Source of the DNA: Mizuhopecten yessoensis | Taxonomy: Eukaryota | Reading direction: 5' to 3' | NCBI RefSeq assembly: GCF_002113885.1 | Contig: NW_018407496.1 | Coordinates: 512,994 to 576,993, forward strand | Length of the DNA stretch: 64,000 nt | Shown here: piece by piece, positions 1-64,000 of the stretch | Layout: the number at the start of each line of letters is the position of its first letter | How positions within the stretch are numbered: the first letter of the stretch is position 1 | Translations under genes and position numbers: made by a program | The notes under the pieces: model-generated | What the model was told of the DNA's origin: nothing | Seen by the model: the letters and a program-made list of their open reading frames with translations, nothing else | The model's database searches: none

Positions 1-190
1 GTTGGTTACCTTGAGAAACCTCAGGTATGGATGTCTGTTGGTTACCTTGAGAAACCTCAGGTATGGATGTCTGTTGGTTACCTTGAGAAACCTCAGGTAT
101 GGTTGTCTGTTGGTTACCTTGAGAAACCTCAGGTATGGATGTATGTTGGTTACCTTGAGAAACCTCAGGTATGGATGTATGTTGGTTTTC
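1..190. repeat. 36-bp minisatellite (~5 copies, truncated by the window start)
   Basis: Unit gttggttaccttgagaaacctcaggtatggatgtct recurs at 1, 37, 73, 109 and 145. It explains the 12-aa periodic ORFs. Confidence 0.95.
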
Positions 191-300
191 TTGGACCATG
201 TTTAAATGTTTGGGATCCCCTGAGTCCTTGAAATGAATGACTGGGGATCTTTGCAAAACCTGTTATGAATGGCTGTTGGCTCTCTGGGACCCTGATGCAT

Positions 301-655
301 GTTGGCTCTCTGGGACCCTGATATGTATGACCAGGGGATCACATCTCTGAGAGGCCTGGAATGGTTGTCTGTTGGCTCTCTGGGACCCTGATATGTATTA
401 CTGGGGGATCACATCTCTGAGAGACCTGGAATGGTTGTCTGTTGGCTCACCGGGACCCTGATATGTATAACTAGGGGATCACATCTCTCATAGACCTGGA
501 ATGGTTGTCTGTTGGCTCACCGGGACCCTGATATGTATAACTAGGGGATCACATCTCTCATAGACCTGGAATGGTTGTCTGTTGGCTCTCTGGGACCCTG
601 ATGTGTATCACTAGGGGATCACATCTCTGAGAGACCTGGTATGGATGTGTGTTAC
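301..655. repeat. 70-bp minisatellite (5 copies), related to the adjacent 36-bp array
   Basis: Unit starts gttggctc at 301, 371, 441, 511 and 581 and ends gagacctggaatggttgtct, resembling the end of the 36-mer. Confidence 0.93.
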
Positions 656-2301
656 TGACTTGGTTGTAGTTGTGATATCAAAGGACACTGTTTTACTACA
701 TAGCTACCAGGCTGTTGTGCTGTGTGATGTAGTATGGTATAGTCAATAGGATGCTGTTTACAAGCTGTAGACACTAGACTGCCTTATGAACTGTGCAGAG
801 CCCTTGAACTGTTTATATATTGCTATCCAATCCTGTTAAAACATCTTCATGCTGAGGGTCATACTATTTGGATTGTACGCTTGTGTTTATGTACACGTTG
901 ATGGTCTAAACTGGCTTTATACAATAAGCTAGAACAGGATGAAGAAAGACTGTACAATGAATGGGTTATATAAATTATGGTGTATATATATAGATAAACT
1001 AGGACTTGGGAGGTAGAAAGATCTACAGTGCTTATTGTACAGTAAAGTGTGTATTGTTTAGGCTTATATAGTTCTGTGGTATGACTGTCAAATTAATCTA
1101 GTACTTGCGAAGCAGAAAACCGTATAGGGTGTATTGTAACAATGAAGTTTTTATGGTATATATATATATAGTACGATGGTGACACTGATAATCTTGTCAG
1201 TTTTCTTTAGTGTATGATTACTTTATGGACAATTAGAGTCTGCCAGTACATCTATCTGTTAGTGGTTCAGTGTTAATACTACAGACATCAGGATGTAGAG
1301 TCTTCTGGTGTGGTGTGTTGGTGAATTCCTGTATTTACAAATTGAGGGTCCTTGGGCAGTGGGCAGTGGTCAGCTATACTCTGTATATTCAGGGGCTACA
1401 TCGTAATCTGTTCTCAATTATACATATTTTAATAAGGAGAGCCTGGTGGTGAATACTCTGTTAATTCAGACAGTTATCAGGACCTGTTTATCTGAGGTAG
1501 GTGTACAAAAGTGTACTGGAGATATAGCCTCCTCGTTTATTTTGGGAGTGATCCTTTTAATGTCACTGGTTTACCTTAATTATCTTTCTTTTGTGTTGAT
1601 GGTTGTTGAGGAGAAGCAAACAAAACAGTGTTTGTTAAAAAATTAGTCAATTTAGCTTTCCTCTCACTTAATTTAAGGTTATATTATGTACCTGGAGTTC
1701 ATCAAAAAACTGAAACTGTCCCTGTAGTCAAAAGTTATGAAATACACACTCTAATTCACTTATAGGGAATTATTCTCTGAATGAATTGAATTTGAGCAAA
1801 AAGTATGATAAAAAGAATTTTGCTGAAGTAAAAAGTCTAAATTGGGTAAAAAAAAAAAAGAGGAGAAAGTTAGTATTTTGGTGTGCTACATATGTTAGTC
1901 TACCTAGCTGTACAAATACAACATGTATATGCAAGGAAGTAACCCCAAACTTTATCAGTGTAATGAATTTATAATTAAGAAATAAACAAATAATGTTTTG
2001 AAAAAGACATTATCTGATTGCCTGTACATGTTTTATTTATTTATGTGTTTTATTATAGAACTTGTCCGATTCTGTGTTACTGTGTATTATAAGTCTTGGT
2101 ATACCTGGTACATGTAGTACATATATAATTGTCTAATCAGATGAGAGACAGGATTGTCCTTGTTTGTTTTTGTCATCTTAAGATTCACTGGAAGTTTTGT
2201 ATTATTGCCGGGGTTAGTGTTCTAGGGCTGTGGATAGCCACATGCACACTTACAATGTAGGATAGGTCCTATCTGGAGTTTCCGCAGGAAATGTAAGAGG
2301 G

Positions 2302-2393
2302 ATGATAAGTTTAGGTAAACAATGGCTGAGGTCATCTCTCTATAGGAACCCTTACCCTCATGTCACCCATACATTGATAGCCACACCAATAAG
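2302..2393 (+). CDS. Candidate first coding exon of the BCAR3/SH2D3C-like gene (MISLGKQWLRSSLYRNPYPHVTHTLIATPIR)
   Basis: ATG at 2302 with an open frame to the donor AAG|gtatgt at 2393. It ends in phase 2, matching the phase-2 acceptor at 2765. A possible acceptor ttccgcag lies at 2287. No homology support. Confidence 0.45.
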
Positions 2394-2764
2394 GTATGTG
2401 TTGTTATTTACTAAGGACTGGGAAGTGTTTTTGGCATTAGATATTAATGGCTACAGGTACACCTACTAAGCAGGCCCCAAGCAATGCTTGGCCTTGTGAC
2501 GTTTGTATCGATAGGTGATTTATAAGTCAGTTTTAACCAATTGATCTTCCTGATGGTAATTATGGTTTGTAATTATAAAGTTTGTCTTATTCTGTCTAAC
2601 TTTCCCTATACCATCATTCTCGGTCCATCAAACACTGACCATGTATGACTTACAGCCTAAATCACTGATTTAATTTCTTGACCAAAGGTTTGCAGTTTAG
2701 TTGTACAAATATATTATGATTTTTATGACAAGTTTTTATTAAATTTTTTCTTTGTGTTTCACAG

Positions 2765-4453
2765 GTTACAAACGGTACCGACCTCACAGCAAGCACCCAG
2801 TTACCCCGACTACCAAGTTGTGAACGTCTCTGCAGAACGGCTAGAGCGTGATCTTACAGCAGAGCTAAGATCTGATCCGTCCGAGCTTCAACATTGGCCC
2901 TGGTATCATGGGAATATTTCTCGGCAACATGCAGAGAAGATAGTGACTCGTGACGGAGATTTCATTGTGAGAGACTGTATATCCCAGCCTGGAGATTTTG
3001 TACTGACTACTGGTTGTCGTGGAGTACCAATACACTTTGTAATAAATTCTCAAATAACGGAAAGACCTAATTCTAGAACACCAGAAATATCGTACTTTTT
3101 TGAGGATGAGAAGTTTGCTTCAGTTCAGGATTTGATTGACTTTTACATGTCCCACAGGAAAGGGGTCACAAAAGTATCCGGAGCTGTGATAAAAAATCCC
3201 ATTGGTCGAACAATGCCGCTGAGCTACTACGACTCCAAATATGGTAATAAGGCAAGTCTGATTGGTGCGGCAGACTATGCTTATACTCCCACACAGAGCC
3301 CCCATAATAGTCCGTACAATAGCCCCAAAGTCAGTCCTCGGGGTAGTCCAAAGTCGCGACACAAACGGCCACTGCGCACAGGAAGTCAGCCATTGTTGGA
3401 CATAGTGGACACGGTGGAACAGGAGAATACAGTAATGTCAAACATAGATCGGTGTGACAGTCTACCCAGCATTCCAAACAAACTTGGGAGCACTTCATTG
3501 ACAATGAAGAACTCTGTTTCAGCATCAAGTTTACCTCCATATCATGCAAGGTGTGGGAGTGAACCGGTACTGATGGACCCAGGTCTTTTCATTGTAAGTA
3601 ATCGGCAGGGACAGTACCTTCAAGTTTCACCTCCAATGCAAAAACTCACCCCTGCCATTTCTGACAGCAACCTCACCAAGCCTGCTCCTCCCAAACCTAG
3701 TCGTATACCTTCCATTAAATATAAAAAACGGCCCGTAATCCAAGTACGAAATCCCAACATGTACGAAGATGATGGGCGGGACTATTCAGATTATAGTCAG
3801 GTGAAGGAAGGACCTAGTTGGCTAGAACACAACAACTTGTCCAATCAAACAAGAGGATTTCCTGTGGACCAAAATGCCAATTTAGCTGGAGATTCCCATA
3901 TGAGTGATTATGACAATAATTATAACTCCAAGAAAATTCCATACAATATGAATCAAAATCAGGAAACCGTGCCAAACGGAAACTTGAATAACACTGACAG
4001 CCAAAGGTCAAGGTTAACTTCTGATACAAAATTTTCATATTTAGACAATCGCGACTATGCCACGGTTCCAGATACTCCAACCAATAAAACTCCGACCAAT
4101 AAGACAAGTGGTAACAATTTTGAAGATATCTCTAGTTCTGACATGCTCAATAGGTCTAAAGGTAGAACAATCTCTATACCCACTGATAATGTTGGATCAA
4201 CGTTAAACATCCCGAAGTATTCCAGTGATATTTTGCCAGAAGAAAATAAACCTTTGGAAACATCAACATTAGTGACTGTGAAAAGCTTGCTACTTTCAAC
4301 AGATGCGAGAATATTAGCATTACACATGACAAAGATTGACCTTGAGAGCCTTAAGGTTATTACTGACTGTGATCTAGGGGTAGGAGTGGAATCGGGACTG
4401 GAGCTGATCACACTTCCTCAAGGGAAACAACTGCGACAGGACACAATTGAAAG
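2765..4453 (+). CDS. BCAR3: BCAR3/SH2D3C (NSP family) exon: SH2 domain, Ser/Pro-rich linker and start of the RasGEF-like domain
   Basis: Acceptor tttcacag| and donor AG|gtaagc. SH2 motif WYHGNISRQHAEKIVTRDGDFIVRDCISQPGDFVLT. NSP-type segment LGVGVESGLELITLPQGKQLRQDTIER. Confidence 0.9.
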
Positions 4454-4526
4454 GTAAGCAAGCTTGTTATAAATGGTTTACTTTTTTTGCTAAAGACATG
4501 GAACATAAACTGAAATGGTCCCTTCA

Positions 4527-5465
4527 AGTGTAATCAACATCAGTTGTAATCGTAACATCAAGTGTAATCCAAACATCAAATGTAATCTTTTCATCAGGTG
4601 TAATCGTAACATCAGGTGTAATATTTACATCAGGTGTAATCTTTACATCAGATGTAATCGTAACATCAAGTGTAATCCAAACATCAAATGTAATCTTTAC
4701 GTCAGGTGTCATCGTAACATCAGATGTAATTGTAACATCAAGCGTAATCCTAACATCAGGTGTAATCTTTACATCAGATGTAATCGTAACATCAGGTGTA
4801 ATCTTTACATCAGATGTAATCATTACATCAGGTGTAACTTTACATCAGGTGTAATCTTTACATCAGGTGTAATCGTAACATCAGATGTAATCGTAACATC
4901 AAATGTAATCTTTACGTCAGGTGTCATCGTAACATCAGGTGTAATCTTTACATCAGATGTAATCGTAACATCAGATGTAATCGTAACATCAAATGTAATC
5001 TTTACATCAGGTGTCATCGTAACATCAGGTGTAATCTTTACATCAGATGTAATTGTAACATCAAATGTAATCTTTACATCAAGTGTAATCTTTTCATCAC
5101 GTAATCGTTACATCAGGTATAATCTTAACATCAGGTGTAATCTTTACATCAGGTGTAATCTTTACATCAGGTGTAATCTTTACATCAAGTAATCGTAACA
5201 TCAGGTGCAATCATTACATCAGGTGTAATTTTTACATCAGATGTAATCGTAACATCAGTTGTAATCTTTTCATCAGATGTATATAATCGTACCATCAGGT
5301 GTAATCGAAACATCATATGTAATCGTAACATCAAATGTAATCCTTACATCAAGTGTAATCTTTACATCAAGTAATCGTAACATCAGGTGTAATCTTTACA
5401 TCAGGTGTAATCGTAACATCAGATGTAATCGTAAAATCAGGTGTAACCTTTACATCAAGTGTAAT
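4527..5465. repeat. 18-bp intronic minisatellite (~50 units) made of two interleaved variants
   Basis: Units tgtaatctttacatcagg and tgtaatcgtaacatcaga. It produces the spurious CNRNIR and TSDVKI ORFs. Confidence 0.95.
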
Positions 5466-5578
5466 GGGGTTGGTATTTCTACTGAACTACAATAGATATG
5501 GGATTGTTTTTTAATATCAACATGGGCATATTTCCAGATAAATCAGTTGCATAAAATAAAAGTTAGATATCAAGTGTA

Positions 5579-5877
5579 ATGGTAACATCAAATATAATCA
5601 TGTCATTCAAAGTTGCTATGATGTAAAGTGTAATAACTTAGTACCACTCCACTAGTACAAGGCTGGTGGTTAAAGCCTAATTGGAATTTCAAAATAGGGT
5701 TATAAATTTCTATAGTTTGAAAATGTGNTGGTAACATCAAATATAATCATGTCATTCAAAGTTGCTATGATGTAAAGTGTAATAACATAGTACCACTCCA
5801 CTAGTACAAGGCTGGTTGTTATAGTCTAATTGGAATTTCAAAATAGGGTTATAAATTTTGTATAGTTTGAAAATGTA
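5579..5877. other. ~150-bp direct duplication across a single-N join (probable assembly or haplotype overlap)
   Basis: 5579-5727 is nearly identical to 5729-5877, with an N at 5728. Confidence 0.75.
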
Positions 5878-6047
5878 TTAGACTTGTATTAACATATCAT
5901 TCAATTAAATAAGCATGAACAACTAGACTATTGTGTTGTATTGTTTAGTGGATGTAAGTTTAATGTCAATCACTATGCCAAGTTCTCATGCTCTGGAAAA
6001 AAGAAAAGAAAAATGAGGTTGAAACACATTTAAAAGGACTGCAATGG

Positions 6048-6240
6048 TGCATTGGTAGTCGAGTGTTTAAGGCATCTGGCCATCTACGGTCACTAGTCTC
6101 CACCGTTCGAGGCCTACGCGGGGCAGTGGCCAGGCACTGGCGGCATATCAGTGGTTTTCTCTTGGAACTTTGAAGTTTTCTTTCACCTCAAAAACCTGAC
6201 TTGTCCTTAAATGACAATAGCTGTTAGTAGTAAATTAATT
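6048..6240 (+). mobile_element. Degenerate tRNA-derived SINE
   Basis: A-box-like tggtagtcgagtg and B-box-like gttcgaggcc, followed by a gtggttttctc...ttcacctcaaaaacctgac...ccttaaatgac core resembling mollusc SINEs. Confidence 0.6.
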
Positions 6241-6357
6241 TAGCAAAATCAAAAGAACTTTAAAACTGATAAATGTAAAATAGTTCCAGCTGTAAAAGCC
6301 CTACTTAGCTTGAAAGTTTGAGCCAAATATTAATCTTTATTGTGACAATGATTTCAG

Positions 6358-6526
6358 GTGTTACTGTTTGAAATTGTTCACGAGGACGACAATTTTGACG
6401 TGTCAGAAAGTTACGGACCGTGCCAAGATGCTCAGTCAGTGGATAGAGATTGCTCTCCAGCTGAGGGTCACTCTAGGAAACTTGTTTGCTTTCTCTGCTG
6501 TGATGGAAGGACTGGCCAGTACCCAG
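6358..6526 (+). CDS. BCAR3: BCAR3/SH2D3C-like exon, RasGEF-like (CDC25-homology) domain
   Basis: atttcag| ... CAG|gtcagt. A phase-2 entry gives RCYCLKLFTRTTILTCQKVTDRAKMLSQWIEIALQLRVTLGNLFAFSAVMEGLASTQ, which fits the NSP GEF-like helices. This is a different frame from the ORF track. Confidence 0.88.
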
Positions 6527-6955
6527 GTCAGTACTTAGCATTAAAGTAATGTTGTAACCAAGGAAAGTATTGAAAATTTATTTTGTTAGTGGTACCATTT
6601 ATATTGATTTTAAAATCTGTCATCAACGATTTCATTTCCTTATGAACCAGACTGGTAATTTCTGATATTTTCCACCAAGTGCTTTTGAGACATTTCTGTG
6701 CTAATGATCCAACAGATCATGAATTGTTTAAGTGATAAAATGATATATTCCTATCAGTTTTGAGACATGCACTATTCAAGTTATATTGAACCACTTACTG
6801 TTTTGAGATCCATACTTACGTTATCATTTCCTAGAATGCTTGTTAATAGATATAAGTTATCAAAAAGATCAAGTATATCATCATGTAAGTGTTGCTTGAT
6901 TGCTGTGTACACGTTTGACCCCTGTATGAGACTGATGGTAACCTCCTTGTCACAG

Positions 6956-7459
6956 ATCCAGAGGCTGAGGGATACATGGATGGTGTTGAGACAGAATCAT
7001 ACGTCCAGTGCCTTCATCTTCGACACTAAACACAAGGCAGCTCTCAAGTCGCTCAACGACGGCAGTGGCCTACTCCCCCTCCAGAATGTCACCATACCGG
7101 ATATCAGTTCTCTTGTGGTGCTGCTAGAACGGGACGATGAATCTCTGCTAGATTATCTCCCTTGGGAGAATGCAGATCCAAACTCAGGTTTGGATATTTT
7201 GTTGACACATCTTGACACAGCGCGTCTGATCACGGCCCAAGCTGGACTGTACAGTGTCACAGGGCAGGCATTGCTCAACACATTTACCCCAGATACTGAA
7301 CTACTGGATGTGTTTCGCACAGAGTTCCAAATGAAACTACTATGGGGCTCCAAAGGGGCAAGTGTGGAACGGACATTAAGGCTCAATAAATTTGAACAAT
7401 TGTTGGCGGTCTTGTCTAATCGAGCAGAGCCCCCTGGTGATGACGGCACGGAGGTGTGA
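6956..7459 (+). CDS. BCAR3: BCAR3/SH2D3C-like last coding exon (C-terminal Cas-binding GEF-like region)
   Basis: Acceptor cttgtcacag|. IQRLRDTWMVLRQNHT...FRTEFQMKLLWGSKGA...LSNRAEP then TGA. The LWGSKGA motif is typical of NSP proteins. The four-exon model gives 817 aa. Confidence 0.9.
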   Translation: MQRLRDTWMVLRQNHTSSAFIFDTKHKAALKSLNDGSGLLPLQNVTIPDISSLVVLLERDDESLLDYLPWENADPNSGLDILLTHLDTARLITAQAGLYSVTGQALLNTFTPDTELLDVFRTEFQMKLLWGSKGASVERTLRLNKFEQLLAVLSNRAEPPGDDGTEV

Positions 7460-10246
7460 TAGAAATGTGTGCTAGTGATTGAAAGATGTGTGTTGTGTGG
7501 ATTGATTTTCATGGGTGAATGTCTGGGAAAAACTTTCCTGAATTCAAATTTTACCAAGGAAAAATAGCTTGGATGGTAGGAGTCTGTTTTGAGGGTCCCT
7601 AGTAACAGGGATCGGTCTAATGTGTGATTTTAAGTGAGTGGTGAGTGTATTATCAGTATTTTTATGAAGTCTTCCGGAGTCTGTTTATTCCTAAAACTGG
7701 TGCTGGGTCACCATTGGTGNTAAGGACATTCTTAAAATGTATGTAATTCATATTTTTATCAAAATACATTGTACTAAAACATTAAAAGAAAACTATTTTT
7801 AGATTTTGATATCTGAAACAGATTTCTATTAAACCAGAACTGCGTACTATTTTCACAGTCAAGTTTTTTGGACTCTTTGATTTTGCACAATGTTTAAAAA
7901 ATCTGAACTTCTATTTGAATTTTTTAAAACTTATTTGGAAAAAATAAAAAAGCTTTTTCAGTGGGCATTTTATATTATGTATTCTTAATCAAAATGAATG
8001 AAATCACAGCTGCTTTGGAAAAAACAGAACAAGTTTAAATTACAAACTGATTTTAATATTTTTGATGTTTTAGTGTAACAACTGAAATATCTAGATTAAG
8101 ATTGTTTTTGAATTTTCAGTTGTTTTCTTCAGTTATTTGCAAATTGGTGCAGGTCCAGTTGTATGCAAATTAGTGCAGGTCACTTGTCTTACATTAAAGA
8201 GGAAAGTTACAAACAGAAAACTGCATGGTTGTCATTCACTGTATGATTTTTACCAGAATACATGTTGTAAATTTGTAATTGTAAACTACACAACCGTAAG
8301 CTGATATAATCAACACAAGTACAATACAATAAACTCTACTGCATACAGGTGTCCTATATATGTCCCTGTAATAGGCCCTCTAAAAGGATGACTTACAATT
8401 TAGGTTTAACATGAGTTCATGTTTGTACATTTTATTTATATAATATTAGAGTACGTTTCATAAAGATTTTATTGCTAAATGAAACAGGTTTTATTGTAAT
8501 TATTAACTGATGTTACATTTAATAGCTTGGCATCTCTGAAGACTGTGAAAGTAGGAGTAAATCTTCTAGATTAAGTTACAAAATAAAATGAGAAGAATAT
8601 TTTAATGCAATGTGAATGAAGTTATTGAATAAATATGGTATATTTTATTGTATTTCAGAAAGATTTTTTTAAGAATGTAAGTATTGAGCACATGTAACAG
8701 TAACATTGTTTACGTGTAGTGTTAAAACAAACCTATAAATCTTCTGAATCTCATTGTAAAAAGCAACAGTCAATATATGTATTTAAATCATTGGATAAAA
8801 TATTTTAGAGAAGACAAGAATTACGGATTAACACTGCTGGAGCACTACAGTTACCTCCCTTTGTATTATGTGTTATCTTCTTTGATATATATAGGTATAT
8901 ATGACAGACCAGTTTTATATATCTACACATAAGTGTTTTACACTGGTATCATACAAGGTCGATTTTTATTGAGTTTCTATCATCTAAATAAAGAAATACC
9001 AATTTTGCTTACAACTTAAACAGACAGCCAATATGGTTAGTCAGCCACAGGGTATTTTTTAGAAGAAATTTTATTTACAACTTGGATTTGCAAAGAGTGA
9101 ATAAACAATGATTTTTTAATCACAAAAAGTTTGTAAACAGGTACTTCTTCAAAATGGGATAGATGATTTTCCAGTGGAAACCTGAAGAATGAAGTAATTC
9201 ATTAAATGTTTTGATGTGGTACAAGCAAGGTCCATTCTTTTGATTAATCAACAGATGGATAGTATTCCTAGAATGTTGATAGATCATGTAAGTAATTGTT
9301 TGTAACAAGACATTAAATACATCTCAGAAAATAAATATTCAACTACAGTGCCAATGTTAATGAATGAAAAGATATCTGAATATTCATGTTATTATTCATG
9401 AATATTCATGATATATCTGAATATTCATGTTATTATTCCTGACCATTCATGAATTATTCATAGACAGAAACAGTGGTAGCAGGTCTACCCTCATGATTTC
9501 TGATACAATTTGTACACAGAATTATTGAGGTCAGTTTCAAGTCCCAATCCTAAGATAGTTGTACATTTTTGTAATACACTTTTAAGATAAATGGGACACG
9601 TATATATTAATTTTAAGAGATACAAATTTAACCTTCTTTTCATTAATATTGTTCATATCTGTATAGACGGTGAGACTTAAGCGTAGATTATTATCATCTG
9701 GAATATATAAGGTACCAAAAGTGAATAAACAGTTATACTTAAAATTACACTGTATATCACATTTTATATGCATTTAAAAAATATAATAAATAAAAATGAT
9801 ATTAAATTTACATTGGTCTTGAGTTGTTGATTTTATAATCAGTTTTCAAGGATACAATTTTCAGTATCTACCATGTTGAATTGTTACACAATTGGCTGAA
9901 AAGACGTTGCTTCTGATTTGTTCACTGTTTGTGTTGTTGGGTGTCTGACATATCTTTTGCTTGCCAGGAGACATTCATTATTACAGGTATTGTTTGAGCT
10001 TCACCAACCTAGCCGTTGACGAACCCTAGTATGAAACTCAGGTGAAATATCGCTAAGTAATGCTATACAATCTTACATCACACAATTTCAGCTTTCTTAT
10101 ATAACCCGATAAAAGTTAAATAACAGTATGTTAACACTATACGATGACATGTTAGAGATTGAACGAAAAGGCAGAAACTTCCAATTTAATAAAAAATAGG
10201 CTTGTATTGGAGTGTATCGTAGAGGAGCAGAATTATAAGTCTAGTT

Positions 10247-10700
10247 TTAATTAGATTGCAGAAACAACGCGGAACCCGAACTAACGAACGTAAGCATCAC
10301 TGGTGTAATCTCAGAAGAGGGCGAAATTACCCGTTCGCATGGTGTCGCCACAGCAAGTTGGTCTGGAACAGTAACAACGAATATATCTACAGGTGCTGCC
10401 ACAACATTTGAAGTATCATCAGACACGTTTAGATATTGTCTTTTGTGAGAGAGGGAGCTATGGTATCTGGTAAAGCTGCGCGATTCATCCCACATGATTT
10501 GAACCCTAGTTTGGTATTGTGTGCTGTGATGGAAGAATCTTATGCAAGTCTTGGTCATGTCCACTGTAATACAAACTTCCCCGGAGGCAACGGAGTCGAT
10601 TACCTCATTGGAAATGCTCTGATCCCGAATAAGCAATTGTGGACGTTCCGACCCGATTTCCTCAAGGAGTATGTCTCGAGCCAAAGAAATGCCCCAATAT
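10247..10700 (-). pseudogene. Possible relic of an NHL/beta-propeller coding segment
   Basis: GC-richer island with a 145-aa minus-strand ORF. APVDIFVVTVPDQLAVATPCERVI and VCITVDMTKTCIRFF resemble propeller blades of bivalve TRIM-like proteins. The duplicate at 17495-17900 is frameshifted. Confidence 0.3.
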
Positions 10701-11429
10701 ATACAGGATTAGCGGGACTCTGATCTCGATTCAAGCCGCACAGTGTGTTCGGTTTTCAAATTATGGAGACAAGGCTCTGCCTAATGCGTTAATGGAACAG
10801 TCGCGCACCCCCCGAGTTGCCAAGAATACCGAAACCTTTCTCGCTATAACCAAATCTTGTTTATGTTATTCCATTTTTTAAAGAAACCACAAAAATTAAA
10901 CTCGTGAACAATTTTATGTCCCACCTGATCTGCCCAAGTTTTCCTCTTGCAAATGGAGTCTTCAGCTTCATATTCGTAGCCAGGCGAGAAGCTTTCCCAA
11001 GCAACTGTTACACGGAAATCCTAAATCTTCCACTACTTAATATATCGCTCTCGAAAATAGTTTTCCTGCTAGAATGTGCTCAAATCAACATTCTTGTAAC
11101 TCGCTTAAATCATATCAAACGATCAAAACATAAAATTAAAACATTGAAAACAGTATTCGACTTTAAGTCTCTTCAAAGATTTTCCAAATCATTGACAAAA
11201 TAAAGTTTTATAATCGAGTTATTACCGGAAAAAGAAATCAGGCTTGAGCACATACTCCATGCTTGAGCATGAGAACGGTTTCATGAATACGGGCTCTGGT
11301 CTCATACTTGACCACTTTAACTTTGATTTCTATCCTTCCAGTATTTTTTTCGAAATATTTCCTTCCGGTTGGTAAATACAAATTGTACAAAGCTTCATAT
11401 AGCACAATCAGGGAGTTATATTTATATAT

Positions 11430-11660
11430 GACGTTTTGATGATAGTAACATCACTGAATCTCCAACTGACGGTGTCTATATGTCACAGTTGATCTGCTAT
11501 TCAAGAAGTTATCATAATGCCCGTGATATATGTCGAATGATGAGGAGCAAACTTACAACACAGGGTTTCCAAATATGCAGATTTTTATGAAGATTGTGGA
11601 AAACTTTTCTAGTAGCCATCATCCTCCCATAGGGAAACGTGCTATTTCTTTATGTGATAT
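11430..11660 (+). mobile_element. Penelope-like retroelement RT C-terminal fragment (degenerate)
   Basis: Translates as DSNITESPTDGVYMSQLICYSR...KLTTQGF, matching the SNIP.SP.YGVY.SQL.RY.R motif. A duplicate lies at ~19400-19640. Confidence 0.65.
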
Positions 11661-11799
11661 GAAGGTCAATGTTTATTTTTAATTATGCTTATTAGTGTGC
11701 CTCGTTGTTCCGTTGTCAGTACCTCGTGTTACACAAGAAATGACCAGCAAAATAACTGAGTTCAGTATAAATGCTGATTATTAAGGGATAACATATATA

Positions 11800-11965
11800 A
11801 CATAGGAGAACTCTTGAATATTCTGACAAAATATTTGAATGATTTATAAAGAGGACATGCAAGACCTCATTTAGAATATGTCAACCATGTGTGGAGTCCG
11901 CTCTTCTTTAATGAAACATAGAGAATTAATTCAACATGCCTACAGAAAAGCCACTAAATTAAGGG
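11800..11965 (+). mobile_element. CR1-type LINE RT fragment (degenerate)
   Basis: RPHLEYVNHVWSP...KHRELIQHAYRKATKL, compared with the CR1 consensus RPHLEY...VWSP....IE.VQRRATKL. Confidence 0.65.
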
Positions 11966-12696
11966 TATGTGATTCAATTCCCTCCTAGAACGACTCTTAA
12001 TCTCCCTGCCTCCTGATTGGCTTATAGACGCGTTAGAGAAGGTAAAATCGAGCTATCTAATTTAACCTGGCATTAATATGACTCTAATATGTCAAATCTC
12101 ATATCAAACAGCAATATAATACTGCTACACATGGGAATGGGGTACACAAACAAACTATCTAAGATAGAACGTGTTAACGATAAATGTCATTCCGTCATAT
12201 CTAGAACAGTCTACCCTCTGAAATGACGTCTAAATAACTTCTGGTGAATTATTGAATAAACAAAATGAAACGCTATAATCATACGGGACCAATCCCCCGT
12301 TGGTAATATTGGATTAATTAACCACATCATCAGACGAACTCTTTTAACATGAGTAATGACTTCACTTAACAATATGTACGATTACTGGGCACATATGCAA
12401 TGTCAAACAAACATCACTACTTCGGTAATAAATAATCACTATGAATACGAAGAGCTTTATTTCAGTAAGTCGATCGAGAAAGCCAAAGAGAACTGCACCA
12501 TTTTTCCATTAGGACTCATCAGTTGGAAAAAATAAAAATCAGGAAAAACAAAATACTTTATGTAGAAATGTAGTAAATGGGGAAGTGTTCATAAAACCGT
12601 TTGCAATGGCTTTTACTATTTTATAACTTATGACCGCAACAAATATTTTATTCTTAAACTACGTATTTCATGTACACCCTGCTGGAATCAGTTTCA

Positions 12697-12925
12697 TCTA
12701 CAAGGTTACGGCCAATGTAACGACCAATAGTCCAGCTACAAGGTTACGGCCAATGTAACGACCGATAGTCCAGCTACAAGGTTACGTCCAATCTAACGAC
12801 CAATAGTCCAGCTACAAGGTTACGGCCAATGTAACGACTGATAGTCCAGCTACAAGGTTACGGCCAATCTAACGACTGATAGTCCAGCTACAAGATTACG
12901 GCCAATGTAACGACTGATAGATAGT
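12697..12925. repeat. 38-bp minisatellite (~6 copies) upstream of the TRIM-like gene
   Basis: Unit tacaaggttacggccaatgtaacgactgatagtccagc, starting at 12699, 12737 and so on. Confidence 0.95.
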
Positions 12926-13315
12926 CCATCAGCTGAGTCTACCACCTTGTGGCGTTAAATTATCACTAAACCACGGCAGATAATAAAATGCACCATATGA
13001 CCAGATTACTGTTTGTTCTTTATTGTATTGATCTGATATAGGATGACTATTTGCGCATGCTCCGATGGTATGAATGCATATGAGATAGTGACGATAAAAC
13101 ATACATTTGTATATTAGAACAGCCTCATCACTAAAATATACCTGTACATGATTCGTGAAGGACATGTGTGTTAAAATGTAAGGATATACTATAATCAATT
13201 GTTTCTTCGTTCTTGGGAAATACTTCGGTATTGTGGTTGAATTATCCATCCGTTCTGAACGTGTGACAATACTGTAACACTACACAATAAGTGATACGTG
13301 ATTTGTGAATTAGTA

Positions 13316-15034
13316 ATGGCTGAAAGTCTAACACAACAGGGAGGTCAAATTCCAATTCGTGTAAAGGGACAGAATTCATGTATTTATCACCATGGGAAAT
13401 CGTCGGTGTTGTTTTGTGAAAATTGTCAAGACATTGCCTGTACCGAATGTACGTCTTCAATTCACAGCGGTCACAACTTTTTGACTCTGAGTAACGTTTC
13501 TACAAAAAAGAAAAAGAAACTTCAAAAGTTAATAAGCAAAAAAGAAACAGATGGCATTCCTTCAATAAGGAAAAGTATCAAATCCATTGACGTCGAGATC
13601 AAGGAAACCGAAGCCACATTTGAAAGCCTTGCCGCGGACGTAACGAAACAGAGAGATAAACTAAAGCGGAAAATAGATTTACTTGCAGACCAAACACTCG
13701 CTGTGTACGAGAAACTAAAAATAGAAAACGTAACTCTATTGAAGGACTACAAGAAAGAACACGAAAACCATTTCGCGATGTTAAAGGGTCAGATAGAGAA
13801 TTGTAGGTCTCTGATCCAGACTGGAGATGATATCACCGTGTATGACAGTGATGCCAATATTGAATCCCCAGTAGCGTTGCCAGTAAAGCCGACACTAAAC
13901 ACGGCCAGTTTTTCTGCGAACCTAATGCCGCTTGACAACCTCAAACAAGCGTTCGGTACAGTGATGAAAGACAAAAATCCTAGTAATGTCCCAGTGGTAA
14001 GAAAATCTGGCAATGAAGTACCCAAGGACAAGGAAGAAGCAACAGAACAACAAACAGGTAAATTACCCGAAGGTGTCGTCCCCCCGAAAGAACAACGAGC
14101 TGGACAATCTAATAAACAACAGTCAGAATCATCTCCAAAACTTCAACCCGCTTCGAACCAACCATATACACCTTTTAGCCAACCTGAAGAGGAGAATCAA
14201 ACCCCAGTTATAGCACATCCTTGGTCATCTAGACCGTTGCATAATCAGTCAAGAAGGAAGAAGACGAGGAATAAGGAAACCCCATCTCAGCCGCGTCCAC
14301 AGAACAATTCTGTACGGCAGCCTTTGGAAAGGGAAATCATCATTCCCATTACCGTGATGGCGAAAATGCGAAATGGCGACACATGGATAGACGATACTTA
14401 TCTACGAACCATCGTGCGTATTGACAGGAGCGGAAGATTACTAGACACCATAGATCATAGAAGGCAAATCACAGACTTTAGTTTCTCCAATGAAAAGCAA
14501 GAACTTTGGATTTGTTCAATTGACGATAATAGCGTCATCGAGGTGACGTCAGCGCCACCAACTCCTAGGTTCTACACAGACGAGTCCCCTTTATGTATCT
14601 GTGTGACCATGGATGGCCATCTCATCGTCGGCATGTCAAAACAAATAACCAAATTCAACAGCCAAGGAGGCGTCATCATCACAACTAAGCCAACCCTTTT
14701 TTCATTGTTCAGCAAACCGATTGTTTGCCTGCCAAGGCATATCGCTGAATGTCCCGTGACAAAAAATATCGCCGTGGCGGACCGGTCATCAATGAATGTA
14801 TTGGTAATGGACAAACATTTTAATGAGTTATTTCGATACCCCCAGCAAACGCAGATAAATCCCTCGGCGATCTCGGTTGAGCAATTCATTCCTAATCGGC
14901 TTTCCTATCACAAAGATGGATGCATTATCATCGAAGACATTGGAAACAATACCTGGCACCACACTAGTGGTATTGGTGAGCCGTATGGATATTTCCATAG
15001 AAATGATGCAACGGGATTAATTCGTGGCAAATGA
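13316..15034 (+). CDS. Intronless RING-less TRIM-like protein (B-box 2, coiled coil, Q/P/E-rich linker, NHL-like beta-propeller), 572 aa
   Basis: B-box CIYHHGKSSVLFCENCQDIACTECTSSIHSGH. Heptad-rich helix at aa ~60-170. Propeller blades PLCICVTMDGHLIVG and PRHIAECPVTKNIAVADRSSMNVLVMD. Confidence 0.85.
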   Translation: MAESLTQQGGQIPIRVKGQNSCIYHHGKSSVLFCENCQDIACTECTSSIHSGHNFLTLSNVSTKKKKKLQKLISKKETDGIPSIRKSIKSIDVEIKETEATFESLAADVTKQRDKLKRKIDLLADQTLAVYEKLKIENVTLLKDYKKEHENHFAMLKGQIENCRSLIQTGDDITVYDSDANIESPVALPVKPTLNTASFSANLMPLDNLKQAFGTVMKDKNPSNVPVVRKSGNEVPKDKEEATEQQTGKLPEGVVPPKEQRAGQSNKQQSESSPKLQPASNQPYTPFSQPEEENQTPVIAHPWSSRPLHNQSRRKKTRNKETPSQPRPQNNSVRQPLEREIIIPITVMAKMRNGDTWIDDTYLRTIVRIDRSGRLLDTIDHRRQITDFSFSNEKQELWICSIDDNSVIEVTSAPPTPRFYTDESPLCICVTMDGHLIVGMSKQITKFNSQGGVIITTKPTLFSLFSKPIVCLPRHIAECPVTKNIAVADRSSMNVLVMDKHFNELFRYPQQTQINPSAISVEQFIPNRLSYHKDGCIIIEDIGNNTWHHTSGIGEPYGYFHRNDATGLIRGK

Positions 15035-16308
15035 AAACTTTTTTACGTACTAAATGCTTATCGATGAGGGACTGTAAAACGGCTGAATATGGCACCCATC
15101 CTTTATATTTTGGGTAACTGATTTCAATTGTTTGTCCGTTTGACGGATGCAAACACTGCATGAGACTAACGTCGGCCACATCATATCTTATTGTATAATA
15201 TTTTACTGATAAGATGAAGACGCACGTGACTGTGTATGACGTGACTGTGTGTAATGTAACATTATCATTTATTGCCCTTGTTTGGGCAAGTGTTTTGAGA
15301 GCGAAGTCACAGGACAAACTTTACCACAGCTCCAGTACAAAGTATGTCGTCGGAAAAACACTGGGACAAAATAAACAATTCTGGCAACACATGGACAGAA
15401 TAAACTTCATTGACAACACGAAGGGACAACATATATCATACCGTCGACATGCAAAGATACAATACAGCATACAAGGACAAAGTGTATCACAGCGTCAACC
15501 CACCACAATGAAATATATCACATTGTCAACTCACAAGGGCAAAATATACCTTACGCATTTAGAAAATATACATCGTCAACACAAGTATAATATCAGAACT
15601 CAAAGTCCATTAAAGCCGGCAACATAAACAGGATTGCTTTCATAGTTGTATAGAGAATGCTTATTTGATTACATAACGATACGATATGCGATTACGTTCA
15701 CCCGACCACACAAGGCTACCGTACACGTGATCAGACTGAATGCTCAGTAAATCAACTTTATGAAAGAACACGTAACCAAAATGAACTGTTGCCCAGGTGT
15801 GACTGTATTATATAATGTATTTGTTGCATAAAATTGAATTTATCTCGAAAATTGTTAAATTATTACAGTTTATATACGCTGACTTTTCTTTTTTTTCATA
15901 ATTATAAAATACTAAAAAACTGTAAGTCACGTCCACATGAAACCCACTACATAGGCACATCAATGACGTACCTTACGTTGTGATCGACTTTTAAATGTGC
16001 TTTGTAAATGATTTCAGCGCATGCATTAAAATTTAATATTATCCATACTTTCAATTTGTTTTAACAATTTGTTGTTGTGTCAACCATCATGCAACACGAA
16101 TGCTGAAATAATAAGCAGAAATGTGCTTTAATATATTAAATGAGGATGCAGCAAAACTCACAAACGCCACATAAATCGAATACAAACCAACCTTTTCAGA
16201 AGGTAAATGTTTCCTTCACTACAAACACAACGGTTATTGATGTTCTCTTGTTGATGTATCTATAGGCAGTAAAATCTATTTTTAAACATGATTTTGAACA
16301 TATAACTT

Positions 16309-16661
16309 CACGCTTCCACAATTGGTACACTACCCAATTGGTACACGATCAGAAAGATGTTGAAATAGTTCTTTAAAATTGAATTTGTGTATTTTTCTCT
16401 GATGGAATAGCAAAAGAGATATTCATAACCTTTTCCACCAAATAGTTTGTTTTCAGTGGCATTTGAAGAGAACACGATGACTTATAACTAAACATCATAG
16501 AAAACCTGCAAAAACGATGTACGTCGACGAAATTTTGGAGAATTTTGAAGGATTGATTATAGGCATGTTTAAATGGTGACTTCTGGTCCTTATAACCGGA
16601 TCAAACATACGTGTAATTGTAGATCAGTATGGTATTTATAAAAGTAATTTATTTCGTTGCA
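16309..16661. mobile_element. Truncated copy of the TIR element found complete at 26991-27781
   Basis: Begins with the same end (cacgcttccacaattggta) but stops at the duplication junction at 16661/16662. Confidence 0.7.
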
Positions 16662-18199
16662 ACATGTTGTAAATTTGTAATTGTAAACTACACAACCGTA
16701 AGCTGACATAATCAACAAAAGTACAATACAATAAACAATTAACTCTACTACATACAGGTGTCCTATATATGTCCCTGTAATAGGCCCTCTAAAAGGATGA
16801 CTTAAAATTTAGGTTTAACATGGGTTCATGTTTGTACGTTTTATTTATATAATATCAGAGTACGTTTCATAATGATTTTATTACTAAATGAAACAGGTTT
16901 TAATGTAATTATCAACTGATGTTACATTTAATAGCTTGGTTTCTCGGAAGATTGGTAAAATTAGGAGTAAATCTTCTAGATTAAGTTACAAGATAAAATG
17001 AGAAGATAATTTTAATGCAATGTGAATGAAAAGGTATTGAATAAATATGGTATATTTTATTGTTATTCAGAAAGCATTTTTTAAAATGTAACTATTGAGC
17101 ACATGTAACAGTAGCATTGTTTATGTTTAGTGTTAAAACAAAACTATAATCCTTCTGAATCTCAATGTAAAAAGCAAAAGTCAATATATGTATTTAAATC
17201 ATTGGATAAAATATTTAAGAGAAGACAATTACAAATTAACACTGCTGGAGCATAACAGTTGCCTCCCTTTGTATAATGTGTTATCTTCTTTGATATATAT
17301 TGGTATATATATGACAGACCAATTTTATATATCTACACATAAGTGTTTTACACTGGTATCATACAAGGTCGATTTGTATTGAGTTTCTTTCATCTAAATA
17401 AAGGAAAACCAATGCTGCTTACAACTTAAACAGACAGCTAATATGGTTAGTCAGCCACAGTGTATTTTTTAGAAGGAATTTTATTTACAACTGNGAATAC
17501 GAATATATCTACAGGTGCTTCCACAACATTTGAAGTATCATCGGGCACGTTTAGATATTGTCTTTTGTGCGAGAGGGAGCTATGATATCTGGTATAGCTG
17601 CCGGATTCATCCCACACGACTTGAACCCCAGTCTGATATTGTGTGCTGTGATGGAAGATTCTTATGCAAGTCTTGGTCATGTCTACCTAATACCAACTTT
17701 CCCGGAGGCAACGGAGCCACCTCATTGGAGATGCTCTGATCCCGAATAAGCAATTGTGGACGTTCCGACCCGATTTCCTCAAGGAGTATGTCTTAAGCCA
17801 AAGAAATGCCCCATTATATACAGGGTTTACTTGTAATGTTCTCGGTGAGTTAGCGGGACCCTGATCTCGATTCATGCCGCACAGTGATTCGGTTTTCAAA
17901 ATATGGAGACAAGGCTCTGCCCGCTGCGTTAATGCATAATGGAACAGTCCCCCAAGCGGTTATAGTCCATCTCTCAATCCTTATACCTAAACCGATAGCT
18001 TAAAATCCATGTAGGAGTGAAGTAGCTCCAGCGATAAAAAACAACAACATACATACACATAAAAAGTAACGGTGACCTTGGCCTTGACCATGGCACCCTG
18101 AAACAAGCTCGTTCGAGACCTGTTCGCATACTTGACCACTTTAACTTTGATTTCTCTATATATATATCCTTCCAGTAAATAAGTCGCTAGACCGGTGAC

Positions 18200-18760
18200 A
18201 AAATATGACCATACGTTCAATTCAATTCAAACTTTATTGGAAACTTTATTGGAAAAACTTAATGGTACTTAGTAGCATCCTACAATGCAACTGCTAGAAT
18301 ATATCCTTGTTAACGGACCATGTTCATTGTACATGCATATAATAGTGAAGTATTTAATTATAAATATGACCCTCGTTCTAAAATCACCAAGTACTGTTTA
18401 CGAACGGACAGCTTTATCCCCTGATGCATGTATCCTTCCAACCTGATAAATCTTATTGAAGATATGTGGTCAGGTAGACTGGCTACTAGCCGCTAAGTTT
18501 TTATGAAGAATGTGCTAGCTACATTTGCTACTGGCTTATCTGCCCCTAGTTTGAGAACTTAGACATCCAAGTGATCAAACGTACAAGAATTTACATTTTC
18601 AAAATAATTCAATATTCTAGTGATGGAGGCCAGTCTAATGGTAGCAGGGTGATGTTACAAAGGTGGTCACGAACTAAGGGACACACCTCCTAGGTATCTC
18701 TTCAAGTAGCCTAACCATCTAGCACAAAGAACATAGCAGGCAAATTAGAAACTCTTTCGA
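18200..18760 (-). mobile_element. Probable 3' end of a degenerate LINE, in a segment present only in unit B
   Basis: The minus strand reads caataaagtttgaattgaattgaa, i.e. a poly(A) signal plus a (TTGAA)n tail. Segment ~18177-19310 is absent from unit A. Confidence 0.35.
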
Positions 18761-18818
18761 TTTCCACATTAGTAGCAACCTGTGTAAACCAGACATTTAA
18801 ATTTAGTTTAGGTTAAAC

Positions 18819-18845
18819 CACGGAATTATGCTATCTAAGTCCGTG
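18819..18845. mobile_element. 27-bp palindromic micro-element with a 7-bp target-site duplication (GTTAAAC)
   Basis: gttaaac[cacggaattatgctatctaagtccgtg]gttaaac. Confidence 0.75.
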
Positions 18846-19705
18846 GTTAAACTAAATGTACATTGTTCCTCCGTCTACAGCTGTAAAGAACTGCGTGAAA
18901 CTATTGTCCGACGTGTCTAATCTCAGTTGTATCATAGTTCACTGATAAGATTAGGGACACTGATATATATACGCATGGATGTGTACAGTGAAATATTACA
19001 CATTTAGTGTCATTGTATCGGTAACACATATTGGGAGATTTCTCAAAAATACGTGTGCAGTATGTCGAAAGTAGGATAGTATGGGGAGATATGATCGGGG
19101 AATGGTAGCGCGAAAGGGAAACACGACGTTTTACTTTAAAGTTAGGTAATGTAATCAACCCAATCCATTCCAAACGCTTAATTTTCTTTAATGTACCAAT
19201 GACTATCAATGCATGCATTTCTCATGATGCATTGAGGTCGATTTGTGTAAACTTCAACAATCGGGTTTCCTCTTAATTAGAAAAAAAACCCATCTTAAAC
19301 ACACAAGGATACTTTTTCGAAATATTTCCTTCCGGTTGGTAAATACACATTATACAAAGCTTTTAATACCACAACCAGTGAGTTATTTATAAATGACGTT
19401 TTGATGATAATAACATCACTGAATCTCCAACTGACGATGTTTATATGTCACAGTTGATCTGCTATTCAAGAAGTCCGCCGAATATCATAATTTCCGTGAT
19501 ATATGTCGAATGATGAGTGGCAAACTTACAACACGGGGTTTCCAAATATGCAGATTTTTATGAAGATTGTGGAAAAGTTTTCTAGTAGCCATTATCCTCC
19601 CATAGGAAAACGTGCTATTTCTTTATGTGAAATGAAGGTCAATGTTTATTTTTAATTATGCTTATTAGTGTGCCACGTTGTTCCGTTGTCAGTACCTCGT
19701 GTTAC

Positions 19706-19732
19706 CACGGAATTAGATTATCTAAGTCCGTG
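19706..19732. mobile_element. 27-bp palindromic micro-element with a 7-bp TSD (GTGTTAC); empty site at 11726-11732
   Basis: gtgttac[cacggaattagattatctaagtccgtg]gtgttac, whereas the paralogue reads acctc-gtgttac-acaag. Confidence 0.85.
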
Positions 19733-21068
19733 GTGTTACACAAGAAATGACCAACAAAATAACTGAGTTCAGAATGTGGATTACTAAGGGACAACACATT
19801 CCGCACTAGTGGTAGTGGTGACCTTATGGATATTTCTTTGGAAATGTTGCAATGTGCTAAATGCTTATCGGTGAGGGACTGTAAAACGGCTGAATATGGC
19901 AACCATCCTTTATATTTTGGGTAACTGATTTCAATTATTTGTCCGTTTGACGGATGCAAACACTGCATGAGACTAACGTATGCCACATCCTATCTTATTT
20001 GTATAATATGTTACGGATAAGATGAAGACGCACGTGACTGTGTATGACGTGACTGTGTGTAATGTAACATTATCATTTATTGCCCTTGTTTGAGCAAGTA
20101 TTTTAAAGAGCGAAGACACAGTACAAACTTTACCACAGCTCCAGTACAAAGTACGTCGTCGGAAAAACACTGGGACAAAATAAACAATTCTGTNCCACTA
20201 AACTAAGGGTATGTGATTCAATTCCCTCCTAGAACGACTCTTAATCTCCCTGCCTCCTGATTGGCTTATAGACGCGTTAGAGAAGGTAAAATCGAGCTAT
20301 CTAATTTAACCTGGCATTAATATGACTCTAATATGTCAAATCTCATATCAAACAGCAATATAATACTGCTATACATGGGAATGGGGTGCACAAACAAACT
20401 ATCTAAGATAGAACGTGTTAACGATCTCATTCCGTCATATCTAGAACAGTCTACCCTCTGAAATGACGTATACAAAACTTATTTTTCTTGGACATCATTG
20501 AAAAAACAAAATGAAACGCTGTAATGATAGGTGACCTATCCCCCGTTGGTAATATTGGATTTATTATATGGTTATTATAACCACATCATCAGACGAACTC
20601 TATTAACACGAGTAATGGCTTCGTTCAGCAATATGTACGATTACTGTACACATATTCAATATCACACAAACATCACTACTTAGGTAATACATAATCAGTA
20701 TAAATACGAAGAGCTTTATTTCAGTAAGTCGATCGAGAAAGCCAAAGGGAACTTGACCATTTTGCCGTTAGGGCTCATCAGTGGTTAAAAATGAAAATCG
20801 GATAAAACAAAATACTGTATGTAGAAATGTAGTAAATGGGGAAGTGTCAATAAAATCGTTTACAATGCCTTTTACTATTTTATAACTTATGACCGCCATT
20901 TTGCCATTAGGACTTATCAGTGGTTAAAAATAAAAATCGGGCAAAACAAAATACTATATATAGAAATGTAGCAAATGGGGAAGTGTCAATAAAACCGTTT
21001 ACAATGCCTTTTACTATTTTATAACTTATGACCGCAACAAATATTTTATTCTTAAACTGAATCAGTTC

Positions 21069-21335
21069 CAGCTACAAGGTTACGGCCAATCTAACGACTG
21101 ATAGTCCAGCTACAAGGTTACGGCCACTATAACGACTGATAGTCCAGCTACAAGGTTACGGCCAATGTAAGTTCTGATATACCAGCTACAAGGTTACGGC
21201 CACTATAACGACTGATAGTCCATCTACAAGGTTACGGCCAATCTAACTACTGATAGTCCAGCTACAAGGTTACGGCCAATCTAACGACTGATATTCAAGC
21301 TACAAGGTTACGGCCAATCTAACGAGTGATAGTCC
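21069..21335. repeat. 38-bp minisatellite (~7 copies), paralogue of 12697-12925
   Basis: Same tacaaggttacggccaatctaacgactgatagtccagc unit. Confidence 0.95.
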
Positions 21336-21640
21336 ATCAGCTGAGTCAACCACCTTGTGACGTTAGATTATCACTACAACACGAGATATCCTTTGTAAAA
21401 CATAAATTAAGTCGATACTGAAAACTAAACGCTGTGAACATTTAAACAACACCATGTGGCCAGGTTGTTTGTTCTTGATTGTATTGATCTGATATAGGAG
21501 GACTATTTAAGTCCTACTGTCAAAATAAAAAGAAGATATCTTTGTTTAATTGTCTTACACAATACGTGATGTTTTGCACATGCTCCAATGTCTTGCTCAA
21601 GTGCATATGAGATAGAGGCGATAAATCATACATTTGTATT

Positions 21641-21710
21641 AGTCTCGTTCAACCAGACACGTGTTGTCTGTGCAAGGTACGAGTTACCAAGCGTCTGGTT
21701 GAACGAGACT
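21641..21710. mobile_element. 70-bp MITE with perfect 18-bp TIRs
   Basis: agtctcgttcaaccagac ... gtctggttgaacgagact. The direct repeat tacatttgta flanks both sides (21629-21638 and 21711-21720). It is absent at the paralogous site ~13100. Confidence 0.8.
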
Positions 21711-21887
21711 TACATTTGTAGATTCGTGTAAGGACGTGTGTGTTAAAATGTAAGAATATGCTATAATCAATTGTTTCTTCGTTCTTGGGAAATACTTCGG
21801 TATTGTGGTTGAATTATCCATCCGTTCTGAACGTGTGACAATACTGTAACACTACACAATAAGTGATATGTGATTTGTGAATTCGTA

Positions 21888-24800
21888 ATGGCTGAAAGTC
21901 TAACACAACAGGGAGGTCAAATTCCAATTCGTGTAAAGGGACAGAATTCATGTATGTATCACCATGGGAAATCATCGGTGTTGTTTTGTGAAAATTGTCA
22001 AGACGTTGCCTGTACCGAATGTACGTCTTCGATTCACAGCGGTCATGACTTTTTGACTCTGAGTAACGTTTCTGCAAAGAAGAAAAAGAAACTACAAAAG
22101 TTAATAGGCAAAAATGAAACAAATGGCCTTCCTTCAATAAGGAAAAGTATTAAGTCTATTGACGCCGAGATCAAGGAAACCGAAGCCACATTTGAAAGCC
22201 TTGCCGCGGACGTAACGAAACAGAGAGATAAACTAAAGCGGAAGATAGATTTTCTTGCAGACCAAACACTCGCTGTGTACGAGAAACTAAAAATAGAAAA
22301 CGTGACTCTATTGAAAGACTACAAGATAGAACACGAAAACCAATTCGCGATGCTAAAGAGTCAGATAGAGGAATGTAGGACTCTGATCCAGACTGGTGAT
22401 GATATCACCGTGTATGACAGTGATGCCAATATTGAATCCCCAGTAGCGTTGCCAGTAAAGCCGACACTAAACACGGCCAGTTTTTCTGCGAACCTAATGC
22501 CGCTTGACAACCTCAAACACGCGTTCGGTACAGTGACGAAAGACAAAAATCCTAGTAATGTCCCGTTGGTAAGAAATCCTGGCAATGAAGTACCCAAGGA
22601 CAAGGAAGAAGCATCAGAACAACAAACAGGTAAATTACCCGAAGTTGTCGTCTCCCCGACAGAACAACGAGCTGCAAAATCTGATAAACAACAGTCAGAA
22701 TCATCTCCAAAACTTCAACCCGCTTCAAACCAGCCATGTAAACCTTTTAGACAACCTGAAGAGGAGAATCGAACCCCCGTTATAGCACATCCTTGGTCAT
22801 CTAGACCGTTGCGTAATCAGTCGAGAAGGAAGAAGGCGAGGAATAAGCAACCCCTATCTCAGCAGCGTCCACAAAACAATTCCGTGCAGCAGCTTGTGGA
22901 AAGGGAAATCATCATTCCTATTACTGTGATTTCGATGATGCGAAATGGTGGCATAAGGATGAAGAATACTTACATAAAAGCCATCGTACGTAATGACAGG
23001 AGTGACAGGGAAATCACATATTTTATTTCTTTAATTACTTTTTTTCTTTTTCTTTATTTGTTTATTTTCAAAGTATTTTTCACATTACAATAACATTTAC
23101 ATTTCATTAAACATAATGAATTCCACTTTCACACATACTTTCATACTATTTAATATTGCCCTTTTTGTAAGTGGTATTTTTTTTTTTTTTTAATGTTATA
23201 TAAGAAAGGTAGGAAAATCAGATAAGAGAAACAAGAAAACAAAGCATAGTGGAAATAAAGACAGGTAAATGGACGGAAAGAAAGACAGAAAGACAGACAG
23301 ACAGACGGAAAGATAGACAGACAGGAGGAGAAGTACCAGTATTTAACAAACCAATGTAAAGGATAGAAGTCTGGTAATATATAGGTGTCAGTAGCTAAGT
23401 AATTAAGATAATACATTGTATGTTTCAAATTTGTCCCTTTATTTCAAATGAATTTAAATAAGATCATATAATCGGTAAAATGTAGGTCTAGGAAATATCG
23501 ATAAGCCTTTTCCATTTTTTCCACTCATTCTTGAAGTTAATGAGATATATTTCGTCTTTACTATTTGCAATATATTTTTAAATACTGTAATGTTCTTTAA
23601 TTGAATTTTTAATTCCTTGTATAGATAAAGGCACTTTAAGACATCTTGCCTTGTATATATACTGTTTTATTATTAAAATAATACTATTGTCAATTTTATT
23701 AAGTCCATTATAGTTATAAAAACCAAAAAGAAATGTTGTTTATTATAATCAAATGGAATAATCAATGCATCTAATAAGAACTCAAAATTTTGTAAAAGAT
23801 TTTGTGCTTTGTCACATTCCCATAATACTTGCTCTATTGTCTCTTTTTCTAGTTTACACAGTTCACAGTAAGGGCTATCTACTATTCCTGCCTTAAACAA
23901 ATACGCATTAGTTGTCAAAATATGCTGATAAATTCTGAACTGGAACCACTGTAATTTGGTATTTTTCGTAATTTTAAATGGCATTTATATATTTTTTCCA
24001 AACTTCATCATCAAATTGAAATATATCATCCCATTTTTTTACCTGTTGAAATAGTATCATTTTTACAAAACAAGCTATAAAAATCTCTTATCGCCTTTTT
24101 ATTTTTCAAAAACACTTCTATATTAATTGGTATAAATTTATAGTTAACCTCTACATTTGACCTATCTTCTTGTATTACATACTCTCTAATGGCTGTAATT
24201 AGACCCTGGTATCGTAAAAAGTTTGTATTAATATCATAAATCTGTTTGAATTATTGAAATGTGTATAAAGCATAGATATTTCGGTCTCTGATTAGATCAT
24301 CAATTACAATTATTCCTTTATTGTACCATTCCCTGTAAAATCTGCTTCTATTTTCTATTGAAATACTTTTGTTATACCAGATGGGCATTTTGAACTTACT
24401 GCTAGGGGACTTATATTTTTTATTAATTTTTCTCCATGCCTTAAATACATCAATCCAAAATAGATTTTTAGTTTTATTTAGACATTTCGAAATATAATCA
24501 GTTCCACAATTTGCCAAAATGTTTTTATCACAATATAATTTTACAATCACTTGCCATTTACCAGAATTCATATATAACCCCTAACCAACGTTAATTTTAA
24601 CGAGTCAATAAACGACTGTACATGTAACATTTTAGGACCCCCTTTAATATAATCTTTAACAATGACATCTCTCTTAGCTTTATCTATTTTACTATTCCAC
24701 AGAAAATTAAAAAGCTCTATATTTTTTTTTTTTTAAGAAATCAATCATCTGGATTAGGTAAAGAGATAAAAAAGGTGATTGAATTGTGAAATTAATAATG

Positions 24801-25775
24801 ATTTTATGATATGTATCCTACCAATAGGAGTCAACAATCTTCTTTTCCAGGTTTTAATCAAAGTTTTACAAATTTCTTATCGTAAATCAATTTTGTTATC
24901 TTATGTAAGTCTACATCAAACTCAATACCTAAAAGTATAAATTTCCTATCCCCCCACTGCAAATTCAATTCAGGATAAAGAATTTCATCACTGTATTTTT
25001 TACTACCTATCCAAACAACATGTGTTTTTTCTATGTTTATTTTAAGTCCAGAAATATTTGCAAAACTTTTCAATTCTTTAATTGCCTCTTTTAATGAAAT
25101 GTATGTGCCATCTAAAATCAATGTAGTGTCAAACAACACAATTTTTATTTTGATAATTTTTTTTATCATTATATGTTTCATAATGTACATGTTCATCATT
25201 TTCACGCCCTCTGAACCACCTTTTTACACCTAATTCACTCATCATCATCATCCTCATCGTCATCATCGAGGGGACGGCAGCACCGTCAACTCCTAGGTTC
25301 TACACAGACGTGTCTCCTTTACGCATGTGTAACCATTGATGGCCATCTTATCATCGGCATGTCAAAACAAATAACCAAATTCAACAGTCAAGGAGGCGTC
25401 ATCATAACAACTAAACCAACCCTTTTTTCATTGTTCATCAAACCGATTGTTTGCCTGCCGAGGCATATCGCTGAATGTCCCGTGACAAAAAATATCGCTG
25501 TGGCGGACCGGTCATCAATGAATGGATCATGGACAAACATTTAAATGAGTTATTTCGATACCCCCAGCAAACGCAGAAACATTTCTTAGCGATGTCGGTT
25601 GAGCAATTCCTAACATGCTATTCTATTGTCCAGATGGAGGCATCCTCATCGTAGACATTGGCAACAACACCGTGCACCACACCAGTGGTAACGGCGAACT
25701 GTATGGTATTATGCAACGGGGTTAATTCGTGGCAGATGATGGACGGTTTGAAGCTAGTGCAAACTGAAAAAATAT
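21888..25775 (+). pseudogene. Second TRIM-like copy, interrupted by an L1/Tx1 LINE and frameshifted in the propeller region
   Basis: 21888-~23000 closely matches the first ~370 aa of the 13316 gene. Homology resumes at ~25262 with frameshifts and stops (MSKQITKFNSQGG...ADRSSMNGSWTNI*). Confidence 0.85.
23030..25132 (-). mobile_element. 5'-truncated, decayed L1/Tx1-clade LINE (RT C-terminus plus zf-RVT)
   Basis: DTTLILDG...FANISGLKINIEKT...FILLGIEF; NLFWIDVFKAW..IWYNKSI; KLQWFQFRIYQHILTTN..CELCKLEKETIEQVLWEC. T-rich end on the + strand at ~23030-23080. Confidence 0.88.
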
Positions 25776-26990
25776 TTTACATGCTAAATGCTTATCGGCG
25801 AGGGGATGTAAAACGGCTGAATATGGCACCCATTCTTTGTTGTGATTAGATGTTTGGTAAATAATTCTTATTGTTTGTCATTCGACAGCTGCAAAACACT
25901 GCAAATTTCATTAGTATAATATTTTACTGATAAGATGAACACATGAATTGTGATTCTGTATACCATTAACATTTACTGCATTTGTTTGGGCAAGATTTTT
26001 GAGAGTGAAGACACAGGATAAACTTTACCACAGCGTCAGTACAAAGTACACGGAAATAAAATATACACATTGGGACAGAATAGACAATTTCGTCAACACA
26101 TGGACAGAATAAACTTCATGGACAACACGAAGCAACAATATAAACCATATCGTAGACATGCAAAGTATACCACAGCTTCAACTCACCACGTCAAATATAT
26201 CACATAGTCAACTCACAAATATACCAAACCGTCAACACATAAAGAAAAATATGCGTCGTCGAGTTCAATATCAGAACACAAAGTCCATTAAAACCCACAA
26301 CATTTAAAGATTGCTTTCAAAGTAGTATAGAGAATGATTATTTGATTACATAACGATACGATATGCGATTACGTTCACCCGATAACGCGAGTCTACCGTA
26401 CTCGTGATCAGACTGAATGTGCTCAGTAAATCATATATACAAAAGAACACGTCACCAAAATGAACTGTTGCCCAGCAATGTACGACACTGTTATGTATTG
26501 TATTTATTGAATAAAACTGAATTTATCTCGAAAATTATTTAATTATAATATGGATAATTACATACGTTGATTTATCTTTTTCGTAATTATAAAATACTGA
26601 AATACTGTTAGTCAAATTTCTTGAAAACCACTACATAGCCACATCAATGACGTACCTTACGTTGTGATCGACTTAGAAATGTGCTTTGTAAAGGATTACA
26701 GCGCATGCATTAAAATCTAATTTTATCCATACTTTCAATTTGGTCCAACTATTTGTTGTTGTGTCAATCATCATGCAAAAAGAAGGCTAAAATGATAACC
26801 AGAAATGTGCTTTACTATATTAAATGAGGATGCAGCAAAACTCACGAACACCACATAAATCAAAGAAAACCAAGATTTTAGAAGGTAAACGTTTCCTTCA
26901 CTACAAACACAACGGTTATTGATGTCCTTTTGTTGATGTATCTAAAGACAGTAAACTAGATATTTAAACACGATTTTGAACATATAACGT

Positions 26991-27781
26991 CACGCTTCCA
27001 CAATTGGTACACTACCCAAACTGGTACACGGTCAGAAAGATGTTGGAATAGTTCTTTAAAATTGAATTTGTGTATTTTTCTCTGATGGAATAACAAAACA
27101 GATATTCATAAACTTTTCCACCAAATAGTTTGTTTTCAGTGGCATTTGAAGAGAACACAATGACTTATATCTAAACATGCCAGAAAACCTGCAAAAACGA
27201 TGTACGTCGACGAAATTTTGGAGGATTTTGAAGGGTTGATTATAGGCATGTTTAAATGTTGACTTCTGGTCCTTATACCGGATAATACATACGTGTATTA
27301 ATACAAGTGTAGATCAGTATGGTATTTATAACCGGATAATACATACGTGTATTAATACAATTGTAGATCAGTATGGTATTTATAACCGGATAATTCATAC
27401 GTGTATTAATACAATTGTAGCTCAGTATGGTATTTATAATCGGATAATTCATACGTGTATTAATACAATTGTAGATCAGTATGGTATTTATAAAAGCAAT
27501 ATATTTTGTTGCAATTGACACATCAACTGGTAAAAAATAAATACAAGTTCCATAGCCTGTAAGGTGGTGTACCAATTTGGGTACTAATTATGGCTGAAAA
27601 ACGAGTTTGTTGTTCTATTTTTAAAAACAAAGTACTTGAATCAAAAAATTACCTGAAAACGAACCACCAAGGGTAGTCTTTGCCAAGAATAAAAAAAAAC
27701 ACCATTTTAAATAAAAACATCTGGATTTTTAAATATCACTGAAAAAGTGTCAAAATTTATTATACTAATTGTGGTAGCGTG
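26991..27781. mobile_element. Non-autonomous DNA transposon (~790 bp) with CAC...GTG termini and imperfect ~19-bp TIRs
   Basis: cacgcttccacaattggta ... tactaattgtggtagcgtg. No clear TSD and no ORF. Confidence 0.65.
27273..27495. repeat. 54-bp tandem repeat (4 copies) inside the TIR element
   Basis: ccggataat recurs at 27278, 27332, 27386 and ~27440. The paralogue (~16590-16642) has a single unit. Confidence 0.9.
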
Positions 27782-28039
27782 TGGTAGCTTTCGCCTTTTT
27801 CGCCCTCCTGACATCGAACAACATTCTACATTTAGTCATAACATGTAATTGCGAAATTAACGCCGGACATATATGGAATATACGGGTAAAGGACGAAAGT
27901 TTGTCTGGCCTAACGTTTGCCAATAACTAGTAGTCCAATATGCCATAAGGGAAGGTCACGGATATAATTAAGTAAGACAGTGTTAAAGACGGGTCACCAG
28001 GACGTGTGACCTGTGCAAATGTCCAGTTTATCTACAGAA

Positions 28040-28146
28040 CAATAATCGCCACTGATTGGCCGAAATTGTCTTAGATTGTTTAAGATTTTCATATATATCT
28101 ACTGACCGAAATATCATTTACACATCCTCGTCCTCAGAAACCTCAG
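28040..28146 (+). promoter_or_regulatory. Possible promoter and short non-coding first exon
   Basis: Reverse CCAAT box (ctgattggcc, ~28052), TATA-like catatata (~28090) and a strong donor CAG|gtaaga at 28146, upstream of an ATG-bearing exon. Confidence 0.3.
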
Positions 28147-28556
28147 GTAAGATATAATCAATTTTCAATACAATGTGTTCACTTATTGGTACGTGGTTGT
28201 ACAATGAGCTGAATGTTATAGCAGTAATAATTACACTTTTACATTTATAAATTATTCAATGTGTTCATTCAAGTAATCTGATGATGTCGACTTAAGATAT
28301 ATTAGATATATCTAGAATGACTGGGAGTTACACAAGTCCAGAATCAACTGATGAACAACAGTGTTATATAACTTTCAATAAGCGAAATATGTCATAAGCA
28401 ACGAATACAGTAATGCATTCAAAGAGAAAAAAATATGTTTAATCCATTTTAATGTTTCCAGTATTTCTTTAAAACTACAATCCGTATTTTCACTTTATTC
28501 TGATTAGATTTCAGTGTAAGACATTTCAACACTTTATATTTCAGCCCGAAATCAAT

Positions 28557-28677
28557 ATGCAACTGACCGTGCTGTTCGACTGTGTTTTGTTTTTTGCTGC
28601 TTCCGATGCATTCCAAGTGAAATCTAAATCTGATCAGGAGATCGCCAACACTTTGCGCATGGCGACTCTGGCCAGAA
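28557..28677 (+). CDS. Candidate first coding exon with a signal-peptide-like N-terminus (MQLTVLFDCVLFFAASDA-FQVKSKSDQEIANTLRMATLAR)
   Basis: Acceptor atttcag| at 28544, ATG at 28557, hydrophobic stretch plus small-residue cleavage site, and donor A|gtaaga in phase 1. The downstream partner exon is unresolved. Confidence 0.5.
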
Positions 28678-31600
28678 GTAAGATTTATTGGTCATCTTGG
28701 TGACGAATCACTAATCAACCGTCATAACACCGGGATCATATGTTAACAATAAACAACCAAAAGATTTTCTTGTCGATTACCCTCGTGAGTGGGAACCGAA
28801 CCTACAGCGGATGACCCAAAATCTTGGTTTGCGGCGAGCACTTTCAAGGACGAAATTTAACAGGTTATCATAAAAGAAAGCATGTCAGATCTGTATTTAA
28901 AGATCAGCAACGAGTGGTAGACATTTGAGCCAGGGAAGTTTGGTCTTTTTCACTTGCTTCAACCTTTTTTTACTTTTTTTTTTTTTTATCAATATGTATC
29001 CTATATATCAGTATTAATGAGATAATTGTTTGGGAGTTGAGTATCATTTATTTCTTCAAAATCCATAGTTTTATTAATGGTTTGAATTGTCTTCTTAAGT
29101 TGAATAGCGTTAACAAGTGGCAAGGCAATAGATATTTCCTTAATGACTTTTAAGTTAGTTTTACAAGAGAATACGTAGCTTATCTACCATGAATGTTAAA
29201 AGTATATTATCTAGAGTATTGCGGTTTATATGGTCAATGAGTCCCAATAGTTTGCGCTGCTCAGGTTTGTTCAGTTATAAGCTGCACATAATGACATGTT
29301 GTAATAAAATTTGACAACATTCCGGAAACACTTACCCTACTGGAGTATCAGGCTTTGTCTCCTGTTGTAAGTGGGGAGTCATAATGTCTTTCTTTCATCT
29401 GGTGTTTCCTCACTTTCTCTTGTTTTGTCATTGTGTAATAACTATCTGATAGACTTTGTTCTCTATTTTATAAATAACATACATTAGAAGGATACAAACA
29501 TGAATAAATAAATAAATTGATAAATAAGAACATAAGAAAATAAATATCTGTAGGTTCAATAAGTAAGAAAACTAATTGGCATTCTACACCGAATGATTAC
29601 ATTTGGGTTCAAATTAAACTGAAATAGGTAAATGTAAAACAGTTCGTTAAATATTTAATATCGGTAAAATGATATATTGACGGTTGTTTTCACTGAAACC
29701 TTATCTTAATAAACATTTAAGTGTTGGTAAACAGACAATTCCAACAGACTTTACCCCTTTTATTGGCGCCGTGGTGGTAGCTGGGGTGACAAACCGGACA
29801 GATTATAAATTGGTTGAACAACGTCCCGAGGGTCCGATTCACCAAAATAGCATACACATATACTATACAAGTTTACATTATATTAGTCCTCTTAATATTA
29901 AAATCTTTACATAAAAACCTTTCTTTCTATAATGAATCCATCTCCCTTTGATCGGGAGACAATCCTAAGTTGGATAACAGGGGTGTTGGATAATACAGAT
30001 TGTTGTTTGAGAATCATCTTGTAAACAAAGAAAATACACAATTATAACTGACTGCCTCATTGACTCTCAGCTTGACGTTATTGTGAATTTATCTGTGATC
30101 TTGCCGTGGGATTGTGATCGAGATGCATTGTTTTCTCAAATAAATAATAATCTTCATTTTTGACCTTAATAAACTTTTTTTTCTCTCCAAATAATAAAGA
30201 AAGTGCAGGCAAGTGCAAGATAGTAAAAGTAATAAGAACAGTCCATTTATTTCGCCATTGTTAAGCTAACTATTCAAGTACATATACCTGTCTCAGAAGC
30301 TTTGTAGTAGCACATACTTTTCACTATGTGCTCTTGACATATACGACTATTTCAGCGTTAATTAGAATTTACACACCACATAGTTTACCGTTAAATGTTT
30401 ACCCACGGATCCTGTACGACTACCTTAATGTTCTAATGTACCCGAGTTTGTTTAGATAGCTTTCCGCCTTAGCAGTACGGGGAAATATTTGATTTCAGGT
30501 TTTATGTCATCCTATCGAATGTAAGAGTAAACAGTCACCCTAGTATTATAACAGTATATGTAAGTAAAATAAGACCTTAAAGTGGCTCGTACCTTTCTTG
30601 AAATAAAGTTAGATATTCATAATTATGTTTAAAAAAATGCCTGACGTAATCTTGATAAACAATAGAACACGATACTGTTGAGAATAAAGAATAAAATGCA
30701 TCGGAAGATAATTTGTATGAAGTTAAAAATAATTTTGTGTGCTTTGAACAATAAAATGATCAATTGAATTGATCGAAATTACGTTTTCGTTTTTTGAATT
30801 TTGTTTTGAAAAGTGTTTTCTCAAATGTCAATTTATATTTGATTTATTATAGTGATATTGATTTAAAATAAACGCTCTCTTTAAATAAGGCCGACCTCTT
30901 TAATAAAACAGTGTTATACTATTGCTACCATAACAGCATAAAATCATATTTATAAAGATTTATAACAATATTCCACCGATTTAAGAAATACACTAACGTT
31001 GACAAATATAATGATGATAAAATTCCATTATTCATTTATTACGTTTACTGATTTTGAATGTAGGTGCTCGAATCCTTAACGAAGGTTCGTCTGGCCAAAT
31101 TATCCAATTGGTTTTATGGTTAGTCCGATCATGTATTCCGTGAACCAGCTACCGGAACGTTATGAGTGGAAGTACTTCCTGTAAGTCACATCTTATTGTT
31201 ATAACTCGCTTAATTACCAGTACATGTTAATTGGTTTCTTATACGTAGAAACACAAAAGTATAATAATATTGCTTATATAATTATGACTTGGGTAACAAT
31301 GTCCTTCGTCTTATATTACCAGGTTAGCATTCCATGTAATCAAGTAGGTCTGTATGATAGACATATCAATACAAATCTAGAGAATATTTATAAAATACTT
31401 TCGAAAATGTGATATTTGAAACAATATATTTCATAGAGTGTGTTTGCTTGTTTGTTTAGGGTGAAAATAGTGTCAAAATATACGTAGAATATATCATACG
31501 TTTAAAATCTATACCAGATTTACTATTAATTCATGACAATGCCAGTTTACAATTGTTTTCGCCACTTAAGATAAAATCAACAGACATCGGAATAGATTTA

Positions 31601-31838
31601 AATGCCGCGTCAATTATATCCATTATCCTATTGTAAGTCTGATACGTACTGGTGAGTTTACGTTTAATTGTGTGCTACAGTGACTCTCCTTACCTAAAAT
31701 GCTGGTTTTATTACAGGTATGTTTTGTCACAATTAAATATATCACCCAATATCTCAAAGTTGAACAGGATATACTTTAATGTAACCATGTTGGAATTTAG
31801 TTAAATTCATTTAATATTTATTTCATTCTTGATGATAG

Positions 31839-31928
31839 CCATAGAAGAACAACCAACACTTCAAGATGAAATCAGTTCCAAGTCCGGAATCCTTCACAGA
31901 CTGGGAGCATTTCTGGGAGGACTTACCT
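31839..31928 (+). CDS. Giant low-complexity protein gene A, internal exon (xIEEQPTLQDEISSKSGILHRLGAFLGGLT)
   Basis: gatag| ... T|gtaagt, 90 nt, phase 1-1, compatible with the next exon. An in-frame ATG also lies at 31832. Confidence 0.55.
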
Positions 31929-32329
31929 GTAAGTAACCATAGTAGAGCTATAACAACCATTACATATTTAGTCTTCCCTGATTTAGTATCTGATCGATGG
32001 TAGACAGAGATATATTTCAAAAGGCTCTGATGTAAACTATATAAAATGTTGGTCCAGATTAAAGAATGCCTTTCTCAACAAACAAAAAAGAGATACAATA
32101 GTTACAATGGGACTCTTAACAGCAAGGCGAGCACTGTAAAAGATATATATCCTTTGGCTATTTAAGTCGTATCTTTCGAAACTTGTAGTCGATTGCGATA
32201 TTTCTGTGAAGTGCATACTAGGTTAGTTTACAAACGCAACAATTAACTTAACGGTATGTCATAAACATAAAAAAGTGTTGTCTTTCTATTTTTTTATCGT
32301 GTATTATTAATGTATGTCAAGATGCACTT

Positions 32330-32830
32330 ACCTTCCATATAAATATACGTTTACCATAAGATATACCATACCATATAATTTTATATTTAACATGTTTTTA
32401 CCACATAAAAACGTTTACCGTATAAATAAACATGTTCCATACAAATAAACCTGTACTTATAAATATAAGTTTACGATCTCAATAAACCTGTACTATGAAA
32501 TATATATTTACCATATGCATAAACCTGTATGTTATAAATAAACGTTTATCGTATATAGATATTTCTACTGTTTAGAAAAAGTTTACCATATAAATAAACA
32601 TGTTCCATACAAATAAACATTTACTCAATAAATAAACCGGTACTTATAAATATAGGTTTACCATCTCAATAAACATGTACTATAAAATATATATTTACCA
32701 TAAAGATATACCTGCATGTTATAAATATACGTTTATCGTATATAGATATCTCTACTGTTTAGAAAAAGTTTACCATATACAGATTTATGTATCATATAAA
32801 TATAAATGTACCCTACACATAAACGTTTAT
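32330..32830. repeat. Degenerate AT-rich tandem repeat (ataaataaacgtttaccat-like)
   Basis: Recurrent ataaataaac, tttaccata and ctgtacttat blocks, with a ~170-bp higher-order duplication. Confidence 0.7.
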
Positions 32831-32857
32831 ATTTACAGTTAAATTTCACAGTTCACA

Positions 32858-33043
32858 TATTCCGTCTTTGCGTATTGCAGAGTTATCTCTCTTGTGAGCA
32901 GGTATTGGTTACGTCATTGGTTTGTGAGAGTAACGTCATCAATTTTTGAGAAAACGACGTAATTTTCTCACACAAACCAATGACGTAACAATCAATCCCT
33001 GCTCACAAGAGAAGACAACTCTGCAATACGCAAAGACGGAATA
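32858..33043. mobile_element. 186-bp fold-back MITE
   Basis: tattccgtctttgcgtattgcagagtt... pairs with ...aactctgcaatacgcaaagacggaata. The arms are complementary over roughly 75 bp. Confidence 0.85.
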
Positions 33044-33137
33044 GATATACGTATACTGCAAATAAATATACATATGTATAATGTAAATGAATGCATGTAT
33101 ATACCAATATTGAAAATCTTACTGGTTTTTATCTTAG

Positions 33138-33286
33138 CACGGTGTAGACGACGGGTCAAACGAGTCAGAAATCACCGGAAACAGAGGACAAGTGTTAGTC
33201 AGAAACCAGGAAACAGCGGCGAGGAAAATTCCGTAAATGAAAACCGGTCATCAGCAATCTGTCCCGGAAAACAGAGCTCAGATGAG
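33138..33286 (+). CDS. Gene A exon, Arg-rich (SRCRRRVKRVRNHRKQR...QSSDE)
   Basis: tttttatcttag| ... GAG|gtaacc, phase 1 to 0, in frame with the giant exon. Confidence 0.7.
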
Positions 33287-33981
33287 GTAACCATAAAATA
33301 ATTTTCTCTTGGTATCAATGCGATGTTATATTTCCTTTTCCTGGATACTTACATGTTTTCAATATGATATTGTGTATTTGTGTATATCATTTAGGTATAA
33401 ACGCAAAGAGGAGTACTTCATTACAGTTCAAAATTAAAATATTTTTATAAATGAATAGGGAACTAAAATAGATAGCCTATTTTAGTTTAAAACTCGATTA
33501 AAACGCGGGCCCTTCATGGATAACCCTGCACCAAACATGTTTTAAGATAAATCGATGTTTCAGATGTGTCAGTAATGCTTGTGATGTAAAGTCTATTGAT
33601 AGATAAAAATAACAAGGAGATTAAGTAAACAACAAATGTCAACACCAATTTGTTCATCGTGGATAACGCAACATTTAAAGCCGCAAAGTAATAACAAATT
33701 GTGATATCACAATAGAATGTATGCAGCACATCACTTGACTTAGATGACATGAATCGATGTGTGAGATATGGCTGCATTTCGGTACTTTAGGTCAAATTCA
33801 AAAGTCAAATACAGATCGTGGTGACTCCGGTTTGGTACGCAACTTACAGCTTGACTGTACTTTGCTTGTATACTAAGAATGATGAATGCGAGATATACTG
33901 ATCCAATGTCGATTTAATACCACAGTCTATGATTTACTGAACATATTTGGGATATGAGCGATACTTTTTTTTTTTGTGCAG

Positions 33982-36900
33982 GATGGAAACATACCAATAG
34001 AGGAAAAAGTTGAAAATGGACACAACATTGTCACTTGCCATCACTCAGAACCGAAACACACCGAGTCGACTTTACCCCTAACAGAAGGAAACGTTACACC
34101 GCAATATCAGCATGGGCAAAGAGAAGAAAATGTACGATCTACGGAAAATGTACCAATGTCTGAGTATACGGGTAAAGACAATAGGTCAACTAATGCTAAT
34201 CATTCAATCTCACCGCTGCTTGGCGATACACAAACCTCCTCAGAATTACACCAAGTACTTCCCAAAGAAGAAAATAGCAAGCAGTCACCTCGAAAACTTT
34301 CTAGTCGTATTAGCAACACAGTACATGTTTACAAGTCTGCATCTACCTCCACCACCCGTGTAAAAAACCAAACCAGTAATTATTCTTTATCTCAGTCTCG
34401 AGGAATTCAGGAACTTTCAAGAAATGTCTTGGGTTCATTGCTAACCGCAAATGGTAACGTTACCAACGATTCATATAGATGGCTTGTCGACTCACGGAAA
34501 AAAACAGTCACTCCCTTCGGTGAATATGGTCATCCTCATTCGCATGACATAGGTCGTATAATTCAACCAAAGACTGTTATTCATCGAGGCAATAGCCCGA
34601 CACGTGGATCTTCCATACCTCTAACTTTACCTGATCATACTCAGTTAATTGACAGTAATAAATCTGAATCTGCCTTGCATATCTCTGCATGGAACCGATT
34701 GCCTCTTCGTCACAAAAGAACGTTAAATTTTAGTAGGAACTATGTACAGCATGGAAATGATGATTTAGAAGAGATTGGAGTAGAATTAATGTCAACAGTC
34801 AAAGAGTGGTGTTCTCAACATGATAGAAGTAGTATTGAATCCAACGTAACCATTGATAACCTACCACTACAAAATGATACCTTGGACGATTCTAACAAGG
34901 AAAACTTTCAACCTTTGCTCAAACTAGGTATAATTGATAAACCAGACAAACCTCAATCTCGTAACACTAAGAGTCATAACATCCTTGAAAGTGTCAATAC
35001 ATTGAAACTTGATAAGAACGACTTCGTCACAGGTGAGTTGACTACTGTGGAACAATATTCAAATGTTGGACCAGTTGTGTCTCCTCAGAAGGTTCTCAGC
35101 GACAATTTGAAAGTAGAAGAATTTAGTAATCCCGAAGATTATTCACCAGTGTTAATCAGTCAAAAGAAGCCAGTGTCAAGAAACAGGCAACAATCAGTGG
35201 CAAGCAATGGGCAACACTCAGAGACAACACACAAACAAATAGAAACAGCAAACACACAGCAATCAGAGGTCACAAAACGCCATCAACAGGAAGTTACAAA
35301 TAGTCTGCTAGTGGCAGCAAAAGCTCAACACATAAAAGCAATAAATTGCGAACAATCAAAAGCAACACATACACCACAAAAAGAAACAACAAATAGACAT
35401 GCACGGGAGACCAAAAATGGGAAACTGCAAGAGGCAACACATATACGTGGGGAGTCAGCAAACAACCAACAATCAGAGACCACAAAAGGGCAACAGTCAG
35501 AGACAACACTCAAAGAAATAGAGACAGCAAACAATCAACAACTAGAGATCACAAATGGGCGACAACCAAATACAACAAACAGACAGGAAGTGACAACAAA
35601 GCCTCAACAGATAAAAACAGCAAAGGCAACACACACAAAACAAATAGAAACAACACGTTACCAACAAGAAGACGACACACGTAGTCAACAACAAGAGACG
35701 GCAGACGAATACAAACTGGAGACAACAAAAATACAACAGCCAGACGCAACAAAAGGTCATCAACAAAGGGAAACAAATAATCAAATATCGGGTGAAATTT
35801 ACAAAGGACTACAGACAGGAACAAATGAAAAGCCAAATCAAGCAGGTGGACAACAACTACAAATAACAGGCCGTCAAACTTTAGAGGCAACCCATGGTCA
35901 AATAATAGAAACAACAAACGGTCAACAGCCGGGGCAGGCGAACAATCAACTTTCGCAAGAAATAAGCCGAAAGGAAGACCTTATAGAAACAAGAACGATG
36001 AAAAACCCTGCCATGGATGAAGAGAAACCATCTCAAACGTCAAATAGTGTTCGGGGGCCTGGTAACCACCGCGAAATGGAGCAACTGGATAATATTGGAT
36101 ATCAAACAAACGGGGAGGCATATACATATAAAAATGAGATGCATAAATATGGCAACAAGAAAGAAAACCATTTAAAAAATGACGGAGATTCTTCTGACAT
36201 GGATTCGAACCATATGCGCGAATACAAAGTCCTAAGCAACACAACGTTAACAAAGGCAAGTGATGCTAGAGATATGGCTTTGCGTTCTGTAGAAGAGTGT
36301 TCGGCTGCAATTAATGTTACATGTATTACCAATGAATACTCTTCAAAGACACTAATTCCTGACGATAAAGTTTCTAAGTCGAAAGGCATTGTCGTGGAAC
36401 AACAGTGTGGAGAAATCACTGTTGATGGTGAAGTGATTCACGTACAATCATCAGAAAGGCACACAAATGACCAAATCAACAACGCCACAGACATTTGTGA
36501 AAATTATTTGAACCAAAACACGGAAAGGAAAACATTGATTATGGAAAGAGAAACAAACACACGTGACAAGTTTTCGAGCATGGAAAGTAATTCCCAATCA
36601 TACCAACCACAAAAGGCAATGGTAAAATCTGTCGTTAATCTAAAGAACGAACAAAGCCCCGTAAAAATTTCAAAAGAACATACGATGACAGGAATAACTT
36701 CAGCGAAGCGTCAGAACGAGAACTCTCCACCCACAGAAGGACCCATGAAACTTTTGATATCTTCGAATACTTCGAATAACATCCATGACCGGCGGGAAGC
36801 AGCACGTGAATTGTCCTTCAAACTACGAGACGAAAAAGATGGTGACCTAAACATAAATGATTCGCGTCCAAAGGTGTCCCCCACAACCAAACAAACCAGC

Positions 36901-39900
36901 CAGATTAAAGATACAGTCATACCAGCGGACAGCTCTACTGGTGATGCTTCAACAAATAGGACAAAGCCTGGCATATACTCAACAACGAAACGAGTTGTGA
37001 TCAATAAATCTTTCTTCAGGAAAAGAAAGATTAACGAAACAACTGCAGATATGCTGAAAAATGACAAGACCGCAGCAACACATTCAGCAGAACGAGCTAG
37101 TGACAAAACAGATTTAATGAGTTTTAAAGATCAATCTAAACAGATGGTTGAAGATACCAACAAGCGTTGTGAGGGATATCATCCGGTGTTACAAAACCCC
37201 TGGATGATGACTTTCAATACTATTGATAGAGGCAACCAGAGTGGCGAACAAAAATGTACAAACGTGAAACTAGAGACATCGAGTAACAACAAGGAAGAGA
37301 ATAATGTAGAAACTCCCAACCAGATCGACCCTGCAAAACCAGCTTCCGTTTATAGAAAGGATGATTCATCTAAAGGTGAATCTGACCAAACAAACCGTGA
37401 AACAATTGAACCAGATTCAAAACGTGGTGCGGTCACATCGGCGAAGCCCTCTGATAGGGAAACCAATGAAGAAGTATTACTTACTGTTTCAATAGGCAAT
37501 AGTGAACTCTCGGAATTCTCCACTGAAGAGACCGTCTGTCCAAGTGCCGTCATACCAGACAAACCATTCGGAGAATCACGCCAGCTCCAAGTACAACCAA
37601 TGCAAGAACAGACCATCCATGATGCTCAGATGAAACATCTTCTTGATTCCATTCATGATCAAACCACAATAGAAAGTGATTTCTCTGATGATGTGAGTGG
37701 TGATTATTGTAACCACTCGGAAATGACACAAGATGTTCACATAATTAAGACTCTGCATGTGTCTTCACGAACAGATTCACCAGTTACACAACGAAAAGAT
37801 AATCCACCCGAGGAAAAGGTTACTTTGTTGAACAAAAGAGATAGACTTATGAAACCGTTGATGAAAAACATCATAAATGCTTCAAAAGAAAGTTCAACAA
37901 AAGCAGTAAATGCCGATAATGTTGACGGGAAAATTCAGTCGGAAAGTTGTACTTTACGCAAAGGTGAGCAACACAGCGGCTCAATGCCTAATATACAGCG
38001 AACGACTGTTCATAATGATAACGAAGATCGCCCCCGTGTTGTAATAAAATACAACCGGCAGCCGTATCCTCCTGAAGGGAGACCATTGAGTGCAAGTATG
38101 GGGTCATTCAGGTTCCATAAAATACAAGGCGTGTCTGGTGAACTTGAGAAAGCACAATCTTCAAATGATATTCGAGAAGATGGATATGTCGTCAAAGAAA
38201 CTGGATATGACACTGCCAAAGACAATGGTGATCAAGGAAATTGGACTAGCATTCACAGGGCAGACGTTTCTACAACAACGGGTCTGGAATCACCAAAAGG
38301 GAATCATGTCGATGCTTATTCTAAATCAGGAATCAACCAAAAATCTGTTTCAAATCCAAAGAGAGTCAGCAAACCCGCATCAAAGGTAGCTGTTGTTGTG
38401 GCTAAAAAGATCATGAACAAAAGGAAAACTGCTGCGCCACCTCTTCTCCGATTTGACAGCTATAAGGCAGATGATGACATTCAAATACCATCTGTCATTG
38501 CTTCTTACAAACGTTCGCCTGAAGTTGAGGGACTAACAAACGACACACAAGCATTTGGTCATCCTAACGGCCAATCAGAACAACCGTACGCAGAAGCCGA
38601 TATATACAGACAGAAAGATATAAATTCTGAAATCAATTCAGTCGGTTTTTCTCCAAGAGAACTAGCTTTCGCACAAAAGCTCTCTCATGGGGAAAGAAAA
38701 ACTATGACACCATCGAATATAGAAAAGGTGAGTTACCCTGATCTTGTTTCTTCAAACACAACACAAGATCACTCTGATTCTCGAGTGTCAAATTCACTAG
38801 GGACACCAATTAAATATTCTGAAAATCAACGAAAAAAAGCACTTCGTAAAAGTTTAAGTGGATCCGCTGCCTCGGATGATTTTCTTGAAATGGCAATGAG
38901 CGAGCGGAGGGTAGTTTTACCATCACGCTTCCAGGGAAGAAAGCAGAAAGTCGCGTCCTCTAGTCCTACTAGCCAAGCTAGTCAATATGGATCATCGTCT
39001 GATCCTAGACGTCGTCAGCAGCTGGAAAACAAACTTCATGGAAGTACCGACAGGAATAGAAACATGTTTCCATTTTCAAAAAGCACCGATTCTCCTCGCG
39101 TAATTCAAGCTTCAAAAAAGATTATGGTTAAAAGAGGTACACTGCATTCATCTCAGATAATAAATAGAAATGCTGATGTAGCTGATTCCTCTGGTGAACG
39201 CCCGGATGATGAACGGGTTGCACATTCAGGACATCCAATGTACCCACTCATCGGTGGAAGAACGTCTGGTGCGACATCTGTCGATCATGAACATGATTCT
39301 TTATTGCTTAATGATCAAGATACAGAACGAGAATACTATGAAATGGGAAAGTCGTCTGAACTATTAGACAGTGATGGAATGAGTTGTGGCTTTAGACAAG
39401 ATTTATCTCATTTACAAAACATTCTCGACGAAATTGAGCCAACAAAGAATATGAGTGGGTCTACAACCTCGAGCACGTTTTTGAGCACTGCGATAAGTGA
39501 ACGAAGAGCAATCTTTCCGTGTCGGCTAAGGAGCAAAGCCAACAACTCGACAACAGGTATCGGCCCTCCTGTACTTGCCTCCAAAAGAAGCACAACAGGT
39601 CTCCGCTATGTACGAGATAGCTCTGAAACGTCTATGCAAGATGGAAATAACAGTGTAATACCCACGGAGAGCTTTGAGAAAAACACTGGGGATGACCACT
39701 CTGGAATAAATATGGCCGCCGAAAGAACTGAAGTAAACATGATGGCAGATAGCTCACAGGGAAACATGACTGACGGTTATGAAGATCGACCTGATAGCAG
39801 TCATCTCCAACAAACAAAACGTGATGTGAATTCAGTAACTTCAGAGTATGCAGTGCAGCATTTTGAATCAAACAAATCACCAGAAGAAAAGATAAAGGCT

Positions 39901-40081
39901 GTCGCTAACAGGAATGTTCAGCTTCCTGTCCCAAAGCCCAGAGAAACACTTGTTCCGAGTAACTTTCCCGTTAACAAACATAGACTACCAACCGTCTATA
40001 ACCCGCTGAGGGAGACGGTAGCCGCGACAATCAATGCCCCGACCACACCAAGACTAACAACGGCTACTCCACTTGTAACAG
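33982..40081 (+). CDS. Gene A giant exon (6100 nt, ~2033 aa), S/T/Q/N/E/K-rich and predicted disordered, with an 8-aa Q/E/T repeat region
   Basis: Uninterrupted 2042-codon ORF bounded by the acceptor (t)11gtgcag| and the donor G|gtaaga. Confidence 0.9.
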
Positions 40082-40367
40082 GTAAGACGTCCAAGTTTAT
40101 ATAAATATATAAAGAGGTAAGTGCATCTTTCTAGACGTTTGATTTCCCCCTTATAAAAGTATTTTATTACCGCCGGTATTTGGATACTTCATTTAAAATG
40201 AAAATGTTACTTATAGTTATATAATATAATAAGTTTAATCTGAAAATTGTGGCATGTCTTAGAACTCATTAGAATAATTTATAAAAGATATCACAATATG
40301 AACGAATTCTGATAAAGCAATGCTACTAAACTCTTTAACAGTACATGTATTTCATTATCTCTCACAG

Positions 40368-40600
40368 CTGTTAGGGAAGACTCAGTTGAGGGAAATGAGA
40401 TAGTGAAACCCATTATCCGGAAGCCGGCGATGGAATCTATCCCAGCAGTGTCGAGGAAGATAAAGAACTTCCGGTCCAGACAGAAGATGGTGTTGACAGG
40501 GAGACTACATCAAAAGAGCGAGGAAAACTTGAAATTTTTTAAACAAATTTCAAAAACAACAGCCGATTTTTATAAGGATCGCACGAGAAATGTACAATAA
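40368..40600 (+). CDS. Gene A terminal exon (...SEENLKFFKQISKTTADFYKDRTRNVQ*)
   Basis: Acceptor ctctcacag| in phase 1, matching the donor at 40081. The TAA stop overlaps an AATAAA. Confidence 0.75.
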
Positions 40601-40670
40601 AATTATTCTTTTGTTATATTGAATTTGTGTTCTGACAAACATACATCATAGACCCATACATTTCATATTA

Positions 40671-41323
40671 GGGGAGACCGGGGCAAGTTTGACCCATTTT
40701 TATTCGTTCTGGAAAGAATGGCATTTGTTGAAATTTATGGGCAATCAAGGCAGGTTTTGTAGAATTGTTTAACTTTTTTTTCTGTCGGAAGATTGGATGA
40801 CCGAACGTGCCCCGCTTTTGGGAAAAGGCATGTTGGGGTAAGTTCTGCCTATGTTTGCCTATTATCAGCATAGTTATGCGTCATAAAGCATGCAACGTCA
40901 TATTTTCCCGGGAATTTCACGAGTGTTGCACGGGCCTATCTGTCTTGGTATCAAGCCGAACCTGCCCCAAATATTGATATTTCAAAAATGTCATATATTA
41001 CAGCAATACAAAAGTCAATATTAGACTTTGTCTGTATACTTTCACGTAGACATCAGTGTGGTACACGTACGACAATTCGGTTTACATAAAATTGGCAAAA
41101 CTAGAAAGAAGTGACTGTCATGATTTTCTGGCTACCCCTTAAAGTAACTTTCTTCCAAGTAGTAATTTAAAAATTGGGGTTTCTCGCCATTTTTTCGTGT
41201 GAATGCCACGTCATCTGAACTGCTACTTTAAGATCCTCAAAGTTGTAAAAAAAAAATACCGGGGCCAGAAATATCAGGGATGGCCGCACTTGTCCCGGGG
41301 CCGTGACTTGCACCAGTCTCCCC
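40671..41323. mobile_element. 653-bp Tc1/mariner-pogo-like MITE with a TA target duplication
   Basis: ta[ggggagaccggggcaagt ... acttgcaccagtctcccc]ta, with internal ggggtaagtt and aacctgcccc repeats. Confidence 0.8.
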
Positions 41324-42779
41324 TAGGTATGTAGAAATCCAAAATCGTCATCTGAGAACATTGCAATCTACTATTTTACACGTTAACGTCCTCCGAATAC
41401 CATAACTGTGATAAACAGAAAAAGAAATCTCACAAAATAAGCGGATGCATTTCTGGATAAAAGTGTTGACTGTTAATAATGATGAAAGAGCAACGTACTT
41501 AGGTAGAACCTCAGTAAAGTTCAACAACATCATGCACTTACAATGATTTGTATCCAAGAATATAACTTACATTTACCTCATTATCTGATAAAATGATCCC
41601 TGTTGAAAATCCACCATTTGACGAGCAAAATTAATAAAAAGCATTTTTGCAGAAGAAATATCTTAACAATAATTGGTATTTTTTTCAGTTGTAAAAATGC
41701 AAGCTTTAACTGATCAGTTTTAATTTGACAAAAAAATCCGGTGTTCTCTCTGACTATTGTAAGCCTTTTTCATTCCTTTTCGGTAATGCAGCTGAAATTT
41801 CATGAATACTATTCGGTAAGTGCACTTTGTTTGAATAAAACTGTCTTTTTGAGCTATTCTGATGTTCTCGTAATTTAAACGTATTTTGACATTTGTTGAT
41901 GACAGAGAAAGGAAAAGACGATCAAGATAAAGCACATTTTACTAACAATGGTTTGTTGTGCTATATGCAATCACTTTTGAGATGTCTCCTTATGCTATAA
42001 TTTCCGTATTGTCGGAACCCGTAACAATGCGACTATTAGTTTTGTTTTTTTATTTTATTGACCAATCAGCATCTGTTATTCGTGTAACATCCGGAAAACC
42101 TCGTTTTGAAGTTTCATTAGCGGTAGCAACGAACATGGAAACGGGACAATCCGACCGTGGGTTACGGTCGGAAAAGTGTAATGACAATTAAGAAGAGGCG
42201 GAATAGGTTTTTGTTGTGTGGTAGTGGATGTAAGTATTCTTTTAAAATCCCACCTCATTGAATTTATATCATATAATTTGTATTACTGCGTTCTTGAACC
42301 TTCATTTGTTGCCATGTATCTGTTGTATCATTTTCATCTGCCATGTCTGCAAACAAATCATTATAAAATGCATTGGTTCATTACAGTTGACACCGTTGTA
42401 AGCGTCTGGTCGCTTTTTAAAGTTCTTCTTAATTCAGTCCACTACACTTCCGGTTGAATTTGGAGGCATTACAGAAGACATTATTTCTCAATAATAGTGA
42501 AATGTATGTACATGTGCAGTGGGTGGTAAAAGAAGTTGCATCCTAATTTCATTTAAAATATGGGTAGGCCTATTCAGTTATAAAAAGGACTAACAAGTCT
42601 GTATAAATCACAAGTCTCCAAAAAAGGGGTTATTTTACTATTAAGAGGTATAAACACATTGTGGTTAATTAGTTTCAAATCTGTCAATAAAACTATACTT
42701 GAAATTATACTGAAGTTATTAAAATGTTTCATTGGTTAAAAAATGCTTTTAAATTGGAATTAGGGAAGCCTATTTGTAT

Positions 42780-43915
42780 TTCCCCAGCTAGTTAGTAGGA
42801 GCTTGGTTCAAACTTATTGGGGTGATTTTCCCATTGTTTGTTTCACCTGGTCTGAAAAGAAAACAGGGATGGGGCATTTACCACTTGATCAGAGAGATCA
42901 TTCCAGTTATTTACCATTCTTAACTTGAACGAGTGGCCACGCAGATTACTTCTACACCTTAATTTTTCTAGTTTCTGGTTGTGACCTCTGGTTATTCTTG
43001 TTACATTGATTTTTAGAAAGTCATCTTTGATGTTGTCTATCCTATTTATTAACTTGAAAGCAGTAGGAAAGCTTGCACCATGTCTGACCTAAGTCTCCTG
43101 TACTCCATAGTGGGTAGCCCAAGAGCCTTAATTAAGTCTTTCAAGATAGGATAGGTCTTTGATACCAGGGACCAGTTTAGTGGCTCTCCTTTGGACATTT
43201 TCAATGGATATTTTATCCTTTATAAGCATGGGGGCCCAGACTACAACAGAGGTCTCTAGATATGGTCTTACAAGAGACTTATGTAGGAACATTGCCTTAT
43301 TTACACCGCTAAAAGTCCTAAAAATCATTCCTTCATTTCTGTTTGCTTTGGCTACTAACAGATTTACATGTTCACTTAACTTTAGATTATTGTCTATAGT
43401 CACGCCTAGATCCCTTTCACTAGCAACAGATTGTAGTTTGTGTACTTCCCCCTGTTTGATGATGTTGTATGAAGTATCACATTTAACAGCTCCTTGATGT
43501 AATTTTAGATGCTTACACTTCTCAGAGTTTAGCTCCATCATCCATGTTCTTCAACTTCTTGTCAAGTTGTTTAAACGGTGTAGATCTTCTTGAAGATGTT
43601 GCCCCTGATCTCCTGGATCCATTGCACGATAGATCTTGGTATCATCTGCAAACATTTTGGTCAGAATATGAATGACCTAGGGAAGGTCGTTTACATAGAT
43701 GAGAAATAAGACTGGCCCCAGCACACTACCCTGGGGGACTCCACTTATGACTTGGCATGTGCTTGATGCTCCATATCATTCAAGAAGTCTGTAATCCACC
43801 CCAATATGTCCCCGTTGATGCCATATCTCTTTATTTTATGCAATAGTCTCCTATGGGGTACTTTATCAAAGGCTTTTTTGTAATCCAAATAAATGACATC
43901 CACTTGCTTGCTTGT
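42780..43915 (-). mobile_element. 5'-truncated CR1-clade LINE, decayed RT
   Basis: VDVIYLDYKKAFDKVPHRRLL; [21 protein letters not shown]; KMFADDTKIY; ERDLGVTID; VRPYLE...WAP...ENVQRRATKLVPG. Confidence 0.92.
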
Positions 43916-44756
43916 TAATGCATTATTACACAAATTCCTCCAAAAAAACCCTGATCACTACAATTGCACTCATGCCTATGAGTTCTGTCACAGTTATCAG
44001 AAGAAGAAGAGTTTCCTTTATATTGCTTACCTTGTAAAGTAATTGCCTGATATCAAAAGCCAGACTATCTCTAGATAAAGTAAACAAATGTCACCACTTC
44101 TCTACTCAGCTGTCTTATGACATAGAATGTCATAGATTATTGACTTATGGACCTTTTGCAGATTGTTTTATGTTGGGGCCATAGTTCACAACATCATCTT
44201 TAAATCAGTCTACATCAAAAAAATAAATAAATGTGACTCATTCATAAGTTATGGAAATTATTCTGATGAGTTTGTTTATTATAAAGGCTGACATGGTCCA
44301 AGGTTCTCATTGTGTCGAAAGTATTTGTTATGTTTGTTTGCATCATACCAATAGTTAATGCATACTGGTTGCCAGTCTGTTCTTGTCATGTGCACATTCT
44401 CACCATGACATATGATGAAACCTCAAATTCTTTCAATGCAAACTACAAAATCTGTGTTTGTCCCTGTAATTTTGTTTACATCAACAGTTCTGTGCGACAT
44501 CCTTTACATTATAAGGTCCTACCTCCTGGCAACCAGCCCAGTAGATTATTAGCTGTGCTTTTCTAATTACAAAATTACAAAACTATCTTTTTCATACTTT
44601 TATTCTTTTAAACAGATTGCTATGACATGTACTTAGCTAAGTCACTAGAAAACAATACTTGAGAACAACTAATTCATAATGTATGTACATAACTGCTTAT
44701 TTTCTAATTTAATTACCATTCCATTGCCCAAAACTCCTTTTTTGTTCTAATTTTAG

Positions 44757-44885
44757 CAAGTGGTACAGTATCACCAAGAAGTTCCCCTTCCAATTCTTCA
44801 AGTACAATCAGCACCAGTTCAGGATATGTTAGTCTAAGGTTGGGCTTTTCCACCAGACTAAAAATCTTCTTTCGTAGAATATTGT
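44757..44885 (+). CDS. Gene B exon (xSGTVSPRSSPSNSSSTISTSSGYVSLRLGFSTRLKIFFRRIL)
   Basis: ttttag| ... T|gtaagt, 129 nt, phase 1-1. It is the first of nine phase-consistent exons. The start codon was not located. Confidence 0.65.
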
Positions 44886-45396
44886 GTAAGTTACCTGGAG
44901 TATTTAATTGTTAAAATATAAATACACTCAAACTGGATTAAAAAACACTGTATATTAAGGTGTGTAAATTTTCATATTTTAGAATACTAGCCCTAGGCAG
45001 ATTTTTAAGAAAAGTTCTATAAGCCTCCCCCAACCAATATTTTTGCAGTAAACTTTTAATCTGTCTTGAAATGCAGTAAATTTTTAATCTGTCTTGAAAT
45101 AAAATGTTCTAGTCAGCCTCAGGCTTGTACTTTGGAATCATATACACCTGGTATAGAAAAGGCTTTACATCTTTTTCTGTTAACAATAAGTGTAATAGCC
45201 ATGGCAGTTGTAGAGGTTTCAGGGACTTGCAAAATTTAATTATTGAAATCAAAGCAAAACCAATGTATATTTTTTTTCAAAAGTTAAATACCTGTAGATA
45301 TCAGTCATCCAAATAAATTCTAGGAGGCACTAAATTTATGTTAACTTGGAATTACTTCAGGTAGAAACAACCAAATTTTTTATTTCTATTTATCAG

Positions 45397-45530
45397 CTCG
45401 TTTTCGTAGCAATAGAAGAAGAATTCATCCAAAGCGTCAATCTAGTATTTCTTTGATGGAAGATCACTCATTGTCTATCATCATGGAGTTACCTGAACAC
45501 TCAGAATCTTCACTCGTTTCAGGAACACAG
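45397..45530 (+). CDS. Gene B exon (SRFRSNRRRIHPKRQSSISLMEDHSLSIIMELPEHSESSLVSGTQ)
   Basis: tttatcag| ... CAG|gtaaca, phase 1 to 0. Confidence 0.7.
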
Positions 45531-45949
45531 GTAACATCTACATCTTTGATGTTGATTTAGGTGCAGTTACAGTTTTATTTCTTGATAATTTACAAGGATT
45601 ACACCAAGGATTCTGTAGCAGTTGACTTTATTGAGTTGACATATTTTGGATGGCTAGACCAACATAAGAACCATTGGAAAATTGATAACTTTTTAAAGTC
45701 TACAAACACGCAGTCTTTGGTGTTGAAGCTGCATCACTTACTAGCTTGTACTGGTATCAACCTCTGATTCTTACACCACCACTTCATGATAACCATTCAT
45801 AGAACGTTTAAACTCCTCAGTCTTCACCCAATGAATGTGTTCATTTACCAATAGACTACATATATGTTCAGTAGCATGAATATGTGTACATTGTGTAATA
45901 GTAATGCCTTGCCATATGCTTAAAACATAATAGTTCTATGTATATAGGA

Positions 45950-46440
45950 TTACATGGGTATCCATTTAATATGAGACTTATTAAACGAGTTTAAGATTTA
46001 TTCAATTTAGCGAGCCTCTGGCGAGCTAAACTGAAAAATTTGTGATGAGTTTCATAAATTTCATGTGAAATGAAGACAAGTGTAAGATCCTTTTTATCAC
46101 ATAATCAAGATTTGTGACATTTATTCGTGTAAAACGACAAATTTCATACAACATTGAAATGTAAAAAGCTGCCATTTTGACTCCAGTGGGTAAGTCTGTG
46201 ACATCATATACTTGTCCTAGGCGTGACATCACAATTGAAACAATTGAAACAAGTTTACAACCAATCATAGGGCTGATAGGTCATATTGCATGGGTTAATA
46301 CGCAAAAAAATATAACATGGGTATATTCACTTGATAACACAGTACATTATGACATGGGTATATATTCACTTGATAACACAGTACATTATGACATGAGTGT
46401 ATATTCACTTGATAACACAGTACATTATGTGATAAATAGA
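45950..46440. repeat. Probable interspersed repeat with an internal ~37-39-bp triplication (46314-46430)
   Basis: acatgggtatattcacttgataacacagtacattatg occurs 3 times. tttatcacata (46092) is inverted relative to tatgtgataaa (46427). Confidence 0.5.
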
Positions 46441-46596
46441 TGTGCTGCATGATGGATTTCAGATAATTTTGTGTTATTTCACTTTATCAAATACTAAAGG
46501 AAAACAGAATTAAAAAAAAAAGTTTTTTAATTAAAAGAGAAAAAAAGAAAACTCTTACATAGGACATGTAATAAATTTATCCTGATATTTTTCCAG

Positions 46597-46657
46597 ATAG
46601 CACCATCCCCACCACCTTTATCTTCTGGTGTACAGAATATGATCAACCAATTAAGTG
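46597..46657 (+). CDS. Gene B exon (IAPSPPPLSSGVQNMINQLS)
   Basis: ttttccag| ... G|gtaagt, phase 0 to 1. Confidence 0.7.
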
Positions 46658-46929
46658 GTAAGTGAGAGGCACTAGAATATTTCTATGTACCTATTTCTAA
46701 GTTGGATATAGACCTAATGCGTTCAATTTATCTCAAAAGCAATTTCAACCAATAGCATGAAAGAGAAGTGAATTTGAAATTTGATTGTTAGAGGTTCCAC
46801 CAATACATGAATCATACAGTTCCTGTCCTATCAAATGTCTCTACCACTTATACCTTCACCTAACCAGTGATGCCCCCCCCCCCCCCCCCCCCAGTCCTTA
46901 TTAGTCATAATCTCCTCTAAACCGTACTA

Positions 46930-49920
46930 TTCATTTACCACTGACAATTAATCACCACTATCAATTTACCTACCACTCACAATCCACCCACCAATCACAA
47001 GTCACCTATCACTCACAATCCACCTTCCACTCACAATTTCATTCACAATCTCCCTTCCACTAACAATTTACCTATCACTCACAATCTACCTTCCACTCAC
47101 AATTTACCTTCCACTCACAATCCACCTACCACTCACAAGTCAGCTATCACTAGCAATTTACCTATCACTCACAATCTGCCTTCCAATCACAATTTACCTA
47201 TCCCTCAGAATCTCCCTTCCACTAACAATTTACCTATCACTCACAATTTACCTATCACACACAATCTACCTATCACTCACAAACTACCTTTCACTCACAA
47301 TTTACCTTCCACTCACAATCCACCTACCACTCACAAGTCAGCTATCACTAGCAATTTACCTATCACTCACAATCTGCCTTCCAATCACAATTTACCTATC
47401 CCTCAGAATCTACCTTCCACTAACAATTTACCTATCACTCACAAACCACCCACCACTCACAATTTCAATCACAATCTACCTTACACTAGCAATTTACCTA
47501 TCACTCACAATCTACCTTCCACTAACAATTAACCTATCACTCACAATCCCCCTTCCACTAACAACCCCCCTCCCACTAACAACCCCCCTCCCACTAACAA
47601 CCCCCCTACCCCCCACAACCCCCCTTCCCCTAACAACCCCCCTACCCCCCACAACCCCCCTTCCCCTAACAACCCCCCTACCCCCCACAACCCCCCTTCC
47701 CCTAACAACCCCCCTACCACTCACAATCCACCCACCAATCACAAGTCACCTATCAATCAGAATCTACCTTCCACTAACATTTTACCTATCACTCACAATC
47801 CACCTTCCACTAACAATCCACCTACCACTCACAATCCGCCTACCGCTACCACTCACAATCCACATACTACTCATAATTTATCAACCAATCTAACAATTTA
47901 CCTATCACTCACAATTTACCTATCACTCACAATTTACCTATCACTCACAATCCACCCACCACTTACAAGTCACCTATCACTAACAATTTACCTATCACTC
48001 ACAATTTACCTATCACACACAATCTACCTATCACTCACAAACTACCTTTCACTCACAATTTACCTTCCACTCACAATCCACCTACCACTCACAAGTCAGC
48101 TATCACTAGCAATTTACCTATCACTCACAATCTGCCTTCCACTAACAATTTACCTATCACTCACAATCCACCCACCACTCACAATTTCAATCACAATCTA
48201 CCTTCCACTAACAATTTACCTATCACTCACAATCTACCTTCCACTAACAATTAACCTATCACTCACAATTTACCTTCAACTAACAAAATACCAATCACTC
48301 AAAATTTACCTATCACTCACAATCCACCCACCCCTCCCAATTTCAATCACAATCTACCTTCCACTAACAATTTACCTATCACTCACAATCTACCTTCCAC
48401 TCACAATTTACCTTCCACTCACAATCCACCTACCACTCAAAGTCACCTATCAACTATCAATCAGAATCTACCTTCCACTAACATTTTACCTATCACTCAC
48501 AATCCACCTACCACTTACAATTTACCTATCACTCACAATCCACCCACCACTCACAAGTCACCTATCACTAACAATTTACCTATCACTCACAATTTACCTA
48601 TCACTCACAGTCTACCTTCCACTCACAATTTACCTATCACTCAGAATCTACCTTCCACTAACAATTTACTTATCACTCACAATCCACCTACCACTAACAA
48701 TTTACCTATCACTCACAATCTACCTTCCACTAACAATTTACCTATCACTCATAATCCACCTACCACTAATAATCCACCCAACATTCACATGGAGTCACAA
48801 GTCACCTATCATTAACAATCCACCTTCCACTCACAATTTATCTAACACTCACAATCTACCTTCCACTAACAATTTACCTACCACTCATAATCCACCTACC
48901 ACTCAATCCACCTACCACTCACAATCCGCCTACCGCTACCACTCACAATCCACAAACTACTCATAATTTATCAACCATTCACAATCAACCTTCCAATCAC
49001 AAACCACCTTAACAATCACAATCCACCATACCACTCACAACCCATCTTACCACTCACAATCCACCTACTACTTTATCTTCNCTCACAATCCACCTTCCAC
49101 TCACAATTTCACTCACAATCTACCTTCTACTAACAATTTACCTATCACTAACAATCTACCTTCCACTAACAATTTACCTATCACTCACAATTTACCTTCC
49201 ACTAACAATTTACCTATCACTCACAATTAACCTTCCACTAACAATTTACCTATCACTCACAATTTACCTATCACTCACAATCCACCCACCCCTCACAAGT
49301 CACCTATCACTAACAATTTACCTATCACTCACAATTTACCTATCACTCACAATCTACCTTTCACTCACAATTTACCTTCAACTCACAATCCACCTACCAC
49401 TCAAAAGTCACCTATCACTAGCAATTACCTATCACTCACAATCTACCTTCCACTCACAATTTATCTATCACTCAGAATCTACCTACCACTAACAATTTAC
49501 CTATCACTCACAATCTACCTTCCAATCACAATCCACCCACCACTAATAATCCACCCACCACTCACATGGAATCACAAGTCACCTATCATTAACAATCCAC
49601 CTTCCACTCACAATTTATCTATCACTCACAATCTACCTTCCACTAACAATTTACCTATCACTCACAATTCACCTACTGCTCATCATCCACCTACCACTCA
49701 ATCCACCTACCACTCACAATCCACATACCTCTCACAATCCACCTACCATTACCACTCACAGTCTACATACTACTCACAATTTATCTACCATTCACAATCC
49801 ACCTACCAATCACAAACCACCTCCACCTTACCACTCACAACCCATCTTACCACTCACAATCCACCTTACCACTCACAACCCATCTTACCACTCACAATCC
49901 ACCTACTACTTAATCTTAAC
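46930..49920. repeat. ~3-kb intronic 18-bp C/A-rich satellite with a C-run-rich patch at 47545-47720
   Basis: Units such as tcactcacaatttaccta and ccactaacaatctacctt. The + strand has almost no G. N at 49081. Confidence 0.95.
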
Positions 49921-50221
49921 CTACAACTAAAATTTCCTTTCCCCTATGCAATTTCTTACCACTTATATTTTGTCGGCATTCAGAATTTTTTATTATCCAC
50001 CTTTTCCATACTACCAAAGCTTAACCGTATATTCTAGTACGATTCATAACTACTCACTCATTTCAATCCTTCTATATATATTCCAAAATCCTATCACCAA
50101 TTGTGAAACCCAAACATCTTACTAACTCAAAATCCTCTCCTATTGAGTACTAGCAAAACTATTACAGTATTGCTGTAATTGTGTTTGAAAAGTTTTCAGG
50201 TATTGTTTTGTCTTTCTGTAG

Positions 50222-50397
50222 AAAAACAACCAATGAGCTGTTCTTCTAGAGGTAGCGTTCAGTCATTGTGGTCTGAAAATGAGAACGTGTCACCAACGGC
50301 TGCAGATTTGTCTCCACAACCTCCCTCCATTAGCAACATGTTTGATGTAGCCAACCTGTCTCCTGAAGCCCTGGAGAAAACCCTTGTTAACCAGCAG
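50222..50397 (+). CDS. Gene B exon (EKQPMSCSSRGSVQSLWSENE...EKTLVNQQ)
   Basis: tctttctgtag| ... CAG|gtagtg, phase 1 to 0. Confidence 0.7.
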
Positions 50398-50739
50398 GTA
50401 GTGATTCCTTCAGTCCATCAACAAACTGACAAACATGAATCAGTGATGTTACCAGCACAGTGATAGCTTTTTTTAAGTGTAATATCTTGGATGCAAGCTG
50501 TCATTTTTTCTTGCACTTCTGGCAGAATTATCCCACTTGATACTCCATGCTAGGTATTTCAATCTCCTTGATATGTTTATCACTTTTATGGGTAATTTCA
50601 CTTATGGACAACCAGCAATGATAAATCAAAAGGATGTACAAGTATTTAGAATATTCAATTAGGTCTTTAAATTATTGTTTTGCTGTTTTCTGATTCACAA
50701 TACCTCATATATTAAATCATTTACACTGTGACATGTTTG

Positions 50740-52152
50740 TTTAGCTCCCCTGGCTGGAAGGGGCTACCAAGTTAGTTAAAATGAATTACTTTAACCCACT
50801 TTGAAGGTCACAGGGGTCAGATGTGTTAAAATATAGAAACAACTTCTTCTGAATAACCCAAAGGCCCAGGATTGTGTAATTTTGCCAGTAGCCTGCAGTG
50901 GTGAAGGGCTACCAAGTTTGTTCAAATGATGTTGACCAACTTTCATGGTCACTGGGGTCAAATGTTTTTAAAGACTTTAAACAGTTTTATTCACAATTAC
51001 CAAAAGACCCAGGATGATGATATTTGTCCAGTAGCGTGTTCAGATGAAGGGCTACCAAGCTTGTTCAACTCAATGATTGTTACCTACTCTCAAGGTCACG
51101 AGGATCAAATATATCTATCCATAACAAAATCTCTGAAATTTGGATCATATCATTCTGGGATGAAGGGCTTCCAAGTTTCTTCAAATGAATGACGTTGATC
51201 CACTTTTAAGGTATTCCATGTATAATGCATATTTTTTGGAAGTGAAAAAAAATACACACATGCCAGTGAAGTAGTTCCCAAATTTTTATGAACTTTTACT
51301 GCATATTTTTCCTGTTTTGATGCATTTTATAAGTACGCTCCACTGGGGCCGCTTTCTGTTCAAAGTCCAATAAAATAACGAAAACCTTCTATATGCAGAT
51401 AGTTATGATTTTGTTCACTTTTTGCAAACCATTTACTTTTATACACCGACAAATTGGTTAAACATTGTAGATTACAAATTTTCTATGGAAAAAAAAACTT
51501 TTTCCAGAAATACAAAAAAAATAAAATTGCATTTATGTATATTCAATATTGCCATGAAATTCAAATTTATGTACTCCATTTTTAATGGTACATAGTGAAA
51601 AAAATATATATTTGTACAACAAATTATATCAGATATAGATGAAAAAACATTTTTATTTTCTTGCAAAATCTCTTTACAATGCAAAAAACGTAATAAATCA
51701 AAGTTTTATCGTCTGAATTTTGAAAAAAATGTAAAGTTACACCCCCTTCCAATCCCTTGACAGTAATTTTGACGAGATTTTCTAAAAACGGCCGCGTAAA
51801 TAACGAACAGTCGCCATTTATTTACAATCCAGGTTTCCCCAGCGGGCGGTAACTCGTACCGAAAATGATGTCATGATTAGGGGGAATTCCGACATTACGA
51901 AGTTTCCAGATGTTAGCCGATGTTAACTGATTTCATTATACATGGAATACCTTAAAGTCACATGGATCAAATGTGTTGAATTTTTTTTAAATAATTGCCT
52001 CTTAATTACTATAGGACCAAGGTTGATGATGTTTGGCCAGTAGCTCAATTTAGACGATATATATACATCAACCTTGGTCAACTAATAGTGTGTAAGGTTA
52101 TTATTGTGAGATTAATACCAGGTGAACGGTACAGACCCATAGGCCTCTTGTT
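50740..52152 (+). mobile_element. Helentron/HINE-like non-autonomous element with internal diverged repeats
   Basis: 5' tttagctcccctgg and 3' ccaggtgaacg followed by the hairpin-like agacccataggcctcttgtt. Internal recurring aagggctaccaagtttgttcaaatga...aggtcac units. Confidence 0.6.
51210..51951. mobile_element. 742-bp non-autonomous TTAA-targeting DNA transposon (Kolobok-like), nested in the HINE-like element
   Basis: ttaa[ggtattccatgtataatg ... cattatacatggaatacc]ttaa. Perfect 18-bp TIRs with GG...CC ends. Confidence 0.85.
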
Positions 52153-52598
52153 ATTATTTGGCACAGAACACATTGTTTATACAAAAACAATAAGCAAATA
52201 ATGTTACTTGATAGTAATGTAGAGTCGTATTAATTCAAGGCTCAAAACAGAATGTTTTTGAACCATTGTGAAATGAAATCTTTTTAAGCTAAGGAGGTGT
52301 AGGAAGGGAATCAGTGACCTATAATCTGGTTATCTGGCTAAGATTCTCTAACAGTACAACCTCAGTTGGGATTCTGTAACAAAATCTTAGTCTTCAATTG
52401 AGATAACTAGATCTTGCTTTGTTACAGGAAATAGATTTTATATGTATCTCTTTTTTAAATTAGATCATTAATCATGTGAAGATTTTCACCCGATACCCAC
52501 TCTGAATACAGATACATTGTATTGCATGAATTCATGTGACCAACCCAATGCAAACAATTTAATACAAAGTCCAGTTACCAACATGTATTGCAGAATCA

Positions 52599-53180
52599 TG
52601 ACCTTTGGAAATGTGTAACTTAGTCTGAAACCTTGTTAGTCAGATCCTTGTCATTCAGGAACTTTGTCAGTCAGGAATCTTATTAGTCAGTAACTTTGTT
52701 AGTGAGGAACCTTGTTTGTCAGGAACCTTGTTTGTCAGGAACCTTGTTTACTAAGACCTTTCTGAGTCAGGAACATTGATATCCAACAACCAAGTGTTAT
52801 CAAGGCATCCTTTTAGTAAGGAACATTTTTAGCAAGGACTTTGTTAGTCAGCAACTTTGTAAACCAGTAATTTTATCAGTCAGGNTGACCTTTGGAAACG
52901 TGTAACTTAGTCTGAAACCTTGTTAGTCAGATCCTTGTCATTCAGGAACTTTGTCAGTCAGGAATCTTATTAGTCAGTAACTTTGTTAGTGAGGAACCTT
53001 GTTTGTCAGGAACCTTGTTTGTCAGGAACCTTGTTTACTAAGACCTTTCTGAGTCAGGAACATTGATATCCAACAACCAAGTGTTATCAAGGCATCCTGT
53101 TAGTTGGGAACATTTTTAAGCCAGACATCATGTTAGCCATTGATATTGTTTGCCAGGGATGTTGTTTGTTGTTAATCAGA
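52599..53180. repeat. Degenerate ~16-bp repeat with a ~215-bp near-exact duplication across an N (52885)
   Basis: aggaaccttgtttgtc units. 52599-52810 matches 52886-53098. Confidence 0.75.
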
Positions 53181-53397
53181 ACTTTTGTTATTCAGACACT
53201 TTATTAGAGTACAATAAGTGAACCGTTCTGCTGATCAGGTCAGCAACAGGTATGCAAAATAACGTGAGGAAACATGGTTACATCTCCTGTGAGCCCTTTA
53301 TGTTATAAATGTGAGCAGATTTGGTAGAGACGCGAGTCTGATTTGCGTAATTCACATTATATTTAAGAATAATTAGTTTTGTTGTCAATGCTAACAG

Positions 53398-53473
53398 ATT
53401 AACCCATATGATGAACATAAAGAAGCAAGTTCAGAAAGCATGGAGGTCAACAAAGCCTACTGTAGGAATGAAA
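53398..53473 (+). CDS. Gene B exon (INPYDEHKEASSESMEVNKAYCRNE)
   Basis: ctaacag| ... A|gtgagt, phase 0 to 1. Confidence 0.7.
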
Positions 53474-53845
53474 GTGAGTATACATGTTAGGTTCAGTGAA
53501 TCTTGTATCAAAGGCCAAATAAGGAAAAGGCAAATATGCTTGCTAGCTGATAAGGAGAGAAATTTGTTTTTATTTACAAAAATAAATCTTTGGTTTTGAT
53601 TTTAAATGTTGAAGAGATGGGAAGTCCTATACATGAAAAAAAGAAAAATGTTTAGAAAAATTCTAAGATTTCTCCTAAAAGGAAAGAACTTGTCTCTCAT
53701 AAAGGTCACAGTGTAAGATCATAAAATAGGACAAAAATTGAAGAATCGGTTGGAGCATTGAAGGAATTTTAGTTGCAAAGTCCATTATTTTAAGATGGAA
53801 AGAAAGTAACTTTTACTCGTATTTTGAACTGATGAATTTTTCCAG

Positions 53846-56789
53846 ATGCAAAACAACGAGAAAAACCTATGAGTCTGATATCCTCAACAGCATCCTGTGA
53901 ATTACCTGGTGCTATGGGTACTGTGGTGGAGAAAACAAATTGCTGCACGACCACAGTGAAGATGGAGAACAGGACAGAAAGCAAATCTGTCCAATTCCAA
54001 AACAATGTCATAGTGTATCCAAGTCCTTCTGGTGTAGTGGACACTAACTCAAGCAGTGGACAGATGACAGTGGAATGTCTGTCTGACCTCCGGTCAGAGG
54101 GACTCCGCGTAGGCGAGGACTGTAAGGCTAGGAGACCAGCCACACCTGGCAAACTTCTCAATGAAGGGGAGACAACTGCCTCCCAACCCCTGACGCCTGC
54201 ACCTATGAATGAAGGAAAGAAAACAGTCTCTCCACCTCAGACATCCACATATGTGACTGTGAAAGATCCAGATTACACCCCTCGTACTCCACGGAACACT
54301 GTAAAACCAGAGAGTGACAAAGGAAAGACTAACACATCTTTACCTCAATGTACAGCTAGTAGCCAACAGACCAAGACACTGATTGAAGAGTCTAAAGGAG
54401 ATCTCTATGTTAAAGAAGTTGGAAATAGTTCTACCTTGGACAATGACATTCCCCCAGAAGAAGTGTGTGCCAAGCGCTCGTGGAGTAGATTAGATCTTTC
54501 AACTTATCCAACAAACGATGACTGCTTCAGAACAAGTGAGAAAGTTTTGTCTGGCGAGGAAAGAAATGAGAAAGTAAGGAAGAATATGTCTGACGTCAAT
54601 GTTGTTGATACTGACAGGCAGGAATTAGAGGAGAAAGCTAGGCGACGAGCAGACAGGAAGAAAAGAAAAGAAATGAGAATGGCTGCTGAAGGTTACATAA
54701 AAGAACAAGAAAACCTACCTCAGGAGGAGAAACGTAAATTAAAAAAAAAGGCAAAAAAGAAAAACATTCAAAAGAAAACAGCAATAAATAGTGAAGAGCC
54801 AGCCGGCCAAAAGGAATACAGACACCAGAGAGTAATGAGATTGGAGGCAGAGAGAGACACAACAAATCTCAATGGACAGGAAGGTAGCGATGGTACTGTC
54901 ACATTTGAAGATAAACTACTACACTGGGAAAAAATGAAAACAACAGGAGACAATCGCTCACTTGATGGTCAGGAGGAAACAAACAAACCTGCTAGGAAAA
55001 CGAGAACAAAAAAGAAGAAAAACAGAGAACTACCAGCAGCTGGAGATGAGGGTATGGGTACTGAGAAAGCAAAGAGGAAAGAAAGGACACACATGGAGCA
55101 TGACGTGAATAAAGAAGATATCCTAGGGTCTGGAGAAGAGACTGGTGAGTGCATAGAGCCTATAGAACATGCAATGCATCCACACAAAAAGCCACATAAA
55201 TACAACGAAAGCAGATATAGAGAAGACACTGTTTTAAAGCACAGCAGTGATGATGAGATACACACTTATCATGTAGACCATTCAAAGATTTATTGTGAAG
55301 ACAATTCCAAGATTGGACAGGCAGATTCAAACTTTCTAGATGAAATTGGTAAGGAGAAGCTCTCTCAAGAGGAACGAAGAAAAAAACAGACCAAAAGGAA
55401 AAAAATGAAAGAGGCCATAGCAGCAGGAAATGAACACTCGAATGACATGAGGAAGGAATATCCAGATGACCAGGTTATCACTCAGATGAGCAGAGAAGAC
55501 AATGATTACCAGAGGGAACATGTTACTGATCAAGACAAAATTGAGGGGATGCAGCAGGAAATTGCAGAAATCTTAGGTCTGTCATCAAATTCAGACCAGG
55601 CACAAAGAATTAAACATAGACGAGGAATGGTCAACAAAGATACCAATCACATTTTCAAGGATGAGCAAGGATGTGAAAACAGTGGAAACCAAAAGTCTGA
55701 AGATTTCGAAGCACTTAGATATGAAAGGGACTCAGCTATTGGTTTCCAAAATGAGAAAGGTAATGCCAAATCAAAAAGTAAACTCATGAATTTTACATGT
55801 GGGGAAAGAATCCAGCAACAGAAGTCCAGACAAAAGAGAAAAGTCAAAAACTTAAATGACGATCAATTATCCAGTGCAGTTTTTACTTCAGAAAATCCTA
55901 TCATCCATGATGGATACCCTGTAATTACAGATTCTGTCTCTCCTCAAACGGTGATGAATGAGGATGTTTTAGATGTAAATCCCATCCCTTTGACATCCAG
56001 TTATGAAAGTAACGCTCCTGTTCAAAGTGAATCAAATAAGAAGTATGTTCATGCAGGAGTGGGACCAACACATTCTGAAGATGTTTCACAGAAAGCTGTT
56101 CATGTGGCCAAAACCAAACCTGTGACTGTTGCTAGTGGAGAAAGACGTAGAAAGTCTTCAAACAAAAACAGGGACAACCGAGACAATTCTACAACTGATG
56201 AAGTGAGCTCTACATATGTTAAAGGGCACAAACAGTCCCCTGGTGGTCAACACATTGGTCAGCAGTACTCTGTTGACCACCAACATGTCTCTTTATATCC
56301 AGAGGAAGAAGAAGATGACCACACAGTCAACTTCCACAAAGATCTTTCGTCCCAAGTTTCGACATGGGCACCTGGAAACCAACCCAGGATGCAGGACAGG
56401 GTACAAACTGCAGAAAATTACTTGCTGATGGCAAAACAGGACAGTTCATTGGAAACACCAGGCATTGGTGGAAACAGAAAGGGACATTTTAATGAAGAAG
56501 ATAGGGTCACCCACAGTTCATCAACATATCCAAGGGAGAGAGATGCCTCAAACCACATCAACATTACCACCAGAGATGGTGACCTTCTACCTACAGCGCC
56601 TACTTCACCAGAAAGTGACGAGGATAGACAGCGCGAACAAGTGTCAAGTCATCAGGATGTAAAGGATCACTATCTGTCAATCACAGAACTAGATCGTCCA
56701 AGGCCGGTCGGATGTGATGTGGATATAGATCTGGGTCGAGAGATGAAGCCTGGATTAGAATCGGCTGTCAGGAGGATGAACCAATTGGG
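53846..56789 (+). CDS. Gene B giant exon (2944 nt), charged and disordered with K/R-rich tracts
   Basis: tttttccag| in frame with the 974-aa ORF. Donor GG|gtgagt, phase 1 to 2. Confidence 0.9.
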
Positions 56790-57327
56790 GTGAGTAGACC
56801 ATCACATGGTCTACATAAACGTAACTAGGTCAAGAAAAAAATACAAATCTTTTGAAAGTTATGACACAGGTCTGAGAAGTTTCTATTGTAGTGCACCTCT
56901 GGGTAGCTAAAATGAAAAACTTGTGACAAGCTTCAGAAATTTCATATAAAATATTCATATTAAACTTAAATGAGCCCAAGAAATAGGTTCATAGTTCACT
57001 ATTAAACATTTATTATTATTCAATATTCATAAGAAGTTATTTTCCAGGTATAGTTTTTGCGGTAGTTTAAATTTCACCTTCTATAATAAGGGAAAATTTA
57101 TCATGTGAGGGCAAATATTAGTACACACCATACATTGCATAGTCATTACATTAGAAGAATGAAAATAACACAGGGCAAATATCAATTTTACCGGTGCAGG
57201 GTAAAAGTTTGACTAGGTGAAAGTTTCCCAGTATGACATGTTTTATGTAGGAATTTGTAATAAGTGTACAAGCATATTTTGAAACATGTTTACTTTATCT
57301 GTATACATTTTGTTGAAGAACCTACAG

Positions 57328-57559
57328 TGGCAGTATTAGTCGGCCGGAGTCTAGATCCCTGTGGAGTACTTCCACCATGAGTATCCCCCACTCCATCCAG
57401 GAAGAGGATGAGACAGAGGAGTCGGAGGATCAGACAGGACAAGATCCTAGTGATGAGGATAGAGGAGAAGAGATATCCTACACAGATACAGGACAAGAAA
57501 ACCATATCAAGTATCCAGCACCGGGTCCCAGGGAGGAGCTGGCTCCAAACGTGTTTAAG
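57328..57559 (+). CDS. Gene B exon (GSISRPESRSLWSTSTMSIPHSIQEEDE...APNVFK)
   Basis: cctacag| ... AAG|gtaact, phase 2 to 0. Confidence 0.75.
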
Positions 57560-57883
57560 GTAACTTAGTCAGATCCAGGGTGCGTTAAAAAGGAGTCAAG
57601 TACAGACATTCTTGTGGTGTGTGTTTCATAAAATTATTAGCTGATTAGCGTTGAAAAGATTTAAGCATGTCCTATAAAAAGTGAACAGGAACAGCCCAAC
57701 CTTTAAATGATACATCTCGATAACCATCTACAGCATGTCATCTGCAATTAATGTAACTGTATTGAGAAAAAGCAAGGTTTAAAAATGGATGGCATGTATT
57801 TAACAATGCTATGTTCTTGAAGCATTTTACCAATAAGATGATGGATCGCTGACTATTCCATTAATAGTAAGTATGGTTGACAG

Positions 57884-57983
57884 GTGGATAAGATGAACCT
57901 GCCACCGGTATGTGTGGTACAGAAGGAGGATGTAACTAAATCAGCTAGTGTGAGAAAACCCGGGCACAGCACTATTCAGACAG
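57884..57983 (+). CDS. Gene B exon (VDKMNLPPVCVVQKEDVTKSASVRKPGHSTIQT)
   Basis: ttgacag| ... G|gtaaac, phase 0 to 1. Confidence 0.65.
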
Positions 57984-58320
57984 GTAAACATGGAAATCTT
58001 TAGTACTGTAACTAGTGTTAGGTCTGCTGAACAATAACCACTAGGGTAAGATTGGAGATTCTGTTTTCAATGAAACTTTTCCCAAGTGAATTATTCCCCT
58101 TTGCTTGTTTGACATGTTTGTCGAGTGCTTACTTCAGGCTTCACTGTAAAAATACTAGTTAATATTATAAATTCATAAAAAAAGCTTCATTATTGAGATC
58201 AAACACTGCTGAATGGGGCTAATGAAAGCATTTCCCTGTATAATATGGTATGCTGCTGTCTTCATTATGACTAATGGTGCTCATTGTCAGATAAAATGAT
58301 GAACTATGTCCTGATTTCAG

Positions 58321-60131
58321 GTAAAGAACAGGACAGTCGTACAGAGGACATCAGACCTGTAAGTAAGCAGGTCAGAGTTGATGACATACAAAGCAGATTA
58401 TCTCCTGAACTGGAGACCTTTCTCGCTCAGTACAGTGATCTTAAATCTGACGTGGAAGCGAGCTTGATCCCAGATCAGACCTGGGAAGAGATTACTAAAC
58501 CCATAGGTCAATTCAGACCCAAGGCAAGATACTCTGCTGACAAACCTCAGGGAATACAGGGTCAGAAACTACATATCACAGAAGGGAATGATGAGCCGAG
58601 TATAGCTAATCCAACTCCTACAATGCTGCCTGCTCATTTGAATAGAAAACAGAGAGCACATTATGAGAAACTCCAAGTGACTTTCCGTGCCCCAGAAAAG
58701 AATCTTCCAGGAGCCCAGTTTTGGAAAGATTTAAATGCAGATAAGTTGGTATCAGAAGCTGTTTCACAGGATCTGTTCATCAAGACACCATTCGGTCATA
58801 CCTTCCCAAACGAATGTGAGAATCAACAGATGTCTCCTATCAAAGCTTATCTTGATGACTATTCTCATCAGAGTGATGCTGCATTAGATGAGACAGGGTA
58901 TGAAAGTATGGAGCAGTTGGAGAACTATGACAACAGTCCAGAGTCATTGTCTGACCTGAGGAACAAGCTGAGTAAGATTTGCAGTGAGGAGGTCGAGTCA
59001 GACCCAGCTCCACGTCCACCGTCTCCACCTGGTGGAACGGACATGATTGAAGTATCCACAGATCCTAGATTCTGGAAATCACATGACTCATCAGGCAGGG
59101 ATTCGTCTCGATTGTCTGCTGAAGTTTTATCAAGAATTGAGAATTGTGCAGGTCAGAATGTCGACATGTTACAGTTTGCTGATGAAAACAGTAGCTACGA
59201 AGATGAACAATTTCATGAAGATTACAAAGAGCCCTCCTATGCACCAAGCCTAATAGATCGCTATCACTCAAAAAATGAAGAAAATATTGACTTCTTCAGA
59301 TGTGTTTCTAGAGGAGGTCTGAACAATATACAATCACTGAGGACAGAAGAGGAGAATATTGCTAGATCCTTTGCTAGAACAGACTCTAGGGAACACACAG
59401 TTGATGATGAAACAGTCGATGCCAACTTACTCTTTTTCAAAACAGTAGCAAGATATCCCGAGTTTAATGAGCAGGAGATTGAGACCACTGACTCTAAGGT
59501 TGTCAAGTCGAGATGTGGCAGGAGGAGTCCGGGGTTCATTCCTGATGATCCCAGCAACTACATCAGTGGAGAAGTAGCTCACCAAAACTTAGAATTCTTC
59601 CGAGCTGTAGCCAGAGACACCAGCTTCTTCAAGTTACCTGACAAGGAGGACCAGGACAGTGAGGACAATTCTGATGAAGATTCTACACCACCAAGAAATA
59701 AGCTTGAAGCTGATTCTTCCCTACAGAACGACACAACTAGCTGTCACAAAGACAGGTCTCATCACCATACCAAAATGCCTAGTCAGAAACCAGCTTCCAA
59801 AATATTGAATCGCTTTCAACGCAAGACATTAGCACAAGATCATTTGGACAGTCAAAAGACGGGTCCTCCTCATCTGTCTAAGTTGTACTCCAAAAGGACT
59901 GATGGCCTCAGTCTCTTACAACCAGTGGTGTCTCCCTGCAAAGCCAAGGAAAACATGGACTTCTTTTTACAAGTCTCTAAGGATCCTCATTTCTATAAGA
60001 TTGCAGAAAAACCAGAAGTACCAGTAATGGTAGCTCCGAATAATAAACCAAAGTCATACAAAGGCATCAATGTCAACAGTGGGCGACCCATAGGCAAGAA
60101 GGGACTAGGCTTCAAGTCACGACTTACCTAG
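58321..60131 (+). CDS. Gene B terminal exon with four ENLxFFxxV[SA][RK] repeats
   Basis: ctgatttcag| in phase 1, within the 615-aa ORF ending at TAG. The nine exons total 5663 nt (~1890 codons) with no stop. Confidence 0.88.
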
Positions 60132-60228
60132 GGCTTCAAGTCACGACTTACCTAGGGCTTCAAGTCACGACTTACCTAGGGCTTCAAGTCACAACTTACC
60201 TTGGGCATCAAGTCACCACTTGCCTAGG
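60107..60228. repeat. 25-bp tandem repeat (~5 copies) overlapping the gene B stop codon
   Basis: Unit ggcttcaagtcacgacttacctagg. Confidence 0.9.
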
Positions 60229-61552
60229 CAGTTAACAGCAACAAAAACAGCTTAGAAATATAGGAGAGTAAAATTAGTTATACTTGACACAAAATCACAT
60301 GGTCATCTTTCTTAGGGTTATCTAGATGTGTTACACCTTTGAACCTGCGTTGTCTTTTTAATGACTCGGATGTCCCATGTTGGCCACAGAACTTATTCAA
60401 GATTTTATCTCGTTATTATACACTATATACTTTACAGAATTTTCATACAGGTCTATTCTATACAATAGATTTTTACACTTGTTTATAGATTATATTAAAC
60501 TTATTTACAAATCTTAATACTTTCTGATTGTTTTTATTTTCAACAGCTTTACTGCTTTATTAATCTACCTTGATACCTGACAAGTTCAAGAAATATAGTA
60601 ACTTTATAACAACAACTCAAAAAATGTGTTTGTATTTGTGATAGGAGGAGGGCCCTTTTTATAAGAATACTGCAAGGTCAGAACAATATATGCCATTAAC
60701 ATGCCATGTAACATCTATTTAGACACATCGTTCAACAAAGTGTTGTACTTAAATCCTTCTGATACAATCTTGTAACAAAATATATCAAAACATTGAAATT
60801 TAGCAAATTACATTTATACTATAAAACTCGGGAAAGTTGTATGTTTCTAGAGTTTGTTTAACTACATGAACTTTACTTCACTGGGCAAGGGAATACTAAC
60901 TTTGTTTCGTGAGGCACTCTACCCAATTCAGTATGGGGCATTGTCTTGAGACATTGAAGAATAACATGTTTGGTGAATGTAAGTGAAATGGCAAGGAAGT
61001 TATGAACCAAATTTTATATAAATTGAGAAAAGAGCATAACTCTGCTAAATGAAAGTTCCCTTCCAAAATGCTAACATATAGCTCATTTGTACATTTAAAG
61101 GCAGGAGAGTGACGACAAGGAAAGCTGGACAAGTGTGTTGAATACCATGGTTGACAGGAGTATGAAGTAAACTTTGGTTAGGTGCACTTCGACCTCAATG
61201 TTTCAGTCAGATATTTATATTCATTGGTTCTGTATGCTAGAATGTCTTTTGTTTTGAATTTGATCATTTTTTCTCGAAAACAATGTACAACAGACTTTTT
61301 GGCAAACCTTTGAATTATTTTAAAGCATCTAAAGCGTTTACACATCTTTAAAGTTTTATACATGTATACGTATTAACTTTTCATTTTATTTTAGTATAAA
61401 AGGGCCTGTTTTCTCAGTGACCTACTTGATTTTGACCTGGCAGTGAGATCAGCTTGCCAATAGTCAGTCTGAATACCTATCAATGTAATGGTGCTCCATT
61501 CATCAAGACTCAACCTCATACTCCACGTGTCGGAAAACTACTAAAAACTAGN

Positions 61553-63743
61553 TCCAAACCAATGTGCTACGTAACACCTGTGACCTTCATGTTAAGTGTG
61601 GTAAACAACACCACACACCTTGTCCAAGNGGGCCCATATATGGTCCTCGACCTATTTGTTTGACCAGTACATGTGACCTTGGTCTCTCCGGTTGAATTTT
61701 GACCTCTAGATGTAACCAGTCATGTCTTGAAATTAATTTTGCTGTAATTTAATTTGGACATTAGCCAGAACTTTGAAATACTTAACCTCTAGATCTGAAC
61801 TTCACCTTAGTTCAACACTTAAACCTTCACAGGTTAACCTTGGCAATCCAAACAAATGTGTGTCCTTCATGTTAAGTGTGGTAAACAACACCACACACCT
61901 TGTCCAAACAAATGTGCTACGAAACACCTGTGACCTTCATGTTAAGTGTGGTACACAACACCACACACCTTGTCCAAACAAATGTGCTACGTAACACCTG
62001 TGACCTTCATGTTAAGTGTGGTACACAACACCACACACCTTGTCCAAACAAATGTGCTACGTAACACCTNNNNNNNNNNNNNNNNNNNNNNNNNNNNNNN
62101 NNNNNNNNNNNNNNNNNNNNNNNNNNNNNNNNNNNNNNNNNNNNNNNNNNNNNNNNNNNNNNNNNNNNNNNNNNNNNNNNNNNNNNNNNNNNNNNNNNNN
62201 NNNNNNNNNNNNNNNNNNNNNNNNNNNNNNNNNNNNNNNNNNNNNNNNNNNNNNNNNNNNNNNNNNNNNNNNNNNNNNNNNNNNNNNNNNNNNNNNNNNN
62301 NNNNNNNNNNNNNNNNNNNNNNNNNNNNNNNNNNNNNNNNNNNNNNNNNNNNNNNNNNNNNNNNNNNNNNNNNNNNNNNNNNNNNNNNNNNNNNNNNNNN
62401 NNNNNNNNNNNNNNNNNNNNNNNNNNNNNNNNNNNNNNNNNNNNNNNNNNNNNNNNNNNNNNNNNNNNNNNNNNNNNNNNNNNNNNNNNNNNNNNNNNNN
62501 NNNNNNNNNNNNNNNNNNNNNNNNNNNNNNNNNNNNNNNNNNNNNNNNNNNNNNNNNNNNNNNNNNNNNNNNNNNNNNNNNNNNNNNNNNNNNNNNNNNN
62601 NNNNNNNNNNNNNNNNNNNNNNNNNNNNNNNNNNNNNNNNNNNNNNNNNNNNNNNNNNNNNNNNNNNNNNNNNNNNNNNNNNNNNNNNNNNNNNNNNNNN
62701 NNNNNNNNNNNNNNNNNNNNNNNNNNNNNNNNNNNNNNNNNNNNNNNNNNNNNNNNNNNNNNNNNNNNNNNNNNNNNNNNNNNNNNNNNNNNNNNNNNNN
62801 NNNNNNNNNNNNNNNNNNNNNNNNNNNNNNNNNNNNNNNNNNNNNNNNNNNNNNNNNNNNNNNNNNNNNNNNNNNNNNNNNNNNNNNNNNNNNNNNNNNN
62901 NNNNNNNNNNNNNNNNNNNNNNNNNNNNNNNNNNNNNNNNNNNNNNNNNNNNNNACAACACCACACACCTTGTCCAAACCAATGTACTACGCAACACCTG
63001 TGACCTTCATGTTAAGTGTGGTACACAACACCACACACCTTGTCCAAACCAATGTACTACGCAACACCTGTGACCTTCATGTTAAGTGTGGTACACAAAA
63101 CCACACACCTTGTCCAAACCAATGTGCTACGTAACACCTATGACCTTCATGTTAAGTGTGGTAAACAACACCACACACCTTGTCCAAACCAATGTACTAC
63201 GCAACACCTGTGACCTTCATGTTAAGGGTGGTACACAAAACCACACACCTTGTCCAAACAAATGTGCTACGTAACACCTGAGACCTTCATGTTAAGTGTG
63301 GTAAACAACACCACGCACCTTGTCCAAACCAATGTGCGACGTAACTCCTGTGACCTTCATGTTAAGTGTGGGACACAAAACCACACACCTTGTCCAAACC
63401 AATGTGCTACGTAACACATGTTACATTCATGTTAAGTGTGGTACACAAAACCACACACCTTGTCCAAACAAATGTGCTACGTAACACCTGTGACCTTCAT
63501 GTTAAGTGTGGTAAACAACACCACGCACCTTGTCCAAACCAATGTGCTACGTAACACCTGTGACCTTCATGTTAAGTGTGGTTCACAACACCACACACCT
63601 TGTCCAAACCAATGTGCTACGTAACACATGTTACATTCATGTTAAGTGTGGTACACAACACCACACACCTTGTCCAAACCAACGTGCGACATAACACATG
63701 TGACCTTCATGTTAAGTGTGGTACACAACACCACGCACCTTGG
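61553..63743. repeat. 70-bp satellite array spanning an assembly gap
   Basis: Unit tccaaaccaatgtgctacgtaacacctgtgaccttcatgttaagtgtggtaaacaacaccacacaccttg. One isolated unit lies between the Ns at 61552 and 61629; the main array starts at ~61848. Confidence 0.95.
62070..62954. other. Assembly gap (885 N)
   Basis: Run of N. Confidence 1.
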
Positions 63744-64000
63744 TTTTGAATTGATGTAGTTCAGTGAAACAAATAGCTGTATATTATTTTAATTCAAAAT
63801 ATAGTTCCCCTGTTTGTGAATTTGCCATCCTGTTCTTTTCTGGAGAAACCAAATTATTTATGATTAAGTAGATATAATTATAATACAAACAAACATGGGG
63901 TAAATACAACATTTTTATTATATTCCAAAGATTACAAATGGTAGTTGATAAAATACAAAGATACAGTTATGATTTAGAGAACTACAACAGTCAACACCAC

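What the first reader, a model, noticed from the sequence alone, without database searches (positions are those of the whole stretch)
18812..19739. 27-bp hairpin micro-transposon with 7-bp GTnnnAC target duplications, and an empty paralogous site in the window
Seen in the sequence: two near-identical 27-bp palindromes (cacggaatta....atctaagtccgtg) lie in unrelated contexts. Each is flanked by its own exact 7-bp direct repeat (GTTAAAC at 18812/18846, GTGTTAC at 19699/19733). The paralogue at 11726-11732 has a single GTGTTAC and no insert, which points to an insertion event. Established knowledge: CA...TG termini and 7-bp TSDs with a palindromic GTnnnAC preference characterise Galileo-type members of the P-element superfamily. 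Inference: a non-autonomous element reduced to two abutting ~13-bp TIRs, either mobile in its own right or an internal-deletion remnant, and too short for standard repeat annotation.
Basis: partly seen in the sequence, partly recalled or inferred. Interest (0 to 1): 0.75.

Follow-up and report, generated by a model that had tools for sequence, protein, structure and literature searches.

The report
Excision scars of a P-type transposon
The two 27-letter palindromes are repair scars left where a cut-and-paste jumping gene, probably of the fruit-fly P-element type, inserted and later cut itself out of the scallop genome. The mechanism is known, about 1,500 such scars exist, and the element that made them was not found.

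Summary
Two 27-bp near-palindromes (18819-18845 and 19706-19732) each lie between exact 7-bp duplications, and the paralogue at 11726-11732 is an empty site. The "mobile micro-transposon" reading does not hold.

- **Census:** this scallop genome (988 Mb) holds about 1,513 sites with the same two ends. Reversed-pattern controls gave 0.
- **Junctions:** total lengths run from 22 to about 55 bp, and the variation sits at the centre. Longer copies always extend the same left end (up to 17-18 nt) and right end (up to 17 nt). The common forms are the joins predicted from 1-3-nt microhomologies.
- **Meaning:** this is the signature of end-joining after excision with a long staggered cut, as in the Drosophila P element (17 nt).
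- **The two window copies** have different junctions, so they are separate events.
- **Target sites:** duplications are strictly 7 bp, within a palindromic motif TnnGTnnnACnnA, which fits the P/Galileo type.
- **Parent:** none was found for this family. A sister scar family (CAGAGACGTAT…) carries the ends found beside a P-type transposase gene and on its internally deleted copy.

Other agents of this scan reached the same reading on other DNA of this genome. The mechanism is known, so interest is moderate.

The parts
18812..18818 (+). Left copy of the 7-bp target-site duplication GTTAAAC of scar 1
   Evidence: identical to 18846-18852
18819..18845 (+). Scar 1: 10-11 nt of the transposon's left end joined to 16-17 nt of its right end (variant …GCTATC…), with no microhomology
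   Evidence: class 27/10/17/0; present in contigs of 3 other individuals, and partly covered in a fourth
18846..18852 (+). Right copy of the duplication GTTAAAC of scar 1
19699..19705 (+). Left copy of the 7-bp target-site duplication GTGTTAC of scar 2
19706..19732 (+). Scar 2: 15 nt of the left end plus 15 nt of the right end overlapping by the 3-nt microhomology TTA. This is the commonest junction class in the genome.
19733..19739 (+). Right copy of the duplication GTGTTAC of scar 2
11726..11732 (+). Empty paralogous target site: a single GTGTTAC with no insert
   Evidence: The flanks are 97% identical to those of scar 2 over 163 nt.

Best explanation
Both palindromes are excision footprints. 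A cut-and-paste DNA transposon inserted at each site and duplicated 7 bp of target. Its left end begins CACGGAATTAGATTAGAT… and its right end finishes …TGTTATCTAAGTCCGTG (one variant has …TGCTATC…). When it later excised, the transposase cut one strand at the element boundary and the other about 17-18 nt inside each end. The flanking DNA therefore kept long single-stranded tails of transposon end sequence. Host end-joining paired or trimmed these tails and sealed the break. This left target duplication, part of the left end, part of the right end, then target duplication again. The anatomy (shown) matches what is known for the Drosophila P element, so a P-superfamily transposase is the most likely agent (inferred). 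The scars are inert. They cluster in short regions, either because the element re-inserted nearby or because it favoured certain regions. The parent element is absent from the assembly, or nearly so (shown by failed searches). The family therefore probably died out and left about 1,500 or more scars.
For: (1) Census with exact 10-nt and 12-nt end anchors: 130 sites with a 0-2-nt gap, 1,005 with 3-9 nt and 378 with 10-40 nt. All reversed-pattern controls gave 0.
(2) In 53 scars of 34 bp or more, the left consensus holds to position 17-18 and the right consensus to position 17, then both collapse to background. Among scars with filler, right-end retention of 17 nt is far above chance (22 of 35 scars that reach 16 nt also reach 17). 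Retention of 18 nt is at chance level.
(3) Of 146 independent sites, 77 have 1-3 nt of junction microhomology, 16 are blunt and 53 carry 1-31 nt of filler.
(4) The dominant 27-mer (32 of 146) is the join through TTA, the longest microhomology available near the tips. The second mode, 35 bp, equals 18+17 nt joined blunt. No 28-mers occur.
(5) A prediction was tested. The same microhomology rules predict a 22-mer (TTA at left positions 8-10) and a 24-mer (AT). In the 22-24-bp class these two make up 41 and 45 of the first 100 rows.
(6) The duplication is exact at 7 bp in 97 of 146 sites and within one mismatch in 119 of 146. Other lengths give 0-4 matches, and an offset control gives none within one mismatch.
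(7) The target motif is the palindrome T(-3)nnGTnnnACnnA(+3). This is the GT…AC type described for P, 1360 and Galileo (PMC4168063).
(8) A 17-nt staggered cut is the hallmark of P transposase (PMC7776569, PMC10983969). [quoted passage not shown]
(9) Link in the same genome: a sister scar family has 803 sites. Its 5' end lies 328 bp upstream of an ORF with the TNP-like RNaseH_N, GTP-binding insertion and RNaseH_C domains. Its 3' end lies on an internally deleted copy. Scars join exactly these two ends, keeping about 18 and 17-19 nt.
(10) The genome has 25 matches to the P-transposase RNaseH_N domain.
Against: No parent element with these termini was found, so no transposase is tied directly to this family. 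Non-scar hits of the 18-nt left end (about 7 of 100 rows) share no interior sequence, and nor do those of the 18-nt right end (7 of 33). Three candidates have no right end within 8 kb. No P-transposase locus that I fetched carries the termini. The cut position is inferred from retention limits and was not measured biochemically. The left limit, 17 or 18 nt, is not resolved. Identity of about 430 copies of the 27-mer would also fit amplification of a unit, although microhomology explains it. An apparent empty allele at scar 2 in two individuals is best explained as cross-mapping from the paralogue, so no occupied, empty or scarred polymorphism was shown.
Confidence: 0.8

Rival explanations
1. 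The 27-bp palindrome is itself a minimal non-autonomous transposon (two abutting TIRs) that a transposase mobilises in trans and has amplified to hundreds of copies.
For: About 43% of the 25-31-bp class are the identical 27-mer, or about 430 sites. Each has its own 7-bp duplication. No longer parent is found.
Against: Lengths form a series from 22 to 55 bp and the variation is confined to the centre. Longer members extend one consistent left sequence and one consistent right sequence, then stop at 17-18 nt. The abundance of each length class follows the available microhomology, including the predicted 22- and 24-mers. The two window copies differ by three adjacent central bases, which fits two junctions and not point mutation. 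By established knowledge of P elements (PMC7776569, figure 4 legend), transposase binding sites lie inside the element beyond the TIRs. A 27-bp unit would lack them and is too short to bend into a paired-end complex (inference).
Confidence: 0.05
2. They are extreme internal-deletion derivatives made by interrupted homology-directed gap repair (SDSA) after excision, like KP-type deleted P elements. On this reading they are not joins of the staggered-cut overhangs.
For: Internal deletion does occur in this genome. The sister family's copy L063 joins the 3' terminus to the middle of the transposase gene.
Against: Abortive gap repair should give a broad size range with arbitrarily long end retention. 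Here retention stops at 17-18 nt on each side. Everything longer than about 36 bp consists of filler, not more parent sequence, and counts fall steeply above 36 bp.
Confidence: 0.05
3. They are excision footprints, but of a transposon outside the P superfamily whose transposase also makes a long staggered cut.
For: No transposase is linked to this family. The termini have no clear similarity to the sister family's P-type termini (7 of 13 bases match, compared by eye).
Against: Four features together are known only for P-type elements: 7-bp duplications, the GT…AC palindromic target motif, CA-initiated 13-bp TIRs and about 17 nt of retention (PMC7776569, PMC4168063, PMC10983969). Scars of identical build in the same genome carry the ends seen next to a P-type transposase gene and on its deleted copy. 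The two families also share insertion hotspots.
Confidence: 0.1

Closest known systems
Excision footprints of the Drosophila melanogaster P element (17-nt staggered donor cleavage followed by end-joining)
   Same: Each side retains up to about 17-18 nt of transposon end between the two copies of the target duplication. Junctions show microhomology, blunt joins and filler. Events cluster locally, and the target motif is palindromic (PMC7776569, PMC3878927).
   Different: The duplication is 7 bp, not 8. The TIR is 13 bp, not 31. The host is a bivalve mollusc. The scars are seen as about 1,500 fossil events in a wild genome rather than in laboratory excision assays, and no parent copy survives in the assembly.
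Galileo and 1360 (P superfamily, Drosophila)
   Same: They have 7-bp duplications with the consensus GTANTAC/GTATTAC inside a palindromic target motif that extends beyond the duplication (PMC4168063). Here the motif is TnnGTnnnACnnA.
   Different: Galileo has foldback TIRs of hundreds of bp or longer. Here the two ends diverge after 13 bp. The outer motif base differs: T at -3 here, against AANGT in Galileo. Only 20 of 119 sites carry the full GTnnnAC.
Zebrafish Pdre2 / THAP9-type P-like elements
   Same: They have short 13-bp TIRs that begin with CA, and they are P-type elements outside insects (PMC10983969).
   Different: Pdre2 has 8-bp duplications and extant full-length and deleted copies. 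For the scallop family only scars are found.
Tc1/mariner footprints
   Same: The logic is the same: transposon-end nucleotides from a staggered cut remain between the duplicated target bases (PMC3878927).
   Different: Only 2-3 nt are retained per side and the target is TA. Such footprints cannot be recognised from sequence alone, unlike the 22-40-bp scars here.

Membership tests
P superfamily of DNA transposons (P, 1360, Galileo, THAP9-type) | A transposase with an RNase H fold interrupted by a GTP-binding insertion domain (usually with an N-terminal THAP domain), encoded between the termini | tested here: inconclusive
   No element with these termini was found. The genome does encode such transposases: 25 RNaseH_N hits, and one ORF with PF21787, PF21788 and PF21789 lying 328 bp inside a terminus of the sister scar family.
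P superfamily of DNA transposons (P, 1360, Galileo, THAP9-type) | Target-site duplication of 7-8 bp | tested here: met
   The 7-bp duplication is exact in 97 of 146 independent sites and within one mismatch in 119 of 146. Other lengths give 0-4 matches, and the offset control gives none within one mismatch.
P superfamily of DNA transposons (P, 1360, Galileo, THAP9-type) | A palindromic target motif with GT…AC at the edges of the duplication, extending beyond it | tested here: met
   Counts out of 119 sites: T at -3 in 84, G at position 1 in 65, T at position 2 in 94, A at position 6 in 95, C at position 7 in 70, and A at +3 in 83. Compare PMC4168063.
P superfamily of DNA transposons (P, 1360, Galileo, THAP9-type) | [quoted passage not shown] | tested here: met
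   This is indirect. Retained end sequence is bounded at 17-18 nt on the left and 17 nt on the right, with a second length mode at 35 bp (18+17). Cleavage itself was not assayed.
P superfamily of DNA transposons (P, 1360, Galileo, THAP9-type) | Short TIRs that begin with CA, plus internal transposase-binding sites | tested here: inconclusive
   The TIR is 13 bp with one mismatch (CACGGAATTAGAT against CACGGACTTAGAT). Subterminal binding sites cannot be examined without the parent.
Galileo (foldback-like P-superfamily element) | [quoted passage not shown] | tested here: not met
   The left and right ends stop being inverted repeats after position 13 (…TAGAT against …AACA).
MITE / minimal non-autonomous transposon | A unit of defined length and sequence that transposes as such, so that copies differ by scattered substitutions | tested here: not met
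   Lengths run from 22 to 55 bp. The variation is confined to the centre and follows microhomology and filler rules.

The most novel reading that the evidence does not exclude
The identical 27-mer class, or part of it, may be a genuinely mobilisable minimal element: two 13-15-nt ends back to back that a P-type transposase can still cut out and re-insert. It would be the smallest transposable unit known. On this reading some of the ~430 identical copies arose by transposition rather than by ~430 independent identical repairs.
Probability: 0.04. Interest if true: 0.85.

Novelty: new member of a known kind. Interest (0 to 1): 0.4.

Why it matters
Each scar records one germline insertion, one excision and one repair event. 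About 1,500 of them form a natural catalogue of how a mollusc germline repairs double-strand breaks with long 3' tails: the use of microhomology, blunt fill-in joins and filler. They also give in-vivo evidence that the long staggered cut holds in a lophotrochozoan. According to the papers I read here, that cut has been established biochemically for the Drosophila P element. The scars show that a transposon family can disappear from an assembly and still leave a countable trail. They also warn annotators that abundant 22-40-bp "hairpin repeats with TSDs" are scars, not MITEs. The mechanism itself is already known, so this extends existing knowledge and does not overturn anything.

Tried and rejected
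- **Left-end search for the parent.** The 18-nt left end gave 321 hits. About 94% of the listed rows are scars, and the rest share no interior sequence. I fetched three candidates over 8 kb and found no right end. A fourth, L043, is a scar that has lost its right end.
- **Right-end search for the parent.** The 18-nt right end, with the commonest scar join (an A before it) excluded, gave 33 hits. The 7 non-scar hits share no interior.
- **P-transposase loci.** Twelve loci, plus 10-kb extensions of three of them, contain no CACGGA(A/C)TTAGAT terminus with up to 3 mismatches. One inverted repeat in L199-L200 is internal and is not a TIR.
- **Metagenome scan.** The 18-mer gave 11 hits, none with a right end, which I take for chance matches.
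- **Resequencing.** Contigs of two individuals skip exactly 34 bp at scar 2. However, the paralogue differs at only 5 of 163 flanking bases, two of the changes listed at this place are paralogue states (19593C, 19631T), and the match ends after 40 nt, exactly where the paralogue has an indel. I therefore rejected this as polymorphism. A joint between the two scars (18848 to 19706) is most likely an artefact of their similarity.
- **Templated filler.** 16 of 27 fillers of 5 nt or more share a 5-mer with nearby sequence, against 12 of 27 after shuffling. This is not significant, so I make no claim.
- **Mismatch-tolerant count of the 27-mer.** The 1,476 hits are inflated, because the reverse complement differs by only 3 bases. 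I used the figure only as a rough guide.

Full report
**1. Observation.** The coordinates and sequences are exactly as reported.
- Copy 1 is GTTAAAC, a 27-bp core at 18819-18845, then GTTAAAC.
- Copy 2 is GTGTTAC, a 27-bp core at 19706-19732, then GTGTTAC.
- The window holds an ~8-kb tandem duplication (about 9000-13900 against 17400-22500).
- The segment 11346-11732 aligns to 19313-19705, and 11726-11793 aligns to 19733-19796. The single GTGTTAC at 11726-11732 therefore matches both copies of the duplication, which makes it a textbook empty site.
- A blind scan of the window for any short inverted-repeat core between identical 7-mers returns only these two. Shuffles return none.

**2. Census.** The window lies in a 988-Mb genome in 82,659 contigs.
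- With exact anchors (the first 10 nt and the last 12 nt), the end pair occurs 130 times with a 0-2-nt gap, 1,005 times with 3-9 nt and 378 times with 10-40 nt. That is about 1,513 sites.
- The reversed pattern was never found.
- I fetched 162 sites with flanks. Collapsing sites with near-identical flanks leaves 146 independent sites, because some scars were later copied along with other repeats.

**3. Why these are scars and not elements.** The length varies, and the variation sits at the centre.
- In scars of 34 bp or more, the left side reads one consistent sequence to position 17-18 (…GATTAGAT). The right side reads one consistent sequence to position 17 (TGTTATC…, with a variant TGCTATC…). 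Beyond these points the columns fall to background composition.
- Among scars with filler, 22 of the 35 that keep at least 16 nt of the right end keep the 17th. The 18th is at chance level. The left limit is 17 or 18.
- Of the 146 sites, 77 join through 1-3 nt of microhomology, 16 are blunt and 53 carry 1-31 nt of filler.
- The commonest form, the 27-mer of copy 2, is 15+15 nt sharing TTA. This is the longest microhomology available near the tips of the two tails.
- The second length mode, 35 bp, is 18+17 nt joined blunt. No 28-mers occur.
- I then tested a prediction. The same rule predicts a 22-mer (TTA at left positions 8-10) and a 24-mer (AT). In the 22-24-bp class these two account for 41 and 45 of the first 100 rows.
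- Copy 1 of the window is a different junction: 10-11 nt of the left end and 16-17 nt of the variant right end. The two window copies are therefore independent events and not copies of one unit.

**4. Target sites.**
- The duplication is 7 bp and nothing else. It is exact in 97 of 146 sites and within one mismatch in 119. Other lengths give 0-4 matches, and an offset control gives none within one mismatch.
- Rebuilt empty sites give the palindromic motif T(-3)nnGTnnnACnnA(+3).
- The full GTnnnAC is present in only 20 of 119 sites, so it is a preference and not a rule.

**5. Mechanism and family.**
- P transposase cuts with an unusually long 17-nt stagger (PMC7776569, PMC10983969). [quoted passage not shown]
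- Galileo has 7-bp duplications with the consensus GTANTAC inside a longer palindromic motif; P and 1360 share a similar GT…AC palindromic motif (PMC4168063).
- Zebrafish Pdre2 has 13-bp TIRs that begin with CA (PMC10983969).
- The scallop scars fit all of these features.
- Other mechanisms do not retain transposon ends at the donor site. hAT elements form hairpins on the flanking DNA, and piggyBac forms them on the transposon ends (PMC3878927). That Transib and RAG behave like hAT is established knowledge, not checked here.

**6. The parent.** I could not find it.
- Non-scar occurrences of the 18-nt left end and right end share no interior sequence.
- Three candidates have no partner end within 8 kb.
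- P-transposase loci do not carry the termini.
- A metagenome scan gave only hits that look like chance matches.
- The genome does encode P-type transposases: 25 hits to PF21787, in several families.

**7. The sister family.**
- One terminus lies 328 bp upstream of an ORF carrying TNP-like RNaseH_N, the GTP-binding insertion domain and RNaseH_C (L073).
- The opposite terminus lies on an internally deleted copy, L063.
- The genome holds 803 short sites of this family. Several of them join exactly these two ends, keeping about 18 nt and 17-19 nt.
- This ties scars of this build to a P-type element in this genome.
- For the CACGGA family the link remains by analogy.
- The 3' end of the L073 copy itself was not found.

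**8. Clustering.**
- Six of about 55 distinct 3-kb loci centred on a scar hold a further independent scar of the same family, against about 0.3-0.5 expected.
- Five of those loci also hold scars of the sister family, six in total, against about 0.1-0.3 expected.
- The window pair, 887 bp apart, is typical of this pattern.
- Local hopping is known for P elements (PMC7776569). Co-clustering of two different families points at least partly to shared regional hotspots.

**9. History of the window sites.**
- Scar 2 arose after the tandem duplication. The paralogous flanks differ at 5 of 163 bases.
- Its left flank is the end of an old interspersed repeat with at least 40 copies at 71-78% identity.
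- The flanks of scar 1 are unique in the genome.
- Contigs span scar 1 in three individuals (X3, X10, X13), and a contig in X2 reaches into it. A contig spans scar 2 in X13, and one in X2 reaches into it. The four individuals come from three studies.
- A 34-bp skip at scar 2 in two runs is best explained as cross-mapping from the paralogue, so polymorphism is not shown.
- Mismatches between the two copies of each duplication average about 0.43 per pair. That is roughly 3% divergence per copy since insertion, and some of it may reflect imprecise repair. The exact anchors bias the sample towards young scars, so the true number of scars is higher.

**10. Verdict.** The P-superfamily affinity and the insertion logic are right. 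The "micro-transposon" is not a transposon but the repair scar of one. Other agents of this scan reached the same reading on other DNA of this genome. I reached mine before reading their notes and tested it independently. The mechanism is known. What is new here is the scale of the record, the host, and the apparent loss of the parent family.

Noticed in passing
L073 (G000:C5526:66000-75999), terminus at about 7207-7218 on the - strand, ORF 3711-6890 (-); L063 terminus at 526: This is a P-type transposon of a sister family. Its 5' end, CAGAGACGTATAAAGCCAG…, lies 328 bp upstream of an ORF with RNaseH_N, a GTP-binding insertion domain and RNaseH_C. The ORF is interrupted by an assembly gap. L063 is an internally deleted copy that carries the 3' end. 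The genome holds 803 short scars of this family.
   Followed up: partly
L007, L019, L036, L048, L049 (3-kb loci centred on CACGGA scars): Scars of the CAGAGACGT family lie within 72-851 bp of CACGGA-family scars in five of about 55 loci, against about 0.1-0.3 expected. The two families share insertion hotspots.
   Followed up: partly
G000:C2573:389066-389126 (row): This is a scar within a scar. A 27-mer appears to have been hit by a second insertion and excision of the same family, in the opposite orientation, which duplicated the 7 bp GATTATC inside the first scar.
   Followed up: no
L049 (G000:C657:711404-711451): The 13-nt filler of this CACGGA-family scar contains ACGTCTCTG, the terminus of the sister family. 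A sister-family scar lies 25 bp downstream. This may be templated filler or nested events.
   Followed up: no
L001, L002, L028 and others (flank …GTTTGGC); L023, L048, L051, L059 (flank CCCATAC); G000:C4496:388131-389483: Some scars were later multiplied as passengers of other repeats. There were 7 copies with one flank in the sample, and a 24-mer scar repeats 7 times in a ~1.3-kb array. The number of independent events is therefore roughly 10% below the raw counts.
   Followed up: partly
window 9000-13900 and 17400-22500; 12609-12995 and 20983-21407: This is an ~8-kb tandem duplication at 82-97% identity, varying by segment. Each copy holds a 38-bp minisatellite. Each ends in an ORF with a B-box zinc finger (21870-23093, 407 aa; paralogue from about 13150), which looks like a tandem TRIM-like gene pair. 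The scars lie 2.1 and 3.0 kb upstream of the second ORF.
   Followed up: partly
window 18785-19076: One contig of individual X10 skips 292 bp and has ACC in their place, which removes scar 1 and its surroundings. This may be a deletion allele.
   Followed up: no
window 19480-19696: This stretch belongs to an old interspersed repeat family with at least 40 copies at 71-78% identity. Some copies lie beside ~48-bp tandem arrays. The homology ends within a few bases of the scar-2 target site.
   Followed up: no

What the first reader, a model, noticed from the sequence alone, without database searches (positions are those of the whole stretch)
31839..60131. Two adjacent giant disordered-protein genes share exon architecture and an unrecognised C-terminal motif: a candidate new gene family
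Seen in the sequence: gene A (~2190 aa) and gene B (~1890 aa) show no recognisable domain or bulk similarity, yet they are built alike. Each has a phase-1 exon ending in an amphipathic stretch (GILHRLGAFLGGLT vs GFSTRLKIFFRRIL). In both, this is spliced through a split Ser codon into an Arg-rich phase 1-to-0 exon (SRCRRRVKRVRNH vs SRFRSNRRRIHP). Each then has a multi-kb exon and a phase-1 terminal exon carrying the same motif (EENLKFFKQISKTTADFYK in A, KENMDFFLQVSKDPHFYK in B). Inference: these are ancient tandem paralogues that kept only an N-terminal amphipathic/basic targeting module and a C-terminal binding motif around a fast-evolving spacer, which would suit a long tether or scaffold.
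Basis: partly seen in the sequence, partly recalled or inferred. Interest (0 to 1): 0.8.

Follow-up and report, generated by a model that had tools for sequence, protein, structure and literature searches.

The report
Undescribed bivalve disordered-protein family, tandem pair
Two neighbouring, expressed scallop genes encode very long, mostly unstructured proteins that are old duplicates of each other and belong to an unnamed protein family, also found in mussels, whose hallmark is a short repeated helix (ENLxFF...F[FY]) of unknown binding partner.

Summary
The split-Ser phase-1 junction occurs in both genes, and the last intron is phase 1 in both. Both genes are spliced and expressed.

Corrected models:
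- Gene A: 5 coding exons, 31162-40600, 2196 aa.
- Gene B: 10 coding exons, 42181-60131, about 1906 aa.
- The C-rich block at 46.9-49.8 kb is an intronic 18-bp satellite, not coding.

A and B are true paralogues. Their C-terminal parts score 22-32 bits, against at most 6.7 bits for 1000 locally shuffled decoys. A family profile built without A picks A's last exon as the second-best hit in the 988-Mb genome.

The A-then-B tandem is kept in Argopecten and Pecten. B-like proteins with five or six motif copies and the same MTI.KRR..LC.GS start exist in Mytilus.

I found no Pfam family, no meaningful PDB relative and no paper. AlphaFold gives disorder with one short helix per motif copy.

The "amphipathic" N-module is not more amphipathic than shuffles. 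The tether or scaffold function is untested.

Verdict: a real, undescribed, lineage-restricted family of disordered proteins with a repeated linear motif. It is moderately interesting.

The parts
31162..31180 (+). Gene A coding exon 1 (MSGSTS plus 1 base, phase-1 donor T|GTAAGT)
   Evidence: Found by pattern. It matches the Argopecten start MSGNGSST plus T|GTAAGT. The 7096-nt RNA contig leaves about 179 nt upstream of exon 2. The joint itself was not seen.
31839..31928 (+). Gene A exon 2, phase 1 to 1, ends ...GILHRLGAFLGGLT plus T
   Evidence: matches Argopecten model P0002
33138..33286 (+). Gene A exon 3, phase 1 to 0, (S)RCRRRVKRVRNHRKQR basic stretch
33982..40081 (+). Gene A exon 4, 6.1 kb, open, predicted disordered. 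Contains shared block 1 (PVPKPRETLVPSNFPVNKHRLPTV) at 39925-39996.
   Evidence: the donor at 40081 is seen in RNA
40368..40600 (+). Gene A exon 5 (phase 1), the conserved 77-aa tail with TGRLHQKSEENLKFFKQISKTTADFYK at 40496-40576 and the stop at 40598-40600. The 3' UTR runs to at least 40945.
   Evidence: RNA joint 40081|40368 in contig X1 and one X24 read; 76-82% identity to Argopecten and Pecten; hit by the family profile
42181..42229 (+). Gene B coding exon 1, MTIKKRRNRFLLCGSG plus T, phase-1 donor
   Evidence: 16/16 identical to P. maximus isoform X1; donor read; no RNA coverage in X1
44757..44885 (+). Gene B exon 2, phase 1 to 1, Ser-rich then LRLGFSTRLKIFFRRIL plus T
   Evidence: the RNA contig starts here and shows joint 44885|45397
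45397..45530 (+). Gene B exon 3, phase 1 to 0, (S)RFRSNRRRIHPKRQ. It holds the internal Met (MEDHSLS) used as the start by P. maximus isoform X2 and by the Mytilus californianus model.
46597..46657 (+). Gene B exon 4
   Evidence: The loose end of the RNA contig after 45530 maps here with 1 mismatch; orthologue match
50222..50397 (+). Gene B exon 5
   Evidence: orthologue tblastn; splice sites read
53398..53473 (+). Gene B exon 6 (small, phase 0 to 1)
   Evidence: tblastn of orthologue segments; splice sites
53846..56789 (+). Gene B exon 7, 2.9 kb, E/K/S-rich, predicted disordered
57319..57559 (+). Gene B exon 8 (an alternative in-frame acceptor lies at 57328). It ends with the first half of block 1, PAPGPREELAPNVFK (57515-57559).
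57884..57983 (+). Gene B exon 9. It starts with the second half of block 1, VDKMNLPPVC.
58321..60131 (+). Gene B exon 10 (phase 1). It holds block 2, YEKLQVTFRAPEKNLPGAQFWKDL (58662-58733), and GFIPDDPSNY (59532-59561). The four motif copies are at 59256-59318, 59418-59471, 59580-59633 and 59946-59999. The stop is at 60129-60131.

Best explanation
Genes A and B are two separate, transcribed, tandemly duplicated paralogues. They belong to an undescribed protein family of pteriomorph bivalves (scallops, mussels, and four unnamed transcriptome or metagenome sequences).

Family members are long and almost wholly disordered. They carry a few conserved islands in a fixed order:
1. A short basic N-terminus. 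In B and in mussels this is MT[IV].K.RR..LC.GS followed by a hydrophobic and Arg-rich stretch. In A it is a shorter version. The same phase-1/phase-1/phase-0 introns occur in both genes.
2. Block 1: P.E.L.P..F...K..L..V.
3. Block 2, in B and mussels only: Y.K.QVTF+A...N.P.A.FW.D.
4. One copy (A) to six copies (mussel) of an 18-aa unit, [DE]-N-[LIM]-x-F-F-x-x-[VI]-[SA]-[KR]-x-x-x-F-[FY]. Each copy is predicted to form a short helix.

B keeps the full ancestral layout. A is the derived copy: it kept only the N-module, block 1 and the 'GR.H....ENL.FF' motif copy around a 2000-aa fast-evolving spacer.

Inferred, not shown: the motif helices are docking sites for a folded partner. Several copies give multivalent binding. 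The basic, Cys-containing N-terminus places the protein on a membrane or another acidic surface. On this reading the proteins act as long scaffolds or tethers.
For: Gene models and expression:
- A spliced RNA contig of 7096 nt (A) carries the joint 40081|40368.
- A spliced RNA contig of 5675 nt (B, depth 371) carries the joint 44885|45397 and runs on into 46597.
- The B contig length equals the summed exons 2-10 (5672 nt) within a few bases.
- All exon pieces are open, and the coding lengths are multiples of three.
- RefSeq or GenBank models in Argopecten, Pecten and Ylistrum have the same ends.

Paralogy:
- phmmer of the last 700 aa of B orthologues against the last 300 aa of A gives 21.8-31.7 bits. 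The best of 1000 local-shuffle decoys gives 6.7. The match falls in two colinear stretches.
- hhalign gives E 3.5e-5.
- tblastn cross-hits have E 2e-4 to 6e-3.
- A profile of B and mussel sequences finds A's last exon as the second hit in the whole genome, E 0.007.
- Block 1 has 8 invariant columns across A, B and mussel.
- N-termini of Argopecten A and Ylistrum B score 68; no decoy of 2000 global or 3000 local shuffles reached that (best 56 and 64).
- Intron phases are identical.

Family breadth:
- An exhaustive phmmer search of 1.84 billion representatives finds only 9 proteins.
- Mytilus members have five strict motif copies plus one degenerate copy.
- The mussel N-terminus aligns with that of B.

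Age: the A-then-B tandem is kept in Argopecten and Pecten.

Constraint: dN/dS is 0.14-0.28 at the ends and 0.32-0.53 in the big exons.

Disorder and helices:
- The exons lie below the Uversky boundary, unlike the neighbouring genes.
- AlphaFold2 gives mean pLDDT 50.7, with a helix of pLDDT 70-88 at each motif copy.
- There is no transmembrane-like stretch.
Against: - No partner, localisation or tissue is known, so the docking and scaffold part is inference only.
- N-module similarity is weak when only the window's own exons are compared (p 0.06-0.1), and for two of the three orthologue pairs (p 0.005-0.08).
- The N-module is not more amphipathic than shuffles.
- B's exon 1 is not covered by the RNA contigs examined, and an unspliced contig covers 44039-44786. 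The N-terminal module may therefore be isoform-specific, as in P. maximus isoform X2.
- The regular 46-58-aa spacing of motif copies could simply reflect tandem duplication.
- Only one profile-free exhaustive search could be run, so wider relatives may have been missed.
Confidence: 0.6

Rival explanations
1. The family consists of divergent, unrecognised members of an already described metazoan family of disordered cytoskeleton- or membrane-associated proteins. On this reading the motif already has a known partner.
For: Disordered proteins lose detectable similarity fast; the big exons are only 42-53% identical even among scallops. Only one exhaustive search could be run, with a single sequence. 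The word-index profile search was insensitive: it missed known members P0009 and P0011.
Against: There is no Pfam hit at E up to 1 for any exon or for seven family members, apart from one spurious repeat hit. The PDB profile search gave only a chance 18-bit match. No paper holds the motif strings or the gene identifiers. The ESM Atlas gave nothing. The patterns of FFAT, PIP box, GoLoco, DPF and NPF are absent.
Confidence: 0.15
2. The motif array binds a periodic polymer lattice (microtubule or actin filament), one helix per subunit repeat, as in MAP- or nebulin-like proteins. It does not bind a soluble hub protein.
For: Motif copies are regularly spaced: 46-58 aa in Mytilus, about 50 aa in P0009, and 47 and 54 aa in B, even though the linkers diverge. 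K/E/R-rich stretches occur in the big exon of B. Each copy is an isolated short helix in an otherwise extended chain.
Against: Gene A keeps a single copy under strong constraint (dN/dS 0.14-0.19), which suggests that one copy works alone. There is no similarity to any known filament-binding repeat. The spacing may be a relic of tandem duplication.
Confidence: 0.15
3. The shared features are chance or compositional resemblance between two unrelated lineage-specific genes that happen to be neighbours.
For: Both proteins are of low complexity. The motif is short. The N-module comparison of the window's own exons is not significant (p 0.06-0.86).
Against: The decoy test gives 22-32 bits against at most 6.7. 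Block 1 and the motif are colinear. The genome-wide profile search picks A's exon. Intron positions and phases are identical at both ends. The motif residues are conserved in orthologues across three scallop genera and in Mytilus.
Confidence: 0.04
4. The Arg-rich N-terminal stretch is a nuclear localisation signal, and the proteins are nuclear or chromatin scaffolds rather than membrane or cytoskeletal tethers.
For: RCRRRVKRVRNHRKQR in A and RFRSNRRRIHPKRQ in B look like classical basic import signals (the consensus is from my own knowledge). Further K/R clusters such as RRRADRKKRKE occur in B.
Against: In B and in mussels the basic stretch lies next to a conserved Cys within MT..K.RR..LC.GS at the extreme N-terminus. 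That arrangement is more typical of acylated, membrane-bound N-termini (my own knowledge, untested). Nothing was tested either way.
Confidence: 0.06

Closest known systems
RefSeq 'uncharacterized protein' models: LOC117316758 and LOC117316777 (Pecten maximus), LOC132544670 (Ylistrum balloti), the Argopecten irradians 2247-aa model and 'enolase-phosphatase E1-like', LOC127729017 (Mytilus californianus), LOC134707798 (M. trossulus)
   Same: These are direct orthologues (scallops) or family members (mussels). They have the same N-terminus, blocks, motif array and exon layout.
   Different: None has a described function, domain or paper. The name 'enolase-phosphatase E1-like' is a low-complexity artefact. 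The P. maximus A gene appears to be split into two models of 1022 and 1255 aa.
Multivalent short-linear-motif scaffolds in general, for example endocytic adaptors with DPF/NPF arrays or the FAM21 tail with LFa repeats (my own knowledge)
   Same: A long disordered chain, several copies of one short motif near the C-terminus, a small targeting module at the other end, and fast-evolving spacers.
   Different: No sequence relationship. The DPF, NPF and clathrin-box patterns are absent from the motif copies. The partner is unknown.
FFAT motif (EFFDAxE, binds the VAP MSP domain; my own knowledge)
   Same: Two adjacent Phe residues preceded by acidic residues.
   Different: Position 4 is Arg, Lys or Leu instead of Asp, and position 5 is not Ala. 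No FFAT pattern is present, even a loose one. The motif is predicted helical, whereas FFAT binds in an extended form.
TubY C-terminal region, PDB 7C7Y (bacterial plasmid partition protein)
   Same: An 11-residue stretch, QNMEFFAAVAK, resembles QNLEFFRAVAR.
   Different: The score is 18 bits, E 0.013 in a PDB-sized search. The protein is a bacterial coiled-coil tetramer (PMC7762940). I read the match as chance.

Membership tests
Bivalve ENLxFF-repeat family (defined here from scallop B orthologues and Mytilus proteins) | At least one copy of N-[LIM]-x-F-F-x-x-[VILM]-[SA]-[KR] followed by F-[FY] about 4-5 residues later | tested here: met
   A has 1 copy and B has 4. Argopecten and Pecten A have 1. 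Mytilus has 5 strict copies plus 1 degenerate copy.
Bivalve ENLxFF-repeat family | Block 1, P.E.L.P..F...K..L..V, upstream of the motif array | tested here: met
   It is invariant in A (3 species), B (3 species) and Mytilus (2 species). In the window it lies at 39925-39996 in A and at 57515-57559 plus 57884-57913 in B.
Bivalve ENLxFF-repeat family | Block 2, Y.K.QVTF+A...N.P.A.FW.D, and G[YF]IPDDP.NY | tested here: inconclusive
   Present in B (58662-58733 and 59532-59561) and in all mussel-type members. Not seen in gene A or its orthologues on inspection, but no dedicated search for these two blocks was run against A's 2033-aa big exon (phmmer and hhalign covered only A's last 300 and 158 aa). 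A appears to be a reduced member.
Bivalve ENLxFF-repeat family | N-terminal module: a short first exon, then a phase 1-1 exon and a phase 1-0 exon that join a hydrophobic stretch to R-[CF]-R plus a basic run | tested here: met
   Phases were read from the sequence. The sequence similarity is significant for one orthologue pair and marginal for the others. The mussel N-terminus aligns with B.
Any Pfam-A family | Score above the gathering threshold | tested here: not met
   Zero hits at E up to 1 for all window exons. For the relatives there is only a spurious Bac_rhamnosid6H hit on a mussel internal repeat.
FFAT / PIP-box / GoLoco / DPF / NPF linear motifs (consensus from my own knowledge) | Match to the published core pattern | tested here: not met
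   A regex scan of all exon translations found none of these patterns in either gene.
LIR (Atg8-interacting) motif (consensus from my own knowledge) | [WFY]-x-x-[LIV] preceded by acidic residues and bound as an extended strand | tested here: inconclusive
   The core F-x-x-[VI] and the acidic residues upstream are present in every copy. However, the x positions are mostly basic and the segment is predicted helical. Binding is not testable here.

The most novel reading that the evidence does not exclude
The 18-aa ENLxFF...F[FY] helix is a new class of short linear motif that docks onto a conserved cellular hub, for example a cytoskeletal or trafficking protein. The family, conserved since before scallops and mussels split, would then be a bivalve-specific set of multivalent adaptors. 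Gene A would show that a single motif copy at the end of a 2000-residue spacer is enough to work, which amounts to a natural 'minimal tether' experiment.
Probability: 0.25. Interest if true: 0.6.

Novelty: new variant of a known kind. Interest (0 to 1): 0.38.

Why it matters
Mollusc genomes are full of 'uncharacterized' long disordered proteins, and few have any handle for study. This pair offers one:
- a sharply defined, repeated, strongly conserved helical motif;
- two further conserved blocks;
- an N-terminal module;
- a natural comparison between a multi-copy paralogue (B, highly expressed in one RNA data set) and a single-copy paralogue (A).

That makes the partner directly findable by peptide pull-down. 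It also gives annotators a profile with which to name a family that is now unnamed or misnamed. It is not a new kind of biology as far as the evidence goes.

Tried and rejected
- Pfam on all exons and on seven relatives: nothing real.
- PDB profile search: only TubY 7C7Y at 18 bits, a bacterial coiled coil, judged to be chance.
- ESM Atlas feature search: best score 0.76, meaningless.
- Word-index profile search with alignment A1: it returned only two input sequences, so it says nothing about absence.
- Word-index search with the mussel C-terminus: only Mytilus and scallop hits.
- Paper searches for motif strings, LOC identifiers and run accessions: nothing relevant.
- I first suspected that the C-rich 46.6-50.1 kb stretch was a hidden giant exon, because it has long open frames without start codons. 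I rejected this. The frame that follows exon 4 has stops. Orthologues skip the stretch. It is an 18-bp satellite.
- The idea that A and B are one gene: rejected. A has a stop codon, a 3' UTR and its own RNA contig at 20-fold lower depth. B has its own conserved start exon.
- A search for an A-like second copy within 10 kb of the Mytilus genes: none found.
- The taxa of P0008-P0011 could not be established.
- Raw-read runs X20 and X23 gave no reads on the stretch, so they are no test.
All searches used single exons by reference or database proteins. The joined-model search is left out.


Full report
**Setting.** The window is G000:C4169:512994-576993 of a 988-Mb assembly in 82,659 contigs. The closest database proteins come from Pecten maximus, Argopecten irradians and Ylistrum balloti, so it is a scallop genome. 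Upstream on the + strand lie a BCAR3-like gene (SH2 and RasGEF-like exons, 2754-7459) and two B-box/NHL-like paralogues.

**Check of the observation.**
- In gene A the exon ending ...GILHRLGAFLGGLT stops at 31928 with one spare T before GTAAGT. The next exon begins at 33138 with CA, giving a split TCA Ser followed by RCRRRVKRVRNH.
- In gene B the exon ending ...GFSTRLKIFFRRIL stops at 44885 with a spare T. The next exon begins at 45397 with CT, giving a split TCT Ser followed by RFRSNRRRIHP.
- Both following exons end in phase 0.
- The strict motif N[LIM].FF..[VILM][SAT][KRQ] occurs five times in the six-frame translation of the whole window. One copy is in A's last exon and four are in B's. 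Shuffles of the 3763 coding residues give 0.0002.

**Gene models.** The models rest on splice signals, orthologue proteins and RNA.

Gene A has five coding exons: 31162-31180, 31839-31928, 33138-33286, 33982-40081 and 40368-40600. That is 6591 nt, or 2196 aa.

Gene B has ten coding exons: 42181-42229, 44757-44885, 45397-45530, 46597-46657, 50222-50397, 53398-53473, 53846-56789, 57319-57559 (or from 57328), 57884-57983 and 58321-60131. That is 5721 or 5712 nt, or 1906 or 1903 aa.

All pieces are open, and both totals are multiples of three. Intron phases at the 5' end are 1, 1, 0 in both genes, and the last intron is phase 1 in both.

**RNA evidence.**
- In run X1 a 7096-nt contig covers the end of A's big exon, skips 40082-40367 (GT..AG) and ends in the 3' UTR at 40945. 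One raw read of an independent RNA-seq run (X24) shows the same joint.
- A 5675-nt contig of about 20-fold higher depth starts exactly at 44757 and skips 44886-45396 (GT..AG). After 45530 it continues with letters that map to 46597 with one mismatch.
- Its length equals the sum of B's exons 2-10 (5672 nt) within a few bases.
- B's exon 1 is not covered. A low-depth contig runs unspliced over 44039-44786. P. maximus also has an isoform that starts at the internal Met of exon 3. The N-terminal module may therefore be isoform-specific.

**What the C-rich block is.** The stretch at 46.9-49.8 kb, with GC skew down to -0.93, is an 18-bp satellite of about 160 copies inside B's intron 4. Orthologue proteins go straight from exon 4 to exon 5, and the frame that follows exon 4 contains stops.

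**Are A and B related?** Yes. The evidence is as follows.
- phmmer of the last 700 aa of three B orthologues against the last 300 aa of A orthologues gives whole-sequence scores of 13-32 bits. Ylistrum B gives 21.8 and 31.7. For that query the best of 1000 locally shuffled decoys gives 6.7.
- The matches fall in two colinear places. The first is a stretch of 37-94 aligned residues (85-94 for the Ylistrum query) around P.P.PRE.L.P..F, the core of block 1. The second is the ENLxFF motif.
- tblastn of B orthologues against the window cross-hits A at 39913-40065 (E 2e-4 to 3e-3) and at 40493-40561 (E 6e-3).
- hhalign of an A alignment against a B-plus-mussel alignment gives E 3.5e-5. It pairs A's ...TGRLHQKSEENLKFFKQISKT... 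with the family's 'GR.H....ENL.FF' copy.
- A profile built without any A sequence was searched against all six frames of the 988-Mb genome. It returned B's last exon, then A's last exon (E 0.007), then a 209-bp haplotig copy of A's last exon, and nothing else.
- Block 1 has eight invariant columns across A (three species), B (three species) and Mytilus (two species).
- The N-terminal comparison is weaker. Argopecten A against Ylistrum B scores 68, and no decoy of 2000 global or 3000 local shuffles reached that (best 56 and 64). The other pairs give p 0.005-0.08, and the window's own exons give p 0.06-0.86. The identical intron position and phase is the better argument here.

**The family.**
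- An exhaustive phmmer search with B's last exon against 1.84 billion representatives found nine proteins: scallop B orthologues, a 1282-aa Mytilus californianus protein, and four unnamed sequences from transcriptome or metagenome assemblies.
- Mussel proteins carry five strict motif copies plus one degenerate copy, spaced 46-58 aa apart. They also carry block 1, block 2 (Y.K.QVTF+A...N.P.A.FW.D) and G[YF]IPDDP.NY.
- Full-length mussel models (M. trossulus and a Logan transcript) begin MT[IV]TK.RRK..LC.GS and carry an Arg/Ile-rich stretch, as B does.
- B therefore keeps the ancestral layout and A is a reduced paralogue.
- The A-then-B tandem, on the same strand, is kept in Argopecten (11.8 kb apart) and in Pecten (2.9 kb apart).
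- No A-like gene lies within 10 kb of the Mytilus genes.

**Properties.**
- The big exons and the last exons lie below the Uversky charge-hydropathy boundary. The neighbouring BCAR3-like and NHL-like exons lie above it.
- No stretch is hydrophobic enough for a membrane span.
- AlphaFold2 on P0010 with the family alignment gives mean pLDDT 50.7 and pTM 0.17. Short helices of pLDDT about 70-88 sit exactly at block 2 and at each motif copy.
- On alignable codons, dN/dS is 0.39-0.53 for A's big exon, 0.32-0.34 for B's, 0.14-0.19 for A's last exon and 0.22-0.28 for B's.
- The tails of the N-module are not more amphipathic than shuffles (p about 0.43). The motif copies have moderately high hydrophobic moments (p 0.02-0.24).

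**Comparison with what is known.**
- There is no Pfam family.
- The only PDB match is an 18-bit resemblance to the bacterial TubY C-terminal coiled coil, 7C7Y, which I take as chance.
- No paper holds the motif strings or the gene identifiers.
- The patterns of FFAT, PIP box, GoLoco, DPF and NPF (consensus sequences from my own knowledge) are absent.
- The LIR core F-x-x-[VI] is formally present, but in a basic, helical context, so that comparison is inconclusive.
- Databases list the members as 'uncharacterized protein', and one as 'enolase-phosphatase E1-like', which is a low-complexity artefact.

**How it most likely works.**
- Shown: two real paralogous genes of an undescribed family, disordered, with conserved helical motif islands.
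- Inferred: the motif helices dock on a folded partner, several copies add avidity, and the basic Cys-bearing N-terminus targets an acidic surface such as a membrane. The proteins would then be long scaffolds.
- Rivals are binding to a filament lattice (suggested by the regular spacing), nuclear localisation through the Arg-rich stretch, and membership of a known family too diverged to detect. None could be tested here.

**Verdict.** The paralogy and 'unrecognised family' reading is supported. The functional reading is untested, and its 'amphipathic' detail is not supported. The finding is a solid annotation-level discovery of a lineage-restricted disordered-protein family with a new repeated motif. 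It is moderately interesting, and it is not a new kind of system on present evidence.

Noticed in passing
window 46936-49815: An 18-bp satellite (consensus TACCACTCACAATTTACC, about 162 copies, 72% matches) that is almost free of G on the + strand (GC skew to -0.93). It fills most of intron 4 of gene B. It gives long open frames with no ATG/GTG/TTG, so the ORF listing does not show them.
   Followed up: yes
window 60108-60228: A 24-bp minisatellite of 5 copies (GGCTTCAAGTCACGACTTACCTAG). Each unit reads GFKSRLT-stop in frame. The first unit supplies gene B's last 7 residues and its stop codon. Orthologues end ...GLGFKSRYSS instead.
   Followed up: partly
window 43128-43933, minus strand: Two ORFs that look like the C-terminal part of a non-LTR retrotransposon reverse transcriptase lie between genes A and B. 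Short RNA contigs map there.
   Followed up: no
window 13298-15034 and 21870-23093: Two tandem paralogues of a B-box/coiled-coil/NHL-like gene. Their N-terminal halves are nearly identical. The second loses the open frame after about 400 aa, and both have similar flanks.
   Followed up: no
L012 (G000:C10799:1-209): A 209-bp orphan contig carries a second copy of the end of gene A's last exon with one change (ENLKFF to ENLNFF). It is probably an unmerged haplotype.
   Followed up: partly
L009 (Pecten maximus LR736839.1:9750525-9756721): The P. maximus gene A orthologue seems to be split into two adjacent gene models of 1022 aa and 1255 aa, 50 bp apart. Together they have about the length of the Argopecten model (2247 aa).
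   Followed up: no
window 38929-39627 against P0002 residues 951-1701 and 1800-2173: Gene A contains an internal repeat unit (YGSSSDPRRRQQLE ... FSKSTD.PRV ... NMSGS..SS.FL..A.SERR..FPSR.RSK). Argopecten and Pecten carry one more copy than the window, so copy number varies among scallops.
   Followed up: partly
window 44039-44786: An RNA contig of low depth (10.6, against 371 for the spliced form) runs unspliced across the acceptor of gene B's exon 2. It could be a retained intron or an alternative first exon.
   Followed up: no

Follow-up and report, generated by a model that had tools for sequence, protein, structure and literature searches.

A repeated di-phenylalanine motif conserved in a protein family known to date from pteriomorph bivalves alone

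Bivalve genomes contain many lineage-restricted genes for disordered proteins that carry no annotation. One of these, gene B, lies within 64,000 nucleotides of contig NW_018407496.1 of Mizuhopecten yessoensis (this whole stretch is referred to below as the window), and its last exon contains a short motif with two adjacent phenylalanines (the FF motif) that recurs four times. Such a recurrence raises the questions of whether it exceeds chance, whether selection has retained it, and what the motif may do. The conserved elements of gene B are now mapped and are listed in Table 1, together with the exons of a neighbouring gene, gene A.

Table 1. Exons, motif copies and conserved blocks of genes A and B (positions in the window)
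Feature	Positions	Strand	Description	Basis
Gene A giant disordered exon	33976..40081	+	ORF of 2042 aa	E = 1e-5 vs P0003; also E = 2e-4
Gene A terminal exon	40368..40600	+	ends ...GRLHQKSEENLKFFKQISKTTADFYKDRTRNVQ*	motif profile, ORF, splice sites
Gene B large upstream exon	53869..56789	+	~974 codons, K/E/R-rich, disordered; 5' boundary (~53869) approximate	
Gene B exon	57319..57559	+	ends ...YPAPGPREELAPNVFK	splice joint, sequence, alignment to Ylistrum P0003
Gene B exon, 100 nt	57884..57983	+	VDKMNLPPVCVVQKEDV...IQT(G)	read from sequence; RNA joint none seen
ORF containing gene B last exon	58284-60131	+		
Gene B last exon	58321..60131	+	603 codons counting the split first codon	ORF, orthologue alignments, RNA
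Conserved N-terminal block of last exon	58647..58736	+	KQRAHYEKLQVTFRAPEKNLPGAQFWKDLN	family alignments
Degenerate half copy	59049..59078	+	EVSTDPRFWK	orthologue alignments
Motif copy 1	59277..59312	+	EENIDFFRCVSR; without DPxF[FY] tail	regex, relatives; motif-HMM 26.6 bits
Motif copy 2	59418..59471	+	DANLLFFKTVARYPEFNE	regex, relatives; motif-HMM 27.5 bits
Conserved block directly upstream of copy 3	59538..59561	+	IPDDPSNY	family alignments
Motif copy 3	59580..59633	+	HQNLEFFRAVARDTSFFK	regex, relatives; motif-HMM 31.0 bits
Motif copy 4	59946..59999	+	KENMDFFLQVSKDPHFYK	regex, relatives; motif-HMM 40.0 bits
Scallop-specific conserved C-terminal block	60057..60122	+	YKGINVNSGRPIGKKGLGFKSR	scallop alignment

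Gene B, its motif copies and its neighbour

Gene B is a transcribed, spliced gene. Its expression is documented by one spliced RNA contig (run X14), which contains the GT..AG joint 56789/57319, plus RNA-library contigs (X15 and X20), which span 58983-60063 of the last exon. Protein searches were done exon by exon, and the large upstream exon matches Pecten maximus LOC117316777 by BLASTP (E = 2e-95 and 9e-54). The 100-nt exon corresponds in the alignment to 'VDKMNLPPVCNVQKENL' of the Ylistrum protein P0003; beginning in phase 0 and ending in phase 1, it fits the phase-1 last exon of the gene. The latter opens at the acceptor tttcag/GT (58320/58321, phase 1), which occupies the same phase-1 position in an orthologous genomic contig (L001), and closes with the stop codon TAG at 60129-60131. 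Annotated orthologues share this C-terminus in the alignments, so the label of last exon, given to the motif-bearing exon in the original prediction, was correct.

All motif copies of gene B sit in this exon. A six-frame regular-expression scan with N[LIMV]xFFxxV[SA][RK] yields four matches, with Asn codons at 59283, 59424, 59586 and 59952, all in the plus-strand frame of the ORF that contains the exon, while the other frames of the 64 kb window contain none. The positions of the four copies, and of a half copy upstream, coincide with those first proposed. Copy 1 is the counterpart of the copy in gene A, and of the one that reads 'GR.H.KE.ENLxFF' in mussels and pearl oysters. Copy 2 is polymorphic: an A>T allele at 59466, seen in the contigs of runs X15 and X20, turns N383 into Y and yields PEFY, as in the orthologues. 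Copy 3 has the widest conservation (Y, A, N, F, F and F do not vary in 14 sequences) and always follows the G[FY]IPDDPxNY block, while copy 4 is near-identical across all five scallop sequences. The half copy gives a weak match to the motif HMM; the orthologue P0001 retains FF at this site (MAFFREASSDPRIWK), to which full copies of mussel-type relatives align.

The exon comprises about 11 conserved islands, four of them FF motifs; with about seven others left, its functional elements are not limited to the FF motif. The copies had been described as lying in otherwise disordered sequence: the disorder stands, with low AlphaFold2 pLDDT between motifs, but the exon between the copies is not featureless. 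Among the conserved blocks of the exon is the N-terminal one, in which F and W are nearly invariant in one family alignment (A3), and F54 and W55 are invariant in another (A7). In the sequences P0001 and P0008, this block contains KVTF, a possible PP1-binding RVxF; KVTF is absent from the block in the window (QVTF), in Mytilus (QCTF) and in Pinctada-type sequences.

A single further copy, the sixth, lies at 40508-40576, at the end of the giant gene A. It scores 27.4 bits (E = 2.7e-7) in a six-frame search of the window with the motif profile, and E = 9.2e-4 in a search of the organism's own genome. That genome search recovers, with the motif profile, gene B, gene A and a 209-bp contig duplicating the gene A exon, and with the whole-exon profile gene B only. 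By BLASTP, the gene A terminal exon aligns best with copy 1 of gene B (E = 6e-5). As read from the sequence, the two splice sites of gene A are both in phase 1 (donor G/GTAAGA at 40081/40082, acceptor cacag/CT at 40367/40368), and the giant exon ends with VQLPVPKPRETLVPSNFPVNK, resembling the block at the end of gene B exon 57319..57559. Gene A is probably a tandem paralogue of gene B, with one motif copy.

Conservation from scallops to oysters

The four-fold FF motif is real and lies far beyond chance. The motif pattern is matched in none of 20,000 shuffles of the exon protein, which contains FF five times against a mean of 1.1 in the shuffles. Since synonymous positions differ between the copies, and their DNA is non-repetitive apart from one 17-nt match at 88% identity, conservation is at the protein level, as had been supposed from the unrepetitive DNA between copies. 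The idea that the motif is a compositional artefact, or that the sequence is non-coding, has a negligible probability: the low complexity of the surrounding protein, and nothing else, speaks for it, but the shuffles, the RNA contigs and splice joint covering gene B, and the conservation of the motif from scallops to oysters all go against it, and the orthologue alignments already refute it.

The FF motif is selectively conserved. Across five scallop sequences, identity reaches 82% within the motifs vs 55% outside; when four windows were placed at random 20,000 times, only 106 placements attained the motif value. At the protein level, the conservation embraces orthologues and distant relatives alike. 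For the orthologue on contig L001, protein identity is about 50% and synonymous sites are saturated.

The motif is kept in all the relatives found, which come from Pecten, Ylistrum, Argopecten, Mytilus, Pinctada and Crassostrea virginica. The scallop orthologues of gene B are Pecten maximus LOC117316777 (XP_033727440), Ylistrum balloti LOC132544670 and Argopecten irradians XP_069121668, and the more distant homologues are Mytilus californianus LOC127729017, Pinctada imbricata FSP39_005442 and Crassostrea virginica LOC111132553. Their database names read 'uncharacterized', except for that of the Argopecten irradians protein ('enolase-phosphatase E1-like'), and none of these relatives has a described function or domain. 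They share the layout of the C-terminal exon of gene B, namely an FWKDLN block, a PDDPxNY block and two to seven FF motifs, while the large N-terminal disordered parts of the family proteins cannot be aligned across orders.

Each of the three elements can be followed in gene B. The family N-terminal block, xVTF[RK]A..N[LV]PDAxFWKDLNxGK, is present at 58647-58736. The block G[FY][IV]PDDPxNY[IV], located five to six residues upstream of one copy, is also present, and Y, A, N, F, F and F of the PDDPxNY/copy 3 region are invariant in two alignments (A5 and A7). The pattern EN[LM]xFF[RK]x[VI][AS][RK] occurs four times in the C-terminal exon of gene B, and at least twice in each of the 14 family members examined. 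Copy number ranges from two in oysters and two to three in pearl-oyster types, through four plus the half copy in scallops, to five to seven in mussels. Over 38 motif instances, Asn and the F at +4 are invariant, and the F at +3 is found in 37.

Gene B therefore belongs to an orphan family whose members come, to date, exclusively from pteriomorph bivalves, namely scallops, mussels, pearl oysters and oysters. The exhaustive search for relatives used a profile of two scallop sequences, so this taxonomic range may be underestimated; a word-indexed protein search with a 12-sequence family profile returned two sequences, both already known, and did not widen it.

Predicted helices, spacing and candidate modes of binding

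AlphaFold2 places helices on copy 2 (block pLDDT ~84), on copy 3 (~90) and on the last copy of the oyster-type protein P0009 (91), whereas copy 1 is weakly helical (~50), all from models built on shallow alignments of 14-17 sequences. A short helix is also placed on the N-terminal block of P0009 (pLDDT ~76). The motif helix is predicted to be about 12-16 residues long, and the hydrophobic moment of the motifs amounts to 0.44-0.62 at 100 degrees, against 0.27-0.39 at 170 degrees. The invariant Asn lies on the hydrophobic face, with acidic residues at -1 and +2. The copies are predicted, by these models, to form isolated amphipathic helices in a disordered context, which agrees with the helical character first proposed. 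Outside the motifs, pLDDT is low and no globular fold appears (pTM 0.18-0.23); with the helices isolated, packing of the motifs into a small folded domain is rejected for now.

What these helices may bind is best considered with their consensus, A-x-E-N-[LM]-x-F-F-[RK]-x-[VI]-[AS]-[RK]-[DN]-P-x-F-[FYW], which would form an amphipathic alpha-helix that leads through a turn to an aromatic pair. The explanation that we favour, and hold to be somewhat better than an even bet, is that the FF module is a peptide of 17-18 residues, the core of a ~50-residue repeat, that docks on a common folded partner. Each copy would fold upon binding, its hydrophobic face (L, F, F, V/I, A/S) and the invariant Asn docking into a groove of one partner common to all copies, and the two to seven copies would make the protein a multivalent scaffold. 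This docking function, like the multivalent interaction first proposed for the motif, is suggested by the parallel with conserved helical motifs of other disordered proteins.

Membrane binding is one use to which amphipathic helices with basic residues beside their hydrophobic face could be put. Lipid-binding helices tolerate substitutions that preserve physicochemical character, so the strict sequence conservation of the motif is unusual for this class; the helix is also short, bears an invariant Asn on its hydrophobic face and has acidic residues at -1 and +2, all of which makes this reading very improbable.

Self-association has more to recommend it, and is nevertheless quite unlikely. Several aromatic-rich helices between long, charged, disordered spacers correspond to the classic sticker-and-spacer layout, and FF helices binding each other, or further stretches of their own protein, would drive oligomers or condensates. 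Against this, the AlphaFold2 models contain no helix-helix packing (pTM as above), gene A and some relatives have one or two copies only, and the invariant Asn, together with the strictly kept positions of L, FF, V and A/S, points to a stereospecific interface more than to generic stickiness of aromatics.

Spacing bears on a further alternative. Across the family, the copies are mostly 42-60 residues apart, so that they look like the surviving core of a degenerate ~50-residue repeat, rather than scattered independent short linear motifs. This fairly regular ~50-residue spacing would also fit a polymer-binding or self-assembling repeat. Each ~50-residue unit might bind one subunit of a repeating structure, such as microtubules, actin or a row of EF-hand proteins (cf. 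centrin on Sfi1), in which case the protein would be a ruler or stabiliser, and not a hub for a soluble partner. In P0006 the copies follow each other at 50-55 residues and in Mytilus at 45-58, and copies 1 and 2 are exactly 47 residues apart in each of the five scallops, which makes the spacing fairly regular. Each copy is a basic amphipathic helix that carries large aromatic residues and a tail resembling F[FWY]K, and the host proteins are long and disordered. Tau, nebulin and Sfi1-type repeats resemble this layout. The spacing is not constant, however: oysters have intervals of 83 and 69 residues, and 97-127 residues precede the last copy in scallops. Pfam holds no likeness to known microtubule-, actin- or centrin-binding repeats. 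Binding to such an array is therefore unlikely, though it is the most serious competitor; slightly less probable is its more specific form, a bivalve-specific ~50-residue repeat with one unit per subunit of a filament or EF-hand array (cf. Sfi1, nebulin and tau), in which copy number (one in gene A, two in oysters, four to five in scallops, up to seven in mussels) would tune length or valency.

Under the preferred docking reading, the motif would extend the known helical docking motifs by one class; it bears on no long-standing open question. The motif, with its invariant Asn and FF pair and its predicted helix, outlasted the divergence of scallops, mussels and oysters, during which the remaining protein changed freely. 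This sharply defined motif offers a direct experimental handle on an orphan family.

Comparison with known families and motif classes

The motif, which had not been recognised at the outset, matches no described family in the Pfam, PDB-sequence, ESM Atlas and literature searches. A Pfam scan of the last exon returned no family at E ≤ 10, and a scan of the other large exons likewise gave none. In 13 relatives, Pfam gave spurious matches only, nearly all under the curated cut-off and none on the FF-motif region; weak matches to Bac_rhamnosid6H, LysC, RNase_Y_N and DUF1062, off the motif region, were discarded as low-complexity noise. Whole-family profiles matched no PDB sequence, neither the exon tail nor P0009 gave a usable match in feature searches of the ESM Atlas, and a literature search with motif strings and LOC/XP identifiers found nothing relevant. 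The motif profile had a single match among PDB sequences, human lipocalin NGAL at ~120-136 (MVFFKKVSQNREYFKIT; E ~0.02, 17.9 bits), which is taken as chance: this segment lies inside a folded lipocalin chain, and has neither the invariant Asn nor the E-N-L start.

Short motif classes built on phenylalanines offer another possible identity. The FF motif could be an already described one, i.e., the ATG8-binding LIR, the VAP-binding FFAT, the REV1-interacting region (RIR), the PCNA PIP box or the LSm14/Scd6 FFD box. In 31 of the 38 instances, F(+4)-x-x-[VIL](+7) with upstream acidic residues fits a minimal LIR/AIM, and FF followed by four non-proline residues formally fits RIR, a pattern too loose to inform. 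FFAT (EFFDAxE) and the FFD box also have di-phenylalanine after acidic residues, like the FF motif. Nevertheless, FFAT, with its core E-F-F-D-A-x-E, requires an acidic or phosphorylatable residue at position 4, and the FFD box has Asp after FF, whereas the corresponding residue of the FF motif (+5 from Asn) is R in 18 instances, K in 14, L in five and Q in one, i.e., basic in 32 of 38; the Pfam scans gave no FDF or FFD-type match. The PIP box, Q-x-x-[LIM]-x-x-[FY]-[FY], requires two residues between [LIM] and the aromatic pair, but a single one separates [LM] from FF in all 38 instances. LIR ([WFY]-x-x-[LIV], with acidic flanks) and FFAT bind in an extended conformation, while the FF motif, where a basic residue follows F, has a helical prediction, and thus also differs from the extended FFD box. 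The N, V/I, A/S, R/K and DPxFF elements are foreign to FFAT and the FFD box, and no class explains the invariant Asn or the [AS][RK][DN]PxF[FY] tail. That the motif belongs to one of these classes is highly improbable.

We read the FF motif instead as a putative docking helix of a new kind, in an orphan family restricted to bivalves. One comparison is with the Sfi1-type centrin-binding repeat, with the consensus Ax7LLx3[FL]xxW[KR] about every 33 residues, whose F/LxxW[KR] end the aromatic pair plus K/R of the FF tail superficially resembles; by inspection against this consensus, both the register and the 42-60-residue spacing of the FF motif are different. The motif is also set apart from LD motifs and LxxLL boxes, as from Sfi1 repeats, by its consensus, its spacing and its invariant Asn, with no sequence link in Pfam. 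What it has in common with all three is the design, as these are likewise short amphipathic helices of fixed hydrophobic register, repeated in a long non-globular protein.

Copies of the motif and the structure of gene B

The four copies and one half copy of the FF motif lie in the last exon of gene B, which encodes an uncharacterized, disordered scallop protein. The open reading frame holding 59040-59999 runs from 58284 to 60131 (+ strand, 615 codons). A regular-expression scan of all six frames, covering the full 64 kb window, with N[LIMV]xFFxxV[SA][RK] gave exactly four matches, all in this frame and none outside it, with the Asn codons at 59283, 59424, 59586, and 59952. Shuffling the exon protein 20,000 times never produced the pattern; FF pairs number five in the exon, vs 1.1 expected, and chance is a negligible explanation. 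The only DNA stretch shared by the copies is 17 nt long (88% identity), and the same residues are encoded by different codons. These results bear out the original observation of a repeated motif conserved at the protein level.

On sequence comparison, the half copy is a decayed full copy, since an orthologous protein (P0001) still has MAFFREASSDPRIWK in its place, where full copies of mussel-type proteins also align. At 59466, contigs of sequencing runs X15 and X20 have T and not A (N383Y), giving YPEFYE in copy 2; this form matches other scallops, which leaves the reference allele as the exception. Two more differences occur in the X15 contig: E384G (59470 A>G) and, within a linker, an AGG inserted in frame after 59727.

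Positions in the window of the motif copies and exons of genes A and B
Feature	Sequence	Position	Strand	Size	Basis or remark
Motif copy 1	EENIDFFRCVSR	59277-59312	+		regex scan
Motif copy 2	DANLLFFKTVARYPEFNE	59418-59471	+		regex scan
Motif copy 3	HQNLEFFRAVARDTSFFK	59580-59633	+		regex scan
Motif copy 4	KENMDFFLQVSKDPHFYK	59946-59999	+		regex scan
Half copy	EVSTDPRFWK	59049-59078	+		
Gene B, large upstream exon ORF		53869-56789		974 codons	match to Pecten maximus LOC117316777, E = 2e-95 and 9e-54
Gene B, further exon		57884-57983		100 nt	ends in phase 1; comparison with Ylistrum balloti P0003 and window sequence
Gene B, last exon		58321-60131	+		phase-1 acceptor tttcag|GT at 58320/58321
Gene A, giant exon ORF		33976-40104		2042 codons	donor G|GTAAGA at 40081/40082
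Gene A, terminal exon		40368-40600		233 nt	phase-1 acceptor
Gene A motif copy	GRLHQKSEENLKFFKQISKTTADFYKDRTRNVQ*	40508-40576			in terminal exon

A GT..AG joint (56789/57319) in a contig of run X14, together with the coverage of 58983-60063 by contigs of X15 and of RNA-Seq library X20, indicates that gene B is transcribed and spliced. The limits of the last exon follow from the 100-nt exon, whose end fits the phase-1 acceptor, also found at the same position and in the same phase in the orthologous genomic contig L001. All similarity searches were run per exon, on single exons rather than on the spliced protein. Within the 974-codon exon (54600-55500), two blocks rich in K/R, ARRRADRKKRKEMRMAAEGYIKEQE and LSQEERRKKQTKRKKMKEAIAAGNE, are near-identical in Pecten maximus despite diverged surroundings, and may be nuclear localization signals or another helical motif.

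At the 3' end, a 24-bp unit, GGCTTCAAGTCACGACTTACCTAG, forms five head-to-tail repeats (60108-60228, 93% matches). The first unit codes for the C-terminal GFKSRLT of gene B and its stop TAG (eight codons), so the array duplicates the coding end in tandem, stop included, and leaves the protein unaltered. The unit is present only once in L001. An X18 contig covers the array at a very high word depth (410), so that the unit may have further occurrences elsewhere.

Gene A and the intergenic region

The motif profile was also searched against the scallop's own assembly (987,588,634 bases, 82,659 contigs), which gave the four gene B copies, one copy in gene A, the giant gene upstream, and a 209-bp contig duplicating the latter. 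A local HMM search of the six-frame translated window confirmed the gene A copy (27.4 bits, E = 2.7e-7), with no further place above 10 bits beyond the copies of the two genes. The phase of the terminal-exon acceptor matches that of the giant-exon donor (a join read from the DNA), the end of the giant exon is similar to the gene B block PGPREELAPNVFK, and the copy is closest to gene B copy 1, all of which points to gene A as a probable tandem paralogue retaining a single motif.

The giant exon is disordered, with internal Q/T/E-rich repeats (…QQSETTKGQQ…). Probably an unmerged haplotype, the 209-bp contig (L011, G000:C10799:1-209) repeats the last part of the terminal exon and differs from it by a single residue (ENLKFF to ENLNFF). 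Between the two genes, - strand ORFs at 43128-43933 (…KQVDVIYLDYKKAFDKVPHRRLL…) look, by eye, like pieces of the reverse transcriptase of a non-LTR retrotransposon. A short-period tandem repeat, intergenic or intronic, occupies 47512-47742, with GRGVV repeated in one - strand frame.

Conservation and repeat spacing among relatives

One orthologue, P0001 (47% identity), came from a word-indexed search and lies on a Logan genomic contig; an exhaustive HMMER search, with a query profile of two sequences only, found 13 proteins. The named relatives, from Pecten maximus, Ylistrum balloti, Argopecten irradians, Mytilus californianus, and Pinctada imbricata, are pteriomorph bivalves without exception, the closest orthologues all being Pectinidae; a cluster look-up identified the P0013/P0035 group as Crassostrea virginica LOC111132553. 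Their labels are 'uncharacterized', except for one spurious name.

The motif is kept in every relative found. Counting from the Asn, 38 instances have Asn and F at +4 throughout (38/38 each), F at +3 in 37, L/M at +1 in 35, R/K at +5 in 32, V/I at +7 in 30, A/S at +8 in 36, R/K at +9 in 29, D/N at +10 in 21, P at +11 in 17, F at +13 in 23, and F/Y/W at +14 in 26. Identity among five scallop sequences is 82% within the motifs vs 55% outside; when four windows were placed at random 20,000 times, only 106 placements reached the former value. Orthologues thus conserve the FF motif above background, and the original interpretation is supported in part, in its evolutionary and structural claims.

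All members have in common a block xVTF[RK]A..N[LV]PDAxFWKDLNxGK (58647-58736 in the window), a copy after GR.H.KE (mussels, pearl oysters) or DRYHSKNE (scallops), and a copy directly after G[FY]IPDDPxNY (59538-59561). Copies number from two per protein (oysters) up to 5-7 (mussels), with start-to-start spacings mostly of 42-60 residues; in 5/5 scallops, copy 2 starts exactly 47 residues after copy 1. From this number and spacing, the motif appears to be the part that has stayed conserved in a degenerate repeat some 50 residues long; lineages would have gained and lost units of it, accounting for the copy-number variation. The spacing also suggests a binder of a lattice or EF-hand array, although this is an unlikely reading.

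In the oyster-type contigs L002 (2616-3746, 6135-6635) and L014 (5635-7098), the motif ORF is, as in the scallop, the last of several + strand ORFs. The L002 ORF upstream of it is matched by N-terminal sequence of Crassostrea virginica LOC111132553 (…ENDC.FSHGDGEAL…LRRQRMERLQQLR…), indicating that the scallop and oyster types share an arrangement of several exons with the motif in the last.

Predicted helix and comparison with known motifs

Given an alignment of 14 sequences over the 150 residues that hold copies 1-3, AlphaFold2 predicted helices at copy 2 (pLDDT ~84) and copy 3 (~90), and only a weak one at copy 1 (model pTM 0.23). The whole oyster-type exon P0009 (317 residues; mean pLDDT 50.5, pTM 0.18) is modelled with confident helices at its last motif (91) and the FWKDLN block (76). 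The 12-residue cores have a hydrophobic moment of 0.44-0.62 at helical vs 0.27-0.39 at strand periodicity, which agrees with the helix originally proposed.

On a helical wheel, L+1, F+3, F+4, V+7, and A/S+8 share one face, with the Asn mid-face and R/K at the edges. An invariant polar residue buried on the hydrophobic face of the modelled helix points to a stereospecific protein interface; the D-P that often follows the helix should terminate it, exposing a second aromatic pair. The favored reading, held at somewhat better than even confidence, is a new helical docking motif whose repetition would confer multivalency, in a family of disordered scaffolds seen so far only in pteriomorph bivalves. 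That the copies act as self-association stickers is rather improbable, and a membrane-binding helix very unlikely.

In Pfam-A, neither the exon, with a threshold as loose as E <= 10, nor its relatives had a match, consistent with the FF motif not being an already described family. Family profiles had no match among PDB sequences, the ESM Atlas gave no usable match, and a literature search returned nothing relevant to the motif or proteins. The sole PDB sequence match of the motif profile, NGAL lipocalin, was rejected as chance, the segment lying inside a folded chain. By inspection, the FFAT motif and FFD box are ruled out, because the residue after FF is basic, not acidic, and the PIP box by its spacing. 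Minimal LIR and RIR patterns are formally contained in the FF motif, but they are too loose to inform and leave the invariant Asn, the tail, and the predicted helix unexplained; membership of a known FF class has a very low probability.
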